Notes under the pieces: generated by a model
Databases searched by the model: none
Told to the model about the DNA's origin: nothing
Seen by the model: only the letters and a program-made list of their open reading frames with translations
Assembly (NCBI GenBank): GCA_963770895.1
Contig: CAVYRF010000001.1
Coordinates: forward strand, 704,481 to 768,480
DNA length: 64,000 nucleotides
Source: an uncultured Acidobacteriota bacterium
Lineage (GTDB): Bacteria > Acidobacteriota > Thermoanaerobaculia > Multivoradales > UBA5704
Reading direction: 5' to 3'
Translations under genes and position numbers: made by a program
Shown here: positions 1 to 64,000 of the stretch, piece after piece
How the letters are laid out: the number at the start of each line of letters is the position of its first letter
How positions within the stretch are numbered: position 1 is the stretch's first letter

Positions 1-1026
1 TTCCAGCCGGTCGGGCGAAACCGCGATCTCGTGGAAGCTGGGCAGCGCCTTGTCGCTGTCGGGGAAGCGGCCGGCGTGCGGACCGGTGATGATCGCCGTC
101 AGGTCGCTGTGCACGATCTCGTGGCCGTCGAGCATGGCCAGGATCGGCAGCCCGCTGTGTGCATGACCCTGGGGATACCGCTTGGTGTAGTCGATCTCGG
201 GGAGCTTCGCGGGATCGGGACGCGTGCAGACGCCGTTGTCCCACGTGCTGTCCTTGCTCGCCAGGCACAGGTCTTCGTGGTTCACCTGGCTGCGGTACCA
301 CTCGGCGCCGGCAGGCTCAACGATCAGCGCGCCGAACAGCCCCTGCTGCAGCTGACCGCCGTCGCCGTTGCCGCCGTCGGCCAGGCTGAACGTGTCGCCG
401 GTGCTGTACAGCAGGAATTCCCCTTCTTCCGGGGCATACAGCTGATACGTGATCGGCGGCAGGCCAGGCAGAACCAGGCTGCCGGTGCCCCCGGGCGGGG
501 TGCCCTGGCCGTTCAGGCCGACCCACGATCCGTCGTCGGCCGGCCGGTTGAACCAGTTGAGCCCCTGCACGTGCACGCCGGTGGCGCGGGTGGAGGGCTG
601 GCCGGCTTCGGGCGTCGGCGACACCAGGTTGCGGAACTCCACCTGCAGGCACTGCCCGCGGTTGACCCGCAGCACCATCGGCCGGGCGCGCTTGTACTTT
701 TTCAGCTGCACCTGGCCCGCCTGCCAGGTCGTCCAGTCCGCCGTGTTGGCGTTGGTCGACGTCTTGCTGGACGGTTCGACGTCGCCGGCCAGGGCATAGA
801 TCATTGCGTTGGGGAGGGATGCCCCCAGGCGGTTGGCGGTGATGGTCGCGTCGAGCGCCACCACCCGCGCCGTGACCGTCTCCGTGCACGGCGCGCCGCT
901 CTGCGCCATGGCGCCTGCCGGCACCATCCATGCGGCCAGCATCAAAAGGGCCGCGGGCGCCCACCGCGAAACACTGCAAGCAAAGGTGGGCCAAAGTGTA
1001 CGACGGAGCACTGCCGAGCTCTCCAT
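1..1026 (-). CDS. secreted cupredoxin / multicopper-oxidase-fold protein, partial (3' end runs off the window)
   Basis: Absent from the ORF track because there is no stop inside the window. Hand translation of the minus strand gives ATG at 1026-1024, preceded by GGGAGGAG (complement of 1029-1036). The N-terminus MESSAVLRRTLWPTFACSVSRWAPAALLMLAAWMVPAGAMA-QSG looks like a signal peptide, and the frame stays open to nt 1. VLRVNRGQCLQVEFRNL, ATGVHVQGL and GLFGALIVEP parallel MCO domain-1 motifs. Confidence 0.7.
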   Translation of the reverse strand, partial: MESSAVLRRTLWPTFACSVSRWAPAALLMLAAWMVPAGAMAQSGAPCTETVTARVVALDATITANRLGASLPNAMIYALAGDVEPSSKTSTNANTADWTTWQAGQVQLKKYKRARPMVLRVNRGQCLQVEFRNLVSPTPEAGQPSTRATGVHVQGLNWFNRPADDGSWVGLNGQGTPPGGTGSLVLPGLPPITYQLYAPEEGEFLLYSTGDTFSLADGGNGDGGQLQQGLFGALIVEPAGAEWYRSQVNHEDLCLASKDSTWDNGVCTRPDPAKLPEIDYTKRYPQGHAHSGLPILAMLDGHEIVHSDLTAIITGPHAGRFPDSDKALPSFHEIAVSPDRLE

Positions 1027-1267
1027 ATCTCCTCCCGTTGGCAAGTACTACCAGCCGCTGACCCCTACGCGATCGGCCCATCTTGGAGGTCAGGTCCCCC
1101 CAAAGGCCATGGATCAGAATCGCGGCATAATCACTGTGTTGGCGAGTACTTTAGCACGTGACGAGGCGCACCCGCAACGCCTCGATCACCCCCTCGCGCC
1201 CCCGCCCCGCGCGCCCCCGCGAGCGACGCGCGGGCGCCACAGTGCGCCGCCGCGCCGGAGAAGGCGG

Positions 1268-3724
1268 CTAGGTCAGCAGGCCGAGGCGCTTGATGGCGGC
1301 TTGCAGGGTGTCGATGGTGACGGGCTTGGTGAGGTGGATGGCGAAGCCGGCGGCGCGGCTGCGGCGGAGGTCTTCGTCGCGGCCGTAGCCGGAAAGGGCG
1401 ATGCCGCGCAGGGCGTAGCGGCCGGAGAGGCGGCGCATGAGGTCGTGGCCGTCGCCGTCGGGGAGACCCGGGTCGCTGATCACCAGGTCGATGCCGCCGC
1501 GGTCGGCCGCGCGCACGGCGTCCGCGATGGTGCCCGCGACGCTGACTTGCAGGCCCAGCAGCCGGAGGAGCTGATCGATGGCCTCGGCGGTGTCGGCGTG
1601 ATCTTCGACCAGCAGGATGTGGCCCTGCGGCGCGGCCGGCACGCTGACGGCGGGCGCCGCGCCGGACGTCGCCGTCGCCGGCATCGCCGTCGCCGGCGGC
1701 GCCGTGGCGGCCGCGACCGATGCGACCGATGCGTACGATGCCGACTGTGCGTCCGCGGCAGGCGCGCCGGCGTCCGCGTGCCCGGCGCCCGCCGCGGCGA
1801 AACCGGACGCGGCGTCGAGCAGCGGCAGCAGCACGGTGAAAGTGGCGCCGCCGTCCTGGCCGGGGCTGGCCGCGGTCAGGCTGCCGCCGTGGGCGGCGAC
1901 GATGGCGCGGCTGATGGCGAGCCCCAGGCCCAGGCCGCCGAAGCGCCGGGCGGTGCCGGACCGGCCCTGGTCGAAGGCGTCGAAGATGTGCGGCAGCGCC
2001 TGGGCCTCGATGCCGATGCCGGTGTCGGCGATCTCGATCGCCAGGTTGCGCGGCGGTGGCTGCTGCTGGTGCCGGTGCTCCGGCCGCTCGCGATCGGATG
2101 GGGCGGCGGCGCGGGGGGCGATATCGGAGCCGGGGGCGCCGGGAGCGCCGGCACCGGCGACGGCGGCGTCGGGGGCGGGCGCCGTGGCGACGAAGGTGCG
2201 GATGCGGATGGTGCCGCCGGCGGGAGTGAATTTGACCGCATTGCTCAACAGGTTCCAGAAGACCTGCGCCAGGCGTGCCGGGTCGCCCCAGACCAGGTGC
2301 TCTGCGGCGCCCAGGTCGCTGGTCAGGTTGCGCGCCGCAAGCTCCCGTTCGCCGCAGGTTTCGCAGGCCTGGCGGAGGACCGACCGCAGGTCGGTCGGCT
2401 GGCTGTGCAGCTCCAGCTTGCCGCGCGTGCTGCGGGTCAGGTCCAGCAGGTCGTCGATCAGCCGCGCCTCCAGGTCGATGTTGCGGCGGATGACGGCAAG
2501 GTCGGCCTGCAGCGGCGGCGGCAGCGCGGCGTCGGCCTCCAGCTTGGAGGCGATGGCCAGGACCGGAGTCAGCGGCGTGCGCAGCTCGTGGCTGAGGGTT
2601 GCCAGGAAGTGGTCCTTGGCGTGGTTGGCGGCTTCCAGGTCGCGGTACAGGCGCGCGTTGTCCAGGGCCACGGCGGTGCGCCGGGCCAGCTCGATGGCGA
2701 CCGTCAGGTCCTCGTGCTGGTGGCTGCGGAGGGAGTCGCCATAGACCAGGTGCCAGACCCCCAGGGTGCGGTCGCGTGCCACCAGCGGCAGGCTGACCAG
2801 CGAGCAGGGGGAGAGGGCGGCGACGATCGCCGTGCCGGGACCGGCCGCCAGCGCGGCGGGGATCGCCGCCGCCGATCCGTTGGCGAGCAGCACCGGCTCG
2901 CCCGTGCGCATGACGGCTGCCGCGACCGACCCGTCGTGCCACGCGGGCGGCGTGGACTGCAGCTCGGTGAGCTGGCGCTGGCGCTCGCTGTCGGGCGACT
3001 TGCTGACGACGCGCTGGCCGTTGGAGCCGCGGTCCTTCAACAGGTCGATGACGCACCAATCGGCGAGCCTGGGCACCGCCAGCCGGGCGCCGGTTTCCAG
3101 CGCTTCGCCGGGCCCCAGCCAGGCGGACAGCAGCTCGCCGGCGTCGGCGAGCAGGCGCAGGCCGTCTTCGGCGCGCTTGCGCTCGGTGACGTCTTCGACG
3201 AAAGCGACAAACCCCAGGACTTCGCTGCCATGGACGTGCGGCACGAAGCTGGCGCGCAGGCAGCGCTCACCCAGGTCATTGCCCAGGGGGGCCCAGCGCT
3301 CGCACGAAATCTGGCGCCCGGCGAGCGTCGCGTCGATCGCCTCCTTGAGCACGCCGAAGGCGCCCTCGCCCAGCACCTCCGCCATGGTCCGTCCCGAGAT
3401 CTGGTGCACCGGCATGCCGAACCAGGCCTCGTAACGGCGGCTGTTGAAGCGGTAGCACAGGTCGCGGTCGACGTAGGCGACCAGCGCGGGCAGCGAATCG
3501 GTCACCAGGTGGAGCTGGCGGATGAGGTCGGCGGTATCGAGCGTGTACACCTGCTCGCCGCCGGGCGCAAGCATCACGAACGCATCCACCTCGCCGCGGC
3601 GGATGGCGCTCACCGTCTCTTCGGGCTCGGCCAGGCGCGCCCGCAGCTCGGCAATTTCTACCAGCAGCTCCTGGCGGGATTTGGCGGCGTCGATGGCGTC
3701 GGTGGCGGCGTTGGCGTCGGTCAT
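1268..3724 (-). CDS. hybrid sensor histidine kinase (PAS-GAF-HisKA-HATPase-receiver)
   Basis: 818-aa ORF. It has an H-box (SHELRTPLTPV), a G2 box (GGLGLGLAISRAIVAAHGGSL) and a C-terminal receiver (ILLVEDHADT...DLVISDPGLPDGDG...LTKP). It starts 42 nt downstream of kaiB on the same strand. Confidence 0.9.
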   Translation of the reverse strand: MTDANAATDAIDAAKSRQELLVEIAELRARLAEPEETVSAIRRGEVDAFVMLAPGGEQVYTLDTADLIRQLHLVTDSLPALVAYVDRDLCYRFNSRRYEAWFGMPVHQISGRTMAEVLGEGAFGVLKEAIDATLAGRQISCERWAPLGNDLGERCLRASFVPHVHGSEVLGFVAFVEDVTERKRAEDGLRLLADAGELLSAWLGPGEALETGARLAVPRLADWCVIDLLKDRGSNGQRVVSKSPDSERQRQLTELQSTPPAWHDGSVAAAVMRTGEPVLLANGSAAAIPAALAAGPGTAIVAALSPCSLVSLPLVARDRTLGVWHLVYGDSLRSHQHEDLTVAIELARRTAVALDNARLYRDLEAANHAKDHFLATLSHELRTPLTPVLAIASKLEADAALPPPLQADLAVIRRNIDLEARLIDDLLDLTRSTRGKLELHSQPTDLRSVLRQACETCGERELAARNLTSDLGAAEHLVWGDPARLAQVFWNLLSNAVKFTPAGGTIRIRTFVATAPAPDAAVAGAGAPGAPGSDIAPRAAAPSDRERPEHRHQQQPPPRNLAIEIADTGIGIEAQALPHIFDAFDQGRSGTARRFGGLGLGLAISRAIVAAHGGSLTAASPGQDGGATFTVLLPLLDAASGFAAAGAGHADAGAPAADAQSASYASVASVAAATAPPATAMPATATSGAAPAVSVPAAPQGHILLVEDHADTAEAIDQLLRLLGLQVSVAGTIADAVRAADRGGIDLVISDPGLPDGDGHDLMRRLSGRYALRGIALSGYGRDEDLRRSRAAGFAIHLTKPVTIDTLQAAIKRLGLLT

Positions 3725-3766
3725 AGGTCCAGCGTTGGTATCTCGGGCGGGTCGCTGGACCGCGCA

Positions 3767-4108
3767 TCATCTCCGCGGCAGCACATCCAATCCCACCAGC
3801 ACCCGTTCCGTCTGTGACAGGTCGCCGATGATCTTGCGCATCGGCGCCGGCAGCTTCCTTACCAGGGTCGGGATCGCCAGGATCTGGTCCGCCCGCGCCA
3901 GGTGCGGGTTGGCCATGAGGTCGATCACCTCGACCCGATATCTCCCTGCAAGATGCTCGCCGCAGATCTTTTTGAGGTTGCTGAGCGCCGCCATTGAGCG
4001 CGGGGTCTGGCCGGCGACGTAGAGCCGCAGGTCCCAGGTTCCCTCCTCCTGCTCGGGCGGGAGCGATGGAGGCGATGGAGACGAGGTGGTCTGGTCGTGG
4101 TTGCTCAT
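3767..4108 (-). CDS. kaiB: circadian clock protein KaiB (thioredoxin-like fold)
   Basis: 113 aa starting at internal ATG 4108 of ORF 3767..4930. The sequence [72 protein letters not shown] is classic KaiB. Its ATG overlaps the kaiC stop (ATGA at 4105-4108). Confidence 0.9.
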
Positions 4109-5892
4109 AGCCGTTCCTTCCGAGCCGGCGAGCGGCCGCCGGCCCCCTCTGTCTGGCGCTTTTGCGCCATGTCCTGCCGCAGGCGGGCGTCGTCTTCGCG
4201 GCGGCGTTGCTCGCCGGCGAGCAGCGCCTCCAGGCGCTCCTCCTCGACTTTGAATTCGTGGCGCAGCAGGGCGATGCGGTTTTCCACGTCCTCGCGCTTG
4301 AGCTCCACTTCGCGCCGCCGCCGCTGCACCTCCAGCTGCCAGTCCGCCATCTCTTTGTCCTGTCGCGCCTGCTCCGCGGTGCGCGCCGAGCCGACCAGGA
4401 TGCCGGCAGGACCTACAAAAACCTCCGACAGCCGGATGCCGTGGTCGGTCAGCAGCAGCTCGCGCGTCTGCCGCGAGTGACCCATGCCGCGCGACTTGAA
4501 CAGCGACAGGGTGCGGTTGCGCTCGCCGCCCGCTTCGACGTCGCTCAACACCAGCCAGCTGTCGATCAGCGACGAGACGCCGACCACGGATTCCTGTTCG
4601 TTGCGGTGTGGCGTCGTCAGGCTGGTGTACAGGGCGGTGACGCGGCGCTCCTTCAGGAAGTCCAGCAGCCGCACCAGCAGCGACCGCACGTCGTTGGCGG
4701 AGCTGGTGGACAGGAAGGTGCCGATCGAATCGATCACGACCATCTGGGCGTCGGTGTCGCGCACCGCGCGGTGGATCACCGCCAGATGGCTTTCCAGGCC
4801 GTGCAGCGTCGGCCGCGCCGCGTGGAAGCGCAGCAGCCCCTCGCGCAGTGGGGTTTCCATGTCGAGGCCGATCGATGCCATGTTGCGCACCACCTGGTCG
4901 TGCGACTCCTCGAAGGAGAAATAGAGGCACTTTTCGCCGCGCTTGCAGGCTGCGGCGACGAAGGACGACGCCAGGCTGCTCTTACCGCTGCCGGCAACGC
5001 CGGAGATCAGGACGCTGCTGCCGCGGTAGAAGCCGCCGCCCAGCATGGCGTCCAGGTCCGGCACGCCGCTCGAGATCCGCTCGCGCGACACCTTGTAGTC
5101 GAGGCCGGCGGCGGTGATCGGCAGCACCTCCAGGCCTTCGCTGTCGATCAGGAAGGGGTATTCGTTGGTGCCGTGGGCCGAGCCGCGGTACTTGACGATG
5201 CGCAGGCGGCGCGTCGCGATCTGGTCCACCACCCGATTGTCCAGCAGGATGACGCAGTCCGACACGTACTCTTCGATGCCGAAGCGGGTGAGCGCGCCGT
5301 CGCCGCGTTCGGCGGTGATGATCGCCGTCACGCCGCGGTCCTTGAGCCAGCGGAAGAGTCGCCGCAGCTCGGCGCGCAGGATGGCCTGGTTGGTGAGACC
5401 GCCGAAGAGCGCTTCCAAGGTGTCCAGGACAACCCGTCTGGCGCCGATCGCGTCGATGGCGAAACCCAACCGGATGAACAGCCCCTCCAGGTCGTAGTCG
5501 CCGCTCTCCTGGATCTCGCCGGGTTCGATGTGCACGGTGTCGACGGTCAGCAGGTGCTGCTTCGCCAGGGCGTCCAGGTCGAAGCCCAGCGAGCGGACGT
5601 TGGCGCTCAGCTCGTCGGCGTTCTCCTCGAAGGCCAGGAAGACGCCGGGTTCGCCGCACCGCGTCGCGCCGTGCACCAGGAAGTGCATCGCCAGGAGCGT
5701 CTTGCCGCACCCGGCGCTGCCGCACACCAGGCTGGGCCGGCCGGCCGGCAGGCCGCCGCCGGTGATCTCGTCGAGACCGGCGATGCCGGTGGCGGCCTTG
5801 GGCAGCGCGCCGGCGGCGGTCTGCACGCGGCTGTGGCTGACGGTGGTCGGCGGCGGTGCGGGCCGCTGGTCGCTGTCCGTCGTCTTGCTCAT
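4105..5892 (-). CDS. kaiC: KaiC-family double-RecA ATPase/autokinase with C-terminal coiled-coil extension
   Basis: 595 aa from ATG 5892, which is in frame with ORF 4105..6531. There are two Walker A motifs (GSAGCGKT and GVAGSGKS) and the line [16 protein letters not shown]. The last ~90 aa (about 4108-4380) are Glu/Arg-rich and heptad-like. Confidence 0.92.
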
Positions 5893-5909
5893 GGCGTTGG
5901 TCTGGCGCC

Positions 5910-7796
5910 TTACCCTGACGATAGCGACCCTCGCTGTATCCGGCCGCCGCCTGCCCGTGCCTGCCGCGGGTGGGAAGCGGTCGGAGTATACACCTCCGGC
6001 ATGGTGGCGCCGGGTGACGACAGCATCCCCCTGGCCGCCGCCAGGGCTGCCGCCAGGGGGATGCGGGCGGGGCGGTTGCGGGCGGCGTCGAAGAGGGCCT
6101 GGCTGAGCGGTCCCGCGGGCTGGGAGTGGACCAGCTTTTCGTGGTGGGCAAAGTAGAGGGTGGGCGTGGCGGCGGCTTCGGCCAGGTGGATCGGGGCGCT
6201 GTCGTTGGAGACCAGCAGGCGCGCGCCGGCGACCAGGGCCGCCAGGGCGCCGAAGGAATCCCGGCGGATGACGATGCGGCCGCGGTCGGCGGCGCCGGCC
6301 TGCCCGCGGCGCAGGTGTTGCTCCACCGCGGCGAGCACCGCGGCGTCGCCGGCGCCGCCTTCGATCAGCACGTGCAGGCCGTCGGCCGCCAGGCCCAGCG
6401 CCAGGGCGGCGAACTTGCGCGCCGGCCAGCGGGTCGACGAGCGCGCGCCGGGGGTGAGCACCGCGAAGGGGGCGTCGCCGATCCCGGCGGCGGCGAGCGC
6501 CGCGGCGGCTTCGTCGCGCCAGGCGGCGCACAGCGGCAGCTCGATGCGGCGGTCGACCGAGCCCGCCGGCGCGGCACCGGGCAGCGGATCGAGCGCGTGC
6601 AGCAGCAGGCGCGGGCTGGGCAGGGTGTTCCAGAAAAACCAGGCCTCGTGGGTGAACAGCGGCGACGCCTCGCGGCCGTCGTCCGCCGCGTCGAAGTATT
6701 CCAGGTTGACCCGCCAGGGAATGCCAAGCTGGGCCGCGGTTTCAGCCAGCCACCGTGCCGCCGGGCGCCGCACAAACGCGAACAGTGCGGCGTCGAAGCG
6801 GCGCGCCGCCAGCTGCTGCACCAAAAGCTGCCGGGGGGAGAGCCCGGCCGCGCCGTGCGGATTGACCAGAGGGTCCAGCGGGTCGAGCGGATCCAGCTGT
6901 GCCAGCGGGCTCGCCGCCTCCGGAGGATGCAACGGGTTCACCCGGTCCGGCGGGTTCGCTGGGGTCGGGCTCACGGGCTTCAGCGCGTTCGGAGTGTTCG
7001 GTGTCTTTGGCGATTCCCGTGGGTCCGGCGGCAGGATCAGCAGCTCACCCAGCCGCGGATTGGTTGCCAGCGCCGGCACCGCGCCCGGGGCGGCCAGCAC
7101 GGTGATCCGGACACCGGGCAGCCGGCTGTGCAGCGCGCGCAGCAGCGGCGTCAGCCACAGCGCGTCCCCCAGATGGGAGCGCGCCTGGAAGACCAGCACG
7201 CTGCGGACCGGGGCGGCGGGGCCGGGCGCCGCGGTCAGCCAGTGCGGCGAGTCCGCCGCCAGCGCGGCGGCGAACGCGTCGCCCGCCGCCCGCGCCGCCG
7301 CCCCGTCGGGCAGCCGCCATTGGAAGGCGCGCGGCACCGGCGCCAGCCACCAGCCGGGCCGCCCGGCAATGCGCTCTGCGATGGCGGCGTCGTCGCCCAG
7401 CAGCACGCCGGCGGCGCCCGGCCGGGCGAGGCCGCCGGGGCTCCAGGGCGGTGCCCCTCCGTCGGGCGCCGCGGCGCCGCCGGGGATCCGCGCGACCGCC
7501 GCCGCCGGGAGCAGCGCAAAGGGGGCGTCGGTGGCCAGGGCCGAGCGCAGCCAGACCCGCGTGCGCACCGCGGGCCGCGCCGCCCCCAGCCCCTCGAGCA
7601 GGCCGTACAGGCCGGCGAATTCCAGCCGGTGATGCACCGGCTGCCCGCACACCAGCTCCAGGTCGAAGCCCGCGGCGACCCCCTCCTGTGCCGCGACGGC
7701 GTCCAGGGCGCGCAGCAGGCCGGCGACGGTCGCGGGCAGCACCGGCAGGGGCAAGGTTCCCGCCGGGCGGCGAAGCTGTGGCTGGGGATCGGTCAT
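5910..7796 (-). CDS. glycosyltransferase family 9 (heptosyltransferase-like) with N-terminal unknown domain
   Basis: 628 aa from ATG 7796 inside the long ORF 5910..9320. The C-terminal VSNDSAPIHLAEAAATPTLYF and FQARSHLGDALWLTPLL are GT9 signatures. A Pro-rich insertion lies at about 6880-7020. Confidence 0.75.
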   Translation of the reverse strand: MTDPQPQLRRPAGTLPLPVLPATVAGLLRALDAVAAQEGVAAGFDLELVCGQPVHHRLEFAGLYGLLEGLGAARPAVRTRVWLRSALATDAPFALLPAAAVARIPGGAAAPDGGAPPWSPGGLARPGAAGVLLGDDAAIAERIAGRPGWWLAPVPRAFQWRLPDGAAARAAGDAFAAALAADSPHWLTAAPGPAAPVRSVLVFQARSHLGDALWLTPLLRALHSRLPGVRITVLAAPGAVPALATNPRLGELLILPPDPRESPKTPNTPNALKPVSPTPANPPDRVNPLHPPEAASPLAQLDPLDPLDPLVNPHGAAGLSPRQLLVQQLAARRFDAALFAFVRRPAARWLAETAAQLGIPWRVNLEYFDAADDGREASPLFTHEAWFFWNTLPSPRLLLHALDPLPGAAPAGSVDRRIELPLCAAWRDEAAAALAAAGIGDAPFAVLTPGARSSTRWPARKFAALALGLAADGLHVLIEGGAGDAAVLAAVEQHLRRGQAGAADRGRIVIRRDSFGALAALVAGARLLVSNDSAPIHLAEAAATPTLYFAHHEKLVHSQPAGPLSQALFDAARNRPARIPLAAALAAARGMLSSPGATMPEVYTPTASHPRQARAGGGRIQRGSLSSG

Positions 7797-7897
7797 CAAC
7801 CGGGTTGGAGCAGTCGATCGCGCGCGCCGGCGCCGGCGCGGCTGCCGGCACCCCGGTGCAGTATTATAGTGCCACCTTACAGCCGCCAAACGAATCG

Positions 7898-8572
7898 ATG
7901 GGTCACGGGGCAAACGACGAAACCTGGCTGCGCGAGCGGCTGCGCCAGGTCTACTGGCTGGGGGGCTCGGCCTGCTCGGGCAAGACCGCCGTGGCGCGCC
8001 GCCTTGCCGCGGCGCACGGGCTGGCGGTGTACCACACCGACGACTCCTTCGAGCGCCATCGCCGGCAGGCCGATCCGCGCCGCTACCCGGCGTTCTGCCG
8101 CGTCGGCGACCTGGCCGTCGAAGCGCTGCTGGCGGCGCCGGCTGATGAGCAGGCCAGCGAAATGCTGGCCTTCCACCGCGAGCACCTGGAGCTGGTGATC
8201 GCCGACCTGGCGGCGGCGCCGCCGGACCAGCCTCTGCTGGTCGAAGGAACGTGCCTGCTGCCGGCGCGCGTCGCGCAGCTGGCGGCGGGGCCCGCGCGGA
8301 CCCTGTGGCTGCTGGCGACGCCGCGGTTCCGGCGCCGCAGCTACCGCCGGCGCGGCCCCTGGGTGGAACGCATGCTCGCCGCGTGCGATCAGCCGGCGGC
8401 GGCCTTCGAGCGCTGGATGGCGCGCGACGACGCGCTGGCCGACTGGCGCCGGCAGCAGCTTGCCGCCCTCGGTCTGGCATGGCGCGACGTCGACGGCAGG
8501 CGCCCGCCGGCAGAAGAGGCCGCCGCCGTGGCAGCCCATTTCCAGCTCGCCGTGCCGGCGGGCGTGGGCTGA
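7898..8572 (+). CDS. P-loop NTPase / small-molecule kinase-like protein
   Basis: ATG 7898 is in frame with ORF 7451..8572. There is a Walker A motif, WLGGSACSGKTAVARRLA. Beyond the P-loop, the family is not recognisable by eye. Confidence 0.6.
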   Translation: MGHGANDETWLRERLRQVYWLGGSACSGKTAVARRLAAAHGLAVYHTDDSFERHRRQADPRRYPAFCRVGDLAVEALLAAPADEQASEMLAFHREHLELVIADLAAAPPDQPLLVEGTCLLPARVAQLAAGPARTLWLLATPRFRRRSYRRRGPWVERMLAACDQPAAAFERWMARDDALADWRRQQLAALGLAWRDVDGRRPPAEEAAAVAAHFQLAVPAGVG

Positions 8573-8669
8573 TGAGCGCGCGGCGCGCAGTGGGCGATAC
8601 GCCAGGCCGGCGCGGGCAGTGGGCGATGACGGGCCGGATGCCGCGCCAACCGGGAAGGAGGCAGTGCCG

Positions 8670-9482
8670 ATGGAAGACACCGTAGCGGCGGCGGGCGCCA
8701 CCGACGCCGAGCGCTATTTCTTCGAGGCCAACGGCTACCTGGTGATCCACGACGCCCTGGGGCCGCGCGACCTGGCGCGGGTGTGCGCCGCGGGCGAAGC
8801 CGCCGCCGCGCGCTGGCGGGCCGATCCGGCGCTGCCGGGGCCGCGCCGCGCCGACCTGGAAAGCATCCTGGCGATCGTCGAATACGACCCGGTGTTCCTG
8901 GAGGTGCTGGAAAACCCGCGCGTCCTGCCGGTGGTGCGCGACCTGCTGGGCCCGGATCTCATGCTGGTCGACAACGACTACTTTCTCACCCCGCCCGGCG
9001 CCACGATCCGCCGCGGCTGGCACTACGACGAATCCTTCCCCGGCGTGTATCACCCGCGCTCGCGGCTGCTGGTCAAGGTGTTCTACGTGCTGCAGGACAT
9101 CCCGCCCGGCGGCGGCGCCACGCTGGTGCTGCCCGGCTCGCACTGCTTTGCCGCCGACCTGCGCCTGCCCAACTCCGAGGTGCCCGAAGACCTGCCGGGA
9201 AGCGTGCCGCTCCACCTGCCGGCGGGGGCCGCCTATCTGATGTCCGGGCGCACCTATCACTCGGCCGGCACCAACCGCTCGGCGCTCTACCGCAAGCTGC
9301 TGATCTATACCTATGGGCACAAATGGATGCGCGTCTGGGACAGCTACGAACCCTCGGCGGCGCTGGCGGCGCGCGCCGAGCGGCCGATCACCCGCCAGCT
9401 GCTGGGGCTGACCGATCCCTATGGCGCCAACGCGCCCCTGGCGGCAAGCGACGGCCAGGCGGCCGCCCAGGTGGAAGCGTGA
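8670..9482 (+). CDS. phytanoyl-CoA dioxygenase (PhyH) family Fe(II)/2-oxoglutarate oxygenase, copy 1
   Basis: ATG 8670 lies after GGAAGGAGG (8653-8661). Signature lines are ERYFFEANGYLVIHDAL, WHYDE (HxD) and GATLVLPGSH. Confidence 0.8.
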   Translation: MEDTVAAAGATDAERYFFEANGYLVIHDALGPRDLARVCAAGEAAAARWRADPALPGPRRADLESILAIVEYDPVFLEVLENPRVLPVVRDLLGPDLMLVDNDYFLTPPGATIRRGWHYDESFPGVYHPRSRLLVKVFYVLQDIPPGGGATLVLPGSHCFAADLRLPNSEVPEDLPGSVPLHLPAGAAYLMSGRTYHSAGTNRSALYRKLLIYTYGHKWMRVWDSYEPSAALAARAERPITRQLLGLTDPYGANAPLAASDGQAAAQVEA

Positions 9483-10261
9483 GCGCGGCCACCCTGTGCG
9501 ACGACGAGCGCCTCTTCTTCGAGGCCAACGGCTACCTCATGCTGGAAGGCGCCCTGACCGCCGCCGAAGTCGCCCGCCTGCGCCAGGTCACCGACGAAGC
9601 CGAGCAGCGTTTTCACCGCAACCCCGATCTGCCGGGCTCGCGCCTGCCGGAATTCCTTGAGCTCGAAGCCATCATGGAGTATCACCAGCAGCTCTTCGAT
9701 CTCGTCGAGCACCCCCACGTCTTCCCGCGCGTGCGCCAGGTGCTGGGCCCCGACATCGCCGTGATCGATCACGCCTACTACGTCACCCCGCCGGGCGGCG
9801 TCGTCACCGGCAGCGCCTGGCACACCGACCTGGGCAAGCGCATTCACGGCGTCTACAACCCGCGCTCGATCCTGATGGTGCGGGTGATGTACACCCTGGA
9901 CGACGTCGGTCCGAACGACGGCGCCACCCTGGTGCTGCCGGGCTCGCACCGCTTCACCCCCGACGTCGCGGTGCCGCGCGTCGAAGTGCCCGAGCAGATG
10001 CCCGGCAGCGTGCGCCTGACATGCCCGGCCGGCAGCGCCTACCTGTTCAACGGCAACATCCTGCACTGCCCCGGCAACAACCGCGGCACCCGCAACCGCC
10101 GCATGCTGCTCTACAACTACGGCCACCGCTGGATGCGCATGTGGAAAGGCCACGACCCGTCGCCATGGCTGGCCCAGCGCGCCACCACCCCCATGCGCCG
10201 CCAGCTCCTCGGCCTCGGCCGCCACTACTACGGCGCCGACGCCCCCTGCGAACCCGCCTGA
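9479..10261 (+). CDS. PhyH family Fe(II)/2-oxoglutarate oxygenase, copy 2 (tandem paralogue)
   Basis: GTG 9479 overlaps the stop of copy 1 (GTGA). ERLFFEANGYLMLEGAL, WHTDL and GATLVLPGSH are clearly paralogous to the upstream gene. Confidence 0.8.
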   Translation: MSAATLCDDERLFFEANGYLMLEGALTAAEVARLRQVTDEAEQRFHRNPDLPGSRLPEFLELEAIMEYHQQLFDLVEHPHVFPRVRQVLGPDIAVIDHAYYVTPPGGVVTGSAWHTDLGKRIHGVYNPRSILMVRVMYTLDDVGPNDGATLVLPGSHRFTPDVAVPRVEVPEQMPGSVRLTCPAGSAYLFNGNILHCPGNNRGTRNRRMLLYNYGHRWMRMWKGHDPSPWLAQRATTPMRRQLLGLGRHYYGADAPCEPA

Positions 10262-11409
10262 GCGCCGGTCTCCTCGATCGTTGCCGGACGCTTGCCCGCC
10301 CGGTGGTGCAGCAAGCCGGGAAGATCTCCCAGGGGGGAGGGCGGCGTCAGGCGATGGTAGGAGAGGGCCTGGACGCTGTTGCCCAGCCAGCGCGGCCAGG
10401 CGCGGGCCAGGGCGAAGCCGACTTCGGCGGGCCAGGTGGCGAAGCGCCGGCGGTAGAGCACCTGGTCGCGGTCGACGTCCACCACGCGCAGCTCGTTGCG
10501 GTCGGCCAGCGCGAAGGCGTAGATGCCGCCGGCGATCTGCTGCACGTCGTGCAGCCAGCGGGAGCCGACGGCGAAGCGGTGGGCGATGCGGCCGCCGTCG
10601 TCCAGGACGATCAGGGCGCCGGCGGTGCTGTCGGCAAAGTAGAGGCGGCCGGCGTCGTCGAAGCGGGCACCGTGGCAGCCGACGAAGCCGCGGGTGACCT
10701 CCTCGTAGCGCTCGCGCTGCAGGTCGTAGACCCCGATCGCCCCCTGGATCAGGGTCGATACCGCGATCCAGCGCCCGCTCGCGTCGGGAAAGGCGGCGTT
10801 CACGTGCGCCGCCTGCAGCCGGTCCGGGACGTAGTGGCGGCGCAGGTCCAGCTCCGGGGTCAGCGGATAGGCGCGCGGGTAGACCGTCGCCGGCAGCGGC
10901 AGCCGGCGGACGACCGCGGCGGCGGCGTCGTCGACGACCAGCAGGGCGTCCGCCGCCGAGCACGACAGCACGGCGCCGCCGCCGGGCAGCGGCGCCACGG
11001 TGTGCAGGCCCGCCAGGTGCGGGTCTTCGCAGCGGCCGGCGAGCTCCGGGCGGGCCGCCGCCAGGCGCGTCACCAGGGCGGCGGACCGCCGCAGGCGCCA
11101 GCTCTCCAGGTGGTGCTCGCAGCCCACCAGCAGGTGGTGCGCGTCGACGAAAGCGGCGTGCTGGATGCGGACGCGGCTGCGCAGGGCGCCCAGCGGCAGC
11201 ACCCGGACGCGGCCGCCGTCCTCGACCACGCGATACAGGCTGAGGCCGCCGCTGTACAGGTGCGTCGCCGGCGGCAGGCTGGCCGCGGGCGGCGGGCGGC
11301 GCAGGCGGTCCGCATCGCCGAAGCGGCGCTCCAGGAACTGCGGCGAGCAGCGCTCCAGGTTGGTGCGCCGGCTCGAATGGGTCAGGCAGAGCAGCCCCAG
11401 GATGCGCAT
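10228..11409 (-). CDS. hypothetical protein (possibly beta-propeller-like)
   Basis: 393-aa ORF with normal-looking composition, unlike the Arg/Pro artefact ORFs around it. It sits directly downstream of the FkbM::GT1 gene on the same strand. I recognise no diagnostic motif. Confidence 0.55.
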   Translation of the reverse strand: MRILGLLCLTHSSRRTNLERCSPQFLERRFGDADRLRRPPPAASLPPATHLYSGGLSLYRVVEDGGRVRVLPLGALRSRVRIQHAAFVDAHHLLVGCEHHLESWRLRRSAALVTRLAAARPELAGRCEDPHLAGLHTVAPLPGGGAVLSCSAADALLVVDDAAAAVVRRLPLPATVYPRAYPLTPELDLRRHYVPDRLQAAHVNAAFPDASGRWIAVSTLIQGAIGVYDLQRERYEEVTRGFVGCHGARFDDAGRLYFADSTAGALIVLDDGGRIAHRFAVGSRWLHDVQQIAGGIYAFALADRNELRVVDVDRDQVLYRRRFATWPAEVGFALARAWPRWLGNSVQALSYHRLTPPSPLGDLPGLLHHRAGKRPATIEETGAQAGSQGASAP

Positions 11410-11442
11410 GTGCCGCCGCCGCCGGTGTCTCGCCGCCGCCGT

Positions 11443-13359
11443 TCAGAGCCCGCGGCCGAGCAGGGCGTGGATGCGGTCCAGGTACAGGCCGGCGACCGCC
11501 TCCTGCGAGCACAGCCGCGCCACCTTGCGGCGCAGCGGCGCGCCGACGCCGGGGCCCAGGCGGGCCAGCGCCTGGCGCAGCGATGCGACGTCCGGTTCGC
11601 CGTCGCGGCTGTCGACGAACAGGATCTCGTCGGCGAACACCTGCGGCAGGGCGCCGACGCGGGTGGCGATCACCGGCACCCCCAGCATGCCGGCCTCCAC
11701 GACCACCATCGGAAACCCTTCGCTGGCCGACAGCACGACGACCGCGTCGACGCTGCGCAGCAGCGTGCCGATCGCCATGCCCGGCGGCAGCAGGTGCAAG
11801 CGCTGGGTGGTGCCGTGCGCGGCGGCCAGGGCCGCCAGGCCGGCGCGGGTCTGCTCGGCGGTGTCGATGCCCTGCACGACCAGGTTGCAGTCGAGCTCCG
11901 CCAGGCGCTCGACCAGCCAGGCGGCGCGCTTGAACAGCAGCAGCCTGCCCAGGAAGCCCAGGATCGGGGGATGCCGCGATCGTGCCGTCCGCGCCGCGCC
12001 GCCGGCGAACAGGCGCTGGCCGCTGCCGCGCAGGCGATCGCGTGAGCACGGGTTGGGGATGACCACGGCGTCGTCGATGCGGTCGCGCATCACCGGCGAC
12101 ACGCAGGCGCAGTCGTCGATCACGTGCCGCCAGCGCCGGTGGACGTCGACCTCCTGCTCCTTTTCCGTGTGCACCACGCGCAGCGAGCGCGGCCTGCGGG
12201 TCATCGACGCCAGCGCCCGCGGCACGGCGGGATTGAGCCCGTACCACAGCGCCACGTCCTGGTCCTCCAGGGCCGCCACCAGGTCCTGGCCGGTGGCGGC
12301 CACCGTCGCCGTGCCGAAGCGCGCCACCAGCTCCGGCGCCAGGTCGAAGAGCGGCTGCGGCCGCGCGTCGGCGTTGGGATCGTTGGGATCGCGGCGGGCC
12401 GGCAGCGGCGCGCCGCCCGGCACCTGGTCCAGGACGCAGACGGACACGGCGGCCCGGCGGCGCAAGGCCTCGGCCACCGCGATCATCGCGGTTTCGCCGC
12501 CGCCCAGCTCGCGGTGGGGGAAGACCACGCAGACGCGCGGCCGCGCGTGCCGCCCCCGCCGTCCCTGCCGCAGCGGTGCGAGCGGCGGCCGCTTGGCGCC
12601 GATCCCCGCCTTGCGATGGGCGATGAAGCTCCCCCAGGGGTGGGGACCGCCGGGGTCGAGGTGCACGACGTGGGTGGCGGCCAGGGCGTCGGCGATGCGC
12701 GGCGGATTGAACGGGAAGTGCCATTCGCCGCGAATCCAGCCGACGCGGTGCAGGCGGCCGGCCGCCGCCAGGCGCGCCAGGATCTCGCCCTCCGCGCCCT
12801 CGCAGTCCAGTTTCAACAGGTCGATCTCGGGGTTGCCGTGGCGGTCGAGCAGCTCGATCACGTCCAGCGCATCCACCACCACGGTGGCGGCGGCGCCTTC
12901 GCCGTGCGCCAGCGCCGCGCCCACCTCCTCGACGCGGCTGGCCGCGGCGTTGCCGTCCGCGTTGGCGCCGCCCTGGCGCAGCCGGGTGGTGCGCGCCCCC
13001 GGCCGGCCGAGCACCGCGCCGGCAAACACGCTCACCCCGTCCAGGCCGCCGACGTTGTGCGCCAGCAGGGCGGCGCTTTCGGGGTCCGGCTCGGCGGCGA
13101 TCACCCGCGCCTCGGGCCACAGGCGTTTGACCTTCAGGGTGAAGGCGCCGACGTGGGCGCCGACGTCGAGCACCGTGCGCGGGCGGTCGCCCGCCGCGCA
13201 AAGCGGCGCCAGCTGGTATTCGTCGCCTTCCAGGATGGAGCGCACCACTTCCTCGTCGCAGCGCCGCCCCGGCGGCTGGGCGCGCACCCAGAGCGTGAAG
13301 CCGGCCACTTCGATCGGCGCGGCATCCAGCAACAGGCGGGTGGCGACGACGAGCTGCAA
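11443..13359 (-). CDS. FkbM-family methyltransferase fused to GT1/GT4 glycosyltransferase
   Basis: 638 aa. The N-terminal half (VLDVGAHVGAFTLKV...IAAEPDP...LKLDCEGAEGEIL) is FkbM-like. The C-terminal half (LSASEGFPMVVVEAGMLGVPVIATRVGALPQV) is a GT1 E-x7-E type domain. Confidence 0.8.
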   Translation of the reverse strand: MQLVVATRLLLDAAPIEVAGFTLWVRAQPPGRRCDEEVVRSILEGDEYQLAPLCAAGDRPRTVLDVGAHVGAFTLKVKRLWPEARVIAAEPDPESAALLAHNVGGLDGVSVFAGAVLGRPGARTTRLRQGGANADGNAAASRVEEVGAALAHGEGAAATVVVDALDVIELLDRHGNPEIDLLKLDCEGAEGEILARLAAAGRLHRVGWIRGEWHFPFNPPRIADALAATHVVHLDPGGPHPWGSFIAHRKAGIGAKRPPLAPLRQGRRGRHARPRVCVVFPHRELGGGETAMIAVAEALRRRAAVSVCVLDQVPGGAPLPARRDPNDPNADARPQPLFDLAPELVARFGTATVAATGQDLVAALEDQDVALWYGLNPAVPRALASMTRRPRSLRVVHTEKEQEVDVHRRWRHVIDDCACVSPVMRDRIDDAVVIPNPCSRDRLRGSGQRLFAGGAARTARSRHPPILGFLGRLLLFKRAAWLVERLAELDCNLVVQGIDTAEQTRAGLAALAAAHGTTQRLHLLPPGMAIGTLLRSVDAVVVLSASEGFPMVVVEAGMLGVPVIATRVGALPQVFADEILFVDSRDGEPDVASLRQALARLGPGVGAPLRRKVARLCSQEAVAGLYLDRIHALLGRGL

Positions 13360-13431
13360 GCGGCTCCTCCTTGGTCAGGCCCCGGATCGCGTGGGAGGCT
13401 CGGCCGGCATGGTATATTCTCCGCGCTCTTT

Positions 13432-14088
13432 ATGGAAAGCCTCATCAGGGTGCTCCCATCGGCTCCCCTCGCCATCCACCGCCGGAACGCTCGTGCCGGA
13501 GCTCTGGCGATGCTCCTGCTGGCCGCCTCCTGGGCCGGGGCTCCCGCTGGCGCCGCTGGGGCCGCGGCGGTTCCGGTCGTCGCCTCGGGCGACCTGCGCA
13601 TCCCGGACGTGACGCTGCTCGACCAGGACGGCCGGCCGGTGCGGTTCTGGAGCGACCTGGCGCGGGACAAGGTGGTCGCGGTCAGCTTCGTGTTCACCAC
13701 CTGCACCACCATCTGCCTGCCCATCGGCGCCAACTTCGGGCGCCTGCGCAGCCAGTTGGGCCGCCGCGCCGGCGCCGACGTCCAGCTCATCTCGATCAGC
13801 ATCGATCCCGAAGAGGACACGCCCGCCCGCCTCAAGTCCTGGGCCGCCAGGTTCGGCGGCGGACCGGGCTGGACGCTGCTCACCGGCCCGTCGCGGGACG
13901 TCGATCGTCTGCTGCGCGCGCTGCAAGCGTATACTCCCGATTTCCGCAACCACTCGTCGCTGATCTTGGTTGGAAACGCGGCGACGGGAACCTGGCGGCG
14001 GATCTCTGGCCTGGCGCCGGCGGACCAGATCGCCGCGCAGCTCACCAGCCTGGCGGCGCCGCAACGGCCGGTGCCGCCGGCCCCCTGA
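13432..14088 (+). CDS. SCO1/SenC family copper chaperone / thiol-disulfide protein
   Basis: ATG 13432 is in frame with ORF 12124..14088. There is an N-terminal hydrophobic anchor, a CxxxC motif (FTTCTTIC) and the lines ISIDPEEDTP and WTLLTG. Confidence 0.85.
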   Translation: MESLIRVLPSAPLAIHRRNARAGALAMLLLAASWAGAPAGAAGAAAVPVVASGDLRIPDVTLLDQDGRPVRFWSDLARDKVVAVSFVFTTCTTICLPIGANFGRLRSQLGRRAGADVQLISISIDPEEDTPARLKSWAARFGGGPGWTLLTGPSRDVDRLLRALQAYTPDFRNHSSLILVGNAATGTWRRISGLAPADQIAAQLTSLAAPQRPVPPAP

Positions 14089-14162
14089 CGTTTTCGGTCT
14101 GGCGCCGGTCTTAGGCTGCCAGCCATCGATTTGAGTGTTCGGAGGTTGAGAAGGAGCTGCAG

Positions 14163-14855
14163 ATGAAGTGTCTCATCCGACCCACGCTGGCGGCGCTCTC
14201 CCGGCGCGCCGGCATCGCCTCGGTGCTGGCCGCGATCGCCGCGACCGCGATGGCCGTGATCGTGCTGACCGTCACCGCCGCACCGCTCGGCGCCGCGGTG
14301 GCCTGGACCGACCACCTGACGACGGCCCCTCCCGAACCGCCGCTCGCCCCGCCCGCCGGCCCCGTCTCGCCGGCCCGCAAGTACTTCTCGGACGTGGAGC
14401 TGGTGGACCAGAACGGCCACACCCAGCACCTGTACAGCGACCTGCTGCAAGGTAAAACGGTCGTCGTCGAAGCCTTCTTCACCACCTGCACCGGCGCCTG
14501 TCCGGTGATGGGGCAGAAGCTGGCCGCCCTGCAGGAATGGCTGGGAGACCGCCTCGGCAAGGACGTCTACCTGCTCTCCTTCTCCGTCGATCCGCAGACC
14601 GACACCCCGGCGCGCCTCAAGCAATACGCCCAGCAGCTGGGCGCCCGGCCAGGCTGGTACTTCCTCACCGGCAAGAAGGAAAACGTCGACTGGGCGCTCT
14701 ACAAGCTCGGCGACTACGTCGAGCAGAAGCAGGATCACTCCAACCTGCTGATCTTCGGCAACGAGCCGACCGGTCTGTGGAAAAAAGTCTTCGGTCTGGC
14801 CCAGTCCGAAGACCTGATCCACTCCCTGGATGCGGTGCTGCACGACCGCGGTTAG
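14163..14855 (+). CDS. SCO1/SenC family protein, second copy
   Basis: 230-aa ORF after GAAGGAG (about 14150). It has a membrane anchor, a CxxxC motif (FTTCTGAC) and the lines FSVDPQTDTP, WYFLTG and H at DHSNLL. Confidence 0.88.
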   Translation: MKCLIRPTLAALSRRAGIASVLAAIAATAMAVIVLTVTAAPLGAAVAWTDHLTTAPPEPPLAPPAGPVSPARKYFSDVELVDQNGHTQHLYSDLLQGKTVVVEAFFTTCTGACPVMGQKLAALQEWLGDRLGKDVYLLSFSVDPQTDTPARLKQYAQQLGARPGWYFLTGKKENVDWALYKLGDYVEQKQDHSNLLIFGNEPTGLWKKVFGLAQSEDLIHSLDAVLHDRG

Positions 14856-16980
14856 CCGCCGCCACCGCCGCTGCTCACTGCCAGGCGGACTGCAAGCAGT
14901 TGCCTGGCTGTGGCTCCTGGCCGCGGCGCCCTGTCTGGCCCAGGGCGCCGGCGCCCCGCCTGCCGCCCAGGCGGCGATGGTCGCCGCCGGCAAGCAGATC
15001 TACCGCACCGGCCATGACGCCGCCGGCCCCGAGATCATGGCCGTGCTCGGCGGCCAGCAGGGCGCCGAGGTGACCGCCGCGGCGCTCCCCTGCGCCGGCT
15101 GTCACGGCCGCGACGGCAAGGGGCGCCCGGAAGGCGGCGTCACCCCGTCCGATCTGACCTGGGACGCGCTCAGCCGCCCCTACCAGCTCGCCGAGCCCGG
15201 CAGCCGCCGCCACCCGCCTTACGACGAGCGCACCCTCAAGCGGGCCATCACCCTGGGCATCGACGCCGGCGGCCAGGCGCTCCAGGCCGCCATGCCGCGC
15301 TACCGCCTCACCCAGGAGCAGGCCGACCACCTGATCGCCTACATCAAGACCCTGGGGCGCGAGGCCGACCCCGGCGTTACCCCCGACCGCCTGCGCCTCG
15401 GCATCCTGCTGCCGCCCGAGCCCGAAGCCGCCGCCGTGCGCCGCGCCCTGGACGCCGCCGCCGCCCGTCTCAACGCCACCGGCGGCCTCTATGCCCGCCG
15501 TCTCGACCTGCGGTACCTGCCGCCATTGCCGCAGTCTGCCGCCATGCCGGGGCCGGAATCGACCGCTTTGGCGGCGTCGGGGATGGTTGCTTTGTCCAGG
15601 CCGGAGCTGGTTGTAGTGCGGGTGTCGGCGCCGGACGCCTTGTATCGGCCGGAGGGGGCTGCAATGCGGACACCAGCGCCGGCGGCGTTGGATGCGGCTG
15701 ACGCGGAGTCACCGCAGCGGGCTTCCTCGCCAGGGCCGGAGGCTGCAATGCGGGCACTGGGGCCGGCTACTTTGGCGGCGCCGGAGCCGGCTGACGCGGA
15801 GCCTCCGGAGAGGGTTTCCTCGCAAGGTTCCGGGGCGGCCGACCCTCTCGCCTCCGGCTCGGTTGTGCCGCCGGCTTCGCCGGCGCAGTCGGCCGCCTGG
15901 CGCGCCGCGGTCGAGCGGTTCCTGGACGCCGAGCAGCCCTTTGCCCTGGTGGCGTCGGCCGCCGCCGGCGAGGAGGCGGCGCTGGCATCCCTGGCCGCCG
16001 ACCGCGAGCTGCCCGTGGTGGGCGCCCTGACCGGGGCGCCGCCGCCGGCTTCGTCGCTCGATCGCTATGTTTTCTATCTCCAGCCGGGACTTGCCGAGCA
16101 GGCGCGAGCCCTGGTCGAGGCGGTATCCGCCGGCCTGGGCGGCGTGCCGCGCCACGCCGGCCTGCTGATCGCCGCGGCGCAGCCCGAAGCCGTGGCCGCC
16201 GCCGCCCGCGACCAGTTCGACCGCACGCGCGTTCAACCCTGGGCGGCGACCTGTGCGCCGGGAGACCGCCAACTGGCCGCGCGCATCGTCGAAGCGAATC
16301 AGGCCGGCGTCGACGCCCTGGTCTTTATCGGCGGCGCCCAGGACGCGCACGACCTGCTCGCCGGCGCCGACGCCCTGGGCTGGCATCCGCGCGTCTTCCT
16401 GCTGGCGGCCCTCGCCGCCGGCGCCGTCCTGGACGCGCCCGCTGCCTTCGCCGGCCGCCTCTACCTGGCCGCCCCCGGCCTGCCGTCGGATCTCACCGCA
16501 AAAGGCGCCGCGGCGCTGCTCGCCGCCGGCCTCGCACCCCCTTCGGGAGCGCCCGCGGCAGCCGCACCGCCCGACAACCAGGCCCCCGGCACCGCAGCCA
16601 ACAGCGGCCCGGCGGCCCAGAGCCCTACGGCTACCGCTCCGGCGCCCACCGCCCCGGCAACCCGCGGCCCGGCGTCCGGAGCCTCGGCCGGCGCCCCGGC
16701 GACACAGGCCAAGGAGCTGCCGCGCGCTACGCTCTACGAGCGTCAGGCGCTGGCGGCCTTTGCGACCTTCACCGAGGCGCTGACCCACTGCGGCCGCGAC
16801 CTCAGCCGCGACCGCCTGATCGACGCGCTGGAGGGGATGCACGACTTTGACACCGGCCTGACGCCGCTGCTCACCTTCGGCCCCGAGCGGCACCTGGGGG
16901 CGTTGGGCGCCTACGTCGTCGTCTTCGATCCCGCCCGCGGCGGCCTGGCTCCGGCCGGCGGTTGGGTGGCGCCACGTTGA
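14830..16980 (+). CDS. cytochrome c domain fused to periplasmic solute-binding (Leu/Ile/Val-binding-like) domain
   Basis: 716-aa ORF with a signal-like N-terminus (AVAWLWLLAAAPCLAQG). It has a heme motif (CAGCH, about 15100) with a downstream Met (AAMPRY). The C-terminal ~400 aa resemble type I periplasmic binding proteins. The start is uncertain: ATG 14830 overlaps the upstream gene by 26 nt. Confidence 0.75.
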   Translation: MRCCTTAVSRRHRRCSLPGGLQAVAWLWLLAAAPCLAQGAGAPPAAQAAMVAAGKQIYRTGHDAAGPEIMAVLGGQQGAEVTAAALPCAGCHGRDGKGRPEGGVTPSDLTWDALSRPYQLAEPGSRRHPPYDERTLKRAITLGIDAGGQALQAAMPRYRLTQEQADHLIAYIKTLGREADPGVTPDRLRLGILLPPEPEAAAVRRALDAAAARLNATGGLYARRLDLRYLPPLPQSAAMPGPESTALAASGMVALSRPELVVVRVSAPDALYRPEGAAMRTPAPAALDAADAESPQRASSPGPEAAMRALGPATLAAPEPADAEPPERVSSQGSGAADPLASGSVVPPASPAQSAAWRAAVERFLDAEQPFALVASAAAGEEAALASLAADRELPVVGALTGAPPPASSLDRYVFYLQPGLAEQARALVEAVSAGLGGVPRHAGLLIAAAQPEAVAAAARDQFDRTRVQPWAATCAPGDRQLAARIVEANQAGVDALVFIGGAQDAHDLLAGADALGWHPRVFLLAALAAGAVLDAPAAFAGRLYLAAPGLPSDLTAKGAAALLAAGLAPPSGAPAAAAPPDNQAPGTAANSGPAAQSPTATAPAPTAPATRGPASGASAGAPATQAKELPRATLYERQALAAFATFTEALTHCGRDLSRDRLIDALEGMHDFDTGLTPLLTFGPERHLGALGAYVVVFDPARGGLAPAGGWVAPR
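15657..15830 (+). repeat. degenerate 84-bp (28-aa) tandem duplication in the linker of the cytochrome c fusion gene
   Basis: GGCTGCAATGCGG... starts at 15657 and again at 15741. The two peptide copies are AAMRTPAPAALDAADAESPQRASSPGPE and AAMRALGPATLAAPEPADAEPPERVSSQGS. Confidence 0.5.
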
Positions 16981-17810
16981 TGGGCGCCGCCCCCGCCAGC
17001 GCCGGCGGGCAGGTCGGCGCTGCCTACGACTCGATCGCCGCGGCATACGATGGCTTGGTCAGCGAAGACGCCTGGATGCGCGAGCGGCTCTGGGCGCACC
17101 ACCTGCGGGTGTTTCCCGCCGGCGCGCGAGTGCTGGACGTGGCCTGTGGCACCGGCCTCGACACCCTGCACCTTGCCGCGCGGGGTCGCCGCCTGACCGG
17201 TGTGGACGCCTCGCCGGGGATGCTGGAAGCGCTGCGCGACAAGGCCGCGGCGCTCGGGCTTGCCGGTCAGGTCGCGGTGCGGGCGGGCGACGCCGGTCAG
17301 CTGGACGATTGGGAACCCGCCAGCTTCGACGGCATCCTGTCGTCTTTCGCGGGCCTCAACACCACCGACCTGTCCGCCTTCGCCGCCGCCGCCGGCCGCC
17401 TGGTACGTCCGCGCGGCCGGGTGGTGATCCACCTGCTCGCGCCGGCCGGCATCTGGGAGCGCCTGCGCCTCGCCGCCGCCGGGAGCCCCGGCGCCGCGCT
17501 GCGCCTCGGCCGCCGCCGCCAGCTCACGGTCACCATCGCCGGAAGCGCCGTGACGCACCACCTGCTGCCCGCCGGAGACCTCTATCGCCGCCACTTCCAC
17601 GCCGCCTTCCACCTGCGCCGCTGGTACGGCCTGGGCTGGCTCTGGCCGCGCCAGTTCGGCGCCCGGCTAGGCCCCCGCACCGCCCGGGTGCTGGGCGGGC
17701 TGGACGCCGCCCTGGGCCGCTATGAACCCTGGCGCCGCTGCGCCCGCTTCCTCGTTCTCGACCTGGAGCGCCGCGACGACCAGGCCGGCCCCATCGAACG
17801 GCACGGTTGA
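16980..17810 (+). CDS. class I SAM-dependent methyltransferase
   Basis: ATG 16980 overlaps the upstream stop (TGATG). Motif I is VLDVACGTGLD. The gene ends in LDLERR, like its paralogue at 49396..50385. Confidence 0.8.
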   Translation: MGAAPASAGGQVGAAYDSIAAAYDGLVSEDAWMRERLWAHHLRVFPAGARVLDVACGTGLDTLHLAARGRRLTGVDASPGMLEALRDKAAALGLAGQVAVRAGDAGQLDDWEPASFDGILSSFAGLNTTDLSAFAAAAGRLVRPRGRVVIHLLAPAGIWERLRLAAAGSPGAALRLGRRRQLTVTIAGSAVTHHLLPAGDLYRRHFHAAFHLRRWYGLGWLWPRQFGARLGPRTARVLGGLDAALGRYEPWRRCARFLVLDLERRDDQAGPIERHG

Positions 17811-17916
17811 GCCGGCCGGGCAGCCGCACCCCAATTCCCGCGGCGCCCCCGAAACCTCCCTGGTGGCGGCCCCGTAGGGTTCGGCACGGGCGGAGATGTA
17901 CTCGCGGAGAGGGCGC

Positions 17917-18837
17917 ATGCGCAAGCTGTTGGCGGTGCTGTTGGAGCTGGCGATCGGACTGATCGTCGTGGCGGTGTTGTTCGTCGACGTGCGGGTCCTG
18001 CTGCAAAGCCCAACGTTGATCTATCTGTTCCTGCCGGTCGTCTGCGTGATCACTCTTGGCGTGGGCGCCTGGCGCGGCCGCACCAGCCCGCTCGCTGGTT
18101 GGCAGGTGGTGGCGCTGATCAACCTGCCGACGCTGGTGATCGTTGCTGCGACCGCGGGACGCGCCTGGCTGCAACTGCTCGCGTTGCCGGTTCTAGGGGC
18201 GGCGTGTACCGGTCTGGGATTGGCCGTGGCGCGCGGCCCGGCGGCCCGGCGACCGTGGCGGGCCGTGGTGCCGCTTTTGGCCATCGTGCTGGTTGCCTTG
18301 GGAGCCCTGGGCCCGCGGTTCGCCCGATCGCTGGTGTTCAGCGACGAGCAGCGCCAGCCCGCCGTCGCGTTCCGCTTCACCGACCTGGGCACCGGCGCGG
18401 TCGTCGGTGCGGAGCAGCTGCGCGGCCGCGTCGTGGTGATCGACTTCTGGGCCACCTGGTGCGTGCCCTGCCAGCACGAGCTGCCCGAGCTGGACCGTAT
18501 TGCGCAGCGCTTTGCGGGCGACCGCCGGGTGGCGTTCTACGCCGTGGACGTCCCGATGACCGACACGCCGAACGACCAGGGCGACACTCCCGAGCGGGCG
18601 CGGGCACTGTTCGGCCGCCGCGGGTTTCGCCTGCCGCTCGGTTTCGACGCCGGCGGCAGCGCGGCCGTCGCGCTGCACGCCCACGGCCTGCCGACGCTCA
18701 TCATCCTGGATCGTACAGGCCAGATGCGGCTGCGCCGCGTGGGCTACACCGGTGCCGAGGACCTCGGCGCAATCCTGGACGCCACCCTCGGGAAGCTCCT
18801 GGCCGAAGGCGCCGCGACCCCGCCGAGCCCCTCCTGA
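17917..18837 (+). CDS. membrane-anchored TlpA-family thiol:disulfide oxidoreductase (thioredoxin fold)
   Basis: ATG 17917 lies 5 nt after GGAGAGGG; an alternative in-frame ATG is at 17896. There are about 5 N-terminal hydrophobic segments, then FWATWCVPCQHELPEL (WCxxC). Confidence 0.85.
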   Translation: MRKLLAVLLELAIGLIVVAVLFVDVRVLLQSPTLIYLFLPVVCVITLGVGAWRGRTSPLAGWQVVALINLPTLVIVAATAGRAWLQLLALPVLGAACTGLGLAVARGPAARRPWRAVVPLLAIVLVALGALGPRFARSLVFSDEQRQPAVAFRFTDLGTGAVVGAEQLRGRVVVIDFWATWCVPCQHELPELDRIAQRFAGDRRVAFYAVDVPMTDTPNDQGDTPERARALFGRRGFRLPLGFDAGGSAAVALHAHGLPTLIILDRTGQMRLRRVGYTGAEDLGAILDATLGKLLAEGAATPPSPS

Positions 18838-18886
18838 AGAGCGGCCCCACCGCCTTGCCGCGCCGGAGCCAGGGAGGCGCGCCAAG

Positions 18887-18914
18887 TTGAACGATGTTGG
18901 CTTTTTGATATGTT
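18887..18914 (+). promoter_or_regulatory. putative sigma70-type promoter of the 42-aa peptide gene
   Basis: TTGAAC (18887-18892), a 16-nt spacer, then TATGTT (18909-18914), inside a local AT-rich dip. Pattern match only. Confidence 0.25.
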
Positions 18915-18955
18915 GTAATTGCGGTCAATGTACCAACGGCCCAAGGAGGGCTCCG

Positions 18956-19084
18956 ATGAAGAAAACGCTGATCAAGATTCGTCGTGAGACGCTGATCCCA
19001 CTCGAGGATCAATCCACTTGGCGCATCGCGGTGGTGGGCGCGACGGGCAAGTGCCCTTCCATCAACATCGGGTGCAATCAGTAA
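18956..19084 (+). CDS. 42-aa RiPP-precursor-like peptide (KETL-type leader, Gly-rich junction, 2-Cys C-terminus)
   Basis: ATG 18956 lies 5 nt after AAGGAGGG (18943-18950). The peptide is MKKTLIKIRRETLIPLEDQSTWRIAVVGATGKCPSINIGCNQ. A strong hairpin follows the stop, and the local GC and codon third positions are atypically AT-rich. Confidence 0.55.
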   Translation: MKKTLIKIRRETLIPLEDQSTWRIAVVGATGKCPSINIGCNQ

Positions 19085-19101
19085 AGCCCGAATCGGTATC
19101 G

Positions 19102-19131
19102 TCTGCGGGCGGGTTACAACCTGCCCGCAGA
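19102..19131 (+). terminator. stem-loop directly downstream of the 42-aa peptide gene
   Basis: TCTGCGGGCGGGTT-AC-AACCTGCCCGCAGA gives a stem of about 12 bp (one G-U pair) with a small loop, 18 nt after the TAA. Only a weak T-run follows. Confidence 0.5.
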
Positions 19132-19221
19132 TCCGGCCATTTCACCAATTCGCCCAGGAGCGCCGCCTTCGCGGCTGGTGCCGTTGTTCATCGCTGGGCT
19201 CGCCGAGCACTTGCAAATGAC

Positions 19222-20052
19222 TCATGACGCGAAGATCGCGCTGATCTCGCGCGGGCTGGCGGCCTCCTCGGCATAGGTGAAGGTGCCGTGCTCGCGCATC
19301 TCGCGCGCGGCGCGCAGGAAGGCGCCCAGCGCGGCGCGCGCCAGCGAGCTGCCGATGCTGATCCGCCGCACCCCCATCTCCGCCAGGGCGGCCTGGCTCA
19401 GCTGCACGCCGCGCAGCCCCATCACCACGTTGACCGGCCGGTCCACCGAGCTGATCACCGCCGCGATGTCTTCCCTGGTCGCCAGGCCCGGCGCATACAG
19501 CACGTCGGCGCCCGCCTCCTGGTAGGCCTGCAAGCGGGCAATCGTGTCCTTGATGTCCGGACGGCCGTGCAGGTAATTTTCGGCACGGCCGGTCAGCATG
19601 AAGGGGACGGGGAGCGCCCGCGCCGCCTCCGCCGCGGCGCGCACCCGATCCGCCGCCAGCTCGCGCTCATAGATCGGACTGTCGGCGCGCCCCGTCGCGT
19701 CCTCGATCGAACCGCCGACCACGCCCGCGGCCGCCGCCAGCCGGATCGTCTCGGCAGCCGCCTGGGGGCTGTCGCCGAAGCCGTTTTCCAGGTCGGCGCT
19801 CACCGGCAGATCGGTCGCGTACGCGATCTGCGCCAGGTGTTCCATGATCATTTCGCGGTCGACCGCGTTATCCAGCTTGCCGACCGAAAACGCGAAGCCC
19901 ATGCTGGTCGTAGCCAGCGCTTCGAAGCCAAGGTGGGCCAGCAGCCGCGCGCTGCCGATGTCCCAAGGATTGGGAATGATGAACGCCCCGGCGCGCTCAT
20001 GCAGCGCCCGAAACGCCTGTCCTTTTTCAACTTGCGAAGTCATCGTCGTCAC
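19222..20052 (-). CDS. isocitrate lyase / PEP mutase superfamily enzyme (2-methylisocitrate lyase-like)
   Basis: Signature lines are FIIPNPWDIGSARLL, PVSADLENGFG, GGSIEDA and YAPG. The start is either GTG 20052 or ATG 20043. Confidence 0.85.
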   Translation of the reverse strand: MTTMTSQVEKGQAFRALHERAGAFIIPNPWDIGSARLLAHLGFEALATTSMGFAFSVGKLDNAVDREMIMEHLAQIAYATDLPVSADLENGFGDSPQAAAETIRLAAAAGVVGGSIEDATGRADSPIYERELAADRVRAAAEAARALPVPFMLTGRAENYLHGRPDIKDTIARLQAYQEAGADVLYAPGLATREDIAAVISSVDRPVNVVMGLRGVQLSQAALAEMGVRRISIGSSLARAALGAFLRAAREMREHGTFTYAEEAASPREISAIFAS

Positions 20053-20239
20053 CCGATCTCAAGCGCCTTGCCAGTGAACCGCCAGCAGCGGAGCTCCCGC
20101 CAGCGCCAGCGCCAGCCCAGGCCGCCGCCGTGAGCCCTCAGTATATTGCGCCGGCACCCTCGGCAGTGTGCCGCCGGGTCGGCCGGAAGGTAGCGCGCAA
20201 TGGCGGTGGGCCGGTGCCTGGGCGGCGATGCGCCGGCGA

Positions 20240-20620
20240 GGTGGACCGGCGGGTCGGTCGGTTGGTCGATCGGGCGGCCGAGTGGACCGGTGGACTGTGT
20301 GGTGATCGGTCGGCGGGGCGGACCGGTGGGGCCGGTGGGTCAGTTGGCGATCGGTCGGCGGCTTGGATCGGGGGTCGATGGGTCAGGCGTGCAATCAGGG
20401 CGAAAAAGGTAGCGGGTCGAGGGGGAGGTCGGGTGGTGGACCGGTGCACCGGCGACGATGGTTCGGCGGAGGGGACCGGGCGGGTAAGTCGGTTGGCGAA
20501 GCGATGGAATGATGGGGCTGCGGCGGACCGTTGGGTCGGCCGGCGAAGGGTCGGCGGGGCAATGGAGCGTTGGGCAGGTGGGGTGGTGGGCAGGGGGTGT
20601 GGGATGTGAGTCTGGCCGAT
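20240..20620 (+). other. G-skewed degenerate-repeat intergenic tract with a G-quadruplex-type motif
   Basis: The plus strand is strongly G over C, with recurring GGTCGG, GGACCGGTGG and GATCGG words. GGGTGGTGGGCAGGGGGTGTGGG lies at 20581-20603. ORFs on both strands here have nonsense-like composition. Confidence 0.6.
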
Positions 20621-20637
20621 GGGATAAAATTGCCGCC

Positions 20638-21915
20638 ATGCAGCTTGCATTTCTCACGCTCTTTTTGGGCCTGGTCACAGGCTCGCTGCCGCTGTCGCTC
20701 ACCGCCGGCCCCGACGTCGCCAAGGTCGAGATCGTGCTGGACGGCGCTCCGGTTCAACGCCTGGCCGCGCCGCCCTGGAGCGGCAGGATCGACTTTGGCG
20801 CCGCGTTGCTGCCGCACCACCTGGAGGCGCGCGGCCTGGATGCCCAGGGGCGCGAGGTGGCGCACGCCGAGCAGTGGATCAACGTCCCGCGCGACCCCGC
20901 GGAAGCGCAGATCGTGGTCGAAAAAGCCCAGCCGGGCCAGCCTCGCACCATCCGTCTGGCCTGGCAGAGCATCACCAGCGACGCGCCCACCAAGGTGGCG
21001 CTCACCTTTGACGGCGCGCCGCTCGCCTTCGACAGCCAGTACCGCGCCGTCCTCCCCGCCCTCCACGGCACCGACACGCACGTCGTCGCGGCCGAGCTGC
21101 AATTTGCCGGCGGCGCCACGGCGCGCCACGCCGTCGCTCTCGGCGGCGAATATGACGACGCCGTCGCCAGCGACCTGACCGCGGTCCCCGTCTGGATCGC
21201 GCCGCGCGCCGAGCTGCCGCCGCTCGCCAGCCTGCAGGGGTGGTTTGCCGAAGAGGGCCGCCCGCTCCAGGTGCAGGCTGCCGACGCTGCCGCGCCCTGG
21301 CTCCTCACCGTGCGCGACGCCGCGGCCATGAAACTGCTCCGCCTCAGTTGGATGGCCCGCGACCGCTTCCGCTTCAAGCTGCCGCCGGGCAGCCGCATGC
21401 GCTTCATCTGGCCCCAGGCCAAGCGCCATGAAGCCTCGGGCCTGCCTTCCGAGATCTTCGACAGCAGCACCTACGCCATGGACGTGGCGCGCGACAGCAT
21501 CCCCTGGCTGCTCACCCGCGTCCAGCAGCCCGGCGCGGACCATCCCCGCCTGGCCGACGCCGCCGCCGCCTCAGGCCTGGCGCTGGCCGCCGCCGCCGGC
21601 CCCCGCGCCCTGATCGTCGTCCTGGATCCCGACACCAAGGACTACAGCCACCTCGACAGCGCCACCGTCCGCCGCTACCTGGAAGCCATCCACATCCCCC
21701 TGTTCGTGTGGGCAGTCGGCCCCCCCTCCGCCGACCTGACCGCCACCTGGGGCCACGTCACCAACATCTCCGTCGAATCCGGCATGGAATCCGCCTTCGC
21801 CGCCCTGCGCCAGGTCCTGGACCGCCAGCGCATCGTCTGGCTCGCCGGCCACCACCTTCCCCAACGCATCGCCCTGACCCCAGCCGCCGCCGGCCTCCAG
21901 CTCACCCCGCCCTGA
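20638..21915 (+). CDS. hypothetical secreted/membrane-anchored protein
   Basis: ATG 20638 is in frame with ORF 20509..21915. The N-terminus MQLAFLTLFLGLVTGSLPLSLTAG is signal-like and the composition is ordinary. I recognise no family motif. Confidence 0.65.
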   Translation: MQLAFLTLFLGLVTGSLPLSLTAGPDVAKVEIVLDGAPVQRLAAPPWSGRIDFGAALLPHHLEARGLDAQGREVAHAEQWINVPRDPAEAQIVVEKAQPGQPRTIRLAWQSITSDAPTKVALTFDGAPLAFDSQYRAVLPALHGTDTHVVAAELQFAGGATARHAVALGGEYDDAVASDLTAVPVWIAPRAELPPLASLQGWFAEEGRPLQVQAADAAAPWLLTVRDAAAMKLLRLSWMARDRFRFKLPPGSRMRFIWPQAKRHEASGLPSEIFDSSTYAMDVARDSIPWLLTRVQQPGADHPRLADAAAASGLALAAAAGPRALIVVLDPDTKDYSHLDSATVRRYLEAIHIPLFVWAVGPPSADLTATWGHVTNISVESGMESAFAALRQVLDRQRIVWLAGHHLPQRIALTPAAAGLQLTPP

Positions 21916-22103
21916 CGGCCCCCCGCCGGCGGCGTTCACCGGATCAGCAAGGTTTTTGCGCCCGGCGACCGCCCGCAGCGGGCGCATCGCGCGGCATGCG
22001 CCGGCGATTTAGCTTCTTCGCCGCGATTCATCGATCTGCATACTGCGATTCGATAGCGCCCCGCGGCCGCCCCGGTGGTCCGCCGGTCGGCACCTACTAG
22101 GGT

Positions 22104-25100
22104 GTGTCTGACAGCGAGCACCCTTTCGCCGCGCGCGGAGCTGGCGCGGCTCCGCAGGACCTCGCGCCGGCCGGCGATCTGGACGGCGGGGACGGCCGTG
22201 ACGCGATGCTGCGGGCGGCCGGGCCGGAAGAGCGGGCCGCCCTGGCGCTGGCCTGGCTGCGGCGCCAGGCGGCGGCCACCCTCGACCGGGACGCCGCGCA
22301 GCTCCCCGCGGACCGTTCGCTGGTGGCCCTGGGATTGGACTCGCTGGCGGCGGCCGAGCTCTCGGGCGCCGTCGAAAACATCCTGAAAGTGCCGCTCGGT
22401 GTAGCCGACCTCCTGGCCGGCGCCAGCCTCGCGGAGCTGGCCGGCGACATCGCCCGCAATCTCGATGAGGCTGCGGCGGCGTCGCACGCCGGCCAAGCCG
22501 GCGGTACGGTCCACGCCGGGGACGACGGCCGCCAGGTGGTCGTGCCGGAGCCCCACCGCGCCGGCGCGCCGCCCCCCGCCGCGCCGTCGCCCCGCACCGC
22601 CCTGTCGTGGGGCCAGCGCGCCCTGTGGCTGGTGGACCGCATGGCGCCGGGCAACCCGGCCTACATCCTGGCCGGCGCCGCGCACGTCGGGGTTGGCGCC
22701 GCGCGCGGCGGCGACCTCGACGTGGCGCGGTTGTGTCAGGCCATTACCGCCCTGGTCGCTCGCCATGCGGCCTTGCGCATGCGGTGCGAGCAGGGGAGCG
22801 ATGGAGAGGTGGTGCAGGTGGTGGGCGACCAGCCGCTGTTCGGCTGGCTTGAGGTGGATGCCGGCGTCCTGAGCGAGCAAGGGTTGCACGAGCTGGTGGC
22901 AGAGGAGGCTTGGCGGCCGTTCGACCTCGCCCGCGGGCCGCTGCTGCGAGTGGCTCTGTTCCGCGGTGGCGGCCGGGCGCCGCTGCTGGTGCTCGCGGTG
23001 CATCACATCGTCGCCGACTTCTGGTCGCTCGGCGTGATGATCGACCAGCTGGGTGCGCTCTACCAGGGGCGCCTCCTGGCGCCGCTCGCGGCGACGCATG
23101 GCGAGCACGCGCGGCGCCAGGCGGAGCGGTTGGCGGGACCCGAGGGGGAGGCCCTGGCGGCCTGGTGGCGCGCCGCGCTGCCGCCGGGGGCGCCGGCGCT
23201 CGAGCTGCCGACCGACCGGCCGCGGCCGCCGGTGCAGGGATTCCGCGGTGGCGCGCGGACGCGCTGGTGGGAGCGGGAGCTGGTAGGGGAGCTCGACCGG
23301 CTGGGCCGGCGGGCCGGGGCCACGCCGTTCATGACCCTGCTGGCCGCCTACATGACGCTGCTGCACCGCTACACCGGCCAGCCGGAGCTGCGGGTGGGGA
23401 CGCCAGCGTCCGGCCGTGGCGCGCCGGACCTCTCGGGCCTGGTGGGCTACTTCGTCAATCCGCTGGTGGTGCGCGGCGAGCTGGCCGGCAACCCCGGCTT
23501 CGAGCAGCTGCTGAGCCGGGTGCGGCAGGCCGTGCTCGCGGTGTTTGCCCACCAGGACTTCCCGTTTGCGCTGCTCGCCGAGCTGCTGGGCGGCGCCCGC
23601 GATCCCAGCCGGCCGCCGGTGTTCCAGGCGATGTTCGTGTTCTACAGCGAGCGGCGCGCCGGCGAGCGCGGGATGAGCGGTTTCGCGCTGGGCGAGGCGG
23701 GCGCGCGGCTCGATCTTGGCGGCCTCACGCTCGAATCGGTGCGGCTGCCGCGGCGCGGCGCGCAGGTCGATCTGACGTTGCTGGCGGCCGATCGCGACGA
23801 TCGCGACCAGCGCGCCGAGCGCGAGGGTGCGCGGGCGGTCTCGTTGCAGTTCGACAGCGTGCTCTTCGACGGCGCCACGGCGGAGCGGATGCTGGGTCAC
23901 CTGTGCGCGCTGGCCGCCGCCGCGGTCGCCGATCCGGGGTGCGGCATCCGCGACCTGCCGCTGCTCACCGCCGGCGAGCGCCAGCAGGTGGCGGAGTGGA
24001 ACGCCACCGCCGTCGCCTGGCCTGGCGACCTGCGCCTGCACCAGCTTTTCGAAGAGCAGGCGCGCCGCACCCCGGACGCGGTGGCCGTGGTGGTCGACGC
24101 CGCTACCGACGCCGACGCCGACGCCGACGCTGATACCGGCGCCGACACCGCCGGCGCCGGGTCCCGTCGCGGCCCCGCACCGCCGGCGGCCGGCCGCGCG
24201 GTGGCTTCCGCCGCGTGCTGGACCTACCGCGGCCTCGACCGGCGCGCCGACCGGCTGGCGCGAAGGCTGCGGCAGGCCGGCGTCGGGCCGGAATCCGTGG
24301 TGGCGATCCTGGCCGAGCGCTCGGCCGCCATGGTCGCCGGCCTGCTCGCCATCCTCAAGGCGGGCGGCGCCTACCTGCCGCTCGATCCCGACCACCCCGC
24401 CGAGCGCCTGCGCCAGATGCTGCACGACTCAGGCGCCGGCGTGCTCCTGGCACAGCGCCGGCTGCTGCCGCGGCTGGGCGAGCCGGACGCGCCGCCTGTC
24501 GTCGCGGCCGCGGTGCTGGTGCTCGACGATCCCGACCGGGACGATTCCGCCCAGGACGAGCAGGACGATCCCGCCACCGGCGGTGCCGCGTTCGGCGCTG
24601 CCGCTCTTGCGCTGGCGCCCGACGGCCGGCCGGAGCGTGCGCCGCCGCCGCTGGAGCGCGCCGTCCACCCGGATAGCCTGGCGTACGTGATCTATACCTC
24701 GGGCTCGACCGGCCGGCCCAAAGGCACCATGAACACGCACCGGGGCATCGTCAACCGGCTGCTCTGGATGCAGCAGCAGTACCGATTGGCGGCCGACGAC
24801 CGGGTGTTGCAGAAGACGCCGCTGTCCTTCGACGTGTCGGTCTGGGAGCTGTTCTGGCCGCTCGCGACGGGGGCGTGCCTGGTGATGGCCCGTCCGGGCG
24901 GGCACCGCGACAGCGGCTACCTGCTGGCGGCGCTGGCGGCGCACCAGATCACCACCGTGCATTTCGTGCCGGCGATGCTGAGCGATCTTCTCGCGGCCCT
25001 GCCGCCGCGGGGCGATGCAAGCTCGGGCGCCGGCCCGTGGGACGCCGCGCCGGCAGGGCTGCGCCGGGTCGTGGCAAGCGGCGAGGCGCTGCCCTACGGT

Positions 25101-28100
25101 CTCCAGCAGCGCTATTACGCGGCGCTCGCGGCGCCGCTGCACAACCTCTACGGCCCTACCGAAGCCGCGGTCGACGTCACCCATTGGGCGACCGACCCGG
25201 ACGCCGATCGGCGGCTGGTGCCGATCGGGCGGCCGGTGGCCAACACCTGGATCCGGCTGGTCGACCGCCAGGGCGGGCTGGTGCCGATCGGTGTACCGGG
25301 CGAGCTGTGCATCGGCGGCGTGCAGCTGGCGCGCGGCTACCTGGGCCGCCCGGCGCTGACCGCCGAAAGGTTCGTGCCCGATCCGCTGGGCGACGCGGCA
25401 GGAGCGCGCCTCTACCGCACCGGCGACCTGGCGCGCTACCTGCCGGACGGTGCCATCGACTACCTGGGCCGCCTGGACCACCAGGTGAAGATCCGCGGCG
25501 TGCGCATCGAGCTCGGCGAGATCGAAGCTGCCCTGCTGCGCCATCCGGCCGTGCGCGAAGCGGTCGTCACCGTGGCCGCCGTGGCGGACCACGCCTCGCC
25601 GGCCGGCGCCGACCCGCGGCTGGCGGCCTACCTGGTGACGCGCGGGGCGGCCGCGCCGCCGCGGGCGGGAGAGCCGGCGGCTGGGGAGCCGGCCGCGCCG
25701 CCTGCTGCGCCGGCCGCCGCGCCGCCGTCCGACCTGGCCGACGACCTCCGCCGCCTGCTGCGTCAGAGCCTGCCGGAGGCGATGATCCCGGCGGCCTTCG
25801 TGGTGCTGCCCGCGCTGCCGCTGTCGGCCAACGGCAAGGTGGACCGCCGGGCGCTGCCGGCGCCGCGGTGGGGCGCCGCCGCGGTCGCGGGCACGCCGCC
25901 GCGCACTGCCGACCAGGAGATCCTGGCCGGCCTGTTCGCGGAGCTGCTGGGGCTCACGGTCGCTGGCGACCGCAGCGGCGACAGCAGCGGCAACGGCGGC
26001 AGCAGAGCTAGCGGCGACAGCAGCGACGACGGCGAAAGCAGCGGCAACGGCGGAAGCAGCGGCAACGGCGGAAGCAGAGGCAGCGTCGACAGCGGAGGCA
26101 GCGGCGCCGCGGCCGGCGGGTGGGTGGCTGGAACACAGGGGGGCGAAGCCGCGGACGCGCGCGGCGTCGCGGCGGCGAGCGGTGGGGAGCAAGGCGGCGG
26201 CCTTGGCATCGACCAGAGTTTTTTCGATCTCGGCGGCCATTCGCTGCTGGCGACCCGCCTGCTGGCGCGGGTGCGCCAGGTGTTCGCGGTGGAGCTGCCG
26301 CTGCGGCAGGTGTTCGAGGCGCCGACGGTGGCCAGGCTCGCCGCGGCGATCGCGGCGGCGCGGCGGGGCGACCTGGCGGCGGCGCCGCCGCTCGTGCCGC
26401 TGCCGCCCGCGGCTCGCCAGGGGCCGCTGGCGCTCAGCTTCGCGCAGGAGCGCATGTGGTTTCTCGACCAGCTGGAGGGCGGCGGTGCCACCTACAACAT
26501 GCCCGGCGTGCTGCGCCTCGCGGGCCCGCTGCAGGTGGCGGCGCTGCGCGCCGGGCTGGCGGAGGTGTGCCGCCGCCACGAGGTGCTGCGCACGACGTTC
26601 ACCGTGCGCGATGGCGCCGCGGGGCCGGTCGCCCGCGTCGCCCGGCCGGCCGCCGCTCCGGGGCCGCCGCTGCCGCTGGTGGATCTGTCCGGGCTGGCGG
26701 CCGGCTGCCGACAGGCGGTCGCCTCGCGGCTCGCCGCCCTGGAGGCGCGGCGCCCGTTCGACCTCGTCGCGGGCCCCGTGCTGCGCGCCGTGCTGCTGCG
26801 CCTGAGCGGCGGGCCGCCCGCGGCGGCGCAGGCGCTCCACCTGCTGCTGCTCACGCTGCACCACATCGCCGCCGATGCCGAGTCGGTCGAGGTGCTGGCG
26901 CGCGAGCTGGCCGCCCTCTATACCGCGGGTGCGACCGGCAGGCCGCCAGACGCGGCGGCGCTGCCGCCGCTCCCCGTCCAGTATGCCGACTTCGCCGCCT
27001 GGCAGCGGGCGGCGCTCAGCGGCGACCGGCGCGCGGCCGAGGTGGCTTTCTGGCGCGAGCAGCTTGCCGGCGCGCGCGGCGCACCGCCGGTGCTCGAGCT
27101 GCCCTGCGATCGGCCGCGCGGCACGGTGAGCGGCCGGCGCGGGGCGCGGCGCCCCGTGGTGCTGCCCGCCGCGCTGGCCGGCAGGCTCGCGGCGGTGGCG
27201 CGGGACCACCGCGCCACCCTGTTCATCGCCTTGCTGGCGGCCTTCGACACCCTGCTGGGCCGTTACGGCGGCCAGGACGACGTCGCGGTGGGCGTGCCGG
27301 TCGCCAATCGCGACCGCGCCCAGATCCAGCCGCTGATCGGGCTGTTCGTCAACACGCTGGTGCTGCGCCTCGACCTGTCGGGCGACCCCACCTTTGGCGA
27401 GCTCCTGGGGCGCGCGCGGCAGACGGCGCTGGCCGCCTACGGCCACCAGGAGATGCCGTTCGAGCAGCTGGTCGCCCACCTGCAGCCGCGGCGCGCAGCG
27501 GGCGAAAGCCCGTTCTTCCAGGTGGTCCTGGCGCTCCAGCCCGGCCTGGCGGCGCCGGCGATGGCGGGCCTGGCGGTCGAGCTCGCCCCCGGCGACACCG
27601 GCACCGCCAAGTTCGACCTGTCTTTGGCGCTCGACGTCGCGCCCGACGGCAGCCTTGCCGGCACCTGGACCTGGCGCGCCGGCCTGTTCGACCCGGCGAC
27701 GATCGAGCGGCTTTCGGTGCAGCTGCGGCAGCTGCTCGCGGCGGTCGCCGCGGGCGAACCGGGACCGGCGGGCCGCCTCTCCGAGCTGCCGCTGCTCGGC
27801 CCGGCCGAGCGCCACCAGCTGCAGCGGGAATGGAACGACGTCTGGCAGCCGGGCGGCGGCGACCTGCTGCATGCGGCGTTCGAGCGGCGGGCGGCGCAGG
27901 TGCCCGACGCGGTGGCGGCGGTGGAGGCCGGCCACGACGGCCTGATGGGGCGCAGCCTCACCTACGGCGAGCTGGCGGCGCGCGCCGGCCGGCTGGCGTG
28001 CCGGCTGGCGGCGCTGGGAGTCGCGCCGGAGCGGATCGTCGGCGTCTCGCTCCCGCCGTCGCTCGACCTGCTGGTGGCGCTGCTCGGCATCCTCAAGGCG

Positions 28101-31100
28101 GGCGGCGCCTACCTGGCGCTCGATCCGGCGCAGCCGCGGGAGCGCCGGGCGCAGATCCTGGCCGAGTCGTCGGCACTCCTGGTCGTCGCCGCGAGTCCTG
28201 CGGCGCCCACCGCTCCGGTTACCGCCGCCACCGCCGCCGCCTCCTCCTCCGTCATCGCGGCCACCACCGCCGCCGCCGCCGCGCGCCCGTCCGCGGTCGA
28301 GGGCCTGATGCTGCTCGGCCCGGACGGGCGCGCGGCGGCGCTGGGCGCCGCGGCCGGCGCCACCCCCCGGCGCACCCCGTTCCCCCCGGCCCCGGATCCG
28401 GACCCCGACAACGCCGCCTACGTCCTCTACACCTCCGGCTCCGGCGGCGCGCCCAAGGGCGTCGTGGTCAGCCATCGCGCCGTCGTCAACCGTCTGCGCT
28501 ACCAGGTTGCCGCCGACCTCGCGCCCGACTCGCGGGTGCTGCAACGGGCGCGCCTCGCCTTCGACGTCTCGGTGCTGGAGCTGTTCGCGCCGCTCTGGGC
28601 GGGCGCCGCGGTGGTGCTGATCGATGCCGCCCGCCAGCAGGACGCCGGCTACCTGGCCCGCGTCGTGGCCGCGCAGCAGGTCACCAACTTCAACGCGCCG
28701 CCGGCGTTGCTCCCGGCCCTGCTGGCCGAAGACGAGCTCCGCCGCTGCCGCGCGCTGCGCCGCGTGGTGCTGGGCGGCGAGCGGGTGCCGGTCGACCTCG
28801 CTCACCGATTCGCGACGATGATGGCGGCTGGGCCTGGGGCGGCGCCGTTGCTGCTGTCGCGCTACGGTCCGACCGAGGCCACCATCTCGGTGACCGAATG
28901 GCACTGCCGCCCCGCGCCGGCCGCGCCTGCCGGTTCGGCCGGACCGCTCGGCTGGCCGATCGCCGGCGCTCGCCTCCACCTGCTGGACCGCCATGGCCGC
29001 GAGGTGCCGCCCTCGGCTCCGGGCGAGCTCTGCATCGGCGGCATCTGCCTGGCGCGCGCCTATCTCGCCCGGCCCGACCTGACCGCCGCGGCGTTCATCC
29101 CGGACCCCTTCGCGGCGCCGGGCGAAGAGGCGGGCAGCCGCCTCTACCGCACCGGCGACCTGGCGCGCCGGCGCGCCGGCGGCGAGCTGGAATTCCTCGG
29201 CCGCATCGACCGCCAGGTCAAGATCCGCGGCTTCCGCGTCGAGCTGGGCGACGTCGAGGCGGCGCTCGCCCGCCACCCCGGTGTGCGCGAAACGGCGGTG
29301 GTGGACCGCGACGAGCCGGCGACCGGCGGCAGGCGCCTGGTGGCCTACGTGGTGCCCCGCCAGGCGGATGCCGGCGGGCTCGAGCCGCAGGCGCTACGGT
29401 CTTTCGTCGCGGAGCACCTGCCGCCCTACATGCTGCCCGCCGCCTGGGTCCTGCTGGACTGCCTGCCGCTCACCGCCAACGGCAAGCTGGACCGGCGGGC
29501 GCTGCCCGAGCCGGCCGACCTGTCGCCGGCGGCGGACGCGGCGGAGCCGGCTGCGCTGGACGGGGCGAGCGGCCGCCGCGGCGCCGCCCCCCGCACCCCG
29601 GCCGAAGAGCTGCTGGCGGGGATCTGGTGCCAGCTCCTGGGCGTCCGGCAGGTATCCATCGGGGACGACTTTTTTCACCTGGGCGGCCATTCGCTGCTCG
29701 CCACCCAGCTGGTGTCCCGGCTGAGCGCGACGCTGGCGGTCGACCTTCCCCTGGCCAAGGTTTTCGAGCACCCCACCCTGGCGGCGATGGCGTCGGCGAT
29801 CGAGCAGGCGCGCGGCCTGGGCGGCGCGGAGCCCACCGTCGCCGGGCTCGCCGGCCGTCTGACGCCGGCGCACGAAGCCGGCGGCGGCGCCGGCCGGGGC
29901 GACGGCGCGCGGCCGGTGCCGCTACCGCTCCTGCCGCGGCAGGCGGGCGGCGCCGCGGCGCAGCTGCCGCTGTCGTTTGCCCAGCAGCGGCTCTGGTTCC
30001 TGGACCGCCTGGCGCCCGGCTCGCCGGCCTACAACATGCCGCTGGCGGTGCGGCTCTCCGGCGACCTGGACATCCCCGCCCTGGCTGCCGGCGTCGCCGC
30101 CCTGGTGGCGCGGCACGAGACCCTGCGCACCACCTTCCACGAGACCGCGGGCGAGCCCTGGCAGCGGATCGCGCCGCCGCTCGCCGCCGGTGCCAGCTCC
30201 GGCGCCGGCGCCGGCGCGGCCGCCACAAGCGCGCTGCCGGTCGTCGACCTGCGGGCGCTGGTGGACGCCGGTGAACCGGACGGCGAGCCGGGCGGTGGGC
30301 CGGGGCTGGATGCCGGCTGGCCAGGTCAGCCGGATGGTTTCGCGCCGCTGCCGCTGCCGCGGCGCGCGCTCGCCGCGGCGCTCGACCTGGCCGCGGCCGC
30401 GGCGCGGCGGCCCTTCGACCTGGCGCGCGGCCCGCTCTTCCGGCCCCTCCTGCTGCGGTTGACCGGGCGCGAGCACCTCTGGCTGGGGACCATGCACCAC
30501 ATCGTCTCCGACGGCTGGTCGCTGGGCGTCCTGGTGCGCGAGCTGACCGCCGTCTACGCCGCGCTGGCGGCCGGCCGGGAGCCCCGTCTGCCGGCCCTGC
30601 CGGTGCAGTACGCCGACTACGCCGCCTGGCAGCGCCAGCGCCTGTCCGGCGACCTCTTGGCGGCGCAGATCGCCCACTGGCGCGAGCGCCTGGCGGGCCT
30701 GCCGGCGCGGCTCGACCTGCCGGTGGACCGGCCGCGCCCGGCCGTCGAAACCGTCGCCGGCGCCCAGCGGCGCTGGCGCCTGGCCGGCGACGTGGCCGGC
30801 CGGCTGCGCCAGCTGGCGGCAGCGTCGGGGGCGACCCCGTTCATGGTCCTGGTCGCCGCCTTCCAGGCGCTCCTGGGGCGCTGGTCCGGTCAACAGGACC
30901 TGGCGGTTGGCACGCCGATCGCCGGCCGCAACCGCATCGAGATCGAAGGCCTGATCGGCTTCTTCGTCAACACCCTGGTGCTGCGCGCCGATCTCTCCAG
31001 CGGGCCGCGGCGCCTGGCGTTCGACCAGCTGCTGGCCCGCACCCGCGAGGCGACCCTGGCCGCGTACGCCCATCAGGAGCTGCCGTTCGAACGGCTGGTC

Positions 31101-34100
31101 GAAGAGCTGGCCCTGCCCCGCGACCTCGCCTCGACGCCGCTGTTTCAAGTCATGTTCGCGCTGCAGAACGCGCCCGCGGGGGGCCTCGAGCTGCCGGGCC
31201 TCCGCCTGGCGCCCGTCGCGGTCGGCTCGCGCACCGCCAAGTTCGACCTCACCCTGTCGCTGTCCGAATCCGCCGCGTTCGCTGCTGCGCTCGCACCGGC
31301 GCCGGACCAGGCGGCAACCTTTGCCGGCTGGCTCGAATACAAGACCGACCTGTTCGACGGCGCCACCGCCGAGCGCCTGCTGGACCACTTCGCCGCCCTG
31401 CTCGAGCGCGTCACCGCCGACCCCTCGGCGCCGCTCGCGGACCTCGACCTGCTGGGCGCCGCCCAGCGCCACCAGCTGCTCGTGGAATGGGGGCACGGCC
31501 CGGCGCTCGATACCGCCGGCGCGGCCGTCACCCTCGACCAGTATTTCGAAGCCTCCGTCGACCGCGCCCCCGACGCGGTGGCGCTGGTCTGCGAGCACGC
31601 CAGCCTCACCTACGGTCAGCTCGACCGGCGGGCCAACCGCCTCGCCCATCACCTGCGCCGCCTGGGAGTCGGGCCGGAGACCCCCGTCGCCCTCTGCCTC
31701 GAACGCTCGCTCGACATGGTGGTCGCCATCCTCGCCATCGTCAAGGCAGGAGGCGCCTACGTGCCGCTAGACCCCAGCTATCCGCAAGAGCGCCTGCGTT
31801 TCATCGCCGCCGACGCCCTGGCCGCCGCCAGGCGTCCGGTCCTGGTCACCCGCAGCGGCCTCGCCGGCCGCTTCGTCCGTCTACTGGGTGGGGGCGGTGG
31901 GGAAGGGGAGGGGGTCGGGACCGCCAGCACGCCCTTCCAGCTGGTCCTGGTCGACGCCCACCAGCGGCGCATCGCCCGCGCCCGCGCCAGCGCCCGCCGC
32001 CCGCGCGCCGGCGTGCCGTCCGCCGGTCTGGCCTATGTCATCTATACCTCCGGCTCGACCGGCCGCCCCAAGGGGACGATGAACACCCACCGCGGCATCC
32101 TCAACCGCGTGCTATGGATGCAGGGCGCCCACCCCCTGACCCCCGGCGACCGGGTGATGCAGAAGACCCCCATGTCCTTCGACGTCTCGGTGGGCGAGCT
32201 CTTCTGGCCCCTGCTGGCCGGAGGCTGCCTGGTCCTGGCCCGCCCCGAGGGGCACAAGGACGCCGCCTACCTGGTGCGCCTGGTCTGCGAGCAGGCCATC
32301 TCCATCCTGCACTTCGTGCCGGCCCTGCTCGACCTCTTCCTCGACCAGCCGCAGGTGGCGCAATGCCGCAGCATGCGCCAGCTGGTGGTGGGCGGCGAAG
32401 TGCTCTCGGCCGAGCTGCGAGACCGCTTTCGGGCTCGCCTCCCGCACTGCGAGCTGCACAACCACTACGGCCCCACGGAAGCCGCCATCGACGTTTCGGC
32501 GTGGACCTGCCGGCACGCCGGCGAGCAGGCGCCGGTGCCCATCGGCCGGCCGGTCGCCAACACCTGGCTCTACGTCCTCGACCGCGACCTGCGCCCGCTG
32601 CCGGCGGGGGTGCCCGGCGAGCTGCTCATCGGCGGCGTCCAGCTCGCCCGCGGCTACCTCGGGCGCCCCGACCTGACCGCCGAGCGCTTTGTCCCCGACG
32701 CCTGGAGCGCCGGCGGGCGCCTCTACCGCACCGGCGACCTTGCCCGCCACCGGTCGGACGGCGCCCTGGAATACCTCGGCCGCCTGGACCACCAGGTGAA
32801 GCTGCGCGGCTTCCGCATCGAGCTCGGCGAGATCGAGACGGTGCTCGCCGGACACCCGGCCGTGCGCCAGGCAGCGGTGCTCCTGGTGGATGCGCCGCCG
32901 GCAGGCGCTCAGCTGGTGGCCTGCGTGGTGGCACAACCGGGCGCCGGCACCGGCGCCGAGGCTGCCGCGATCTGGCCGGAGCTGCGCGCCTTCCTCGCCG
33001 CGCGGCTGCCCGACCACATGGTGCCGGCGGCGGTGGTCTGGAGCGCGGCGCTGCCCACCACGCCCAACGGCAAGATCGACCGCCGCGTCCTCACACAGCA
33101 GGCCGCCGACGCCGCGGCGGCGGTACGCGGCACCGCCCTGCCTGCCGCCGCCCCGCCCCGCGATGCCGTCGAAGCCGCCCTGACCGCGATCTGGTCCGAG
33201 ATCCTGGGCCGCGGCACGCTCGACCGCGACGACAACTTCTTCGACCTGGGCGGCCACTCGCTGCTCGCCGTCCGCCTGATGGCCAGGATTCGCCAGCGCT
33301 TCGGCCGCGAGCTGCCCCTGCAGACCCTGTTCCGCGCTGCCACCGTGGGGCAACAGGCGGCGTTGCTGCGAGCCGGCGCGGCGACCGCCGGCCGCTCCAT
33401 CCTGGTCGAGCTGACCCCCATGGCCAGCACCGCCGCCAACGCCGGCACCTCCACCAGCGCCGGCACGCCCACCAACGCCGGCACCTCCGCCGACGCCGGC
33501 ACCTCCGTCAAGGCTGGCAGCCCCGCCGCATCGGAGCCCGCAGCCCGCCCGTTCTTCTGCGTCCACCCCGCCGGCGGCAACGTCCTCTGCTACGCCGAGC
33601 TGGCGCGGTCGCTGGGAGCGGACCAACCCTTCTACGGCCTGCAACTGCCCGACCTGCGAGACCTGCCGCCCGACGCCACGGTCGAGGCGCTCGCCTCCCG
33701 CTACGTGACCGCCCTTCAAGCCGTGGCCCCCAACGGTCCCTATGCCCTGGGCGGCTGGTCGCTCGGCGGAGCCATCGCCTACGAGATGGCCCATCAGCTG
33801 CGCCTGGCCGGCGAACAGGTCGACCTGCTGGCCCTGATCGACCCCTCGCCGCTTTCCGTCACCCACCCGCAGTCGCCGGAACCGGAAGATCCTGAAACCT
33901 CGGCCGCAAGTCCGGCGACGACTGCCAGTGCCGGGATGCCGGCTGCGGAACCGGAAGATGGGAACCACGGCGCCGACGCGCAGCTCGCCGCCGCCTTTGC
34001 CTACGACCTGGCCGCCCTGAGCGGCCACGACGCTGCGCAGCTGGCCGCGGCGCACGCGTCGCTGCACCTCGATCCAACCCGCCCGCTGCCCGACCTGCTG

Positions 34101-34448
34101 GCGGCCGGCCGCGCCGCCGGCCTGCTGCCAGCCGACCTGGCAACCGACGACGTGGAGCGGCTCTTTGACCTCTTCCGTACGACCTGGCAAGCCTTCCGCC
34201 GCTATCGCCCCGAGCCCTACCCAGGCCGCCTAACCCTCCTGCGTGCCGCCCACCGCCGATCGTCCGCCAACGGCCATCCGCCGACAGAGCCCGCCGCCGC
34301 CTGGGCCGCGCTAGCCCGCCAAGGCGCCGACATCGAAACCCTGGCCGGCGACCACTACTCGATCGTCCGCCCACCCGCCGTCGATCGCCTGGCCCAAGCC
34401 CTCCGCCGCCGTCTGACCGCAACCAGCCGCGGCTCCGGCCCCAAGTGA
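22104..34448 (+). CDS. non-ribosomal peptide synthetase, T-C-A-T-C-A-T-C-A-T-TE
   Basis: 4114 aa with a GTG start at 22104. Carrier serines are at 22341 (LGLDSL), 26241, 29691 and 33258 (all GGHSL). C-domain HHxxxD motifs are at 23001, 26859 and 30495. A-domain cores YTSGSTGRPKG are near 24690 and 32045, with YTSGSGGAPKG near 28430. A10 motifs are NGKVDRRAL, NGKLDRRAL and NGKIDRRVL. The TE GWSLGG serine is at 33759. I recognised no E, MT or reductase domain. Confidence 0.97.
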   Translation: MSDSEHPFAARGAGAAPQDLAPAGDLDGGDGRDAMLRAAGPEERAALALAWLRRQAAATLDRDAAQLPADRSLVALGLDSLAAAELSGAVENILKVPLGVADLLAGASLAELAGDIARNLDEAAAASHAGQAGGTVHAGDDGRQVVVPEPHRAGAPPPAAPSPRTALSWGQRALWLVDRMAPGNPAYILAGAAHVGVGAARGGDLDVARLCQAITALVARHAALRMRCEQGSDGEVVQVVGDQPLFGWLEVDAGVLSEQGLHELVAEEAWRPFDLARGPLLRVALFRGGGRAPLLVLAVHHIVADFWSLGVMIDQLGALYQGRLLAPLAATHGEHARRQAERLAGPEGEALAAWWRAALPPGAPALELPTDRPRPPVQGFRGGARTRWWERELVGELDRLGRRAGATPFMTLLAAYMTLLHRYTGQPELRVGTPASGRGAPDLSGLVGYFVNPLVVRGELAGNPGFEQLLSRVRQAVLAVFAHQDFPFALLAELLGGARDPSRPPVFQAMFVFYSERRAGERGMSGFALGEAGARLDLGGLTLESVRLPRRGAQVDLTLLAADRDDRDQRAEREGARAVSLQFDSVLFDGATAERMLGHLCALAAAAVADPGCGIRDLPLLTAGERQQVAEWNATAVAWPGDLRLHQLFEEQARRTPDAVAVVVDAATDADADADADTGADTAGAGSRRGPAPPAAGRAVASAACWTYRGLDRRADRLARRLRQAGVGPESVVAILAERSAAMVAGLLAILKAGGAYLPLDPDHPAERLRQMLHDSGAGVLLAQRRLLPRLGEPDAPPVVAAAVLVLDDPDRDDSAQDEQDDPATGGAAFGAAALALAPDGRPERAPPPLERAVHPDSLAYVIYTSGSTGRPKGTMNTHRGIVNRLLWMQQQYRLAADDRVLQKTPLSFDVSVWELFWPLATGACLVMARPGGHRDSGYLLAALAAHQITTVHFVPAMLSDLLAALPPRGDASSGAGPWDAAPAGLRRVVASGEALPYGLQQRYYAALAAPLHNLYGPTEAAVDVTHWATDPDADRRLVPIGRPVANTWIRLVDRQGGLVPIGVPGELCIGGVQLARGYLGRPALTAERFVPDPLGDAAGARLYRTGDLARYLPDGAIDYLGRLDHQVKIRGVRIELGEIEAALLRHPAVREAVVTVAAVADHASPAGADPRLAAYLVTRGAAAPPRAGEPAAGEPAAPPAAPAAAPPSDLADDLRRLLRQSLPEAMIPAAFVVLPALPLSANGKVDRRALPAPRWGAAAVAGTPPRTADQEILAGLFAELLGLTVAGDRSGDSSGNGGSRASGDSSDDGESSGNGGSSGNGGSRGSVDSGGSGAAAGGWVAGTQGGEAADARGVAAASGGEQGGGLGIDQSFFDLGGHSLLATRLLARVRQVFAVELPLRQVFEAPTVARLAAAIAAARRGDLAAAPPLVPLPPAARQGPLALSFAQERMWFLDQLEGGGATYNMPGVLRLAGPLQVAALRAGLAEVCRRHEVLRTTFTVRDGAAGPVARVARPAAAPGPPLPLVDLSGLAAGCRQAVASRLAALEARRPFDLVAGPVLRAVLLRLSGGPPAAAQALHLLLLTLHHIAADAESVEVLARELAALYTAGATGRPPDAAALPPLPVQYADFAAWQRAALSGDRRAAEVAFWREQLAGARGAPPVLELPCDRPRGTVSGRRGARRPVVLPAALAGRLAAVARDHRATLFIALLAAFDTLLGRYGGQDDVAVGVPVANRDRAQIQPLIGLFVNTLVLRLDLSGDPTFGELLGRARQTALAAYGHQEMPFEQLVAHLQPRRAAGESPFFQVVLALQPGLAAPAMAGLAVELAPGDTGTAKFDLSLALDVAPDGSLAGTWTWRAGLFDPATIERLSVQLRQLLAAVAAGEPGPAGRLSELPLLGPAERHQLQREWNDVWQPGGGDLLHAAFERRAAQVPDAVAAVEAGHDGLMGRSLTYGELAARAGRLACRLAALGVAPERIVGVSLPPSLDLLVALLGILKAGGAYLALDPAQPRERRAQILAESSALLVVAASPAAPTAPVTAATAAASSSVIAATTAAAAARPSAVEGLMLLGPDGRAAALGAAAGATPRRTPFPPAPDPDPDNAAYVLYTSGSGGAPKGVVVSHRAVVNRLRYQVAADLAPDSRVLQRARLAFDVSVLELFAPLWAGAAVVLIDAARQQDAGYLARVVAAQQVTNFNAPPALLPALLAEDELRRCRALRRVVLGGERVPVDLAHRFATMMAAGPGAAPLLLSRYGPTEATISVTEWHCRPAPAAPAGSAGPLGWPIAGARLHLLDRHGREVPPSAPGELCIGGICLARAYLARPDLTAAAFIPDPFAAPGEEAGSRLYRTGDLARRRAGGELEFLGRIDRQVKIRGFRVELGDVEAALARHPGVRETAVVDRDEPATGGRRLVAYVVPRQADAGGLEPQALRSFVAEHLPPYMLPAAWVLLDCLPLTANGKLDRRALPEPADLSPAADAAEPAALDGASGRRGAAPRTPAEELLAGIWCQLLGVRQVSIGDDFFHLGGHSLLATQLVSRLSATLAVDLPLAKVFEHPTLAAMASAIEQARGLGGAEPTVAGLAGRLTPAHEAGGGAGRGDGARPVPLPLLPRQAGGAAAQLPLSFAQQRLWFLDRLAPGSPAYNMPLAVRLSGDLDIPALAAGVAALVARHETLRTTFHETAGEPWQRIAPPLAAGASSGAGAGAAATSALPVVDLRALVDAGEPDGEPGGGPGLDAGWPGQPDGFAPLPLPRRALAAALDLAAAAARRPFDLARGPLFRPLLLRLTGREHLWLGTMHHIVSDGWSLGVLVRELTAVYAALAAGREPRLPALPVQYADYAAWQRQRLSGDLLAAQIAHWRERLAGLPARLDLPVDRPRPAVETVAGAQRRWRLAGDVAGRLRQLAAASGATPFMVLVAAFQALLGRWSGQQDLAVGTPIAGRNRIEIEGLIGFFVNTLVLRADLSSGPRRLAFDQLLARTREATLAAYAHQELPFERLVEELALPRDLASTPLFQVMFALQNAPAGGLELPGLRLAPVAVGSRTAKFDLTLSLSESAAFAAALAPAPDQAATFAGWLEYKTDLFDGATAERLLDHFAALLERVTADPSAPLADLDLLGAAQRHQLLVEWGHGPALDTAGAAVTLDQYFEASVDRAPDAVALVCEHASLTYGQLDRRANRLAHHLRRLGVGPETPVALCLERSLDMVVAILAIVKAGGAYVPLDPSYPQERLRFIAADALAAARRPVLVTRSGLAGRFVRLLGGGGGEGEGVGTASTPFQLVLVDAHQRRIARARASARRPRAGVPSAGLAYVIYTSGSTGRPKGTMNTHRGILNRVLWMQGAHPLTPGDRVMQKTPMSFDVSVGELFWPLLAGGCLVLARPEGHKDAAYLVRLVCEQAISILHFVPALLDLFLDQPQVAQCRSMRQLVVGGEVLSAELRDRFRARLPHCELHNHYGPTEAAIDVSAWTCRHAGEQAPVPIGRPVANTWLYVLDRDLRPLPAGVPGELLIGGVQLARGYLGRPDLTAERFVPDAWSAGGRLYRTGDLARHRSDGALEYLGRLDHQVKLRGFRIELGEIETVLAGHPAVRQAAVLLVDAPPAGAQLVACVVAQPGAGTGAEAAAIWPELRAFLAARLPDHMVPAAVVWSAALPTTPNGKIDRRVLTQQAADAAAAVRGTALPAAAPPRDAVEAALTAIWSEILGRGTLDRDDNFFDLGGHSLLAVRLMARIRQRFGRELPLQTLFRAATVGQQAALLRAGAATAGRSILVELTPMASTAANAGTSTSAGTPTNAGTSADAGTSVKAGSPAASEPAARPFFCVHPAGGNVLCYAELARSLGADQPFYGLQLPDLRDLPPDATVEALASRYVTALQAVAPNGPYALGGWSLGGAIAYEMAHQLRLAGEQVDLLALIDPSPLSVTHPQSPEPEDPETSAASPATTASAGMPAAEPEDGNHGADAQLAAAFAYDLAALSGHDAAQLAAAHASLHLDPTRPLPDLLAAGRAAGLLPADLATDDVERLFDLFRTTWQAFRRYRPEPYPGRLTLLRAAHRRSSANGHPPTEPAAAWAALARQGADIETLAGDHYSIVRPPAVDRLAQALRRRLTATSRGSGPK
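25965..26200 (+). repeat. in-frame Ser/Gly/Asp low-complexity insertion with short tandem repeats inside NRPS carrier domain 1
   Basis: AGCAGCGGCAACGGCGG recurs at about 25983, 26037 and 26055. The peptide is GDRSGDSSGNGGSRASGDSSDDGESSGNGGSSGNGGSRGSVDSGGSG...GGEQGGG. It lies between EILAGLFAELLGL and GIDQSFFDLGGHSL. Confidence 0.7.
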
Positions 34449-34474
34449 GCGCCAAGCCCAGCGGGCGCGCATAT

Positions 34475-34717
34475 TCAATCGCTCAGCGACCTCTTCTCAC
34501 CCAGCAGATCCTCGATCTCCGCGAGCAGGTCATCAGCCTTTCCAGCGTATGCCCGCGCGAGACCCGCGTCAGTCTCCCGGCGACGCTTTGCTGAAAAATA
34601 GGTTTTGACAGCTGAGCTGATAAAGGCCGAACGACCCTTTTGTTGGGTTTCTGGATCGTCGTCGATCCGTCGCAGCAGCTCTTGATCCAGCCAGATCCTT
34701 ATGGGGCGAGTTGTCAT
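34475..34717 (-). CDS. ribbon-helix-helix (CopG/antitoxin-like) DNA-binding protein, orphan
   Basis: 80 aa from ATG 34717. The N-terminus (MTTRPIRIWLDQELLRRIDDD...RSAFISSAVKTY) fits an RHH beta-strand plus helices. The segment is noticeably lower in GC, and no toxin-like partner is adjacent. Confidence 0.6.
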   Translation of the reverse strand: MTTRPIRIWLDQELLRRIDDDPETQQKGRSAFISSAVKTYFSAKRRRETDAGLARAYAGKADDLLAEIEDLLGEKRSLSD

Positions 34718-34779
34718 GTTGTGATTATGCAATACAAGTTTGTGTTGTCGGGTCATCAAGTCGCGCGCGGCGCGCGGCG

Positions 34780-35196
34780 TCAGCCGGCGCGGAGCAGCAG
34801 GACGGGGACGTTGACGCTGTGCTGGACGCGGTTGGCGGTGACGCCCAGGAAGAGGTCGGCCAGGAAGCGGTGGCCGTGGGTGCTCATGGCGACCAGGTCG
34901 CAGCCGCGTTCGCGGACCCAGCGGACGATTTCGGTGGCGGGGTCGCCGTAGGCCAGCTCGGCCTGGGCGGGGATGCCCAGGGCCTCGAATTCGACGCGGA
35001 CGGCTTCCAGGTAGGCGGTGTCGTCGCGGATCTCGGGGCTCACGGCGTCGGGGCCGAAGGTGCGGGCGGCCCAGCCGGTGGCGACGTGCAACAGGACGAT
35101 GCGGGCCTGGGTGAGCTGGGCCAGGGGCTTGACGTGCTCGATGATGGCGCGATCGCTCCTGGTGGTGTCGAGGGTGACGAGAATGCACTGATACAT
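34780..35196 (-). CDS. universal stress protein (UspA family)
   Basis: 138 aa from ATG 35196 after GGAGG (complement of 35201-35205). Signature lines are MYQCILVTLD, DLVAMSTHGHRFLADLFLGVTANRVQHSVNVPVLLL. Confidence 0.85.
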   Translation of the reverse strand: MYQCILVTLDTTRSDRAIIEHVKPLAQLTQARIVLLHVATGWAARTFGPDAVSPEIRDDTAYLEAVRVEFEALGIPAQAELAYGDPATEIVRWVRERGCDLVAMSTHGHRFLADLFLGVTANRVQHSVNVPVLLLRAG

Positions 35197-35216
35197 CGCC
35201 CCTCCTGCGCAGCCGT

Positions 35217-35382
35217 TAGTGGCCTGTCCTGGAGAATTCGAAAGCGGATGGCGCCGGCAATCGGCGGCGGGGGCCAGGCGCGCCGACGCAGGCATAGTCG
35301 GAACTATGTCGAGGAGGCGCAACGCCGCACCCGCCGTCGAGGGCAAGCCAGGCGCTTTCGAATTCTCCAGGACAGGCCACTA
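35217..35382. repeat. perfect 30-bp inverted repeat flanking a 106-nt core (MITE-like element or long-stem RNA)
   Basis: 35217-35246 (TAGTGGCCTGTCCTGGAGAATTCGAAAGCG) is the exact reverse complement of 35353-35382. The element lies in the 206-nt gap between the mntH stop and the usp start. The outermost TA could be a TA target duplication. Confidence 0.8.
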
Positions 35383-35402
35383 GTGTGCCGCCGCCATGGG
35401 AA

Positions 35403-36812
35403 TCAACCGGTGGGGCCGCCGGCGACGACCTGCCAGGCGGTCCTGAGGGCGTCGGGCAGGCCGTACAGGTCCATGGCGGTGATCAGCAGGGCGCTGGCCC
35501 AGCCGGCGCCGGTCAGCAGCCAACCGGTGCGCCAGGCGCCCATGCGCTGGCGCGAGGCGGTGAACCAGAGCAGCGGGAACATGGCGAAGGGCAGCTGCAG
35601 GGCCAGCACGACCTGGCTCAGGGTGAGCAGGTCGGTGACGCTGCGGTCGCCGTGCCAGGCGATGACTGCGACGGCGGGGACGATCGCGGCGCAGCGGGTG
35701 ATCAGGCGCCGCAGCCAGGGCGACAGGCGCCAGTGCATGAAGCCTTCCATCACCACCTGGCCCGCCAGGGTGCCGGTGATGGTGCTGCTCTGGCCGCTGG
35801 CAAGCAGGGCGATGGCAAAGAGCGCGCTGGCGGCGAAGGTGCCCAAGAGCGGCGCCAGGGTGAGGAAGGCGATGCGGATCCAATCGCTGTCGGGGCGGAA
35901 GGCGACGACCTGGCCGCCGGCCAGGGTGACGCTGGCCTTGCCGAAAAAGACGGTGGCCGCCAGGACCAGGATGGCGGCGTTGACCAGGAACGCGACGCCC
36001 AGCGCCGCGGTCGAATCCAGGGTGTTGAAGCGAATCGCCTGCCGCATGGAGGCCTTGTCGCGCTGCAGCCGCCGGCTCTGCACCAGCGCCGAATGCAGGT
36101 AGAGATTGTGCGGCATGACGGTGGCGCCGATGATGCCGATGGCGACGTAGAGCATACCGCGCTGGCGCAGGCCGGGCGCCGCCAGGGCGCGTCCCATCTC
36201 CAGGAACTGGGGCCGCGTCGCGGGGAGCACGAAGATCTCGGTGAAATAGCAGATGCCGATGGTCGCCACCAGGACCAGGACCACCGCTTCGATGGTGCGC
36301 ATGCCGAAGCGTTGCAGGCCGAGCAGCAGCAGGACGTCCAGGCCGGTGATCACCACGGCCCACAGCAGCGGCAGGTGAAACAGCAGGTTGATCGCCACGG
36401 CGCTGCCCAGCACCTCGGCCAGGTCGCAGGCGGCGATCGCCACTTCGCAGAACAGCCAGTTGGGCCAGCGGGTCCAGGGGGGGAGCCAGTCGCGGCTGCA
36501 CTGCGCCAGGTCCTTGCCGGTGACGACGCCCAGGCGGGCGGCGATGACCTGCAGGAAGATCGCCATGACGCTGGCCAGGGCGACGACCCACAGCAGGCCG
36601 TACTTGAACTGCGCGCCGCCCTGCAGGTCGGTGCCCCAATTGCCGGGATCCATGTAGCCGACGCTGACCAGCAGCGCCGGTCCCGCGAACGCCCGCCAGT
36701 GCCGCCAGAAGCCCTGGTCGGCGCGCGGCACCGCGACGCTCGAATGGACCTCCTGCAACGATTGCGTGGCGGAGGGCGCCGAGGCGGGGCTCATGTCGGA
36801 TGTTTTGAGCAC
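35403..36812 (-). CDS. mntH: Nramp-family divalent metal (Mn2+/Fe2+):proton symporter
   Basis: Signature lines are GPALLVSVGYMDPGNWGTDLQGGAQFKYGLLWVV and ATVMPHNLYLHSALV, with about 11 hydrophobic segments. The start is either GTG 36812 or ATG 36794. Confidence 0.92.
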   Translation of the reverse strand: MLKTSDMSPASAPSATQSLQEVHSSVAVPRADQGFWRHWRAFAGPALLVSVGYMDPGNWGTDLQGGAQFKYGLLWVVALASVMAIFLQVIAARLGVVTGKDLAQCSRDWLPPWTRWPNWLFCEVAIAACDLAEVLGSAVAINLLFHLPLLWAVVITGLDVLLLLGLQRFGMRTIEAVVLVLVATIGICYFTEIFVLPATRPQFLEMGRALAAPGLRQRGMLYVAIGIIGATVMPHNLYLHSALVQSRRLQRDKASMRQAIRFNTLDSTAALGVAFLVNAAILVLAATVFFGKASVTLAGGQVVAFRPDSDWIRIAFLTLAPLLGTFAASALFAIALLASGQSSTITGTLAGQVVMEGFMHWRLSPWLRRLITRCAAIVPAVAVIAWHGDRSVTDLLTLSQVVLALQLPFAMFPLLWFTASRQRMGAWRTGWLLTGAGWASALLITAMDLYGLPDALRTAWQVVAGGPTG

Positions 36813-36819
36813 TCAAAGT

Positions 36820-36849
36820 ATTGAATCACAGGTACCCGAATTGTGTCAA
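36820..36849 (-). promoter_or_regulatory. putative mntH promoter with an embedded imperfect dyad (possible metalloregulator operator)
   Basis: On the minus strand: TTGACA (complement of 36844-36849), an 18-nt spacer, then TTCAAT (complement of 36820-36825). The spacer contains CACAATTCGGGTACCTGTG, with CACA/TGTG arms around GGTACC. Pattern match only. Confidence 0.3.
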
Positions 36850-37036
36850 AGCCCAGGTAGCAGGATGGTGACAGCTGCGCTTTCGGCGCTCGCCGCGCTC
36901 GCGCCGCGCCCGCCATCGTCTAGGATACGGGGCCTGGGCTTGTCGGGCAGCAAGGCCCGCCATCATGCGCTCCGCCCGGCGCGGCTTGCGCGCCGTCGCG
37001 GCAGCCTCAGATCGACCCGATCAAGGAGAGAAAATC

Positions 37037-37417
37037 ATGGGAAACCCGTTCTGCCACGTTGAGCTGACCACGACCGACATGGACAAGGCCAAGAGCTTCT
37101 ACACCGGCCTGTTCGATTGGAATCTCCAGGACGTGCCGATGGGTCCTGGCGGCAGCTACACCTTGATCGGCGTGGGCAAGGACAAGGCCGGCTGCGGTGG
37201 CGGCATGATGTCGATGCCGGGCGCCCCGACGGCGTGGATGGCCTACGTGCTGGTGGACGACGTCAAGGCGTCCACCGAAAAGGCCCGCTCGCTCGGTGCC
37301 ACCATCGTCAAGGATGTGATGGAGGTGCCGGGCGCCGGCTGGATGAGCATCATCACCGATCCGGGTGGTGCCACGCTCGGTCTCTGGGAAGCGAACCCGA
37401 ACGCCCAGCAGTCCTGA
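37037..37417 (+). CDS. VOC (glyoxalase/bleomycin-resistance/dioxygenase) family protein
   Basis: ATG 37037 lies after AAGGAGAG (37023-37030). The 126-aa protein has FCHVELTTTDMDKAKSFYTGLFDW near the start and ends ...DPGGATLGLWE. Confidence 0.85.
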   Translation: MGNPFCHVELTTTDMDKAKSFYTGLFDWNLQDVPMGPGGSYTLIGVGKDKAGCGGGMMSMPGAPTAWMAYVLVDDVKASTEKARSLGATIVKDVMEVPGAGWMSIITDPGGATLGLWEANPNAQQS

Positions 37418-37605
37418 TCGCCCAACCTGCCGCCGGCGTGGCTAGTGAGCCGCCTGTACCCGGCGGCCGCGGACAAGCCAGAGCTGGTCGAGGGCAGGCC
37501 CGGCGCCAGCGGTTTTGCTGGTACAGGTCCCTGGTGCCCCGGTCGTCGGGGCACCGGGCGCCCGGTGGGCGGGGTCGGCCGCGGGGCGGGGCCGGCGGCG
37601 CGGTT

Positions 37606-38271
37606 TCAACCGGCGCTGCTGGCGTGGATGCGGCGGGCGGCGGCGGTGCCGACGACGACGGCCGGGTGGCCGGCGGCGCGCAGGGTCACGGCGTCGGCCA
37701 CCGGGTCCAGGCGCTCGACCACCACCTTGCGGCCCGGCACCAGGCCGTGCTCTTCGGCAAAGCGCAGAAACTGGCCGTCTTCGGATTCGACGCGCGCCAC
37801 CTGCACTTCGCACCCCGGCTCGTAGTCGGCCAGGGTGCGGACGCGCAGCTGGACGACTTCCCCCGCGGCGTCGGGGATCGGGTCGCCGTGCGGGTCGGCG
37901 GTGGGGAAGTCCAGCACTTCGTCGATCCGCCGCAGGACCTTTTCGGAAACCGCGTGCTCGAGCACTTCGGCTTCTTCGTGCACTTCGCTCCAGTCGAGGC
38001 CCAGCACCCGCACCAGGAACAGCTCCAGCAGGCGGTGGCGGCGCAGCACGTGCAGGGCGAGCTTTTCGCCGCTGCGCGTCAGCCGCACGCCGGTGCGCGG
38101 TTCGTAATAGACCAGGCGCGCTTCGTCGAGCGCCTTGACCATGCTGGTCACGGTGCCCGGCACGACTCCCATGAGGGTCGCCAGGCGGCCCAGCGGCACC
38201 AGGCGCTCGGGACAGCGCTGCTGTTCCATGTACAGGCGCTTGACGTAGTCCTCGACCGTGCTGGTGGGCAT
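37606..38271 (-). CDS. DtxR/IdeR/MntR-family metal-dependent transcriptional regulator with C-terminal FeoA/SH3-like domain
   Basis: 221 aa. Signature lines are EDYVKRLY, the HTH LATLMGVVPGTVTSMVKALDEARLV, the metal-site region HRLLELFL...EVHEEAEVLEH, and a C-terminal SH3-like part. Confidence 0.88.
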   Translation of the reverse strand: MPTSTVEDYVKRLYMEQQRCPERLVPLGRLATLMGVVPGTVTSMVKALDEARLVYYEPRTGVRLTRSGEKLALHVLRRHRLLELFLVRVLGLDWSEVHEEAEVLEHAVSEKVLRRIDEVLDFPTADPHGDPIPDAAGEVVQLRVRTLADYEPGCEVQVARVESEDGQFLRFAEEHGLVPGRKVVVERLDPVADAVTLRAAGHPAVVVGTAAARRIHASSAG

Positions 38272-38468
38272 TGCGGGGGGAGTCTACCAGGTAGGGTGGG
38301 AGTCGATTGCGTGCTTTCGAACGGTGCGGCAGGCGGGGACATGGTATCATTTGCGCACATTCGACGGCCAGGTATTTGTCGCCGCCGAGCCGCTGTAGTA
38401 CCTTAGTACCCAATGGCGAAAATGCTGGTGCCTCGGTGGGTCGTGCGACGGGTCAAGGTCACCGCGCA

Positions 38469-39227
38469 ATGAAGACCGTGTCCCGCCTGCTGTCCGTCGC
38501 CGCCTACGGCCTGGTGCGACCGTGGATGCGGCGCCGGGTGGGCCGGACGGTGCTCGAATCGATCGATGGCGTGCCGCTGGTGGTGTTGCCCCAGGTGCTC
38601 AACCCGCGCGTCTTCCGCACCGGCGCCTGGCTGGCGCAGGCGGTGCCGCCGGCTGCCGCGCCGGCGGCCACCCGCCGCGCTCTCGACATGGGCACCGGCT
38701 CGGGCATCGGCGCCATCTTCGCCGCCCGCCGCGGCTATCGCGTGACGGCGCTCGACATCAATCCCCACGCCGTCCGGTGCGCTCGCGTGAACGCCCTGCT
38801 CAACGGCCTGGACCAGCAGATCGACGTGCGGCAGAGCGACCTGTTCGACGCCGTCGCCGGCGAACGCTTCGACCTGGTGCTGTTCAATCCGCCATTTTTC
38901 CCCGGCACGCCGCGCGATCCGCTGGACGCGGCCTGGCGCAGCCACGACGTCATCGAGCGCTTCACCGCCGGCCTGCCCGCGGCGCTGGCGCCGGGAGGGT
39001 CGGCCCTGCTGCTGCTGTCCAGCGCCGGCGGCTCCGACAGCAAGCTCCTGGCCCACGTCCCCGCCCAGCTGCGCGTCGCGCCGGTCTTCCGCCGCGGCTT
39101 TGCCGGCGAAACGATCACGCTCTTTGCCGCCACCTGGGTCCCCGCCGCCAGCGCCAGCGCGGCCCAGGCCGGCGCCGCCCGGCCGCTGGCGGCGCCCGCG
39201 CTGTCCTCCGTGGAGGTGATGCGATGA
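38469..39227 (+). CDS. HemK/PrmC-like (NPPF motif) SAM-dependent methyltransferase
   Basis: ATG 38469. Motif I is LDMGTGSGIGAIFAA and motif IV is LVLFNPPFFPG. Its stop overlaps the next start (ATGA at 39224). Confidence 0.75.
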   Translation: MKTVSRLLSVAAYGLVRPWMRRRVGRTVLESIDGVPLVVLPQVLNPRVFRTGAWLAQAVPPAAAPAATRRALDMGTGSGIGAIFAARRGYRVTALDINPHAVRCARVNALLNGLDQQIDVRQSDLFDAVAGERFDLVLFNPPFFPGTPRDPLDAAWRSHDVIERFTAGLPAALAPGGSALLLLSSAGGSDSKLLAHVPAQLRVAPVFRRGFAGETITLFAATWVPAASASAAQAGAARPLAAPALSSVEVMR

Positions 39228-40816
39228 GCGCCAGCGTTGCCTCGGCAGGCGTGTCGGGCGCGGCGGCGGGCCGCCAGCGGGTGCTGCTGGTCAATCCGCG
39301 CATGTGCTCGCGCCGCTCGATGCGCCTGCCGCTGTCGCTGCTGTCGCTGGGTTCGGTCCTGGAAGGGCGCTACGACTACCAGCTGATCGACGGCAATGTC
39401 GATCCCGACGCCATCGGCACCGCGCTCGCCGCGCTGGCGCAAGGCGACCATGCAATGGTGGGGGTGAGCGTCATGCCGGGGCCGCAGGTGGGGCCGGCGA
39501 TCGCGCTGTCCACCGCGGTGCGCGCGCACTTCCCGCAGGTGCCGATCGCCTGGGGCGGGTACTTCCCGACCCTCTACCCGGATTCGGCGATCAACGCTTC
39601 GTACGTCGACTACGTGGTGCGCGGCCAGGGCGAAGAAACCCTGCTGGAGCTGCTGGCGCGGCTGCCCGACGCCGGGCCGCCGGCGCCGCCATCCGACTCG
39701 GCTGCCGACGCCGGCGCCCTGGCCGGCCTGGCGGGCCTGACCTTCAAGCACGACGCCGAAGTGCGGCACAACGCCGACCGCCACTTCAAGCCGCCGGACG
39801 ACCTGCCGCCGCTGCCCTACCAGCGCCTGGCCGACGTCACGCCCTACCTGCGCCCGACGTTCATGGGGGCGCGCACCGGCGTGCACCAGGCGGCCCTGGG
39901 CTGCCGCTATCGCTGCAGCTTCTGCGGCGTCGTCACGATGTTCAACGGCGTCACCCGCCTGCAGGGAGCGTCGCGCCTGGCGCAGGCGGTGACGACGCTG
40001 CGCGACAAGTACGGCGCCGACTCGATGCAGTACTACGACAACAATTTCTTCGACCGCGAAGAGAGCAGCGTGCCGCTGCTCGAAGAGCTCGCCCGCCTGC
40101 AATCGCCCTGGTGGTGCTATGCGCGCGCCGACACCATGGCGGGCTTTTCGACCCGCACCTGGGAGCTCATCCGCCAGAGCCGCATGCGCATGGCCTACAT
40201 CGGCGCCGAAGCGGGGAGCGACGCGGCGCTGCGCCAGATGAAAAAGGGGTCGCGCGTCGAAGACACGTTGGAGGTCGCGCGCCTGTGCCGCGCCTACGGC
40301 GTGGTGCCCGAGCTGTCGTTCGTGCTCGGCGGCCCCGACGATCCCGAAGGCGAGGTCGAGCACACCCTGAGCTTCATCAAGCGCATCAAGCAGATCCACC
40401 CCACCTGCGAAGTCGTGCTGTACTTCTACAGCCCGACGCCGCGGCGGGAAGCCGCGTCAGAGGCGACGCGGGCCAGCGGCCTGCGCCTGCCGGTGATGGA
40501 CAACTACGGCCCGGACGGCCCGCCGCTGCCGACGACGCCGCTCGAATGGACCGAGCGCAAGTGGATCGACTACGTGTGCCACCAGGACGCGCCCTGGCTG
40601 TCGCCGCGCCTGCGCCGCCGCGTGCGCGACTTCGCGACCGTGCTCGGCTGCCGTTTCCCGACCGTGCAGGACGCCAAGACCCCGGACTGGGGCAAGGCGA
40701 TCCTGCGCAACCTGTCCCGCTGGCGCTACAGCAGCGGCCTCTACGGCAGCCCCTGGGAGCTGGAGCTGGCCCGGCGCCTGGTGCCCTTGCGCCAGCCGCA
40801 GCGCGAAAGCCTGTGA
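39224..40816 (+). CDS. class B (cobalamin-binding-domain type) radical SAM enzyme, copy 1
   Basis: 530 aa. An N-terminal alpha/beta domain (VLLVNP...PLSLLSLGS...) is followed by GCRYRCSFC (CxxxCxxC). It is a paralogue of the 46896..48320 gene, sharing N-terminal and C-terminal motifs. Confidence 0.88.
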   Translation: MSASVASAGVSGAAAGRQRVLLVNPRMCSRRSMRLPLSLLSLGSVLEGRYDYQLIDGNVDPDAIGTALAALAQGDHAMVGVSVMPGPQVGPAIALSTAVRAHFPQVPIAWGGYFPTLYPDSAINASYVDYVVRGQGEETLLELLARLPDAGPPAPPSDSAADAGALAGLAGLTFKHDAEVRHNADRHFKPPDDLPPLPYQRLADVTPYLRPTFMGARTGVHQAALGCRYRCSFCGVVTMFNGVTRLQGASRLAQAVTTLRDKYGADSMQYYDNNFFDREESSVPLLEELARLQSPWWCYARADTMAGFSTRTWELIRQSRMRMAYIGAEAGSDAALRQMKKGSRVEDTLEVARLCRAYGVVPELSFVLGGPDDPEGEVEHTLSFIKRIKQIHPTCEVVLYFYSPTPRREAASEATRASGLRLPVMDNYGPDGPPLPTTPLEWTERKWIDYVCHQDAPWLSPRLRRRVRDFATVLGCRFPTVQDAKTPDWGKAILRNLSRWRYSSGLYGSPWELELARRLVPLRQPQRESL

Positions 40817-42537
40817 CGGACACCCAGCCCGACAGGCTGCCGGCAGCGAAGCTGCCGCTGCGGCACGGCGCCTATGCGTGGCAGACGCGCTGGCGCCCCG
40901 GCGAGCTCGCCACCGCCCGCTTCATGCCCATGGGCCTCCACCTGGAGCTGGTCACCAACAGCCCGCCCCTCCTGGCTGCCGCCCGCCAGTGCTTCGGCGG
41001 CTACGGCGAGCCGGCGCCAGACCGCCCCGTCGATCTCACCCTGAGGCTCTACCAGCACTCCGTCGACGCGCCGGCGCCAGGCGCTGGCGTCGCTACGACC
41101 GCCGCTACGTCCGGCCACCTCGCCACGGCAACGGCCGCCGCCGCCAACCCGGCCGGCACCGCCGGCCTCCCCGACCTGGCCAACACCGCCAACCCCGCCG
41201 ACCAGGGGTTCAACGGGGGCAGCGTCGCGGCGATCCACCCAGTGAGGGCGGCTGCCCTCCCGGAGGCCGGGCCGCCCGGCGCCGCCACGTCCGGCAGCTG
41301 TGTCGCCGCAACCGCCGCCGGCGCCACCCCCGGCTCCGTCGCTGCAACCGCCATCCACGCCTCGACGACCGGCAACGCCGCTGCTGCAACCGCCATCGGC
41401 GCCGCCATGTCTGGCAGCTCTAGCGCAGCAACCGCTGCCGACGCTACGACCGGCAACTCCGCTGCTGCAGCCGCCATCGGCGCCGCCATGTCTGGCAGCT
41501 CTAGCGCAGCAACCGCTGCCGACGCTACGACCGGCAACTCCGCTGCTGCAGCCGCCATCGGCGCCGCCATGTCTGGCAGCTCCGTCGCCGCAACCGCTGC
41601 CGACGCTACGACCGGCAGCTCCAGTGCCGCAACCGCTGCCGACGCTACGACCGGCAGCTCTAGTGCAGCAACCGCTGGCGACGCCACGACCGGCAGCTCC
41701 GTCGCCGCCACCTCACCTGTCGCCGCGATGGCTGGTGCCGCCGCCGGCGGCCGGGACGTGCATTTCTTTGACGGCGGCGCCGCCGGCGCGCCGCTGTCCG
41801 CGCCGATCCTGCGCTGCGAGGGTCCGTATCTCTACCAGGCCAGCGGGTCTGACACGGTGATGGTGGCCGACCGCGGCGCCGGGGTCACCTTCGGCTACCT
41901 GGCCGCAGCGACCGTGGCCGATGCAGCGCACCTCACCTGGCACTACCTGTGGCCGGCGGTTTCCTATCACCTGGAATGCCGCGGTTTTGCCGGAGTGCAC
42001 GCCGCCGCCATCGCGCGGCGAGGCCGCGGGCTGCTGCTGCGCGGCCGCAGCGGCCAGGGCAAGACGACGCTCACCTATGCGGCCACCCGTCGCGGCTGGC
42101 AGGCCGTCAGCGAAGACATCGTATGGGTGGACGCCCGCGGCGCCACCTGGTGGGGCTCGCCCTGGACCTTCCACCTGCTGCCGGACGCCCGCCAGCTCTT
42201 TTCCGAGTTGAGCGGGCGCGGCGTCGCCCTGCAGCCCAACGGCGAAGTCAAAGTGGTGGTCGACATGGAATCCCTCTGGCCCGGCAGCACCCTGCCCAAG
42301 GCCGCGGCCGGCCCGGTGGTCATCCTGGAGCGCCGCCATGGCGGCACCAGCAGCCTGGTCACCCTCGACCCGGCCACAGCGCACCACGAATGGCTGGACG
42401 GCTGCGCCCGCCACGAGCGCCAGGCCCCCGGCTACGACCAGACGGTGGCGGACCTGCTCAGCAGAGGTTGCCACCGCCTCCACCTGGGAGACGACCTGGA
42501 CGGCGCCCTGGACCTGTTGGAGCCGCTCCTGCCATGA
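40813..42537 (+). CDS. HPr-kinase-related P-loop kinase with long internal low-complexity repeat region
   Basis: GTG 40813 overlaps the upstream stop (GTGA). The C-terminal domain is GFAGVHAAAIARRGRGLLLRGRSGQGKTTLTYAATRRGWQAVSEDIVWV, which matches the HprK C-terminal-like P-loop pattern. An Ala/Thr/Ser-rich stretch of about 190 aa separates the N- and C-terminal domains. Confidence 0.7.
   Translation: MTDTQPDRLPAAKLPLRHGAYAWQTRWRPGELATARFMPMGLHLELVTNSPPLLAAARQCFGGYGEPAPDRPVDLTLRLYQHSVDAPAPGAGVATTAATSGHLATATAAAANPAGTAGLPDLANTANPADQGFNGGSVAAIHPVRAAALPEAGPPGAATSGSCVAATAAGATPGSVAATAIHASTTGNAAAATAIGAAMSGSSSAATAADATTGNSAAAAAIGAAMSGSSSAATAADATTGNSAAAAAIGAAMSGSSVAATAADATTGSSSAATAADATTGSSSAATAGDATTGSSVAATSPVAAMAGAAAGGRDVHFFDGGAAGAPLSAPILRCEGPYLYQASGSDTVMVADRGAGVTFGYLAAATVADAAHLTWHYLWPAVSYHLECRGFAGVHAAAIARRGRGLLLRGRSGQGKTTLTYAATRRGWQAVSEDIVWVDARGATWWGSPWTFHLLPDARQLFSELSGRGVALQPNGEVKVVVDMESLWPGSTLPKAAAGPVVILERRHGGTSSLVTLDPATAHHEWLDGCARHERQAPGYDQTVADLLSRGCHRLHLGDDLDGALDLLEPLLP
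41380..41703 (+). repeat. in-frame tandem repeats (81 bp x about 2.6, then 36 bp x about 3) inside the kinase gene
   Basis: Units start at 41380, 41461 and 41542 (GCTGCTGCARCCGCCATCGGCGCCGCCATGTCTGGCAGCTC...). They encode AAATAIGAAMSGSSSAATAADATTGNS, followed by AATAADATTGSS repeats. Confidence 0.85.
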
Positions 42538-43721
42538 CGCTCGAAGCAATCGCGGACCAGGAGGCTACACCGCCTGCCGCCGCCGCCGCTGCCGGCGGGT
42601 CGCCTTCCGCCGCCGTCGCCGGTGGCGAGCCGCCACCCGGCGCTGCAGGAGACGCCGGGCGTCTGGCGTGGATGTGCGAGCGGCTGGCCGTTTGGGTGGT
42701 CGCCCCGCCGCCGCAGCCGCCGCCGGCGTGGCCGGCCGCGGCGTGGGAGGACTTTCGTGCCGCCACGCAGGTCCACGGCGTCGGCCCGCTGCTGGGGCGG
42801 CGCCTGGGCGACCGCCAGCCATGGTCGCAGGCGGCAGCCTGGCTTGGCGCCGAGCATGCCGCCAACCGCTTGCGCGTCGAGCGTCTGCACCAGGACTTGC
42901 GCGCGATCCTGGCGCGCTTTGCCGCCGCGGACGTGCCGCTCATGCCGCTCAAGGGCGCGGTGCTGGGGCCGCTCTATTATTCCGACCCCGCGGAGCGGCC
43001 AATGGCCGACCTGGACCTGCTGGTGCGCGCCGAAACGCTGGCGCAGAGCGCCCAGCTGCTGGTCGACATCGGCTATGAGGTGGTCTTTGAAGGCCGCAAA
43101 CACGTCAAGCTGGCGCCGCGCGGCGGCCGTCGCCGCCCGGTCAGCGACGCCGGCGGCGCCAGCGACGGCGACGTTGGCGCCGACGCCGGTGGTAGCCCCG
43201 GCCCCGGCCCCGGCGACCACGAGGCGGCCGGCGAGCACCCCGACAACCCGCGCTGGGTCGAGCTGCATCCGGCCTGCGGCGAATGGCTGGGGGACGAGCG
43301 CATCGATCTGACCGGCCCGATCTGGGCCGGCGCCCGCCGGCAGCCGCTGCTGGGCGAGCCGGCCTGGCTGCCCGACCCGGCGACCCATTGGCTCTACCTG
43401 TTGGTGCATGCCACCCACCACATCCTGATCAATCGCTTCCGTCTCATCCAGCTGCTCGACCTGCTGCTGCTTTGCCCGACGGACCTGTTGGGCGCCGCCC
43501 TCCAGGTCGAGCCGCCCGCCGCCGCGGCCGCCATGGCGCGCGCCCTGTACCCGCCTCTCGCGCTCCTCCAACGGTACTTCCCGGCGGGCGCCACCGCCGC
43601 CGCGACGGCCCTGCGCCAGGACTTGCGCGCGCGGCTGGCGCCCGGCTACGCGGCCTGGGCCGACGGCCTGGACCTGTTCCAGGCTTGCTATCTCGACGCC
43701 GCGCCGTGGAGGGCGCCATGA
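42534..43721 (+). CDS. uncharacterised nucleotidyltransferase family protein (PF14907-like)
   Basis: ATG 42534 overlaps the upstream stop (ATGA). VPLMPLKGAVLGPLYYSDPAERPMADLDLLVR and LYLLVHATHH resemble the NTP_transf_5 family signature as I remember it. Confidence 0.7.
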   Translation: MTLEAIADQEATPPAAAAAAGGSPSAAVAGGEPPPGAAGDAGRLAWMCERLAVWVVAPPPQPPPAWPAAAWEDFRAATQVHGVGPLLGRRLGDRQPWSQAAAWLGAEHAANRLRVERLHQDLRAILARFAAADVPLMPLKGAVLGPLYYSDPAERPMADLDLLVRAETLAQSAQLLVDIGYEVVFEGRKHVKLAPRGGRRRPVSDAGGASDGDVGADAGGSPGPGPGDHEAAGEHPDNPRWVELHPACGEWLGDERIDLTGPIWAGARRQPLLGEPAWLPDPATHWLYLLVHATHHILINRFRLIQLLDLLLLCPTDLLGAALQVEPPAAAAAMARALYPPLALLQRYFPAGATAAATALRQDLRARLAPGYAAWADGLDLFQACYLDAAPWRAP

Positions 43722-45148
43722 GCGAGCCTGGCGCCGTCAGCGAGCCGGGCACCGTCGGCGAGCAGGGTGCCGTCAGCGAGCCGGGCGCCGCCAGCGAGCC
43801 GGGCACCGTCAGCGAGCAGGGCGCCGTCAGCGGGCCGGGCGCGGTCAGAGCGCGGGGCGCCGTCAGTGGGCCGCGCGGCATGAGCGGTCAAGGCGCCATG
43901 AGCGAGCGCCCGGTGGTGGTGGTGGTGGGCGACGCCGTGGCGCCCACCGGCTTCGCGCGCGTGCTGCACAGCATTCTGGGGCGGCTCGCCGACCGTTACG
44001 AGTTCCATCACCTGGGGGTCAACTACGGCGGCCAGCCGCACGAGCACGCCTGGCAGATCTATCCCGCGGACGGCGGCGGCGACCTGCACGGCGTGCGGCG
44101 CGTGCGCGACCTGGTGGAAAAGGTGCGGCCCCGCCTCGTCTTCCTGCTCAACGACCCCTGGCTGATGGGCGGCTACCTCGACGCCTTGGGCGATTGCCGC
44201 GCCGGCATCAAGGTGATCGCCTACGCGCCGGTCGACGCCGGCCCGCTGGAGGCGGAGCTGGTGGCGCCGCTCACCGGCCTGGATCACCTGGTGCTCTATA
44301 CCCGCTACGGCCTGCAGGAAATGGAGGCGTCGGCGGCGCAGCTGCGCCGCCTGCGCCCCGACGCGGCCGCCTTCCCGGCGCTGTCGGTCGTGCCGCACGG
44401 CGTCGATTCGGACCTCTTCCGCCCGCTCGCCGGCCCGCCCACGGCGGCGGCGCCCGGCGACTTTGCCGCCTCCCGCGCCGCGGCGCGCCGCCAGCTGTTC
44501 GTCGACCCGGCGCTGCACGACGCCTGGATCGTCTTGAACGCCAACCGCAACCAGCCGCGCAAGCGCATCGACGCGACGATCAAGGGCTTCGCGCTCTTTG
44601 CGCGCGACAAGCCGCCCAACGTCCGCCTCTACCTGCACATGGGGATGGTCGATTGCGGCTGGAACGTGGTCGCCCTGGCGCGCCGTCACGGCATCGAAGA
44701 CCGGCTCATCCTGACCGCCGAGGAGCACTTCCTGCCGGCGGTCGCCGACGATCTGCTCAACCAGATCTACAACGCCTGCGACGTGGGCATCAACACCTCC
44801 CTGGGCGAGGGCTGGGGCCTGGTCAACCTGGAGCACGCCGCCACCGGCGCCGCCCAGGTGGTGCCCCGCCACAGCGCCTGCGCCGAGATCTGGGACGGCG
44901 CCGCCGAGCTCGTCGAGCCCGTCGCCAGCCTCACCATGGAAGGCCTGCTGACCGAAGGCCGCCTGGTCGGCCCCGAAGGGGTCGCCCGCGCCCTCGATCG
45001 CCTGTACACCGATCCCTCCCACCTGCGCCGGCTGTCCGCCGCCGCCTACCAGGTCGCCACCCGCCCCGAATACCGCTGGGACGACGTCGCCCGCCGCTGG
45101 GACGATCTCTTCCAGCAGATGCTGGCGGCCACCCCCACTGCCGTCTGA
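43718..45148 (+). CDS. GT1/GT4-family glycosyltransferase with repeat-encoded N-terminal extension
   Basis: ATG 43718 overlaps the upstream stop (ATGA); alternative in-frame ATGs are at 43880 and 43898. The catalytic part starts at ERPVVVVVGDAV, and the GT1 core includes NTSLGEGWGLVNLEHAATGAAQVV. Confidence 0.85.
   Translation: MSEPGAVSEPGTVGEQGAVSEPGAASEPGTVSEQGAVSGPGAVRARGAVSGPRGMSGQGAMSERPVVVVVGDAVAPTGFARVLHSILGRLADRYEFHHLGVNYGGQPHEHAWQIYPADGGGDLHGVRRVRDLVEKVRPRLVFLLNDPWLMGGYLDALGDCRAGIKVIAYAPVDAGPLEAELVAPLTGLDHLVLYTRYGLQEMEASAAQLRRLRPDAAAFPALSVVPHGVDSDLFRPLAGPPTAAAPGDFAASRAAARRQLFVDPALHDAWIVLNANRNQPRKRIDATIKGFALFARDKPPNVRLYLHMGMVDCGWNVVALARRHGIEDRLILTAEEHFLPAVADDLLNQIYNACDVGINTSLGEGWGLVNLEHAATGAAQVVPRHSACAEIWDGAAELVEPVASLTMEGLLTEGRLVGPEGVARALDRLYTDPSHLRRLSAAAYQVATRPEYRWDDVARRWDDLFQQMLAATPTAV
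43721..43900 (+). repeat. 18-bp in-frame tandem repeat x about 10 at the 5' end of the GT1 gene
   Basis: Units AGCGAGCCGGGCGCCGTC (SEPGAV and variants) run from 43721. The context GCGCCATGAGCGAGC occurs at both ends, at 43714-43728 and 43894-43908. Confidence 0.85.
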
Positions 45149-45283
45149 GAAAATCGCCGTTGATCTGACCCGCTACCACCGCCCCAGACCACTAGACGTG
45201 CGATCGGGGGGCGTGGTATCTTCTAAAACAAGCAGACCAATGTCGTCCTTCGATCCTGTTTGGATGGGGGAGAGGAGGTAAGC

Positions 45284-45589
45284 GTGGCGATTACGGTTGT
45301 CAATCAGTCGGTCGGTGCTCTGTCCTATACCGTGTTCGGCGGCTCGACTTCGGGTTCGGGCACGGGCGGGTCGGGCAGCAAGGGTTCGGGAACCACGGGC
45401 TCCGGTACCCACGGCTCGGGCGGCGGCTCGGGTGTCGTGGCTTCGGGCGTCGTCGGTCCGGGTGGCACCGCGTCCGGGATCCAGGTGGGTGCAGGCTCCT
45501 ATACCGTGGTCTTCGGGTGGAAAACCTTCCCCAGCTACACGGTTTCGGCCTCGGGTGTGGTCAAGGTGACGACGACCGTCCAGCCGTAG
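45284..45589 (+). CDS. 101-aa Gly/Ser/Thr-rich small protein (candidate modification substrate or scaffold)
   Basis: GTG 45284 lies 5 nt after GGAGG (45274-45278); an alternative TTG is at 45260. The sequence is VAITVVNQSVGALSYTVFGGSTSGSGTGGSGSKGSGTTGSGTHGSGGGSGVVASGVVGPGGTASGIQVGAGSYTVVFGWKTFPSYTVSASGVVKVTTTVQP. Codon third positions are less GC-biased than in the neighbours, and an AT-richer gap precedes it. Confidence 0.6.
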   Translation: MAITVVNQSVGALSYTVFGGSTSGSGTGGSGSKGSGTTGSGTHGSGGGSGVVASGVVGPGGTASGIQVGAGSYTVVFGWKTFPSYTVSASGVVKVTTTVQP

Positions 45590-45621
45590 CGCGTTCCGAA
45601 CGGTTGCCAGCGCGGCGCGGC

Positions 45622-46656
45622 GTGTCCAGACCTTCGCTGTTCGTCGTCTCGCTGCCGCGCTCTCTTTCGACGCTGCTCTACCACGCGATCCGCCAATCGC
45701 TGGCGTTGCGTGAGCCGCAGTGGACGACGGACGGGGAGATCCTCAACGTCCGTCGCTTTGCCTTTCTGGCGGAGGAGGGCGCGGTCGAGGGGGTGCGCTA
45801 CGTCCAGCGCGATCACGACGGGCCGCGCTTCGCGAAGCTCCTGGCCTTCCTCGACCAGGTGACCCAGGCTCAAGGCTTTGCCTACAAAGACGTCATCCAG
45901 CCCTTCGTCGTCGGCGAATGGCTGGCGCGCCAGAGCGCTCCGCCGGTGGGCGTGAACCGGCCCGCTGCAGCGGCCTCCTCCTCAGCCGCTGCCGAAGGCG
46001 CCACCGCCGCTGCGGCCGCCGCCGAGCGGCGCCGCTCGGCGTCATCGCCGAACAGCCCCGCACGCCCCACACCAGCGGCGCCAGCCCCCGCGGCCGTCTC
46101 TGCCTCCAGCGCTGCGGCACCCGCCCCGCGCGTCCTGGTCATCGACCGGCCGGTGCCTGACGTGGCCGCCTCGTTGCTCGATCGCGGCTGGCTGTATCCA
46201 GCGCTGGCCGCCGACGGCGCGGCGGCGCTTCCAGAGGCCGCGCGCGCGGTGGTCGCCGGTGCCCACACCGCCGACCTGTCGGCATTCCTCCCGCCCGACC
46301 AGGTGGAACGGGCGCTGGTGTCCGGCTTGCTGCGCGCCCGCCGGACCCTGGCCCGCCTGGCGGACCCGCCCCCGGCATGCGCCAGCCGGTGGGTGGTCTA
46401 CGACCAGCTGATCCACGACGAAGCGCCCTTGCATCAGGCCTTGCAGGCGCTCTACGGCGAAGACGTCCCGCCGCCCGCCTATCTGGACGACGAGTTCTGT
46501 CGCCAGCGCGATCAGGTGCTGCGCCGCCGCGCCAGCCCGCTCTACCAGCGCCTGCAGGCGCTCAGCGACGAGCTGGCGACCACGATGCTGGCCGCGCCGC
46601 CGGCCGCCGCCATCGGCGCCGGCGTCGCCGCGGCGCCACGGCGCCGCACGCAGTAG
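45622..46656 (+). CDS. sulfotransferase-like protein (tentative)
   Basis: GTG 45622 (or TTG 45604). The N-terminal FVVSLPRSLSTLLYH resembles the PAPS 5'-phosphosulfate-binding loop (LPRSGSTLL) of bacterial sulfotransferases, but with Gly replaced by Leu. An Ala/Ser/Pro low-complexity insertion lies at about 45960-46130. Confidence 0.45.
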   Translation: MSRPSLFVVSLPRSLSTLLYHAIRQSLALREPQWTTDGEILNVRRFAFLAEEGAVEGVRYVQRDHDGPRFAKLLAFLDQVTQAQGFAYKDVIQPFVVGEWLARQSAPPVGVNRPAAAASSSAAAEGATAAAAAAERRRSASSPNSPARPTPAAPAPAAVSASSAAAPAPRVLVIDRPVPDVAASLLDRGWLYPALAADGAAALPEAARAVVAGAHTADLSAFLPPDQVERALVSGLLRARRTLARLADPPPACASRWVVYDQLIHDEAPLHQALQALYGEDVPPPAYLDDEFCRQRDQVLRRRASPLYQRLQALSDELATTMLAAPPAAAIGAGVAAAPRRRTQ

Positions 46657-46680
46657 CCACCTGCAACACGCTCCGCTCAC

Positions 46681-46861
46681 CGCTCGCCTTCACGGCTCGC
46701 GGTTCGCCACCTGCCTCTTGCGGTTCGCCGCTCGCCCTTCACGGCCCGCGGTTCGCCACCCGCCTCTTGCGGTTCGCCGCTCGCCTTCACGGCTCGCGGT
46801 TCGCCACCCGCCGGTTGCGGTTCGCCGTTGCCGCGGCTCGCGGTTCGCCACCCGCCGGCGG
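46681..46861. repeat. 48/49-bp tandem repeat x about 3.7 in the convergent intergenic spacer
   Basis: Units run 46681-46728, 46729-46777 and 46778-46825, with a partial fourth unit to 46861. The word GCGGTTCGCC occurs 7 times. It lies between the stops at 46656 (+) and 46896 (-). Confidence 0.85.
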
Positions 46862-46895
46862 CCTTCGACTGGCGGCCTGAGAGGGCGCCGGCGGA

Positions 46896-48320
46896 TCAGG
46901 ACAGGCGTTGTGCCGGGCGCAGGAAGTTGGCGACCTGCTTTTCGATCGGGGCGGCGTAAAAGTCGCGGTCGCAGCGCCAGCGGGCCAGCGCGCGCAGCGG
47001 CCGGCTCCAGGGTCGGCCGGAATCCCAGGCCAGCTGCTGGAAGAATTTGAAGCGCTCGATCAGCCGGTACTTTTCGGGCGACACCCACGGACCGATCGAG
47101 CCCACGAAGTCAAATTCGCTCCATTCGTCCAGCGTGCAGGGGAGGGTGAAGCCGGCGGCCACCGCGTTCTGGGTGATCGAGGTGCCGGGATAGGGTTTGA
47201 AATAGAAAATCGGCGTCTGGAAGTCGGGGCTCATGGCGCGCAGCCGCTTGACCACCTGCAGGGTGGCGCGCACGTTGTCCTCGGTCTCTTCCGGGAAGCC
47301 GACGATGAAGGGGAAGTTGACCGCCACGCCGAACTTGCGACAGCGCTCGGCGACAAAAAAGACCTGCTCCAGCTTGATGTCTTTTTTGATGCGATCCATC
47401 ATTTCCTGCGAGCCCGATTCGACGCCGACCAGCAGGCGGCGCAGCCCCGAGCGCTTGCACTTGGCGAAGACCTCTTCGCTCATGCGCTGGCCCTGGTCGG
47501 CGCGCATGGTGGCGGCCCAGGTGATGGGGAGCTTGCGGCGGATGAGCTCTTCGGCGACCGCTTCGACGCGCTGGGCGTAGGTGAAAAAGGTTTCGTCCTG
47601 GAAGTTCACGTCGTCGTAGCGCGAGCGGTGCCACAGCGCTTCGAGCTCTTCGCCCATGCGCTCGGGCGACAGGCCGGTCCACTTGCGCTGGTAGACGAAC
47701 GGATCGGCGCAAAAGGCGCAGCGGAAAGCGCACCCCTGCGACGAGATGTAATCCAGCTGGCGCTTGCCCTTGAGGCGATAGTACGGTTCGATGTCGATCA
47801 GGCCGTAGTTGTGGACCGCCAGGGTGTTGACGTCGGCCAGCGGGCGGGCCGTGTTCACCTGCGCGGCGCCGTCCTCGCGGTAGGTGCAACCCTGGCAGCC
47901 GGTCAGTGGCCGCCCTTCAGCCAGGCGCTCGACGATCTCGGCAAAGGTGATTTCCCCCTGGCCTTGCACGGTCACGTCGACGCTCGGTTCCGCCAGGCAT
48001 TCGCGGCCGAACATCGACGGGTGCCAGCCGCCCCAGACGACCGGCAGGTCGGCGCGGCTGGCCTTGGCGGCGCGGCTGGCCGCAACCGCGTCGGCGATCG
48101 GCGCCCCGGTGAGCACCGTGACGCCCAGGCAGAGCGCGCCTTCCAGCTCCGCCACCAGGGCGCGGTGTGCCGCTTCGGGGTTTTTGGCCAACCGGGCGTC
48201 CACGACCACCACCTGGTAGCGCTCGGGATCGAGGTGCGATCCGATGGTGAGCAGCGCCAGCGGCATGGTGTAAAAGACCGCGGTCGGGTTGTACAGCACG
48301 ATTTTGTGGCGGCGACTCAT
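46896..48320 (-). CDS. class B radical SAM enzyme, copy 2 (paralogue of 39224..40816)
   Basis: 474 aa from ATG 48320, overlapping the upstream stop (ATGA). Signature lines are IVLYNP...PLALLTIGS and GCAFRCAFC. Confidence 0.9.
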   Translation of the reverse strand: MSRRHKIVLYNPTAVFYTMPLALLTIGSHLDPERYQVVVVDARLAKNPEAAHRALVAELEGALCLGVTVLTGAPIADAVAASRAAKASRADLPVVWGGWHPSMFGRECLAEPSVDVTVQGQGEITFAEIVERLAEGRPLTGCQGCTYREDGAAQVNTARPLADVNTLAVHNYGLIDIEPYYRLKGKRQLDYISSQGCAFRCAFCADPFVYQRKWTGLSPERMGEELEALWHRSRYDDVNFQDETFFTYAQRVEAVAEELIRRKLPITWAATMRADQGQRMSEEVFAKCKRSGLRRLLVGVESGSQEMMDRIKKDIKLEQVFFVAERCRKFGVAVNFPFIVGFPEETEDNVRATLQVVKRLRAMSPDFQTPIFYFKPYPGTSITQNAVAAGFTLPCTLDEWSEFDFVGSIGPWVSPEKYRLIERFKFFQQLAWDSGRPWSRPLRALARWRCDRDFYAAPIEKQVANFLRPAQRLS

Positions 48321-49399
48321 AAGGGCTCCGGGGTCAATGCCAGCGTGCAGACGCATTTGCGACAGATCGCATCGCGGTCGGTGTCCAGGCCGCGGCGCCA
48401 GGCGAGCGCCTGCGGCGAATTGACGATCGCGTCCAGGCTTGCCGCCTGCCGCAGGTTGCCGAGCGGCGGCTGGAAGAAGCACGGCCGCACCGTGCCGTCG
48501 GCTTCGATCACCGTCGACACCCACGGCGCGTTGCAGCGATGCGGCGGAAAATCGCCGTGGCCGCACAGTGCGGCGTAGTAGTCGTAGAGCCGCGCCCGCA
48601 GCTTCGCCGCGCCCTCGACGATGAAGCCGGATGCGAAGTCGGCCGCGTGCTCGCGTTCCAGGGCGTCCAGCTCGCCGGCCAGCCGCGGCAGCTCCTCTTC
48701 GAGCAGCGCCACCTGGCCGGCGCGCGCCGCTTCCCAGGGCTGCGGCCGGTTGAAGGCGTCGCTGCTGACGTCGGCGGCCAGCAGGCTCAACCAGTTCAGG
48801 CCGATCGCGCGGGCCGCCGTGACGGTGCCGCGCAGGTGGGCGAAGTTGGCCCGCTGGACGGTGCAGCGCCCGCCGATCGTCAGCTGAGGCGCGGCTTGGC
48901 GCACCGCCGCCACCCCGTCGGCCAGCTTGGCGAAAGCGCGCGGCAGGTTGCGGATGTGATCGTGCACGGGCTGCGGCCCGTCCAGGCTGACGATCACTTC
49001 GGAGCAGTAGGCGGCGACCTGGGTCGCGTCGCGCCGCAGCAGCAGACCGGTGGACAGCAGGGTGATCGCGATGCCGGCGCGCCGCAGGTGCTCGCACATC
49101 TCCCACAGGTTGCGGTGCAGCAGCGCTTCGCCGCCCGACAGCGCGACCTGGCGCACCCCCATGCGCTGCCATTCGGCAACCCACTGTGCCACCTCGGCCG
49201 CGCCCAGCTCCTGCTTGCCCGGATCGCGCCAGATGTCGCACATCAGGCAGCGGCAGTTGCAGCGGCTGTGCGGGAACAGGATGACGATCGGCAGCCGCTC
49301 GACCGGTTGGGGCCGCGGCAACCCGTCGGCCGCCCCGCCGCTCCACGCGTTGGCCGGCAGCTCGGCGGCCGGCAGCACCGGAAGCACGGTCGAGCTCAC
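48317..49399 (-). CDS. radical SAM enzyme with Cys-rich SPASM/twitch-like C-terminal domain
   Basis: 360 aa from GTG 49399, overlapping the upstream stop (GTGA). It has RCNCRCLMCDIW (CxxxCxxC). The C-terminus has CNAPW...CFF...ICRKCVC. Confidence 0.85.
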   Translation of the reverse strand: MSSTVLPVLPAAELPANAWSGGAADGLPRPQPVERLPIVILFPHSRCNCRCLMCDIWRDPGKQELGAAEVAQWVAEWQRMGVRQVALSGGEALLHRNLWEMCEHLRRAGIAITLLSTGLLLRRDATQVAAYCSEVIVSLDGPQPVHDHIRNLPRAFAKLADGVAAVRQAAPQLTIGGRCTVQRANFAHLRGTVTAARAIGLNWLSLLAADVSSDAFNRPQPWEAARAGQVALLEEELPRLAGELDALEREHAADFASGFIVEGAAKLRARLYDYYAALCGHGDFPPHRCNAPWVSTVIEADGTVRPCFFQPPLGNLRQAASLDAIVNSPQALAWRRGLDTDRDAICRKCVCTLALTPEPL

Positions 49400-50385
49400 C
49401 GCCGCTCCAACTCCAGCAGGTAATGGTCGGCCAGCCAGGGCAGCGGCGGCCAGGTTTCGGCACGCCGCTCCCAGCGCCCGAGCAGACGCAGCAGGCGCGG
49501 GTGGCGCGCCGCCCAGCCTTCGGCGTAGGTGGGCGGCAGCAGCGCGCCGACCGCCGCGCGCCGGCGCAGGCGGAAGGCGGGACCGAACAGGCGCCGCAGC
49601 GCGCCGACCGACGGATAGCGGATGGTCAGGCCGCGCCAGCGCGTGCCGCCCGGCCGCAGCCGGCGAAAGGCGCGCCCCGGCTGCGCGTGGCCCAGGTACC
49701 AGGCCCACTCCCACGGCACCAGCGGGCCCATCACGCAAACGACCGCCATGGCGCCCGGCCGCAGGTTTGCCGCCAGCCAGCCCGCCAGCTGCCGCAGGTC
49801 GGCTGGCGCCACGCAGTTGAGGCCGCCGAAGTTGGACAGCACCCCGTCGAACGGCCGCGGCGCCGCCGGTGTGGCGCCGGCAGCAGGTGCGGCAGCGGGT
49901 ACAGGCGCGGTGGCGAGTACAGACGCGACCGCGGGCATAGGCGCAGCGGCGGGTACAGACGCGGGCGCGGGTGCCGGGTCCGCCGGCGGTGATTGCTGGG
50001 GGTGCCAGGGTTGCCGGGGCTGCCGGGTCAGCTGTTCGATGGTCTGGTGGCGCAGATCGACCCGATCGCCCAGGCCGGCGCTCGCGATCTTGTCGCCGGC
50101 GCGTTCCAGCATGCCGGCGGCGGCGTCGATGGCGGTGACGCGCACGCCGCGGCGAGCCAGGTACAGGGCGTCTTCGCCGGTGCCGCAGTTGAGCTCCAGC
50201 ACGTGGCTGCCGGGGGCGAAGCAGGCGTCCAGCCGCCGCCAGACCGCCTGGCGCATCTGCGTGCCGATGGCGCTGCCGGTGAAGCTGGCGTCGTAGGACG
50301 CGGCCATGCGGTCGAACGCGGTGGCACCCGTGGCGTCGCCATCGCGGCGCGCCGGCAGCACGGGGAGGACGGCCGGTTCGGTCAT
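49396..50385 (-). CDS. class I SAM-dependent methyltransferase (paralogue of 16980..17810)
   Basis: 329 aa from ATG 50385. Motif I is VLELNCGTGEDALYLA. There is a Pro/Ala-rich insertion at about 49850-50000, and the gene ends LELERR. Confidence 0.8.
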   Translation of the reverse strand: MTEPAVLPVLPARRDGDATGATAFDRMAASYDASFTGSAIGTQMRQAVWRRLDACFAPGSHVLELNCGTGEDALYLARRGVRVTAIDAAAGMLERAGDKIASAGLGDRVDLRHQTIEQLTRQPRQPWHPQQSPPADPAPAPASVPAAAPMPAVASVLATAPVPAAAPAAGATPAAPRPFDGVLSNFGGLNCVAPADLRQLAGWLAANLRPGAMAVVCVMGPLVPWEWAWYLGHAQPGRAFRRLRPGGTRWRGLTIRYPSVGALRRLFGPAFRLRRRAAVGALLPPTYAEGWAARHPRLLRLLGRWERRAETWPPLPWLADHYLLELERR

Positions 50386-50387
50386 CG

Positions 50388-51785
50388 TCACGGCGCCGCC
50401 GGCGACTCCTCGGGCCAGGAGAGCAGCGCCTGGTGCGCCGCTTCCGCCATCTGCAGCTTTTCGGCGGCGTCCGCCGGGTTGTCGGACTGCAGGCGGGCGG
50501 CGGCGACGCTGTTGCGCAGCCACCGGTCGGCCTGTTCGTAGTAGGCGCGCGAGCGCTGGCCGCGCAGCCGGTAGTCGCGGTCGGTGGCGGTATCCCAGCT
50601 CTTGTCGAGCTGCACGCGGTCGGCCACCTGGCGGAAGTAGGCGGTGTTCTTGATCGGGTAGGCGACGGTGGTGAAGAAGATGTTGGGGTTGGCCTTTTTG
50701 ACGTGCTCGACGGTGGCTTCGATGTCGGCCAGCGTTTCGCCCTGGTAGCCCCACATCAGGAACATGCCGACTTCGATGCCGTGGCGCTGGGCGGCGTGGG
50801 TCGCCCACTGCACCTGCTCGGCGGTGACGCCCCGATCCATGGCGTCCAGGATGCGCTGGCTGCCGCTTTCAGAGCCGATCCAGATGCGGTAGCAGCCCAT
50901 TTCGGCGAGCGTCGCGATCACTTCGTCCTTGAGCAGCCGATCGGCGCGCGAAATGGTTTCGAAAGGGCGCACCAAGCCGCGCTTCTTGAGCAGGCCGGCG
51001 AACTCGAAGAGCCAGCGGTGGTGGATGGTGAACACGTCGTCGGCGTACCACAGCTGTTCGGGCTGGTAGGCTTCGACGATGTGCGCCACTTCGTCGGCGC
51101 AGTCGAGCGCGCTGCGCCGGCGATGGGTGTAGCCGAACACGGCGTGCGAGCACCATTTGCAGCGATACGGGCAGCCGCGCGCGGTGATCAGGTTGACGCT
51201 GCCCATGCCGTGGTGGGTGTGCCAAACGTCGACGTAGCGGGCGATGTCGATCTGCTCGCGATCGGGCCAGGGGAGGCTGTCCAGGTCGGCGATCTGTTCG
51301 CGGTCCGGATTGGTGACGACCTCCCCTTCTTCGTCGCGGAAGACCGTGCCGTGCAGGCCGTGCAGACGGTGCGGACCGCGCAGGGCGAGCGCCGGCAGCA
51401 GTTCCGCGAGCGTCGCTTCGCCTTCGCCCACCACCACGACGTCGGCGCCGTGGGCCAGGTATTCGGCCGGGTAGTTGGCCGATTCGGGGCCGCCGAGCAC
51501 CACCGTCCAGCCGTGCTGCCGCGCGGCGGCGATGATGGCGAGGATCGACGCGCGGGTCATCAGGTTGGTGTAGATCCCCACCACGCCGCCGGGAGTGGCG
51601 GCAAGGCGCTGGCGCAGCGCGGCGCGCTCGGCGAACGTGGAATCGAAGATCTCGACGCTGAAACCGGCGCGACGCAGATACGAAGAGATGTAGAGCAGCC
51701 CCAGCGTCGGGTAGGGCTTCATGATCTGCAGCTCTTTGGGATCTTCGTGCAGGAAGTAGCCGTGGGTCAGCAGGATGTCGGCCAT
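50388..51785 (-). CDS. class B radical SAM enzyme, copy 3
   Basis: 465-aa ORF. Signature lines are MADILLTHGYFLHEDPKELQIMKPYPTLGLLYISSYL and GCPYRCKWC. It is a paralogue of the upstream gene. Confidence 0.9.
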   Translation of the reverse strand: MADILLTHGYFLHEDPKELQIMKPYPTLGLLYISSYLRRAGFSVEIFDSTFAERAALRQRLAATPGGVVGIYTNLMTRASILAIIAAARQHGWTVVLGGPESANYPAEYLAHGADVVVVGEGEATLAELLPALALRGPHRLHGLHGTVFRDEEGEVVTNPDREQIADLDSLPWPDREQIDIARYVDVWHTHHGMGSVNLITARGCPYRCKWCSHAVFGYTHRRRSALDCADEVAHIVEAYQPEQLWYADDVFTIHHRWLFEFAGLLKKRGLVRPFETISRADRLLKDEVIATLAEMGCYRIWIGSESGSQRILDAMDRGVTAEQVQWATHAAQRHGIEVGMFLMWGYQGETLADIEATVEHVKKANPNIFFTTVAYPIKNTAYFRQVADRVQLDKSWDTATDRDYRLRGQRSRAYYEQADRWLRNSVAAARLQSDNPADAAEKLQMAEAAHQALLSWPEESPAAP

Positions 51786-51786
51786 A

Positions 51787-53367
51787 TCAGTTCCAGCTCT
51801 TGCTCAGGTCGGGCATCGCCGGCGTCGTGTAATCTTTTCGAATCGCCGTCGGCCGTTCGCTGCGGCTGCACGCTTCAAGCCGCCCCAGCTCCAGCCAGGC
51901 GCTGCACAGCTGATCCAGCTCCTGCCGGATCTCCGCATCGGACGCGCCGTCTACAGCCGCAGGCGCGCCGGCGGCGGCGTTTGCAGGCAGGGCGGGCGGG
52001 GCAGGGGCAGCGCCCCGGGACCTGTCGCGCAGGCGCTGGCGGACCAGCAGATCGCGGTGCAGCAGGCGATGCAGGTGGCGATAGAAAGGCGTCTGATAGG
52101 TGCCCTGAAACATCATCGCCAGGTCGTTGCTGTCCTGCCAATGATCCTGCCCGTTGAGCTGGGCCTTGACCATCTCATGGAAGCGCGTGCCGGGCAGCGG
52201 GTAGCTGACGCTGATGCCGATCTCGTCGGGCAGCGTGTCGCGCACCAGCTGCACCGTCTGCTCGATGTCTTCAAAGGTTTCACCGGCGTAGCCGAACTGC
52301 AGGAAATAGCAGGCGCGGATGCCGGCGTCGCGCAGACGCTCGCGCACCACCGGGATCTGGCGCGCGTCGGTGCCCTTGTCCATGGCGTCCAGGATCTTCT
52401 GGCTGCCGCTTTCGACCCCCAGCCAGACCTCGTGGCAGCCGGCCTTGGCCAGGCCGGCCACGGCTTTTTCCGTCATGAGGTCGATGCGCGACTGGATCTT
52501 GAACGGGATCGAGCCGTCGAGCGCCGTCACCCGGTCGGCAAATTCGGCGACCCAGCGCGGCTGCAGGCCGAAGATGTCGTCGGCAAACCAGATCAGGTCG
52601 GGCTTCAGGCTGCGCTTCAGCAGCGCCATCTCTTCGGCCACGCTGGCCGGCGAGCGCATGGCGTAGCGCTGCCCCCAGATCGGTTTTGCGCACCAGTTGC
52701 AGTGGAAGGGGCAGCCGCGGGTGCTCACCATGTTGAGGCTGAAGTAGCCGTGGGCGCCGCGCCAGGCATTGCGGTAGCGTTCCACGTCGAGCAGGTCCCA
52801 GGCCGGCAGCGGAAAGACGTCGGGGTGGCGCTCGACGGCGCGCGAGCAGGTGCGCTGCACCCCGTCCGGCGCCGCCGGATCGGGGATCGCGAGGCCGGCC
52901 ACTTCGTTCACGCACCGGCCGTTGGCGCGGCCGGCAAGGATGTCGACCAGCTCGCCCAGGGTGTGATCGGCTTCGCCGGCCAGCACGTATTGCACGCCCT
53001 CGCGGAAGTACACCTCGGGATGATCGGACGCGTCGGAGCCGGCGGCGATCACCGTGGCGCCGGCGGCGCGCGCGTGCCGGCTCATGTTGCAGCCGGCGCG
53101 GCGGCTGTGCGCCAGACACATCTTATTGAGAAAGTTGAATTGATCTTCGTAAAGGGCGACGATAGCCGGTTGCGTTTCGGCCAGGAGCCGTTCGAACTCC
53201 TCTTCGCCATCGGCCAGCATGGCGTCGAACAGCGCCACCGAATAGCCGCGCCGCCGCAGTTCGCTGGCCGCGTACAGCGTGCCGAGCGGCGCGTAGGGCG
53301 ACATCTTTTCGATCTGCTTCGGATCATTCTTCAGAAAGAACGAATGGGCGAGGAGGATGTCGGTCAT
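51787..53367 (-). CDS. class B radical SAM enzyme, copy 4
   Basis: 526-aa ORF. Signature lines are MTDILLAHSFFLKNDPKQIEKMSPYAPLGTLYAASEL and GCPFHCNWC. This is the first gene of the minus-strand operon, with a 1-nt gap to the next gene. Confidence 0.9.
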   Translation of the reverse strand: MTDILLAHSFFLKNDPKQIEKMSPYAPLGTLYAASELRRRGYSVALFDAMLADGEEEFERLLAETQPAIVALYEDQFNFLNKMCLAHSRRAGCNMSRHARAAGATVIAAGSDASDHPEVYFREGVQYVLAGEADHTLGELVDILAGRANGRCVNEVAGLAIPDPAAPDGVQRTCSRAVERHPDVFPLPAWDLLDVERYRNAWRGAHGYFSLNMVSTRGCPFHCNWCAKPIWGQRYAMRSPASVAEEMALLKRSLKPDLIWFADDIFGLQPRWVAEFADRVTALDGSIPFKIQSRIDLMTEKAVAGLAKAGCHEVWLGVESGSQKILDAMDKGTDARQIPVVRERLRDAGIRACYFLQFGYAGETFEDIEQTVQLVRDTLPDEIGISVSYPLPGTRFHEMVKAQLNGQDHWQDSNDLAMMFQGTYQTPFYRHLHRLLHRDLLVRQRLRDRSRGAAPAPPALPANAAAGAPAAVDGASDAEIRQELDQLCSAWLELGRLEACSRSERPTAIRKDYTTPAMPDLSKSWN

Positions 53368-53474
53368 TCGATCCCCTACTCAAGGCCGCTGGCGATGGCG
53401 AGCGGCGGCAATGCTCAACTTTCGATCGTTGGCGGCGCGCCCGAGCCGACGAACTGATCTCCTAAGACCTCGTG

Positions 53475-53503
53475 AGAATACTTCTATCCTGCACGGTCGT
53501 CAA
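53475..53503 (-). promoter_or_regulatory. putative sigma70-type promoter of the radical SAM operon
   Basis: On the minus strand: TTGACG (complement of 53498-53503), a 17-nt spacer, then TATTCT (complement of 53475-53480). It sits in the AT-richest part of the 286-nt upstream region, about 108 nt before ATG 53367. Pattern match only. Confidence 0.3.
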
Positions 53504-53535
53504 CGCCAAAGTCAATGTCGGCACCGCGCGCGCCA

Positions 53536-53601
53536 GATCGGGGCCGCGCGCCGCCAGACGGCCAGCCCGATCCGGGCCGCGCGCCGCCAGGCGGCCAGCC
53601 C
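53536..53601. repeat. 33-bp direct repeat x 2 upstream of the radical SAM operon promoter
   Basis: GATCGGGGCCGCGCGCCGCCAGACGGCCAGCCC (53536-53568) and GATCCGGGCCGCGCGCCGCCAGGCGGCCAGCCC (53569-53601) differ at 2 positions. Confidence 0.8.
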
Positions 53602-53653
53602 GCATGCCGCCTGGCGAGAGGTGCCGGAGAGACAGCGGGGAACCGGCCTTCCT

Positions 53654-54916
53654 TCAGGGTGAAGGCGGCGTGCCGGCGGCGGCGCTCAGCGGCAGAAAGC
53701 GCGGCTCCGACACGACGCCCTTGTCGACGTTGCGCAGCACCAGCCCGGAGCCGCCGGCGGTGGCGGCACAGCCGGACAGCAAGACCCAGCTGTCCGCGGC
53801 CGGCACCAGCACCTGCGTCACCGGCAGGCGCTCGCCGTTTTTCGACACCACGTCGGCAGGCGCCTGGGCGACCTGCGCCCACGCGCCGTGCGGGTTCAGG
53901 CGTGTCAACACCACCTGTTCGGCGGCCGGCGAGCGGCGGTCGTACCACACCATCTGCAGGGCCCCGCGGCGATCGGCAAGCGGCAGGTCGATGCCGTACT
54001 CGGTGCCCTGCCGCCACATGCCGGTGGTGTCGCCGCCGCCCCACGGCGTCCAGGCGGAGCGCCGCCAGCTCTTGCCCAGGTCGGACGACAGGTAAGCCAC
54101 GCCGTCGGCCGAGATGTACGCGGCGTCGTTGCCGCCCAGGGCCAGGATCTGGCCGCGCCGGTCTGCTGTCACGCCCGGCAGCCCCTTGACCCAGGTTTCG
54201 GGCGGCGCGCCGGCGCTGAACAGGCCGGTGCCCGAGACCACGCCGTCCGCCTGCTGCGGCGCCGGCGTCACCTGCGGCTGGCCGACCGCCGTCACCTCCA
54301 GGCCGCCGTGCGATTTCCACTCGCGCCCTTCCAGGCGGTAGGCCCACGCCTGGTAGAGGCCCGGCTTGGTGCCCGCGGCATGCGCCATCAGCCACGGGGC
54401 GCCGCCCTCGTCATAGGTGCCGGCCAGGGTGGCCCCCGCCGGCAGGGTCACCGCTTCGCCGAGCGGCTGCCAGCCGCCGTGGTCCCAGCGCACCGGCTGC
54501 ACGCATTGCGCGCCGCAGGGCTCGACCGCGACCACCGGCCCCGGCCCGATCGAGCCGCCGTAGCGGCCGGAGGGGCGCTCGGGAAACGCTCGCGCTTCGT
54601 GCCCGCTGCCGTCCAGCTGCACCGTCCAGCCGCCGCTGCCGCCGCTGTCGCCGTTGTCGTCGGTCAGCGAGAACAGCATCAGGCCCGAGCGGGTGTCCAT
54701 GCCGATCAGCGTCAACGCCGACGCGGCGTCGCACGCCGGTCCGCCGCCCGCGGCATTGCCGGCGCGCCCTTGCACACGCTCGGGGGGCGGCGCCGCTGCC
54801 AGGCGGGGCGCGCCGGCCAGCAGCGCGGTCATCGCGACGATCAGCAGCGCCGCCGGGGCAGTGGTGAAGAGCGCCGCGGTAGCGGCGGGGCGTGAGATCG
54901 CGGCGCTTCGTTTCAT
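53654..54916 (-). CDS. secreted BNR/Asp-box (sialidase-like beta-propeller) protein
   Basis: 420 aa from ATG 54916, overlapping the upstream stop (ATGA). The signal-like N-terminus is MKRSAAISRPAATAALFTTAPAALLIVAMTALLAGA. It has an Asp-box-like SSDLGKSW. Confidence 0.6.
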   Translation of the reverse strand: MKRSAAISRPAATAALFTTAPAALLIVAMTALLAGAPRLAAAPPPERVQGRAGNAAGGGPACDAASALTLIGMDTRSGLMLFSLTDDNGDSGGSGGWTVQLDGSGHEARAFPERPSGRYGGSIGPGPVVAVEPCGAQCVQPVRWDHGGWQPLGEAVTLPAGATLAGTYDEGGAPWLMAHAAGTKPGLYQAWAYRLEGREWKSHGGLEVTAVGQPQVTPAPQQADGVVSGTGLFSAGAPPETWVKGLPGVTADRRGQILALGGNDAAYISADGVAYLSSDLGKSWRRSAWTPWGGGDTTGMWRQGTEYGIDLPLADRRGALQMVWYDRRSPAAEQVVLTRLNPHGAWAQVAQAPADVVSKNGERLPVTQVLVPAADSWVLLSGCAATAGGSGLVLRNVDKGVVSEPRFLPLSAAAGTPPSP

Positions 54917-55953
54917 CTTGAGGTCTCCCGGCCGCCTGGGCCGCCTGAATGATTGGGCTGCTGAGCCATCCCCACCCGCACCGGCCGCGCCGGCACGCCC
55001 GCCACCGTGACGCCGGCGGCCACGTCGTCCACCACCACGGCGCCGGCGGCGACCGTCGCATCGTCGCCGACGTGGACGCCGCCCAACACCAGCGCGCCGG
55101 CGCCGATGGTGACCCGGTCGCCGACCCGCGGGTAGTCCAGCTCGTCGAAACGGGCTTCCCCCAGCGTGACGCCGTGCAGCAGCGTGCAATCCTGTCCGAT
55201 CACCGTGTAGCCGCCGATCACCAGGCCGACGCCATGGGCGATGATGCAGCCGCCGCCGATCTGGGCGCGCGGCAGGATGTCGACGCCGCAGGCGCCGATC
55301 GCCCAGCGGCGGCAGGCCGCGGGCAGCGCCGGCACCCGCCACCGCAGCAGTGTATGCGCCATCCGGTAGGCCAGCAGCGCCTGAAACCCGGAATCGAACA
55401 CCAGGGCATCCAGCAAGGCCACCAGGAAGCTACGCCCCTTGACTTGGCGCAGCCGATGAAAATCTCGTGCCAGCGGCTGCCAGAACCGGGCCGCCGCCAG
55501 CCGGGGCGGTGGTGTCGTCGTGCCTCGCCGCACTCCCGTTGGGCGGTTGTCGGCCGCGGCTGGATCGCTCCCCGTCGGTGCGGGCTCGACCGCCGCGGGT
55601 GCGGGTTCGACCGCCGTGGGTGTGGGCTCGACCGCCGTGGGTGCGGGTTCGACCGCCGCGGGTGCGGGCTCGACCGCCGCGGGTGTGGGCTCGACCGCCG
55701 GGGGTGCGGGTTCGACCGCCGTGGGTGCGGGTTCGACCGCCGCGGGTGTGGGCTCGACCGCCGGGGGTGGGGAAGGCCGCGGTGCGGCGCCGGACGGCGT
55801 CGTGTCGAGCGCCTCCGGCCGGCGCGCCGGTTCGGCGCCGGCAGGCGCCGCCCCTGGACCGGATCGCCCGGCTTCCGTGGGTGCCTCAGGTGGGTTGTCC
55901 CGCGCTGACGGCTGACCGGCCGGCCCGGTGGCGTTTGGGTCGGCGGCGCTCAT
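54913..55953 (-). CDS. serine-O-acetyltransferase-like hexapeptide-repeat acyltransferase with repeat-rich N-terminus
   Basis: 346 aa from ATG 55953. The C-terminal part GGCIIAHGVGLVIGGYTVIGQDCTLLHGVTLG...RVGDRVTIGAGALVLGGVHVGDDATVAAGAVV is a left-handed beta-helix. Confidence 0.8.
   Translation of the reverse strand: MSAADPNATGPAGQPSARDNPPEAPTEAGRSGPGAAPAGAEPARRPEALDTTPSGAAPRPSPPPAVEPTPAAVEPAPTAVEPAPPAVEPTPAAVEPAPAAVEPAPTAVEPTPTAVEPAPAAVEPAPTGSDPAAADNRPTGVRRGTTTPPPRLAAARFWQPLARDFHRLRQVKGRSFLVALLDALVFDSGFQALLAYRMAHTLLRWRVPALPAACRRWAIGACGVDILPRAQIGGGCIIAHGVGLVIGGYTVIGQDCTLLHGVTLGEARFDELDYPRVGDRVTIGAGALVLGGVHVGDDATVAAGAVVVDDVAAGVTVAGVPARPVRVGMAQQPNHSGGPGGRETSR
55578..55766 (-). repeat. 21-bp in-frame tandem repeat x 9 (AVEPxPx) in the acetyltransferase gene
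   Basis: Plus-strand units GTGYGGGYTCGACCGCCGNGG run from 55578 with a period of exactly 21 nt. They encode AVEPTPA, AVEPAPT and similar heptads. Confidence 0.85.
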
Positions 55954-56831
55954 CGGGGATCTCCGGCGGCTGGCCGATGGCGGCCGGGGGCGGGCCGCGC
56001 GCGGCGGCGCAGGGCGCGCAGCAGGCCCAGGCGGGGCAGGCGGCTCCACCAGGGGTAGGCGCCGCTCGCCTTGAGCAGCAGCTCGAAGCGGCTGTCGCCG
56101 GGGTTGACGGCGAAGCGGGGTACTGCAAATGGATCGCCGGCGCGGCTGGATGCGCCGGCGTGGGCAGTGGCGGCGGTGGCGGCGGTGGCGACAATACCGT
56201 GGATGGCGGCGGCGGCCAGGTAGCCGGCGGCGGCCACGGCGGCGCGGGTGCGGGAGTTGTAGGCGCCGTAGGGGTAGCAGAAGGTGGCGACCGGTTGGCC
56301 GACCGCCGCCGCCAGGTCCTCGCGCGAACCGGCGATCTCGGCGGCCAGGCCGGCTTCGTCGCAGGTGGTCAGGTCGCGATGGTGCCGGCTGTGCGAGCCG
56401 ATCTCGATGCCGGCCGCGGCCAGCCGGCGCAGCGCCGCCGCGTCCAGCAGCTCTTCGCGGCGCTCGGCCGGTCCCCGCGGCGGCCGGTCCCAGGCGTTGG
56501 TGCCGCCCAGCTCGCCGCTGACCGCGAACAACGTTGCAGTCATGCCGCGTGCGGCCAGCGCCGGCGCCGCGTGGTCGCGGAAGCAGCGGCAGCCGTCGTC
56601 GAAGGTGAGCACCACCGGCCGCCGCGGCAGCGGCCGCCCGTCGCGCTGCCGCGCCATGGCGTCCGCCAGCGTCAGCGTCGTGCAGCCGCGCGCGGCCAGG
56701 GCGTCCAGCGCCGCGTCGAACTGCCCCTGCGCCAGGTAGCTGTCGGGGTGCATCGGCGGCGGTTCCAGCTCGCCCGCCGGCACCGCCTCGACATGGTGAA
56801 ACATCAGCACCGGCAGCACCCGACGGATCAT
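55950..56831 (-). CDS. polysaccharide deacetylase (NodB homology domain)
   Basis: 293 aa from ATG 56831. Signature lines are VVLTFDDGCR and IGSHSRHH. There are ATGA overlaps at both ends. Confidence 0.85.
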   Translation of the reverse strand: MIRRVLPVLMFHHVEAVPAGELEPPPMHPDSYLAQGQFDAALDALAARGCTTLTLADAMARQRDGRPLPRRPVVLTFDDGCRCFRDHAAPALAARGMTATLFAVSGELGGTNAWDRPPRGPAERREELLDAAALRRLAAAGIEIGSHSRHHRDLTTCDEAGLAAEIAGSREDLAAAVGQPVATFCYPYGAYNSRTRAAVAAAGYLAAAAIHGIVATAATAATAHAGASSRAGDPFAVPRFAVNPGDSRFELLLKASGAYPWWSRLPRLGLLRALRRRARPAPGRHRPAAGDPR

Positions 56832-58363
56832 GACGTGGGCCGCCGCGCCGGAGACGCCGCCGGCTGCGCCGGCTCCGGCATCGCTGGCGCGACAGCGGCC
56901 GTGGCGGCCTTGGTGGTCGTGGCGCGATCCAGGAGGGTCCCGCCCGGCTCGTCGCCGGCGCGGTCCGGCGGTGTTCCGGCGGCGCCTGCGCCGGCGGCCG
57001 GCGACGGCGGCGTCACGGCAGGCAGCGGCGACGGCGGCGTCACGGTCGGCGGCGGCTGCGGCGTCACGGTCGGCGGCGGCTGCGGCGTCACGGTCGGCGG
57101 CGGCGGCGGCGTGGCAAGCCCCGGCGCCTGGGGCCGCGAAGCCAGGGAGGTCAGCAACTGGGCGTAGGCTTGCACCATGGCTTCGATCGGAAAGGATGCG
57201 GCCCGCTGCCTGGGTAGCTCGCCCCAGTCGCGCGCCAGCGCGCTGCCCAGGGCCTGCGCATAGGCGTCGGGATCGGCGACGTCGCAGAACACCCCGGCGG
57301 CGCCGATCACTTCGTGCCGCACCGCGTCGTCCGGCGCGACCACCGGCAGGCCGCAGGCCAGCGCTTCCAGGTAGACCAGGCCGAACGACTCCGTGCGCGA
57401 CGGTAGCGTAAAGCAATCGGCAGCCCCATACCAGGCGGGCATCTCGCCGCGCGGCACCACCCGCCGCAGGTAGCGGCCGGCGCCCAGGCGCTCACCCGCC
57501 AGCCGATCGAGCGCCGCGGCCTCGGGTCCGTCGCCCAGCACCACCAAGCTGCCACCGCCGGCACTACCGCCGCCGGCCTTACCGCCCCCGCCGCTCCCGC
57601 CGCCGCTACTACCGCCGCCGGCCAATCGCGCCACCGCCTCGACCGCCAGGTGCATCCGCTTGTGTGCATCGACCGCCCCCACCGCCAGCACGCGCGGATG
57701 CGGCAGCGCATCCAGCTCCGCTGGGGGAGCCCCGGCCGGCGCCGGCGGCGCCGCCGCGGCGTCGTGCGCCGGGCCATCCATCGGCGGCCGGTGGGCCGGA
57801 GGGCGGAAGAGCGCCAGGTCCACGCCGTGCGGGATCACCACGACGTGGGCGCCGGGGGCGCGCTGGCGCAGCATCGCGGCGGCGGCGGCGGTGAAGGTGA
57901 CGACGCGATCGGGGCGCTGGCGCGCAAAGGCGCCTTCCCACTTGGGGTCCAGGCCGTGCGCGATGTCCACGAACGGCACGCCGCGCACGCGCCGCAGCAG
58001 GCGGCACAGCCAGGCGCCCACCAGGCCGCCCTCCATCACCACGACGTCGAAGCCGCCGCGCCACAGGTGGGGCAGGGCCGCCAGGGCGGCGCTGTACCAT
58101 TCCAGGCTCAGCGGATCCAGAAACAGGGTGTCCAGCGCCTTCTTCCCCAGGCGCGTGGCGCGGTAGGCGGCCACCACCCAGCGCTGGTCGCGCGGCAGGG
58201 CGCGGATGCGGCTGTGCGGCACCGTCGCCGGCGCCGGGCCGCGGCTGAACAGCCGCACCTCCCAGCCGGGCAGCGCCGCCAGCCGCTCGCACAGCTCGAC
58301 CACGAACGCCTCGGCGCCGCGCCGCTCGATCCCGACGCCGGGCATGACAAAGCCAACCCGCAT
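56828..58363 (-). CDS. GT4-family glycosyltransferase with Gly/Ser insertion and Pro-rich C-terminal repeats
   Basis: 511-aa ORF. The core has PSRTESFGLVYLEALACGLPVVA (EX7E). The insertion is GGGSSGGGSGGGGKAGGGSAGGGS. The C-terminus has TVTPQPPP x 3. Confidence 0.85.
   Translation of the reverse strand: MRVGFVMPGVGIERRGAEAFVVELCERLAALPGWEVRLFSRGPAPATVPHSRIRALPRDQRWVVAAYRATRLGKKALDTLFLDPLSLEWYSAALAALPHLWRGGFDVVVMEGGLVGAWLCRLLRRVRGVPFVDIAHGLDPKWEGAFARQRPDRVVTFTAAAAAMLRQRAPGAHVVVIPHGVDLALFRPPAHRPPMDGPAHDAAAAPPAPAGAPPAELDALPHPRVLAVGAVDAHKRMHLAVEAVARLAGGGSSGGGSGGGGKAGGGSAGGGSLVVLGDGPEAAALDRLAGERLGAGRYLRRVVPRGEMPAWYGAADCFTLPSRTESFGLVYLEALACGLPVVAPDDAVRHEVIGAAGVFCDVADPDAYAQALGSALARDWGELPRQRAASFPIEAMVQAYAQLLTSLASRPQAPGLATPPPPPTVTPQPPPTVTPQPPPTVTPPSPLPAVTPPSPAAGAGAAGTPPDRAGDEPGGTLLDRATTTKAATAAVAPAMPEPAQPAASPARRPTS
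57005..57110 (-). repeat. 24-bp in-frame tandem repeat x about 3-4 (TVTPQPPP) at the 3' end of the GT4 gene
   Basis: GGCGTCACGG recurs at about 57008, 57036, 57059 and 57083 on the plus strand. Confidence 0.6.
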
Positions 58364-58536
58364 CAGGTCTCCGGCCCCTCTCCCGCCCCCGCTCCAGCTC
58401 CCGGCCCCGCCCCCGGCGGCGCCCAGCGGCCCTGGGACCGGCGGTTCGCAAAGCTGCGGCGGCGGTGCGGCCAGCGCCGCCGCGCCAGGGAGCGCACCAA
58501 GCCGGGGGAAGGACGGGATGTCTCCATCACGTCACC

Positions 58537-60066
58537 TCAACGGTCCGTCAGCGGCAGCGCCGCGTCGCCGGGCAGCGCCGCCTGCTCGCCCGCCAGGGCG
58601 GCCGCCCACGCCGCCGGCGGCGGCTCGGGAGCGGCGGCGAAGAAGCCGCGGAAGGGCCTGCCGAAACGCAGCAGGTAGAGGCCGCAGGCCGCGACTGCGG
58701 CGGGCACCGAGGCCGCCAGGCGCCCCCAGCTGGCGGCGGGCTGCCACCAGGCGACCAGGGCGAACAGCGGCAGCGGCGCCAGGTAGACGTAGGCCAGGTC
58801 GAGCGCCAGGCGGCCGAACTCGGCGCCGCCGCAGATGCGGTAGATGCGCCAGCCCATCAGCAGGCCGCCCAGCAGCAGGTAGTTCGCCCAGGCCATGCCG
58901 ATGGTGCCGAGGTGGGTGGTGAGCAGGACCCCGAAGGCGGCCAGCGACACCATGTTCAGCGCCACGACGGCGAACCAGTCGCGATCGTGGCCCTCGGTTT
59001 TGAGCAGCTCGCCGCCGAGCGGCGAAAAGGGATCGGCGAGCGGCGCAAAGCAGAGCACCTGCACCAGCGGCACCGCCTTGACCCACTGCGGGCCGATCAG
59101 GATGCGCACCAGGACGATCTGGGCGTTGAACGACAGGAAGTAGGCGCCCAGGGTCTGCAGGCCCAGGAGAGTCACCGTCCCCATCCGGTAGGCGCCCAGG
59201 TAGCGCGCGCGGTCGCCGCGCCGGCGGTAGTCGATGAGCGCCGGATAGAGCACCCGCGCCACCGCCGGCAGCACCAGTTCCTGCAGGCGGAAGCCCCATT
59301 CGCGCGCCTTGCTGTATTGCGCCGCCCAAAAGGCGCCGGCTGCCACTCCCAGGCCGGAGCCGACGATGAGGTTGCTGACCTGCGGCACCGGCAGCGCCGC
59401 CAGGGCGATCAGAAACAGAAACGAGCTGCCGGCGATCATGCGCGGCAGCAGGCGCAGGTCGGCCGCCGTCAGGGCGAGCGGTACCCGCCCCCAGGCGCGG
59501 CGCCACAGCAACACGGCGAACAGCGCGGCGCCGGCGAGCTGACCGGCGACCAGGCTCCAGACGCCTGCCCCGGCCGCGGCCATGGCGATCGAAACCGCCG
59601 CCACCGCCGCGCCGCGCGCGATCTCGGGCGCCACCAGCCGGCCGACTGCCAGCTCGCATTCGAAGTAGACGCGCGGCACGACCGCCAGCCCGTCGAGCAG
59701 CACCCACCAGGCATAGACGCCGAGCACCGCCGGCAGCTCCCGGCTGAGCCCGGCGCTCCACGGCGCCGCCAGCGCCAGACCGGCGGAGAGCACGACGCCC
59801 GCCCCCACCTCCCAGGCCAGGACCGCGCCGTACGGCCGGCGCGGGTGCCGCACCAGCTCGTAGGGGAGCCCCAGGTCGCGCACGATGCCGACGATCACCG
59901 TGAACGCCAGCGCCAGCGCGTAGACGCCGAAGGCGTCGGGCAGGATGATGCGGGCCAGGGCCAGGTCGCTGGCGGCACGGATCAGCACCCGCGCCAGCTG
60001 GCTGCCGTAGGCCGCCAGGGTGGACTGCAGGAATCGCCGCTCGCTGTCCCGCATGTGGCGGCTCAT
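58537..60066 (-). CDS. MOP/Wzx-type polysaccharide (oligosaccharide) flippase
   Basis: 509 aa from ATG 60066, in frame with ORF 58537..60144. There are about 12-14 hydrophobic segments, and the N-terminal YGSQLARVLIRAASDLALARIILPDAFGVYALA is typical of polysaccharide biosynthesis protein family members. Confidence 0.8.
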   Translation of the reverse strand: MSRHMRDSERRFLQSTLAAYGSQLARVLIRAASDLALARIILPDAFGVYALALAFTVIVGIVRDLGLPYELVRHPRRPYGAVLAWEVGAGVVLSAGLALAAPWSAGLSRELPAVLGVYAWWVLLDGLAVVPRVYFECELAVGRLVAPEIARGAAVAAVSIAMAAAGAGVWSLVAGQLAGAALFAVLLWRRAWGRVPLALTAADLRLLPRMIAGSSFLFLIALAALPVPQVSNLIVGSGLGVAAGAFWAAQYSKAREWGFRLQELVLPAVARVLYPALIDYRRRGDRARYLGAYRMGTVTLLGLQTLGAYFLSFNAQIVLVRILIGPQWVKAVPLVQVLCFAPLADPFSPLGGELLKTEGHDRDWFAVVALNMVSLAAFGVLLTTHLGTIGMAWANYLLLGGLLMGWRIYRICGGAEFGRLALDLAYVYLAPLPLFALVAWWQPAASWGRLAASVPAAVAACGLYLLRFGRPFRGFFAAAPEPPPAAWAAALAGEQAALPGDAALPLTDR

Positions 60067-60172
60067 TGTGTCACCACCGGCCGCGCGCTTGGCACCCAGC
60101 GCCGCCGCCCGGCGCCGCCAGCGGTGGCGATCCGCCGTCGCCACCCTCGCCGCCGGCGCGCGGCGCGCTGGT

Positions 60173-61063
60173 TCACGGCTCCGGCCAGCTGGCCAGGATG
60201 GCGCGGTACCAGGCCAGCCGGAAGGCGGCGACCGCCGGCAGCGACCGCCAGCAGGGGAGCAGCATCGGGTGGCGAAGAAAGATCGACGCGGCGCCGATCC
60301 ACGCCTTGAGCGGCGCCGCCAGGCGCAGGCGGCGGCGGGTCGCCCAGGTGGCGCCGGTGGCGAAGGCGCCGGGGTGGCGGGCCAGGAACTCCCGGAAGTG
60401 CCGGCCGTACCAGGCGGCGTGCCCTTCGAGATCGCGGCGGCTGGCGCGCACGGCGGCGTGCTCGACGACGGCGCCGGGCACGAAGGCGGTGGCCAGGCCG
60501 GCGGCGCGGGCGCGCAGCACCCAATCGTGGTCTTCGCTGGTCGGCAGCGCTTCGTCGAACGGCCCGACGCGCTCCCAGGCGTCGCGGCGGACCGCCAGGT
60601 TGAGGCTGCCCAGCGGGCGCCGCGTGTCGGCCTCCGCCGGGCGGTCGGGCAGCAGCGGGTGAAACGAGGCGATGTTGTCGGCCAGCGCCCAGCGCGCGGC
60701 GCCGCGGCGGGCGTCGCGTCCGCGGGCGAAGGTGACGGCGCCGCCGGCGATCGGCGCGCCGGCCAGCGCCGCCGCCAGCTCGCTCACCCAGCCGGCGGCG
60801 GGGCGGCAGTCCGCGTCGGTGAACAGCAGCAGGTCGCCGCGCGCCGCCACGACGCCGCGGTTGCGCGCCGCCGCCGGGTTGAGCCGCTCCGGCGTTTCGA
60901 CGAAGCGCACCGCCCCGTCGCGCGGCACCGCCCCCGGCGCGTCGCGCCCCACCACCACCACCTCCACCCCCTGGCCCGGCGCCCCCTGCGCGGCGAGCGC
61001 CGCGAGGGTCGCGCCGACCAGCGGCGAATCCAGGTTGGGCACCACGACGCTGATCAGGGGCAT
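60173..61063 (-). CDS. GT2-family glycosyltransferase
   Basis: 296-aa ORF. Signature lines are ISVVVPNLDS, NRGVVAARGDLLLFTDADC (DxD) and SEDHDWVLR. Confidence 0.85.
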   Translation of the reverse strand: MPLISVVVPNLDSPLVGATLAALAAQGAPGQGVEVVVVGRDAPGAVPRDGAVRFVETPERLNPAAARNRGVVAARGDLLLFTDADCRPAAGWVSELAAALAGAPIAGGAVTFARGRDARRGAARWALADNIASFHPLLPDRPAEADTRRPLGSLNLAVRRDAWERVGPFDEALPTSEDHDWVLRARAAGLATAFVPGAVVEHAAVRASRRDLEGHAAWYGRHFREFLARHPGAFATGATWATRRRLRLAAPLKAWIGAASIFLRHPMLLPCWRSLPAVAAFRLAWYRAILASWPEP

Positions 61064-61190
61064 GTCCGGTTCGAGTCGATAGCGCCTGGCGGGTGGGGCG
61101 CGATCCGCGAGCGATGGGTCCAGGGCCGGCCGCCTGCGCTGACCGGTGCCGGACCAGGCGGCCGCCGCGGTGGACCGCGGCGGCGGCGCG

Positions 61191-62294
<1,104 letters not shown>

Positions 62295-62545
62295 CGGCTC
62301 CCTTTCTGAAGCACGCTCGCCGGCGCGCCCCGGCTGCTGCTGGCCGCGCCGCGGCTGAATGGTAAAGGACCTGGACCTGGACGCGGAGCCCGCACCGACG
62401 AGAACCCGGCAGCCCGCCGGGCTGGGTCGGGAGGGATCGATGCCGGGCACTGCAGACCGCCACCTGATGCCCCTCCCTGGAAGGGCGAACTGCGGCGAAG
62501 TGTAGCCCAGCCGGTCAGGCGCGGCAACGCCGGGGGACTATGCGC

Positions 62546-63646
62546 TCAGGACGTGGGAGCGGCCACGGCCGGGGGAGCGGCGCCGGCGCCGCCGCCCAGC
62601 TCGGCCAGCAGCATCGCGGCCAGGATGAGGGCGCCGCCGAAGGTCAGCGCGGGCGTCCACGACTCGCGGCCGACGGCGACCGAAAAGACGGCGGCGACGA
62701 CCGGCTCGGCGGCCAGCAGCAGCACCGTGTCGGTCGCGGGCAGGTGGCGCTGGGCGTACAGCTGGCACAGGTAGGCCAGCACCGTGCCGGCGAGCGCCGT
62801 CAAGCCGATGGCGAACAGGGCGAAGGGCGTCGCCTCGCCGGCGCGCGGCGGCGCCAGCAGCAGCGACGGCGCGGCGAGCAGCGCGACCACCGCGAACTGC
62901 GCCACCGCCAGGGCGGTCAGCGACATGGCGCCGCGGCGCAGCACGCGCTCGATGCCGACGATGTGCAGCGAAAACGCCAGGGTGCCGGCCAGGGTCAGGG
63001 CGTCGCCGCGCCCGAAGGTCCAGTCGCCGTGCAGCCCCGCCGGCCGGTACAGCAGGTAGAGGCCGGCGGCGGCGCACAGCACCCCGGCGGCCGGTCCGGC
63101 CCGCCGGCGCGGCGCGGCGCCGACAGCGGCCGCCAGGCCGGCGCCGCGTCCCATCCGCAGGGAGAGCCAGGCGAGCGGCGGCACCAGGACGACGGCAAGG
63201 CCGGTCAAAAAAGCCGAACGCGACGGAGTGGTCCACAGCAGGCCGCTCGTCTGCAGCGCGAAGCCGGCGAACAGCAGCAAACCCAGGATGGCGCCCTGGG
63301 TCAGCAGCTCCTTGGCCGGACCAGCGCCGCCCGCCCTGGGGCCGGGTTCCAGGGCGCCGCCGGCACGGCGGGCGAGCGCCACCGGCAGCAGCAGCAGGGT
63401 CGCCAGGCTGAAGCGGTACGCCAGGAAGTGAAAGATCTGCACGTCGGCCAGGGCGCGCTGCACGACGGTGAACGAGGTGCCCCAGATCACCGTCGCGCCG
63501 AACAGGGCCAACCGCGCCAGCAGCCGCGCGTGCGCCGCCGGCGCCGCCGTGCGCGCCCCGCCCGTGGCGCCGGCCGCGGGCGCCGCGCCGCCCAGGTCCC
63601 CCGCCCCCGCTCCTGCCTCCGCCCCCTCCCCCTCCCCCTCTGACAT
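62546..63646 (-). CDS. DMT superfamily (EamA-like) transporter
   Basis: About 10 hydrophobic segments, with FGATVIWGTSFTVVQ near the start. A low-complexity N-terminal extension makes the exact start uncertain. Confidence 0.8.
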   Translation of the reverse strand: MSEGEGEGAEAGAGAGDLGGAAPAAGATGGARTAAPAAHARLLARLALFGATVIWGTSFTVVQRALADVQIFHFLAYRFSLATLLLLPVALARRAGGALEPGPRAGGAGPAKELLTQGAILGLLLFAGFALQTSGLLWTTPSRSAFLTGLAVVLVPPLAWLSLRMGRGAGLAAAVGAAPRRRAGPAAGVLCAAAGLYLLYRPAGLHGDWTFGRGDALTLAGTLAFSLHIVGIERVLRRGAMSLTALAVAQFAVVALLAAPSLLLAPPRAGEATPFALFAIGLTALAGTVLAYLCQLYAQRHLPATDTVLLLAAEPVVAAVFSVAVGRESWTPALTFGGALILAAMLLAELGGGAGAAPPAVAAPTS

Positions 63647-63655
63647 CGCGACGGC

Positions 63656-64000
63656 TCAGAGCTTGCCCAGGGCGGCCAGGACCTCGGCGTCGTGGCCGTC
63701 CACGTTGACGCGCTTCCAGACCTTGCTCACCCGGCCCTGGCGATCGATGAGGAAGGTCGAGCGCTGGATGCCCATCGACTTCTTGCCGTACATGTTCTTT
63801 TCGCGCCAGGCGCCGTAGGCGTCCGCGACGTGATGGTCGGGGTCCGCCAGCAGCGGGAAGTTGAGGCTGAACTTGTCGCGGAACTTGCCGTGGCTCGCGG
63901 TGTCGTCCGGCGAGACGCCCAACACGACGGCGCCGTGCGCCGCCAGGTCCGATTTGCGGTCGCGGAAGGCGCACGCCTCGCGGGTGCACCCCGGCGTGTC
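63656..64000 (-). CDS. bcp: thioredoxin-dependent peroxiredoxin Bcp, partial (5' end beyond the window)
   Basis: Hand translation from nt 64000 downward gives DTPGCTREACAFRDRKSDLAAHGAVVLGVSPDDTASHGKFRDKFSLNFPLLADPDHHVADAYGAW...STFLIDRQGRV. TPGCT is the peroxidatic Cys motif. The ORF track shows only the part from an internal Met. Confidence 0.85.
   Translation of the reverse strand, partial: DTPGCTREACAFRDRKSDLAAHGAVVLGVSPDDTASHGKFRDKFSLNFPLLADPDHHVADAYGAWREKNMYGKKSMGIQRSTFLIDRQGRVSKVWKRVNVDGHDAEVLAALGKL

Follow-up and report, generated by a model that had tools for sequence, protein, structure and literature searches.

Does a run of kaiC, kaiB and a hybrid histidine kinase gene, found in the 64-kb stretch of DNA analysed here (the window), encode a timer that works without KaiA, and is the kinase its output? 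We concluded that the locus is a clear but ordinary case of the described KaiA-independent KaiC/KaiB "hourglass" module solved in Rhodobacter sphaeroides. The whole explanation, in which a KaiC2/KaiB2-type three-gene operon encodes a Rhodobacter-like, KaiA-free module that is read by the kinase, has in our estimate a probability of roughly 85%. Earlier publications already describe both the "kaiC-B-PAS/HK operon" and the KaiC2 clade that bears the coil.

The gene order on the minus strand is kaiC, then kaiB, then a PAS-GAF-HisKA-HATPase-REC hybrid kinase:

5892..4105 (−): kaiC, KaiC2-type with C-terminal coiled-coil extension, 595 aa; NF006799 and 8DBA match
4108..3767 (−): kaiB, 113 aa; PF07689 at 5.9e-26, start overlapping the kaiC stop
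3724..1268 (−): hybrid sensor histidine kinase, 818 aa; Pfam domains and motif boxes

An initial annotation had proposed a kaiC-kaiB-PAS/GAF hybrid kinase operon. This was confirmed by matches to PF06745 and NF006799 (KaiC), PF07689 (KaiB), and PAS_4, GAF, HisKA, HATPase_c and REC (kinase), and the E-values of all family assignments were far beyond chance. The coordinates also agreed with the gene junctions it described: the kaiB ATG (4108–4106) overlaps the kaiC TGA (4107–4105) as ATGA, and 42 nt on the same strand separate the kaiB stop from the kinase ATG (3724). In this arrangement kaiB is translationally coupled to kaiC.

KaiC scored 371 bits over two domains against PF06745 and 707.8 bits against NF006799 (cut-off 408). 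Against the cyanobacterial KaiC model TIGR02655 it scored 338 bits, under the cut-off of 546. Its domains and predicted phosphosites are the following:

5116..5793 (−): CI domain, residues 34–259; PF06745, Walker A GSAGCGKT at 58–65, catalytic E89/E90
4393..5085 (−): CII domain, about residues 270–500; Walker A GVAGSGKS at 298–305, catalytic E328/E329
4570..4575 (−): predicted autophosphorylation sites S440 and S441, from alignment to R. sphaeroides and Synechococcus KaiC

Both Walker A motifs were found as annotated, and the CI Walker A motif, both catalytic Glu pairs, and S440 and S441 were all invariant in a family alignment of 62 homologues. The Ser-Ser dyad sits in GVSSLIDSW. A HMMER alignment placed it at S431/T432 of Synechococcus KaiC, and it aligns with S413/S414 of R. 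sphaeroides KaiC, the pair mutated to EE in 8FWI. The earlier reading of Ser-Ser in place of Ser-Thr therefore coincides with experimentally phosphorylated sites, and the autokinase's catalytic residues are kept on proper alignment. Sequence and structure prediction show KaiC to be a RecA-like ATPase of two domains whose catalytic motifs are intact and which carries a putative Ser-Ser phosphosite dyad.

Kinship with the extended R. sphaeroides KaiC was likewise borne out; this protein is the nearest solved relative, and the match takes in the coiled-coil tail. The best PDB match of KaiC was dodecameric R. sphaeroides KaiC (8DBA, E = 4.5e-191), with residues 29–567 aligned to 8DBA residues 4–542 and only two one-residue gaps, both in CII, so that the coil was gap-free. 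BLASTP gave 55% identity to R. sphaeroides KD131 KaiC over 549 aa, and the top Foldseek matches for the AlphaFold2 KaiC model were 8FWI, 8FWJ and 8DBA. KaiB matched R. sphaeroides KaiB best (8FWJ_M, 7.3e-31, residues 27–108 aligned; 68% identity to the KD131 protein), and its N-terminal extension of about 24 aa was Ser/Pro-rich and non-conserved. The Rhodobacter (Cereibacter) sphaeroides KD131 hourglass (8DBA, 8DB3, 8FWI, 8FWJ; Pitsawong et al. 2023, PMC10076222) shares with the window the two-domain KaiC, the Ser-Ser phosphosite, a coil-forming extension of about 78 aa and equal length, the kaiC-kaiB-kinase order, the N-terminal helix-PAS module of the kinase, and the lack of an adjacent kaiA. 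It differs in lacking the kaiB extension and the ATGA overlap, in several coil positions (the window KaiC has fewer Ala), and in its kinase core, a 478-aa HWE kinase versus the 818-aa HisKA, GAF and receiver protein of the window. Moreover, its locus lies on a plasmid, whereas the contig with the window locus measures 2.24 Mb or more.

By homology with that system, which is both solved and characterised kinetically, two KaiC hexamers would be joined tail to tail via a 12-helix bundle, and their A loops would be held exposed, allowing KaiC to autophosphorylate without KaiA at high ATP. Phosphorylation would shift the register of the coil. KaiB would bind the CI ring in its post-hydrolysis state, speeding up ATPase activity, and bound KaiB would favour dephosphorylation as the ATP/ADP ratio drops; such a module would work as an hourglass or energy-state switch driven from outside, without sustaining oscillations of its own. 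The hybrid kinase would read the phosphorylation or KaiB-bound state via its conserved N-terminal helix-PAS module, and would pass phosphate via its own receiver domain to partners encoded outside the window; the nearby gene calls in the window included neither a cognate response regulator nor an Hpt protein. In R. sphaeroides it is the exposed A loop, not the coil, that permits KaiA-independent autophosphorylation; a coil-less mutant has a similar phosphorylation rate, and the role of the coil is to make the assembly more stable and, by the register shift, to gate dephosphorylation (PMC10076222). The KaiA-independent timer wired to a hybrid kinase that the initial annotation envisaged is supported by this homology, from which we infer its function, including that KaiC forms dodecamers, that the kinetics are those of an hourglass and that the kinase is coupled to the module. 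None of our results contradicts this explanation.

The same biochemistry could operate without timekeeping, in a switch for energy state or stress that would inform a phosphorelay of the ATP/ADP ratio, and not of day length. We regard this reading as possible, though less likely than not. Two window genes have their nearest named relatives in MAGs of Thermoanaerobaculia, and the probable host is an acidobacterium of that class, non-phototrophic, and not a purple phototroph; for this reason a day/night role is less certain than the biochemical mechanism. No photosynthesis genes were found in the 64-kb window, and thus nothing evident links an ATP/ADP cue to daylight. Also favouring a switch of this kind, the KaiC family is widespread in non-phototrophic phyla (Acidobacteriota, Bacteroidota, Planctomycetota, Nitrospirota, even Methanoperedens), Pseudomonas KaiC-like proteins raise stress resistance (bioRxiv 10.1101/2022.01.26.477890), and the ATP/ADP ratio drives the R. 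sphaeroides system itself (PMC10076222). However, R. sphaeroides and R. palustris use their close homologues for day/night timing (PMC10076222, PMC4794148), daily cycles reach soil and sediment bacteria too, and the sequence does not discriminate between the two roles. Set beside the window by description, Rhodopseudomonas palustris has the same three-gene kaiC-kaiB-PAS/HK architecture, a longer KaiC C-terminus, Ser-Ser for Ser-Thr and no KaiA (Ma et al. 2016, PMC4794148); in that organism, experiments have demonstrated the physiological role, which lies in fitness under 24-h cycles and in timing nitrogen fixation. The Pseudomonas system, also compared by description, resembles the window in that a kinase gene adjoins the KaiC gene, but it lacks KaiB and is reported to act in stress resistance and biofilm formation (bioRxiv 10.1101/2022.01.26.477890).

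The pairing of hexamers would depend on the KaiC tail, which extends 92 residues beyond a ten-residue segment at 494–503, in keeping with the tail of about 90 aa that had been placed at 4108–4380. It has two parts:

4147..4392 (−): C-terminal helix, residues 501–582; AlphaFold2, heptad register, gap-free alignment to the R. sphaeroides coil
4108..4146 (−): last 13 KaiC residues, 583–595; basic, predicted disordered

AlphaFold2 modelled the first part as a single helix (10-residue block-mean pLDDT 84–93 over 501–570), and pLDDT fell below 50 over 579–595; the extreme C-terminus is weakly conserved in the family, yet Lys/Arg-rich. On one a/d heptad register lay 11 of the 16 bulky hydrophobic residues of the helix (shuffle p = 0.0013). 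The coiled-coil check proposed earlier thus returned one confident long helix with a significant register, not a disordered tail. Residues V522, V529, V536, I540, L543, F547, L554 and L557 match L, I, A, I, L, L, L and L of the R. sphaeroides coil. By sequence and structure prediction, the C-terminal helix of about 80 residues is shown to be homologous to the R. sphaeroides KaiC coiled coil, and the part past D517, the equivalent of the delta-coil truncation point, is predicted to be a coiled coil.

It is very unlikely that the tail is a charged low-complexity appendage that pairs no hexamers and leaves KaiC to act as a single hexamer. Such a reading would suit the very high Arg and Glu content, the non-significant result of simple Fourier tests of hydrophobic periodicity, the existence of tail-less close relatives such as L085 (492 aa, with the Ser-Ser dyad retained at 59% identity), and the R. 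sphaeroides delta-coil mutant, which still phosphorylates (PMC10076222). It fits poorly with the confident helix and its a/d enrichment, with a conserved hydrophobic stripe aligned gap-free to a coil resolved by crystallography and cryo-EM, and with a tail of about 100 aa in 79/79 genome homologues, from many phyla, whose kaiC reaches its stop codon (89–145 aa in 78; 214 aa in the single outlier). If the tails pair, the two-register switch may behave differently here, because at several coil positions (535, 538, 542 and 549) the family-consensus Ala is replaced by D, N, L and V in the window KaiC's lineage, and small residues form the interface of the unphosphorylated state in R. sphaeroides KaiC.

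The kinase comprises the following parts:

3527..3673 (−): N-terminal module, residues 18–66; amphipathic helix, AIRRGEVDAFV, then G..VYTL
3173..3499 (−): PAS_4, residues 76–184; PF08448 at 2.9e-13
2660..3067 (−): GAF, residues 220–355; PF13185 at 1.4e-07
1820..2620 (−): HisKA 369–434 and HATPase_c about 477–635; Pfam
1289..1618 (−): receiver (REC), residues 703–812; PF00072 at 2.2e-16

The H-box His379, the G1 box (DTGIGI at 567), the G2 box (GLGLGL at 597) and the receiver residues Asp751 and Lys800 were all located. Between the N box and the G1 box lies an insert of low complexity, about 48 aa long (about 511–558), and an Ala-rich linker of about 65 aa precedes the receiver.

PAS kinases are plentiful in such genomes, and this one could be an unrelated neighbour and not the KaiBC output, an idea that is hard to reconcile with how the locus is conserved and to which we attach little probability. 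The 42-nt same-strand gap argues against it, as does published work that treats the three genes as one operon (PMC4794148). Among homologous loci, kaiB lies directly downstream of kaiC in 75/80, and 66 of the 68 that hold enough sequence have a further gene on the same strand after kaiB; this gene has PAS in 62/66 and HATPase_c in 53/66 (62/67 and 54/67 with the window kinase counted in). A PAS protein, usually a kinase, is therefore the usual third gene for the KaiC family, as the initial annotation had stated from published systems (PMC4794148). The N-terminal module, searched with a profile built from A2, stands directly after kaiB in 74/84 loci, and 75 of its 76 matches in about 1 Mb of loci fall at that position. 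It also aligns with the KaiB-adjacent HWE kinase of R. sphaeroides, and the nearest relatives of the window locus (L082, 94% KaiC identity; L081, 74%) both keep the same hybrid kinase. Mildly new is this N-terminal helix and PAS module, which is common to KaiB-adjacent kinases with unrelated catalytic cores. To bind KaiC in vitro, a KaiC-adjacent kinase of Pseudomonas putida needs no more than its N-terminal PAS domain (bioRxiv 10.1101/2022.01.26.477890).

The reported absence of a kaiA-like gene from the window holds. No Pfam match to the KaiA family occurred among its 41 gene calls at E ≤ 0.001, a limit relaxed to 0.01 for the operon's three proteins, and six-frame tblastn of the 64 kb with Synechococcus KaiA found nothing better than E = 0.34. 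The query sequence had first been checked against 5N8Y chain M and agreed with it. That a kaiA or chimeric kaiA3 elsewhere in the genome drives KaiC in a self-sustained oscillator is extremely improbable: the window is a small part of its contig, which carries the identical KaiC, and some non-cyanobacteria have KaiA3 homologues (PMC11372060), but KaiA3 partners a tail-less KaiC3 and is encoded upstream of kaiB3 (PMC11372060), whereas the window KaiC, besides falling under the TIGR02655 cut-off and lacking a KaiA signal in the window, is of the coil-bearing KaiC2 type, whose R. sphaeroides homologue autophosphorylates without KaiA (PMC10076222).

The Rhodobacter-like module still resembles Synechococcus elongatus KaiABC in KaiC fold, catalytic motifs and phosphosite position, in a homologous KaiB (E about 1e-25), and in output through a histidine kinase. 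In contrast, KaiC identity is only about 36%, the window KaiC is about 67 aa longer at its C-terminus, KaiA is absent from the window, and the gene order is kaiC-kaiB instead of kaiB-kaiC. Kinase docking would presumably use the helix-PAS module, versus a KaiB-like domain in SasA and a pseudo-receiver in CikA. In Synechocystis, KaiC3 is without the extension and uses the chimeric KaiA3, whose gene is absent from the window; the KaiC2 subgroup is typified by an extended C-terminus and Ser-Ser sites, as in the window, and KaiC2B2 there is thought to be clock-independent (PMC11372060).

Mechanical ORF lists of the operon region were full of spurious frames because its G+C content is 69–72%, and the real genes were picked by a codon-position composition score together with family searches. 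The features needed here are as follows.

Features of the operon and its upstream neighbour (window positions)
5893-7754, minus strand (that of kaiC): family-9 glycosyltransferase gene, its stop 17 nt ahead of the kaiC ATG
5892..4105, minus strand: kaiC, 595 aa
4108..3767, minus strand: kaiB, 113 aa
3724..1268, minus strand: kinase gene, 818 aa
3527-3673, minus strand: N-terminal module of the kinase, about 50 aa (kinase residues 18-66), comprising a helix, AIRxGEVDAxV and G..VYTL

The kaiC TGA shares bases with the kaiB ATG in an ATGA overlap, and the kinase ATG follows the kaiB stop after 42 nt. Both features had been claimed in the initial annotation and were confirmed from the gene coordinates; both are kept in the two close relatives of the window, L082 and L081. 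Gene kaiB is translationally coupled to kaiC. Because the glycosyltransferase stop lies only 17 nt ahead of the kaiC ATG, there is no room for an intergenic kaiC promoter. This linkage of the glycosyltransferase gene to kaiC was common only to the window and L082, a 93%-identical metagenome contig; at the same position in L081 the opposite strand carries a gene for an ArsR-type regulator (HTH_5), and the linkage is absent. A promoter scan found no sigma-70-like promoter, terminator-like sites did not exceed their frequency in shuffles, and an Rfam search of the window returned zero matches. The gene downstream of the kinase (window 1-945, minus strand) had no Pfam match, and its product shared 91% identity with the beginning of a protein of more than 1,973 aa in L082.

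Family searches identified the first gene product as a KaiC. Profile PF06745 matched it twice (371 bits), and NF006799, “circadian clock protein KaiC”, scored 707.8 bits (cut-off 408); the cyanobacterial equivalog TIGR02655 scored 338 bits, below its cut-off of 546. The best PDB match was the dodecameric KaiC of Rhodobacter sphaeroides (8DBA; E 4.5e-191, 639 bits), and the alignment of KaiC residues 29–567 with 8DBA 4–542 contained two one-residue gaps in CII and zero in the coiled coil. Synechococcus KaiC and a second cyanobacterial KaiC matched at 321–338 bits, about half of the 8DBA score. BLASTP against the gene product of R. sphaeroides KD131 gave 55% identity over 549 aa that take in the tail. 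Judged by sequence, the window KaiC is nearer to the R. sphaeroides type than to cyanobacterial KaiC1, and the scores and profile cut-offs would place it in the KaiC2 subgroup, of the R. sphaeroides type with a coiled-coil extension.

The protein has duplicated RecA-like domains, each with Walker A, Walker B and a catalytic Glu pair. Residues K64/T65, E89/E90, D157, K304, E328/E329 and D388 are all present and invariant among 62 homologues; the two Walker A motifs noticed initially are borne out, with lysines K64 and K304. Residues S440 and S441, likewise invariant among the 62, align with Synechococcus S431/T432 and with R. sphaeroides S413/S414, the pair made Glu in the phosphomimetic S413E/S414E (8FWI), and the Ser-Ser dyad that had been aligned by eye was thus correctly placed. 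That is, the autokinase residues (catalytic Glu pairs, Walker A lysines and both serines) were retained on proper alignment.

The KaiC tail, described initially as about 90 aa long and heptad-like, comprised 92 residues counted after segment 494–503, a length equal to that of the R. sphaeroides tail. Past the end of their shared alignment, the window protein has about 67 aa more than Synechococcus KaiC, which fits the extension of about 50 aa or more, relative to other KaiC clades, that marks this type. An AlphaFold2 model of the KaiC monomer, made from a 62-sequence alignment, predicted a single helix at residues 501–582, with 10-residue block-mean pLDDT of 84–93 over 501–570; confidence was low at residues 1–27 and 579–595. 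The structures closest to the model were 8FWI, 8FWJ and 8DBA, all from the R. sphaeroides system. Bulky hydrophobic residues fell on positions 515/522/529/536/543/557 and 540/547/554/575, an a/d pattern that was canonical at about 536–558 and more thinly occupied N-terminal to it. One a/d register held 11 of 16 Leu/Ile/Val/Met/Phe residues between 505 and 582 (p = 0.0013 in a shuffle test that allowed the best of seven registers). At periods of 3.5 and 7, Fourier tests of hydrophobicity reached significance neither in the window tail nor in the family profile (p 0.07–0.25). The coil of R. sphaeroides has Leu, Ile or Ala at the hydrophobic positions of the window tail, and its truncation point in the delta-coil mutant, E490, corresponds to window D517; therefore, the coil proper should span about 518–582. 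The confidently predicted helix and the a/d register uphold the coiled-coil claim, and the tail is best described as a predicted helical extension with a heptad register. A disordered tail lacking such a register was rejected on the same predicted helix and on the 11/16 a/d occupancy.

Within the coil proper (window 4147-4341, residues 518–582), the window shares a variant with L082, L081 and four protein relatives of its KaiC (P0002–P0005). In the window, D, N, L and V take the place of the family-consensus Ala residues at 535, 538, 542 and 549, respectively, and W replaces R518. The interface of the unphosphorylated R. sphaeroides coil is formed by C-beta atoms of Ala and Arg (PMC10076222), and we speculate that, given these substitutions, the balance between the two registers may differ in the window lineage. 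A natural tail-less relative was also found: the KaiC of locus L085 (L085 83-1561, 492 aa, 59% identical) stops short of the coil and has the Ser-Ser dyad. Downstream of its gene lie two kaiB genes and a gene for a PAS protein.

KaiB matched PF07689 (5.9e-26), its closest PDB relative was R. sphaeroides KaiB (8FWJ chain M, 7.3e-31), and its gene adjoins kaiC in the same orientation, as a KaiBC pair. The statement that the window lacks a kaiA-like gene held in both searches made of the 64 kb, Pfam on 41 gene calls and six-frame tblastn. Nor did the window contain another kaiB or kaiC, or a related kinase gene.

The locus combines homology to the R. sphaeroides system, intact catalytic and phospho-acceptor residues, a helical heptad tail, a conserved third gene and no kaiA in the window. 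On the R. sphaeroides model, two KaiC hexamers would be joined by a 12-helix bundle into a homododecamer, and the A loop would be kept exposed, allowing fast KaiA-independent autophosphorylation. Phosphorylation would then shift the register of the coil, and KaiB, binding CI in the post-hydrolysis state, would raise ATPase activity and promote dephosphorylation as ATP/ADP falls; the expected behaviour is that of an hourglass rather than a free-running oscillator. In R. sphaeroides, the rate of phosphorylation stays similar in the delta-coil mutant (PMC10076222), and thus the coil is not required for autophosphorylation; its role there is in the stability of the assembly and the regulation of dephosphorylation (PMC10076222). 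By analogy, this biochemical mechanism is likely conserved in the window system, and the initially proposed KaiA-independent timer wired to a hybrid kinase is supported by homology to the R. sphaeroides system.

The same biochemistry could also operate with no measurement of day length, the module simply reporting the energy state of the cell. This alternative is a genuine possibility that we hold somewhat short of an even chance. The window contained no photosynthesis genes, and the nearest named relatives of its KaiC (67–68% identity) and MntH (83%) were MAGs of Thermoanaerobaculia, a class that is not known to be phototrophic; the MntH match is the best pointer to the host. A canonical KaiABC oscillator built on KaiC1 was rejected on the TIGR02655 score (338 against 546), the Ser-Ser dyad and the lack of KaiA in the window.

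Returning to the KaiA-independent hourglass, its presumptive output gene is the third of the operon. Its product contains PAS_4 (76–184), GAF (220–355), HisKA (369–434), HATPase_c (to 635) and REC (703–812), in agreement with the PAS/GAF hybrid kinase first described. Since H-box residue H379, the N box (NLLSNAVKF at 491), the G1 and G2 boxes (DTGIGI at 567, GLGLGL at 597) and receiver residues E707/D708, D751 and K800 are all there, the kinase looks catalytically competent. Its motifs are those of a hybrid sensor histidine kinase, and its position on the operon strand gives the locus the kaiC-kaiB-PAS/HK arrangement. Between its N and G1 boxes, the HATPase_c domain carries a Pro/Ala-rich low-complexity insert of about 48 aa (window 1820-2296), and an Ala-rich linker of about 65 aa, also of low complexity, precedes the receiver (window ~1619-1815); the HATPase_c match of the L082 kinase is split likewise. 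No response regulator or Hpt gene was found in the window.

A KaiC identical to that of the window is deposited in NCBI/ENA, on a contig of 2.24 Mb. At least 8,000 KaiC homologues were recovered, the best-scoring ones 560–630 aa long. We surveyed 80 genome loci among the matches listed, from many phyla and with KaiC identities of 53–64%. Among these matches, every kaiC that reached its stop codon encoded a tail (79/79; median 104 aa), with lengths of 89–145 aa in 78 of the 79 and a single outlier of 214 aa. Gene kaiB lay directly downstream of kaiC in 75 of the 80 loci listed, and a same-strand gene stood right behind kaiB in 66 of the 68 listed loci with enough sequence. These 66 post-kaiB genes among the matches listed encoded PAS (62), HATPase_c (53), HisKA (31), HisKA_3 (20), HWE (2), REC (21) and GAF (8) domains; the counts leave out the window kinase, which would raise n to 67 and each family it matches by one. 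The idea that the kinase is a fortuitous neighbour was rejected on the 42-nt same-strand gap and the PAS domain in 62/66 of these listed genes. Two tandem kaiB genes lay between kaiC and the PAS gene in 38 of the 75 loci among the matches listed (for example, L018 7785-8327 and L085 1567-2370); the window and its close relatives hold one.

Earlier publications already cover the protein family, its tail and phosphosites, and the three-gene operon. A “kaiC-B-PAS/HK operon” was named in R. palustris and R. sphaeroides by Ma et al. 2016 (PMC4794148), who also remarked on the longer KaiC C-terminus and the Ser-Ser sites, and Pitsawong et al. 2023 (PMC10076222) described a large kaiC2 clade with an extension of about 50 aa. 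R. sphaeroides KD131 has a comparable kaiC-kaiB-HWE kinase set on plasmid pRSKD131A. As one more putative, probably acidobacterial, case of the KaiA-independent KaiBC hourglass, whose structure and kinetics have been worked out in R. sphaeroides, the locus alone leaves understanding unchanged. The co-occurrence of a coil-bearing KaiC2, KaiB and a helix-PAS kinase extends to Acidobacteriota, Planctomycetota, Bacteroidota, Nitrospirota, Proteobacteria and others, most of them not phototrophs, which raises the question of cue and output outside photosynthetic bacteria.

The N-terminus of the kinase bears on the output. Only the N-terminal parts of the window kinase and the R. sphaeroides HWE kinase align (31% identity over 165 aa, E 1e-8); their opening sequences are EIAELRARLAEPEETVSAIRRGEVDAFVM and EIDELRRRLHEAEETLKAIRQGDVDALVV, respectively. 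A profile of kinase residues 18–66 gave 76 strong matches in the ~1 Mb of fetched loci, 75 of them beginning a median of 71 nt past the kaiB stop, in 74 of 84 loci. This detection is circular because the profile was made from the searched loci themselves; the informative part is that other PAS kinases in the flanking sequence gave no matches. The post-kaiB genes bearing the module have differing kinase cores (HisKA, HisKA_3 and HWE). An exhaustive, library-wide phmmer search with a 60-aa query yielded 2,105 cluster representatives, and in almost all of them the motif stands at the very N-terminus; residues 1–190 of the kinase, used as the query of a word-indexed search, brought up only 4 proteins, an uninformative result. 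Six contexts of motif proteins were sampled, of which four were informative, and kaiB was immediately upstream in three of these but not in the fourth.

In Pseudomonas putida, the N-terminal PAS of a KaiC-adjacent kinase is enough to bind KaiC (bioRxiv 10.1101/2022.01.26.477890). Because of this binding, the post-kaiB position and the N-terminus shared with R. sphaeroides, we have moderate confidence that the module couples the window kinase to KaiC/KaiB. Our broader reading is tentative, with a probability of roughly 0.4: the helix-AIRxGEVDAxV-PAS region (residues ~18–190) may be a dedicated KaiB/KaiC docking adaptor, grafted onto unrelated HisKA, HisKA_3 and HWE kinases and onto kinase-less proteins in many phyla. 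The Pseudomonas result already goes part of the way to this idea. If it is true, the module would do outside cyanobacteria what the docking domains of SasA and CikA do within them, and would also be a sequence marker for KaiBC output proteins genome-wide. A module shared by otherwise unrelated kinases is a testable candidate for KaiBC readout in non-cyanobacteria.

Several other genes in the window were recorded. At 8664-10261 lie two PhyH-family (phytanoyl-CoA dioxygenase-like) paralogues in tandem, the stop codon of one overlapping the start codon of the next. A 4,080-aa NRPS at 22206-34448 ends in a thioesterase and contains three adenylation, four condensation and four carrier domains. Genes for a universal stress protein, an Nramp/MntH manganese transporter and a DtxR/MntR-type metalloregulator (FeoA domain) lie together at 34780-38271. 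Genes for four B12-binding radical SAM proteins, a radical SAM protein with a SPASM domain and a methyltransferase are grouped at 39251-40816 and 46896-53367; the group adjoins glycosyltransferase, nucleotidyltransferase and polysaccharide-export genes and may be a modification or biosynthetic cluster.

Follow-up and report, generated by a model that had tools for sequence, protein, structure and literature searches.

The 64-kb window (the whole stretch of DNA analyzed, 64,000 nucleotides) encodes an NRPS whose first carrier (T0) precedes the first condensation domain; T0 most likely receives a fatty acid from a distinct enzyme whose gene lies at another place in the genome. On balance, we think it probable that this is a lipoinitiation-type NRPS with a split loading module, in which an unlinked FAAL would acylate T0 and the product would be an N-acyl tripeptide. 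That this genome has a FAAL partner, that the starter is an acyl group and what the product would be are inferences.

The ORF at positions 22104–34448 is confirmed as a real three-module peptide synthetase gene of an uncultured soil-type acidobacterium. Codon bias supports it as coding (GC3 0.92 vs. GC2 0.56), and its domain borders were taken from Pfam searches with the full-length protein and ten slices of it (Table 1). As in type I NRPSs, there are three A domains (PF00501 and PF13193), carriers with their attachment serines, HHxxxD motifs in the C domains (at residues 300, 1586 and 2798) and a terminal GxSxG thioesterase (TE). The Pfam calls reproduced the order T-C-A-T-C-A-T-C-A-T-TE proposed in a first-pass annotation, with its LGLDSL carrier (Ser at 22341) ahead of the first C domain and its GWSLGG thioesterase. 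As also claimed there, E, MT and R domains were absent from the Pfam results for the whole protein and the ten slices, and the inter-domain remainder consists of low-complexity linkers, so that no E, MT or R domain is present. An exact database look-up of the protein returned no record.

The gene upstream of the NRPS ends at 21915, and the AT-richer gap that follows is presumed to hold the promoter; scans of this region for a sigma-70 consensus and a terminator found neither and were uninformative. Since the Usp gene on the downstream side is convergent, the NRPS gene seems to form a unit by itself. The upstream 468-aa ORF and the 189-bp gap were rejected as sites of a hidden A or FAAL domain, since neither gave a Pfam, NCBIfam or tblastn match, and an A or CAL domain overlooked upstream, which would have refuted the earlier reading, was thus not found in these searches.

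Table 1. Positions in the window of the NRPS gene, its upstream region and the encoded domains.
Feature	Position	Strand	Details
Intergenic region 5′ of NRPS	21916..22103		presumed promoter region; AT-richer than surroundings
NRPS gene	22104..34448	+	4114 aa; T0-C1-A1-T1-C2-A2-T2-C3-A3-T3-TE
T0 ACP-like carrier	22254..22445	+	aa 51-114; Ser80 (codon 22341-22343) in LGLDSL; Pfam PP-binding E 2e-11
C1 initiation-type condensation domain	22602..23987	+	aa 167-628; active site HHIVADFWS; Pfam
A1 adenylation domain	24210..25838	+	aa 703-1245; code DVWHVSLVDK; predicted Ser
18-nt tandem repeat, 7.5 copies	25972..26106	+	encodes Gly/Ser/Asn-rich A1-T1 linker
T1 carrier	26202..26351	+	aa 1367-1416; GGHSL, Ser1380
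C2 elongation condensation domain	26418..27821	+	aa 1439-1906; atypical active site HHIAADAES
A2 adenylation domain	27879..29486	+	aa 1926-2461; code DVLNVGRISK
T2 carrier	29610..29801	+	aa 2503-2566; Ser2530
C3 elongation condensation domain	29919..31481	+	aa about 2606-3126; canonical HHIVSDGWS; ∼65-aa insertion
A3 adenylation domain	31545..33074	+	aa 3148-3657; code DVGHVGHIDK
T3 carrier	33177..33368	+	aa 3692-3755; Ser3719
Type I thioesterase	33549..34406	+	aa 3816-4101; GWSLGG at 3884, Ser3886; C-terminal GDHYS His; PF00975 E 6e-32

Some 90% of the T0–C1 segment could be aligned with FAAL-ACP-C-A proteins, at 38–47% identity, and by sequence it is homologous to the ACP–C didomain that follows a fused FAAL. 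In 35 of 80 related genome loci, the ACP–C pair is immediately preceded by a FAAL in the same frame. T0 was 32–50% identical to eight FAAL-fused ACPs (E 1e-9 to 1e-19) and no more than 32% identical to the T1 and T3 carriers of its own protein (E ≥ 1e-5); T2 gave no reported match in the same comparison. When 216 C domains were placed in one neighbor-joining tree, computed without bootstrap and with context labels assigned by regular expressions, C1 fell in a 57-member initiation-only clade that holds 16 of 16 carrier-first, 19 of 21 post-FAAL and none of 71 internal C domains. Members of this clade have Phe next to the catalytic Asp, on its C-terminal side, where 64 of the 71 internal domains have Gly, and the D-F-W-S motif of C1 is common to the first C domains of the homologues. 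The window therefore carries two sequence features of a FAAL-ACP-C module, homology of T0 to FAAL-partner ACPs and membership of C1 in this clade, whereas a FAAL fused or adjacent to the carrier was not found within 64 kb.

The best NCBIfam match of C1 was to positions 676–1155 of the PRK05691 model, the stretch that corresponds to the C domain after a ligase–carrier pair; we take PRK05691 to be a model of a PvdL-type (pyoverdine) synthetase. Among solved C domains, however, C1 is closer to the elongation-type Txo1/Txo2 domains (E about 1e-70) than to the first C domain of PvdL (E about 1e-26) or to classical starters, which weighs against FAAL-dependent loading. Matches to the classical starter C (Cs) domains were weak (SrfA-A Cs, E 5e-11; CDA C1, E 2e-9), and RzmA was absent from the matches at E ≤ 1e-5, so that C1 is not a close relative of the SrfA-A/CDA/RzmA type.

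The closest relatives of the NRPS, from Thermoanaerobaculia MAGs and 49–56% identical, are also carrier-first, and their flanks have no FAAL nearby, but a conserved stand-alone FAAL is present in their genomes. For four carrier-first genes (L001, L002, L006 and L009) no NRPS-type adenylating domain was found in the full 10 kb upstream, the upstream gene content being annotated for L001, L002 and L006. In the clade of the window NRPS the fused FAAL has clearly been lost. C1 might then take acyl-CoA or a primary-metabolism acyl-ACP directly, with T0 bypassed and left over from the loss of the FAAL. Starter C domains can use acyl-CoA directly, as established for those of the surfactin type (PMC11586506, PMC10510592), and C-first members also occur in the clade of C1. 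Yet GLDSL is invariant in 11 of 11 carrier-first homologues, as are about a dozen more T0 columns in proteins only 41–60% identical overall, and in a carrier that was decaying one would not expect the attachment Ser to survive in every one of the 11; we therefore judge T0 to be conserved under purifying selection and not a relic, and consider such a bypass unlikely.

With four FAAL domains as tblastn queries, the whole 64-kb window returned only the three in-line A domains; in six-frame motif scans, none of the coding frames carried an MbtH or PPTase signature; and Pfam and NCBIfam searches of the large and GC3-supported ORFs of the window revealed no adenylating enzyme outside the NRPS. The earlier statement that the window holds no stand-alone adenylating, FAAL or MbtH-like gene was thus borne out. 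Among the best 120 FAAL matches, none was on a contig of 2,243,495 bp, the length of the contig that holds the window. That these searches found no FAAL for this genome counts against loading by a FAAL.

With four carriers, three A domains and no other loader in 64 kb, A1 could in principle load Ser onto both T0 and T1, and C1 would form Ser-Ser, giving an uncapped tetrapeptide Ser-Ser-X-Y. C1 does resemble ordinary peptide-bond-forming C domains in the PDB, and there is precedent for one A domain serving several carriers, as in yersiniabactin and fungal siderophore synthetases. We regard this as quite unlikely, however: T0 has the LGLDSL motif and is a homologue of FAAL-partner ACPs, unlike the GGHSL carriers served by the A domains of this protein, the C1 clade is never found at internal, peptide-elongating positions, and in one relative a FAAL is translationally coupled to the same T–C start.

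That relative is MAG GCA_036521795.1, in which a stand-alone FAAL gene overlaps (ATGA) the start of the carrier-first NRPS gene L090. The stand-alone FAALs of the lineage (600–650 aa) form a tight orthogroup with 82–87% identity. In MAG GCA_035308185.1 the FAAL (L087) is on another contig than four carrier-first NRPS genes (L006, L009, L010 and L032), and in ERZ26871208, which is possibly not a single genome but a metagenome assembly, it is on another contig than L001, the closest relative of the window. The context of the stand-alone FAAL is fixed, with two TonB_C genes upstream; ApeI/ApeP genes are near it in four of the six loci examined, two of which also have MMPL and lipid A acyltransferase genes. 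Because of this unusual conservation and fixed gene context, the main job of the orthogroup may lie in another lipid pathway, a point against its role as the loader of T0. It is possible, though doubtful, that one conserved stand-alone FAAL acts as a hub that charges the N-terminal carriers of several unlinked NRPS and NRPS-PKS paralogues, four carrier-first paralogues being present in the single MAG GCA_035308185.1. Such a hub would represent initiation by one loader for many assembly lines, not encoded in any of their clusters. Charging of T0 by a non-FAAL route not yet described would be an even more unusual alternative.

In the split loading module that we favor, the acyl carrier T0 and the acyl-accepting C1 would have stayed fused to the synthetase while the FAAL was split off. 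Synthesis would proceed as follows: (i) a stand-alone FAAL adenylates a fatty acid and attaches it to T0 through the phosphopantetheine arm of Ser80; (ii) C1 moves the acyl group onto Ser loaded on T1 by A1; (iii) C2 and C3 add two further L-amino acids chosen by A2 and A3; and (iv) the TE frees an N-acyl-Ser-X-Y lipotripeptide, either through hydrolysis or, where a nucleophile is available from Ser or the acyl chain, through cyclisation. The feeding of a first C domain by a FAAL and an ACP is an established lipoinitiation route (PMC11586506). Loading of the starter in trans, as proposed in the first-pass annotation, gains support from the T0–C1 homology, the C1 clade and the relatives with stand-alone FAALs, one of them translationally coupled. 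That annotation had left the choice between an N-capped tripeptide and a tetrapeptide: the present data support the capped tripeptide, with a cap narrowed to a fatty acyl group probably supplied by a FAAL, and disfavor the tetrapeptide with an amino acid on T0.

A different cap would follow if T0 were an aryl carrier charged by a DhbE/MbtA-type ligase, the product then being an aryl-capped Ser metallophore under the nearby DtxR-family repressor. A carrier-first layout with Ser or Thr as first residue is typical of aryl-capped siderophore synthetases of the MbtB, PchE and HMWP2 kind, A1 reads as Ser, TonB_C genes flank the stand-alone FAAL of the lineage, and genes for an Nramp transporter and a DtxR-family regulator lie 1–4 kb downstream of the NRPS. 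But no isochorismate/DHB genes, aryl-acid ligase, Cy domain or N-hydroxylase were found in the window, so that among the features of aryl-capped siderophore synthetases (MbtB/PchE/EntF type) only the Ser code of A1 fits, and it is a FAAL, not an aryl ligase, that is joined to T0–C1 in its homologues. The DtxR protein shares a 90%-identity cluster with a protein that JGI names Mn-dependent, and its gene adjoins an Nramp/MntH-type gene, which fits manganese homeostasis. We consider an aryl cap very unlikely.

The NRPS could also act late in a multi-subunit assembly line, with T0 receiving a chain from a synthetase encoded elsewhere, but we hold this to be highly improbable: a carrier-first gene follows a TE-less FAAL-T-C-A-T-C-A-T synthetase with a helical tail in one locus (L003), and two carrier-first megasynthases share a cluster in another (L004), but the 64-kb window has no other synthetase, the upstream regions of L001, L002, L006 and L009 lack adenylating domains as described above, and we know of no precedent for a carrier-to-carrier hand-over without a catalytic domain.

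To extract the specificity codes, the A domains were aligned with a PheA fragment of GrsA in MAFFT; the GrsA control returned the correct DAWTIAAICK, and the codes of A1–A3 were identical to those previously aligned by hand. The A3 code only loosely resembles Orn/Dab codes (DVGEIGSIDK), with the acidic residue replaced by His, and the A2 code has Arg at position 7. A literature search on the three codes found no paper. The earlier reading of A1 as Ser-specific is supported, because nine of its ten positions are shared with DVWHFSLVDK, tabulated as a Ser code (PMC11586506). The nearest tree neighbors of C2 are mostly internal C domains. Its nearest relative lacks the DAES variant, the Gly of HHxxxDG is absent from C2, and the activity of C2 is uncertain because its HHIAADAES motif is non-canonical, which also tells against the proposed route.

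Among known systems, PvdL-type synthetases have a ligase followed by the same ACP-C-A order, their first C domain is the best NCBIfam match of C1, and the fused FAAL-T-C-A layout occurs in about 35 relatives of the window NRPS. They differ in that the FAAL is missing from both the window protein and the whole window, the similarity of C1 is moderate, and PvdL has no TE and feeds other subunits. In mycobacteria, the free-standing FAALs of the FadD32-Pks13 and FadD26-PpsA pairs charge the N-terminal ACP of a megasynthase. The same loading logic would apply here, although the acceptors there are polyketide synthases, with a KS following the ACP and with FadD and PKS genes side by side. MbtB, PchE and HMWP2 likewise start with a carrier that a free-standing adenylating enzyme loads in trans, and Ser, Thr or Cys is often their first residue, but they use Cy domains (DxxxxD) and aryl-acid ligases, whereas C1 has HHxxxD and its relatives are FAAL-linked. 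In daptomycin/ramoplanin-type systems the stand-alone FAAL DptE and the stand-alone ACP DptF feed the first C domain of DptA. The proposed likeness is a FAAL acting in trans and an acyl-carrier thioester as donor to the first C domain (PMC11586506); in contrast, the carrier in the window is fused to the synthetase, the FAAL would be outside the gene cluster, and C1 is distant from classical starter C domains (SrfA-A and CDA, E 1e-9 to 1e-11).

The NRPS is thus most likely a lipopeptide synthetase of an ordinary kind, unusual in its split layout, and a specialist would see a tidy variant and no surprise, because the mechanism by which a FAAL loads an ACP and a first C domain N-acylates is established. 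Should the model hold, the product of the window would be a novel N-acyl tripeptide from an Acidobacteriota class known almost only from metagenomes, and the unlinked FAAL would show how genome mining by cluster can overlook an initiation enzyme. In engineering, carrier-first synthetases with a free-standing FAAL would be a convenient site for lipid-starter swaps.

Other genes of the window were also considered. A PEP_mutase-family gene (19222–20052) was rejected as a phosphonate link and treated as unrelated, because the EDK motif is missing and its scores do not come near the cut-offs for PEP mutase and PrpB. Conserved neighbors were rejected as loaders, only a tandem PhyH pair being common to the window and one relative (L006); in the window this pair lies 12.6 kb away, behind unrelated respiratory genes.

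The reading frame of the NRPS (4114 aa) lies in a window with a G+C content of 69–78%, and its codon-position G+C (GC3 0.92, GC2 0.56) is that of a real gene. Pfam analysis of the whole protein detected four PP-binding domains, three AMP-binding domains that each come with AMP-binding_C, three Condensation domains and a single Thioesterase domain, and the domain borders were taken from a Pfam run on ten slices of the protein. Low-complexity linkers account for the inter-domain residues (two of these linkers are encoded by 18-nt tandem repeats), which leaves no space for an E, MT or R domain. The domain order without E, MT and R proposed by the first-pass annotation was recovered with both the whole protein and the slices, and the carrier serine that it placed at 22341 is Ser80. 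The C2 motif departs from HHxxxDG(W)S. In the most closely related C domain, that of the homologous locus L004, the motif is HHIAGDGGS, hence the variant is private to this NRPS. By its sequence it may alter activity, with some doubt over the second condensation.

Domains of the NRPS and other features of the window
Feature	Residues (aa)	Position (nt)	Remark
NRPS		22104–34448 (+)	
T0	51–114		Ser80 in LGLDSL, codon 22341–22343
C1	167–628		HHIVADFWS
A1	703–1245		
A1-T1 linker		25972–26106	18-nt in-frame tandem repeat, 7.5 copies; Gly/Ser/Asn-rich
T1	1367–1416		
C2	1439–1906		HHIAADAES, aa 1586–1594, nt 26859–26885
A2	1926–2461		
T2	2503–2566		
C3	∼2606–3126		HHIVSDGWS
A3	3148–3657		
T3	3692–3755		
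T3-TE linker		33423–33527	18-nt in-frame tandem repeat, 5.8 copies; Ala/Gly/Thr/Ser-rich
TE	3816–4101		GWSLGG at aa 3884
MnxG-like fragment		1–1047 (-)	window edge
PhyH-family tandem pair		∼7650–9482 (+)	
PEP_mutase-family gene		19222–20052	
Membrane-anchored protein		20509–21915	
Upstream intergenic region		21916–22103	
Nramp/MntH-type transporter		35403–36812 (-)	
DtxR-family regulator		37606–38271 (-)	
B12-rSAM gene		38522–40816 (+)	
Radical SAM run		46896–53367 (-)	

When A1 to A3 were aligned by MAFFT to a GrsA PheA fragment, the GrsA control gave the canonical DAWTIAAICK, and the codes DVWHVSLVDK (A1), DVLNVGRISK (A2) and DVGHVGHIDK (A3) were identical to those previously aligned by hand. 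The A1 code differs at one position from DVWHFSLVDK, assigned to Ser by antiSMASH in a published table (PMC11586506). A full-text literature search returned no match for the three codes.

The best NCBIfam match of T0-C1 was PRK05691 (model positions 676–1155), which we take to be a PvdL-type synthetase model; the matched region is the C domain after the N-terminal ligase and carrier. Among 5.8 billion proteins searched, the best T0-C1 matches (49–56% identity) came from Thermoanaerobaculia/Acidobacteriota MAGs and have the order Met, short leader, carrier. Matches at 38–47% identity are FAAL-ACP-C-A proteins with PF23024 and the KTSSGKIQR ligase motif. When one representative genome per GTDB species was scanned, 80 loci were recovered with a top identity of 56%, so the source species is absent among the representatives scanned. 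In these loci and five others, a FAAL is in-frame directly upstream of ACP-C in 35. A carrier-first start, without a FAAL in the flanking sequence retrieved, is seen in the window, in the clade closest to it (L001, L002, L004, L006–L012) and in L005/L040, L029 and L032. L003 starts with the carrier too, but the gene upstream encodes a FAAL-containing NRPS. The remaining classified loci have the C domain first or internal. The upstream L003 protein (1–7483, +) is FAAL-T-C-A-T-C-A-T with a C-terminal helical tail and without TE; the carrier-first gene and a MacB transporter gene lie downstream of its own gene. L004 holds a second, divergent carrier-first NRPS-PKS (1–6180, -) in the same cluster.

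The usual C-domain motif is HHxxxD followed by Gly-Trp-Ser. In 120 homologues the first C domain has Phe or Leu and then Trp-Ser after HHxxxD, a variant common to first C domains that follow FAAL-ACP, follow an N-terminal ACP or are protein-initial. In a neighbor-joining tree of 216 C domains out of all loci, without bootstrap and with contexts labeled by regular expressions, C1 falls within a 57-member clade that contains 16/16 carrier-first and 19/21 post-FAAL C domains, and 0/71 of those that come after an A-T pair. C2 and C3 have mainly internal C domains as their nearest neighbors, the others being unclassified by these labels. We assign C1, on sequence grounds, to the initiation-type C domains. 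The carrier-first relatives nearest the window branch as a subclade within the FAAL-fused relatives, which indicates that the ligase was lost or split off. In phmmer searches of the PDB, the elongation-type Txo1/Txo2 came nearer to C1 (E about 1e-70) than did the solved first C domain of PvdL (1e-26) or the starter C domains of SrfA-A and CDA (1e-9 to 1e-11), hence C1 is not a classical Cs domain.

As the first-pass annotation had stated, no separate adenylating, FAAL or MbtH-like gene was found in the window: tblastn with four homologue FAAL domains against its full length returned only the three in-line A domains (24.3–25.5, 28.4–29.5 and 31.6–33.1 kb), six-frame motif scans revealed no coding-frame signature of MbtH or of an Sfp-type PPTase, and Pfam and NCBIfam detected no adenylating enzyme among the large and GC3-supported ORFs. 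Directly upstream of the NRPS lies a gene for a membrane-anchored protein that matched no family, and downstream are genes for Usp (convergent), an Nramp transporter, a glyoxalase and a DtxR-family regulator; given these flanks, the NRPS appears to be a single-gene unit in non-biosynthetic surroundings. The upstream intergenic region is AT-richer and carries an imperfect direct repeat (GATTCATCGAT ... GATTCGATAG); neither a sigma-70 consensus nor an obvious DtxR/IdeR-type palindrome was found in it. The PEP_mutase-family gene was rejected as a phosphonate link, with no EDK motif and a score far under all equivalog cut-offs.

Searches with the FAAL of L013 (the closest fused relative) and then with one stand-alone FAAL revealed that stand-alone FAALs (600–650 aa) are abundant in the Thermoanaerobaculia lineage. 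They form a tight orthogroup, in which 44 clusters among the matches listed share at least 73% identity with the query and four members are 81–87% identical in pairwise comparison. Two divergently oriented TonB_C genes are upstream of the FAAL in 6/6 loci (L086–L091), ApeI/ApeP genes are nearby in four of them (two of these also with MMPL and a lipid A acyltransferase), and a Trp-halogenase-like flavoenzyme gene in three. This FAAL may primarily serve an aryl-polyene-like lipid pathway. In L090 (MAG GCA_036521795.1, which also holds L003), the stop codon of the FAAL gene and the start codon of a carrier-first NRPS gene overlap in ATGA; this NRPS has T0 LGLDSL and C1 HHLVADFWS, its C1 being 47% identical to that of the window. 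The FAAL of L087 (MAG GCA_035308185.1) is on another contig than four carrier-first NRPS genes (L006, L009, L010, L032), and that of L091 (ERZ26871208, possibly a metagenome assembly) on another contig than L001, the closest relative of the window. Fused, split-adjacent and unlinked FAALs therefore coexist in one family.

In the most likely reading, which we consider reasonably probable, an unlinked FAAL would load a fatty acyl group onto T0, C1 would N-acylate Ser on T1, two elongations would follow, and TE would release an N-acyl-Ser-X-Y lipotripeptide; we infer the partner FAAL in the source genome, the acyl chain and the product. Among the best 120 matches to the stand-alone FAAL, none was on a contig of 2,243,495 bp, the length of the one that carries the window. 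Across the window and ten carrier-first homologues (41–60% identical overall), T0 keeps GLDSL and about a dozen further columns invariant. T0 is not a relic, and with such conservation it is unlikely that C1 takes acyl-CoA directly and T0 is bypassed. T0 is 32–50% identical to FAAL-partner ACPs (E 1e-9 to 1e-19) and at most 32% identical to its own T1 and T3 (E at least 1e-5), with no reported match to T2. Charging of T0 by A1 as well, to yield Ser-Ser-X-Y, is quite unlikely, because T0 is ACP-type and C1 belongs to an initiation-only clade. An aryl-capped metallophore is a very unlikely product, since the window has no aryl-acid genes and no Cy domain, and the relatives are FAAL-linked. It is likewise very unlikely that the NRPS acts as a later subunit in a longer assembly line, with no partner synthetase within 64 kb.

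In mycobacterial FadD32-Pks13, the ACP at the N-terminus of a megasynthase is loaded by a free-standing FAAL, and loading of T0 by an unlinked FAAL would follow a like logic. The NRPS would also work like PvdL-type or daptomycin-type lipoinitiation (PMC11586506; PMC10510592). It has the carrier and the C-domain clade of a FAAL-ACP-C module, but no fused or adjacent FAAL; it qualifies neither as a classical Cs system nor as an aryl-capped siderophore synthetase. The initiation type is a known one, and its split organization is unusual and recurs in Thermoanaerobaculia.

A manganese theme is seen in the MnxG-like multicopper oxidase fragment, the Nramp/MntH-type transporter and the DtxR-family regulator, a 90%-identity cluster-mate of which is named Mn-dependent by JGI; those beside the NRPS are probably unrelated to it. 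The radical SAM run comprises three B12-binding enzymes and one SPASM-domain enzyme, and a further B12-rSAM gene lies upstream of them on the plus strand. Two of the window's radical SAM proteins have JGI cluster-mates named BchE-like cyclases, and the genes may form a cluster for a RiPP or for lipid modification. The two tandem PhyH-family dioxygenase genes are 12.6 kb from the NRPS, beyond respiratory genes. A homologous pair (61% and 51% identity) occurs in L006 (4546–6110), 4–5.5 kb upstream of the carrier-first NRPS and accompanied by DAO, cupin and AraC genes.

Follow-up and report, generated by a model that had tools for sequence, protein, structure and literature searches.

The two convergent operons examined here, from an uncultured Acidobacteriota bacterium (contig CAVYRF010000001.1), combine five radical SAM genes with genes for methyltransferases, a putative kinase, a nucleotidyltransferase-fold protein, a glycosyltransferase and a small Ser/Gly-rich protein, and they raise the question of what substrate so many enzymes act upon. 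Analysis of the surrounding 64,000 nucleotides (the window) and of related loci suggests that their likeliest role is to modify, by uncharacterised chemistry, a glycan at the cell surface, joined in this lineage by a small dedicated Ser/Gly-loop protein.

Layout and gene content of the locus

All 12 gene calls between 38469 and 53503 are reproduced by third-codon-position GC (GC3) frame analysis, which together with Pfam bears out the two facing operons of 12 genes described in a first-pass annotation. Pfam profile annotation also agrees with the gene content given there and with the view that many modification chemistries are co-encoded (Table 1). The overlaps that it listed are exact (ATGA, GTGA, ATGA and ATGA on the plus strand, GTGA and ATGA on the minus strand), as is the 239-nt spacer between the convergent operons, filled with 48-bp repeats whose core occurs four times against 0.02 expected by chance. 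A gap of 135 nt (56% GC) precedes the small-protein gene. The extent of the unit needs revision, because the minus operon runs on along the same strand to 61063, through genes for a secreted protein, an acetyltransferase, a deacetylase, a GT4, a Wzx-type flippase and a GT2, and the island thus spans ~23 kb (38.5–61.1 kb). The gene for the secreted protein adjoins rSAM_C on a second contig as well. An NRPS is also encoded nearby in the window.

Table 1. Features of the island and its convergent spacer, with window coordinates and supporting matches.
Feature	Coordinates	Strand	Evidence
MT1, HemK/MTS-type SAM methyltransferase	38469..39227	+	PF05175 59 bits; NPPF in LVLFNPPF
rSAM_A, class B (B12-binding) radical SAM, paralogue of rSAM_E	39224..40816	+	PF02310 and PF04055 above threshold; CRYRCSFC
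ScmC/HprK-like P-loop protein, putative kinase	40813..42537	+	weak PF07475, TIGR04355, TIGR04249 matches
PF14907 nucleotidyltransferase-fold protein	42534..43721	+	PF14907 107.9 bits (gathering score 31.2)
GT-B glycosyltransferase (GT1/GT4-like)	43718..45148	+	PF13692 and PF00534
101-aa small protein, predicted Ig-like beta-sandwich with disordered Ser/Gly-rich loop, candidate acceptor	45284..45589	+	
Sulfotransferase-fold protein with low-complexity insertion	45622..46656	+	
48-bp tandem repeat, 3.8 copies, in convergent spacer	46680..46856	no strand	TRF score 275, 90% matches
rSAM_E, class B radical SAM	46896..48320	-	PF04055 75 bits and PF02310; CAFRCAFC
SPASM-domain radical SAM	48317..49399	-	PF04055 52 bits and PF13186 41.6 bits (cut-off 21.5)
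MT2, class I SAM methyltransferase	49396..50385	-	PF13649 50 bits
rSAM_D, class B radical SAM	50388..51785	-	PF04055 and PF02310
rSAM_C, class B radical SAM, paralogue of rSAM_D	51787..53367	-	PF04055 and PF02310
420-aa protein, N-terminal hydrophobic segment, secreted	53654..54916	-	no family match
Hexapeptide acetyltransferase (CysE/EpsC-like)	54913..55422	-	PF00132; NF041874 EpsC 130 bits (cut-off 150)
Polysaccharide deacetylase	55950..56831	-	PF01522 96 bits
GT4 glycosyltransferase	56828..58363	-	PF13692, PF00534, PF13439
Wzx/MOP-type polysaccharide flippase	58537..60066	-	PF13440 99 bits; weak NF058658 match
GT2 glycosyltransferase	60173..61063	-	PF00535 and PF13641

By domains and motif rSAM_A, rSAM_C, rSAM_D and rSAM_E are class B radical SAM enzymes and are predicted to use cobalamin; all four exceed the PF02310 and PF04055 gathering scores and have a CxxxCxxC motif, at one of residues 227, 219, 205 and 197. 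They form the two paralogue pairs noted earlier, rSAM_A with rSAM_E (28% identity, E 1e-55) and rSAM_C with rSAM_D (34% identity, E 1e-81). No NCBIfam cut-off is reached for any curated radical SAM equivalog (among them HpnJ, HpnR, BchE, ApyD, PhpK, rSAM_ocin_1, ladderane-type, NirJ, ScmE, PqqE), with best scores of 57–127 bits against cut-offs of 250–750, and these scores fail to separate sugar, lipid and peptide substrates. rSAM_D matches the solved sugar diol-dehydratase AprD4, and the SPASM protein, which has 13 Cys residues and a radical SAM core with a C-terminal SPASM domain, has the sugar-nucleoside enzyme BlsE (1.2e-9) and SkfB as its nearest solved relatives. MT1 scores 86 bits against TIGR00537, slightly short of the cut-off, and is probably N-directed.

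The earlier description of the 40813 product as HprK-like is weakly supported, with PF07475 at 18.5 bits (cut-off 33.3) and the HprK-related kinase A/B families at 30.8 (TIGR04355) and 29.2 (TIGR04352), both with a cut-off of 200; with TIGR04249 included, the TIGR scores range from 21 to 31 against 125–200. Matches to PDB sequences are weak and are to HprK (E 0.007) and PEPCK only. Its homologues carry the tag PF27840 ScmC, and the Walker A motif GxSGxGKTTL is invariant across them. The window protein contains a 200-aa in-frame tandem-repeat insertion, seen in the DNA as an 81-bp repeat of 4.2 copies at 41365–41701. The match of the adjacent protein to PF14907 is full-length (profile positions 2–248 of 249), and we take the gene-N nucleotidyltransferase of lasso-peptide clusters to be a member of the same family.

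In the rest of the plus operon the small-protein gene always occurs in the order GT1, small protein, sulfotransferase-fold protein; the GT-B gene is invariably immediately upstream of the small gene, which is found only with these two neighbours. The GT-B protein has N-terminal GAVSEP repeats, encoded by an 18-bp repeat of 9.3 copies. The 101-aa protein, whose gene has the strongest ribosome-binding site of the locus, has no Pfam or NCBIfam match and no signal peptide, and ends in TTVQP. Its loop is predicted to be disordered and varies in length, with S21, S23, G24, G26, S49, G50, S54 and G55 invariant. The sulfotransferase-fold protein matches no sulfotransferase family (PF00685, PF13469 or others) in Pfam or NCBIfam, and a profile search of PDB sequences gave no match; it may be inactive, since Leu replaces the Gly of canonical 5'-PSB loops. 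Its distant homologues occupy amino-sugar, GT2 and epimerase contexts.

Recurrence and genomic neighbourhoods

A search seeded with rSAM_D, the best-conserved member of the cassette, identifies 404 or more relatives among metagenome contigs, of which 80 loci were kept for counts. rSAM_C lies upstream of rSAM_D in 70 of these and MT2 downstream in 73, with a SPASM gene in 45, ordered as in the window. The order rSAM_C-rSAM_D-MT2-SPASM, present in most of the 80 loci, is common in Acidobacteriota, where the cassette is abundant, Ca. Solibacter and Ca. Sulfotelmatobacter included. This widespread acidobacterial set usually lacks the kinase, GT1, small-protein and sulfotransferase-fold genes, although a PF14907 gene joins it in roughly half of the longer ones, those of Terriglobia-type radical SAM islands among them. 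The literature searched yielded no description of the cassette.

The plus-strand series MT1-rSAM_A-ScmC-like kinase-PF14907-GT-small protein-sulfotransferase-fold recurs in at least 10 independent contigs, and MT1 and rSAM_A are paired in other phyla too. When the ScmC-like protein is used as the seed, genes of the window are recovered, differently ordered, from Thermoanaerobaculia, Holophagales, Caldilineaceae, Ca. Entotheonella, Pirellulaceae and Gemmatimonadota, and in many loci the PF14907 gene comes after the ScmC-like gene, either directly or a few genes downstream. The locus is modular: the genes co-occur, but the composition is not fixed, and GT1-small protein-sulfotransferase-fold is a lineage-restricted sub-module. 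The small protein is missing from all 80 loci of the rSAM_D search, and the loci that the ScmC seed gave in other phyla showed no Ser/Gly-rich ORF. Since most loci with the radical SAM cassette or ScmC lack the small protein, a role as substrate common to all of them is excluded.

Genes for sugar-chain assembly are recurring neighbours. Beside the ScmC homologues are GT4 pairs, GT2, GT9, Wzx and a weak PMT-like (GT-C-type) match, and at the block edges of Terriglobia-type radical SAM islands, where 10-kb flanks bound the view, we find Wzx in 8, GT87 in 5 and GT4 in 3–4 of 41 loci.

A proposed glycoconjugate pathway

Because the operons recur jointly in numerous soil bacteria, beside sugar-chain assembly genes (GT4, GT2, GT87 and Wzx flippases), decoration of a cell-surface glycan is the most likely function, and we assign a probability of roughly 40% to a radical SAM-tailored glycoconjugate pathway in which the small protein serves as acceptor in this lineage. 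The first-pass annotation had left the 45284 product, a glycan and a lipid as candidate substrates; the neighbourhoods favour the glycan, with the small protein as a possible acceptor in this lineage. The island resembles Wzx-dependent exopolysaccharide and O-glycosylation loci in its strand-coherent block of GT2, GT4, MOP flippase, deacetylase and EpsC-like acetyltransferase genes, and the flippase plus glycosyltransferases (GT2, GT4, GT-B) that mark Wzx/Wzy-type loci are present. We know of no characterised polysaccharide locus with 4–6 class B radical SAMs, a SPASM protein, PF14907 and a ScmC-like kinase. Against this reading, Pfam recognised no priming phosphoglycosyltransferase or Wzy polymerase among the window genes (three short or partial ORFs aside), though such genes could lie elsewhere in the genome; glycan genes accompany only part of the Terriglobia-type loci, and the proposed acceptor lacks a signal peptide.

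In the scheme that we infer, from substrate and order of steps to all catalytic activities, a glycan would be built by the GT-B and GT2 enzymes and handled by the Wzx-type flippase, deacetylase and acetyltransferase. It could then be tailored by the four cobalamin-type radical SAMs, the SPASM enzyme and the two SAM methyltransferases, likely through C-methylation or other radical chemistry at unactivated carbons of the sugars, together with methylation at N or O; C-methylation of sugars by cobalamin radical SAMs has precedent in GenK and GenD1 (PMC5819394, PMC4340712). The second module, inserted in this lineage, may follow lasso-peptide chemistry, in which a homologue of the kinase phosphorylates a Ser of the peptide and a hexose is then attached to the phosphate by the gene-N nucleotidyltransferase (PMC8498205). 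By this analogy the ScmC/HprK-like protein would phosphorylate a hydroxyl and the PF14907 protein would couple the new phosphate to a sugar or nucleotide, after which GT1 could lengthen the chain and the sulfotransferase-fold protein could attach sulfate or bind it. The Ser/Gly loop of the Ig-like protein is the most likely acceptor, which would yield a small O-(phospho)glycosylated protein. The full version of this scheme is rather doubtful: a new glycoconjugate pathway, widespread in soil Acidobacteriota, in which 4–6 cobalamin radical SAMs and a SPASM enzyme put C-methyl or C-C modifications on a glycan that, in a Thermoanaerobaculia-type variant, is carried through phospho-serine on the loop of the Ig-like mini-protein. 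If true, that variant would be a bacterial 'proteophosphoglycan' made by lasso-type kinase and nucleotidyltransferase chemistry.

Alternative substrates

It seems unlikely that the locus encodes a new RiPP, with the 101-aa protein as a precursor C-methylated by the class B radical SAMs and cross-linked in its Ser/Gly-rich segment by the SPASM enzyme, and the kinase, nucleotidyltransferase, GT and sulfotransferase-fold proteins as peptide tailoring enzymes in the manner of decorated lasso peptides. The best ribosome-binding site does belong to a small ORF inside the cluster, whose middle varies between conserved flanks; some lasso clusters include genes for a kinase, a nucleotidyltransferase and a sulfotransferase (PMC8498205; PMC4289311); radical SAMs of RiPP pathways show weak likeness (ApyD 121 bits, rSAM_ocin_1 57–72 bits, SkfB); and a TonB-dependent receptor follows the plus-strand module in L042-L044. 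However, all RiPP family scores are far under cut-off, and the two ends of the small protein are predicted to form a single beta-sandwich, so that the variable part is an internal loop and not a C-terminal core. The small protein was considered as a leader-core peptide and rejected on its predicted single folded Ig-like domain with a Ser/Gly loop. Its distribution, given above, also argues against a precursor, as does the lack of an RRE/PqqD domain, leader peptidase, cyclase and ABC exporter. The reported absence of a lasso cyclase, PqqD/RRE and protease between 38469 and 53503 stands in Pfam and NCBIfam searches; the Wzx-type flippase lies just outside this interval.

The earlier view that the locus fits no known RiPP class is also upheld, and it bears no lasso, proteusin or SynChlorMet signature. 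Lasso tailoring systems (paeninodin kinase; pseudomycoidin PsmK/PsmN) likewise place an HprK-family P-loop protein beside a nucleotidyltransferase-fold protein with a sulfotransferase-type gene near, but the 12 proteins include no match to the Asn-synthetase-like cyclase (C), transglutaminase-like protease (B2) or PqqD-like RRE (B1), the sole small ORF is predicted to fold as a single domain, unlike a short leader-core precursor, and has no C-terminal Ser, and the distant kinase homologue sits among radical SAM and glycan genes. The parallel with lasso peptides drawn earlier is an analogy only, with the neighbourhoods pointing to a glycan as the common substrate. For proteusins, the small protein shows no NHLP/Nif11 leader in Pfam or NCBIfam, and the rSAM_ocin_1-type methyltransferase family TIGR03975 scores 55–72 bits against 282. 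SynChlorMet cassettes, themselves uncharacterised to our knowledge, also pair a ScmC-type protein with a radical SAM/SPASM enzyme and include a PqqD-like ScmD; here ScmC (20.7 against 125), ScmE (57.4 against 400) and ScmF (44 against 400) fall below cut-offs, no scanned protein matches the PqqD family, and the locus instead has GT genes and four radical SAMs of class B.

Tailoring of membrane lipids is quite unlikely. The class B and SPASM radical SAMs would add methyl groups, rings or bridges to alkyl chains, such as those of hopanoids or of acidobacterial membrane-spanning lipids of the iso-diabolic-acid or brGDGT type, and the GT, kinase and nucleotidyltransferase would make a glycosylated head group. 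The abundance of the cassette in Acidobacteriota suits this; the acidobacterial route to membrane-spanning lipids is reported as unresolved (PMC13159169), and archaeal tetraether modifiers are clustered enzymes of the same types, the B12-binding radical SAMs Grs and Gmm and the SPASM/Twitch enzyme Gms, with bacterial homologues reported in Acidobacteria and Planctomycetes (PMC11214058). HpnJ, HpnR and 'lipid biosynthesis B12-binding/radical SAM protein' are among the best NCBIfam matches, but score 4–7 fold under their cut-offs; no Tes, Mss, Ger, PlsA, ether-lipid, fatty-acid or hopanoid genes occur in the neighbourhoods examined, where flippase and GT genes are the recurring neighbours.

It is improbable that the product is not a cell-surface polymer but a small secreted compound derived from sugars, for instance a pseudo-oligosaccharide of the aminoglycoside or nucleoside kind. 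The enzyme palette does recall aminoglycoside and nucleoside pathways, with cobalamin radical SAM C-methylases such as GenK and GenD1 (PMC5819394) and SPASM/twitch enzymes such as BlsE alongside GTs, an N-methyltransferase, a kinase, a nucleotidyltransferase, a deacetylase and an acetyltransferase; the nearest solved relatives of the radical SAMs include AprD4 and BlsE, at low identity, and the NRPS and the TonB-dependent receptor of L042-L044 would fit. However, genes for a cyclitol or 2-deoxy-scyllo-inosose synthase, an aminotransferase or resistance were not seen, the flippase implies a lipid-linked glycan, and the very wide spread in soil Acidobacteriota suits a housekeeping envelope role better than an antibiotic.

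That two unrelated operons face each other by chance is highly improbable: the plus-strand module does occur without minus-strand genes (L004-L006, L042-L044), and the radical SAM cassette mostly without ScmC, GT1 and the small protein, but both operons share the same arrangement in L002 and L007, their genes interleave in L037, L008, L023, L063 and L069, MT1-rSAM_A converges with rSAM_C-rSAM_D-MT2 in L048, L054, L057 and L062, and a Gemmatimonadota locus (L035) reads rSAM_D-MT2-SPASM-rSAM_E-ScmC-GT4-GT4. The genes recur together across phyla, which contradicts the accidental juxtaposition that the first-pass annotation had named as a possible refutation.

Gene content and signals of the locus

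The locus comprises two convergent operons, one of which carries most of the radical SAM genes, in a window of ~73% GC. The first-pass annotation's gene calls are matched exactly by frame analysis of third-codon-position GC (GC3), and the four-base gene overlaps, the 135-nt gap (56% GC) preceding the small-protein gene and the 239-nt spacer where the operons meet were all found as described. The 48-bp repeat noted in this spacer is present in 3.8 copies with 90% matches, and its core is observed four times against 0.02 expected by chance. A CxxxCxxC motif is present in all five radical SAM proteins, and the four large ones do fall into two paralogue pairs, rSAM_A with rSAM_E (28% identity, E value 1e-55) and rSAM_C with rSAM_D (34%, 1e-81).

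Features of the window, with the basis of assignment
Feature	Position	Strand	Basis or detail
KaiC-like double-domain ATPase	4105-5892	-	
Second glycan-type gene group	5910-13359	-/+	
PEP-mutase/isocitrate-lyase-superfamily protein	19222-20043	-	PF13714, 257 bits
NRPS, 4114 aa	22104-34448	+	
MTS/HemK-type methyltransferase (MT1)	38469-39227	+	Pfam; NPPF motif in translation
rSAM_A, B12-binding and radical SAM domains	39224-40816	+	Pfam
ScmC-like P-loop protein	40813-42537	+	
PF14907 nucleotidyltransferase	42534-43721	+	Pfam
GT-B glycosyltransferase (GT1)	43718-45148	+	Pfam
Small protein	45284-45589	+	
Sulfotransferase-fold protein	45622-46656	+	Fold comparison only
Intergenic array	46680-46856		48 bp x3.8
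rSAM_E, B12-binding and radical SAM domains	46896-48320	-	Pfam
Radical SAM/SPASM protein	48317-49399	-	Pfam
Class I methyltransferase (MT2)	49396-50385	-	Pfam
rSAM_D, B12-binding and radical SAM domains	50388-51785	-	Pfam
rSAM_C, B12-binding and radical SAM domains	51787-53367	-	Pfam
Sigma-70-like site	53503-53475	-	TTGACG-17-TATTCT
Tandem repeat	53532-53602		33 bp x2.2
Intergenic array	55577-55769		21 bp x9.2

Pfam and NCBIfam scans of all the locus proteins place no radical SAM in any curated family. Judged from their domain matches, the four class B radical SAMs, the SPASM enzyme and the PF14907 protein are genuine superfamily members, none of which falls into a curated subfamily. The label 'HprK-like kinase' is weaker than first given, as the protein scores below every family threshold in both databases. 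Its Walker A motif is invariant, and its homologues carry the PF27840 'ScmC' tag. A profile search of the sulfotransferase-fold protein against PDB sequences gave no match. In P0144, a 561-aa protein from a Logan contig, a canonical sulfotransferase (PF13469/PF00685) is naturally fused at its C-terminal side to a copy of the sulfotransferase-fold protein (hhalign probability 100%). This suggests joint action of the two, one possibly being a catalytic subunit and the other a pseudo-enzyme or substrate-binding subunit.

Scans for sigma-70 promoters and terminators revealed nothing above chance apart from one promoter-like site upstream of rSAM_C. This site adjoins a 33-bp tandem repeat, and its position hints that the rSAM operon could be transcribed separately from the glycan genes upstream.

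Tandem repeats are concentrated in the island, the ~23-kb unit containing both operons and these glycan genes; 10 of the 12 TRF rows scoring ≥150 in the 64-kb window, or roughly five of six separate arrays, fall at 41283-57134. Two arrays are intergenic, and the coding repeats have unit lengths in multiples of three (81 bp x4.2 and 39 bp x10.8 in the ScmC-like gene, 18 bp x9.3 in GT1, 24/48 bp in GT4). As a consequence of these in-frame repeats the window proteins are much longer than their orthologues (ScmC-like, 574 vs 317-404 aa; sulfotransferase-fold, 344 vs 225-260 aa; GT1, 476 vs 404-420 aa). The repeats may reflect the behaviour of a length-variable surface locus, or a genome-wide trait.

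The small protein, glycan-type neighbours and proposed function

The small-protein gene has the strongest Shine-Dalgarno sequence of the locus, and its product lacks a signal peptide. Its 37 homologue clusters are 82-101 aa long (116 aa in L004, a homologous locus), with highly conserved N-termini (MAITIVNQSVG.I.YT.FGG) and C-termini (YTVVFGW..P.YTVSASGVV) enclosing a Ser/Gly-rich middle of variable length. The family is rare, as just 19 matches turned up when 1.84 billion representative proteins were searched exhaustively by profile, and the gene occurs solely between GT1 and the sulfotransferase-fold gene. HMM and composition searches of ScmC loci in other phyla identified no other Ser/Gly-rich small ORFs.

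Families recurring beside ScmC homologues include two GT4 families (15 and 9 loci), GT2, a Wzx flippase, and one with a weak, below-threshold match to PMT (GT-C-type). Upstream of the rSAM operon, minus-strand genes continue in the window as far as position 61063; their products are a 420-aa protein whose N-terminus has a hydrophobic segment, an EpsC/CysE-like acetyltransferase, a polysaccharide deacetylase, a GT4, a Wzx-type flippase and a GT2. Genes for distant homologues of the sulfotransferase-fold protein are flanked by amino-sugar catabolism genes on one side and by an epimerase/GT2 pair on the other. The nearest solved relative of the SPASM enzyme is BlsE, whose substrate is a sugar nucleoside, and rSAM_D matches AprD4, a sugar diol-dehydratase. 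In gentamicin biosynthesis, sugars are C-methylated by cobalamin radical SAMs (PMC5819394, PMC4340712).

We classify this as a Wzx-type glycoconjugate locus whose radical SAM/kinase/nucleotidyltransferase tailoring set is without precedent, and tentatively propose (probability about 0.4) that it makes a radical SAM- and methyltransferase-tailored glycan, with the Ser/Gly loop of the small protein as its likely acceptor. The glycosyltransferases would assemble the glycan, the flippase, deacetylase and acetyltransferase would handle it, and the radical SAM/methyltransferase set would tailor it. In the window's lineage the ScmC-like kinase and PF14907 protein may act by analogy with their lasso-peptide counterparts, where Ser is phosphorylated by a kinase and the phosphate then receives a hexose from a nucleotidyltransferase (PMC8498205). 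Further extension and decoration would fall to GT1 and the sulfotransferase-fold protein. That the locus represents a categorically new system, a radical-SAM-tailored phosphoglycan on a dedicated mini-protein, we regard as doubtful.

Class B radical SAM enzymes serve in the making of antibiotics, RiPPs, cofactors and lipids. A new RiPP pathway is unlikely, with no peptide-recognition, protease or cyclase genes in the neighbourhoods examined and, by Pfam and NCBIfam, none of the features that define lasso, SynChlorMet or proteusin systems. Tailoring of membrane lipids is less likely still, the same neighbourhoods containing no fatty-acid, ether-lipid or hopanoid genes; the enzymes for acidobacterial membrane-spanning lipids are still unresolved (PMC13159169, PMC8941075, PMC11214058), and a lipid substrate would bear on the enzymology of these palaeoclimate proxies. 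A sugar-derived small molecule, a reading in line with the sugar-acting relatives of the SPASM enzyme and rSAM_D, ranks slightly lower again, as a Wzx-type flippase implies a lipid-linked glycan.

We found no characterised example of a battery of class B radical SAMs within a Wzx-type glycan locus, nor any description of the cassette in the literature searched. If envelope glycans are tailored as proposed, this would represent new sugar chemistry and a new B12 role in soil bacteria that are abundant but poorly cultured. A concrete, testable substrate-enzyme set is offered by the ScmC-like/PF14907 pair together with the Ser/Gly-loop mini-protein, for two protein families on which there is almost no biochemistry.

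In three metagenome loci (L042 10999-13518, L043 10996-13649, L044 10990-13590) a TonB-dependent receptor and a DedA/VTT-domain membrane protein are encoded on the same strand directly 3' of the MT-rSAM-ScmC-PF14907-GT-small-sulfotransferase-fold module; some DedA proteins recycle undecaprenyl phosphate. A second glycan-type group, 25 kb upstream of the island, encodes a GT9 heptosyltransferase-like protein, two PhyH-family dioxygenases, a 393-aa protein without known identity and an FkbM-methyltransferase/GT4 fusion. Because the core module of L042 and L043 is preceded, at a distance of a few genes, by an FkbM methyltransferase and a GT4, the window's fusion may be a displaced piece of the same system.

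Recurrence and modularity

The ScmC-like protein has ~50 homologue clusters, and the order MT-rSAM_A-ScmC-PF14907-GT-small protein-sulfotransferase-fold is kept on Thermoanaerobaculia and related contigs; two of the homologous loci (L002 and L007) also have the entire minus operon in the same arrangement. A one-genome-per-species scan placed ScmC relatives in Thermoanaerobaculia, Holophagales, Caldilineaceae/Anaerolineales, Ca. Entotheonella, Pirellulaceae and Gemmatimonadota, and tblastn shows the window's genes around them in shuffled order. Examples are L035 (Gemmatimonadota; rSAM_C | rSAM_D-MT2-SPASM-rSAM_E-ScmC-GT4-GT4), L037 (ScmC, rSAM_C, rSAM_D, MT2, rSAM_A, MT1, SPASM, GT4) and L008 (Entotheonella; rSAM_E, SPASM, GT9, ScmC, PF14907, MT, GT2, GT4, MT2, rSAM_D). 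This reshuffled recurrence across phyla rules out accidental juxtaposition, leaving a chance facing of two operons highly improbable.

There are at least 404 rSAM_D relatives in metagenome contigs, mostly JGI Ga-series records. Exact look-ups lead to Ca. Sulfotelmatobacter, Ca. Solibacter, Ca. Angelobacter, Thermoanaerobaculia and Ca. Aquilonibacter, and show one 90%-identity cluster of 367 members. Among the 80 rSAM_D-seeded loci kept, the partners are MT2 (73), rSAM_C (70), rSAM_A-like (50), SPASM (45) and rSAM_E-like (38) genes in conserved order; ScmC is present in just three, and none of the 80 has GT1, the small-protein gene or the sulfotransferase-fold gene. The locus is therefore modular. 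Its abundant cassette is the rSAM/MT/SPASM set, joined by PF14907 in about half of the long loci; ScmC partners it occasionally, and the GT1-small protein-sulfotransferase-fold genes are an addition restricted by lineage. When 41 long loci were compared by ORF clustering and Pfam, the typical island had [GT87 or membrane protein], B12-rSAM, (Wzx flippase), PF14907, class I MT and rSAM_A-like on one side and rSAM_E-like, rSAM_C, rSAM_D, MT2 and SPASM on the other; 20 of the 41 carry PF14907, and some have GT4. In four Terriglobia-type islands (L100, L103, L115, L125) a BtuF-like periplasmic binding protein (PF01497; family k18) is encoded next to SPASM or one gene away, consistent with a cobalamin supply of their own for the numerous B12-binding radical SAMs.

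Distant ScmC homologues (~30% identity) in Terriglobia (L025-L029, L033-L034) lie directly upstream of a PF14907 gene. These loci were excluded as a different context, their other neighbours being cytochrome c-, cupredoxin-like- and sensor kinase-like translations (judged by eye). Since the pair is kept amid unrelated genes, ScmC-PF14907 behaves as a portable two-gene module.

The NRPS, with four condensation, three adenylation, four carrier and one thioesterase domains, ends 4 kb upstream of the locus and adjoins Usp, Nramp (MntH) and DtxR-family regulator genes. It looks like an insertion, as in L001, L002 and L005 no such gene separates the conserved SCO1/cytochrome-c/UbiE-MT genes from the cluster. 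Also upstream of the island are genes for a PEP-mutase/isocitrate-lyase-superfamily protein and a KaiC-like ATPase.
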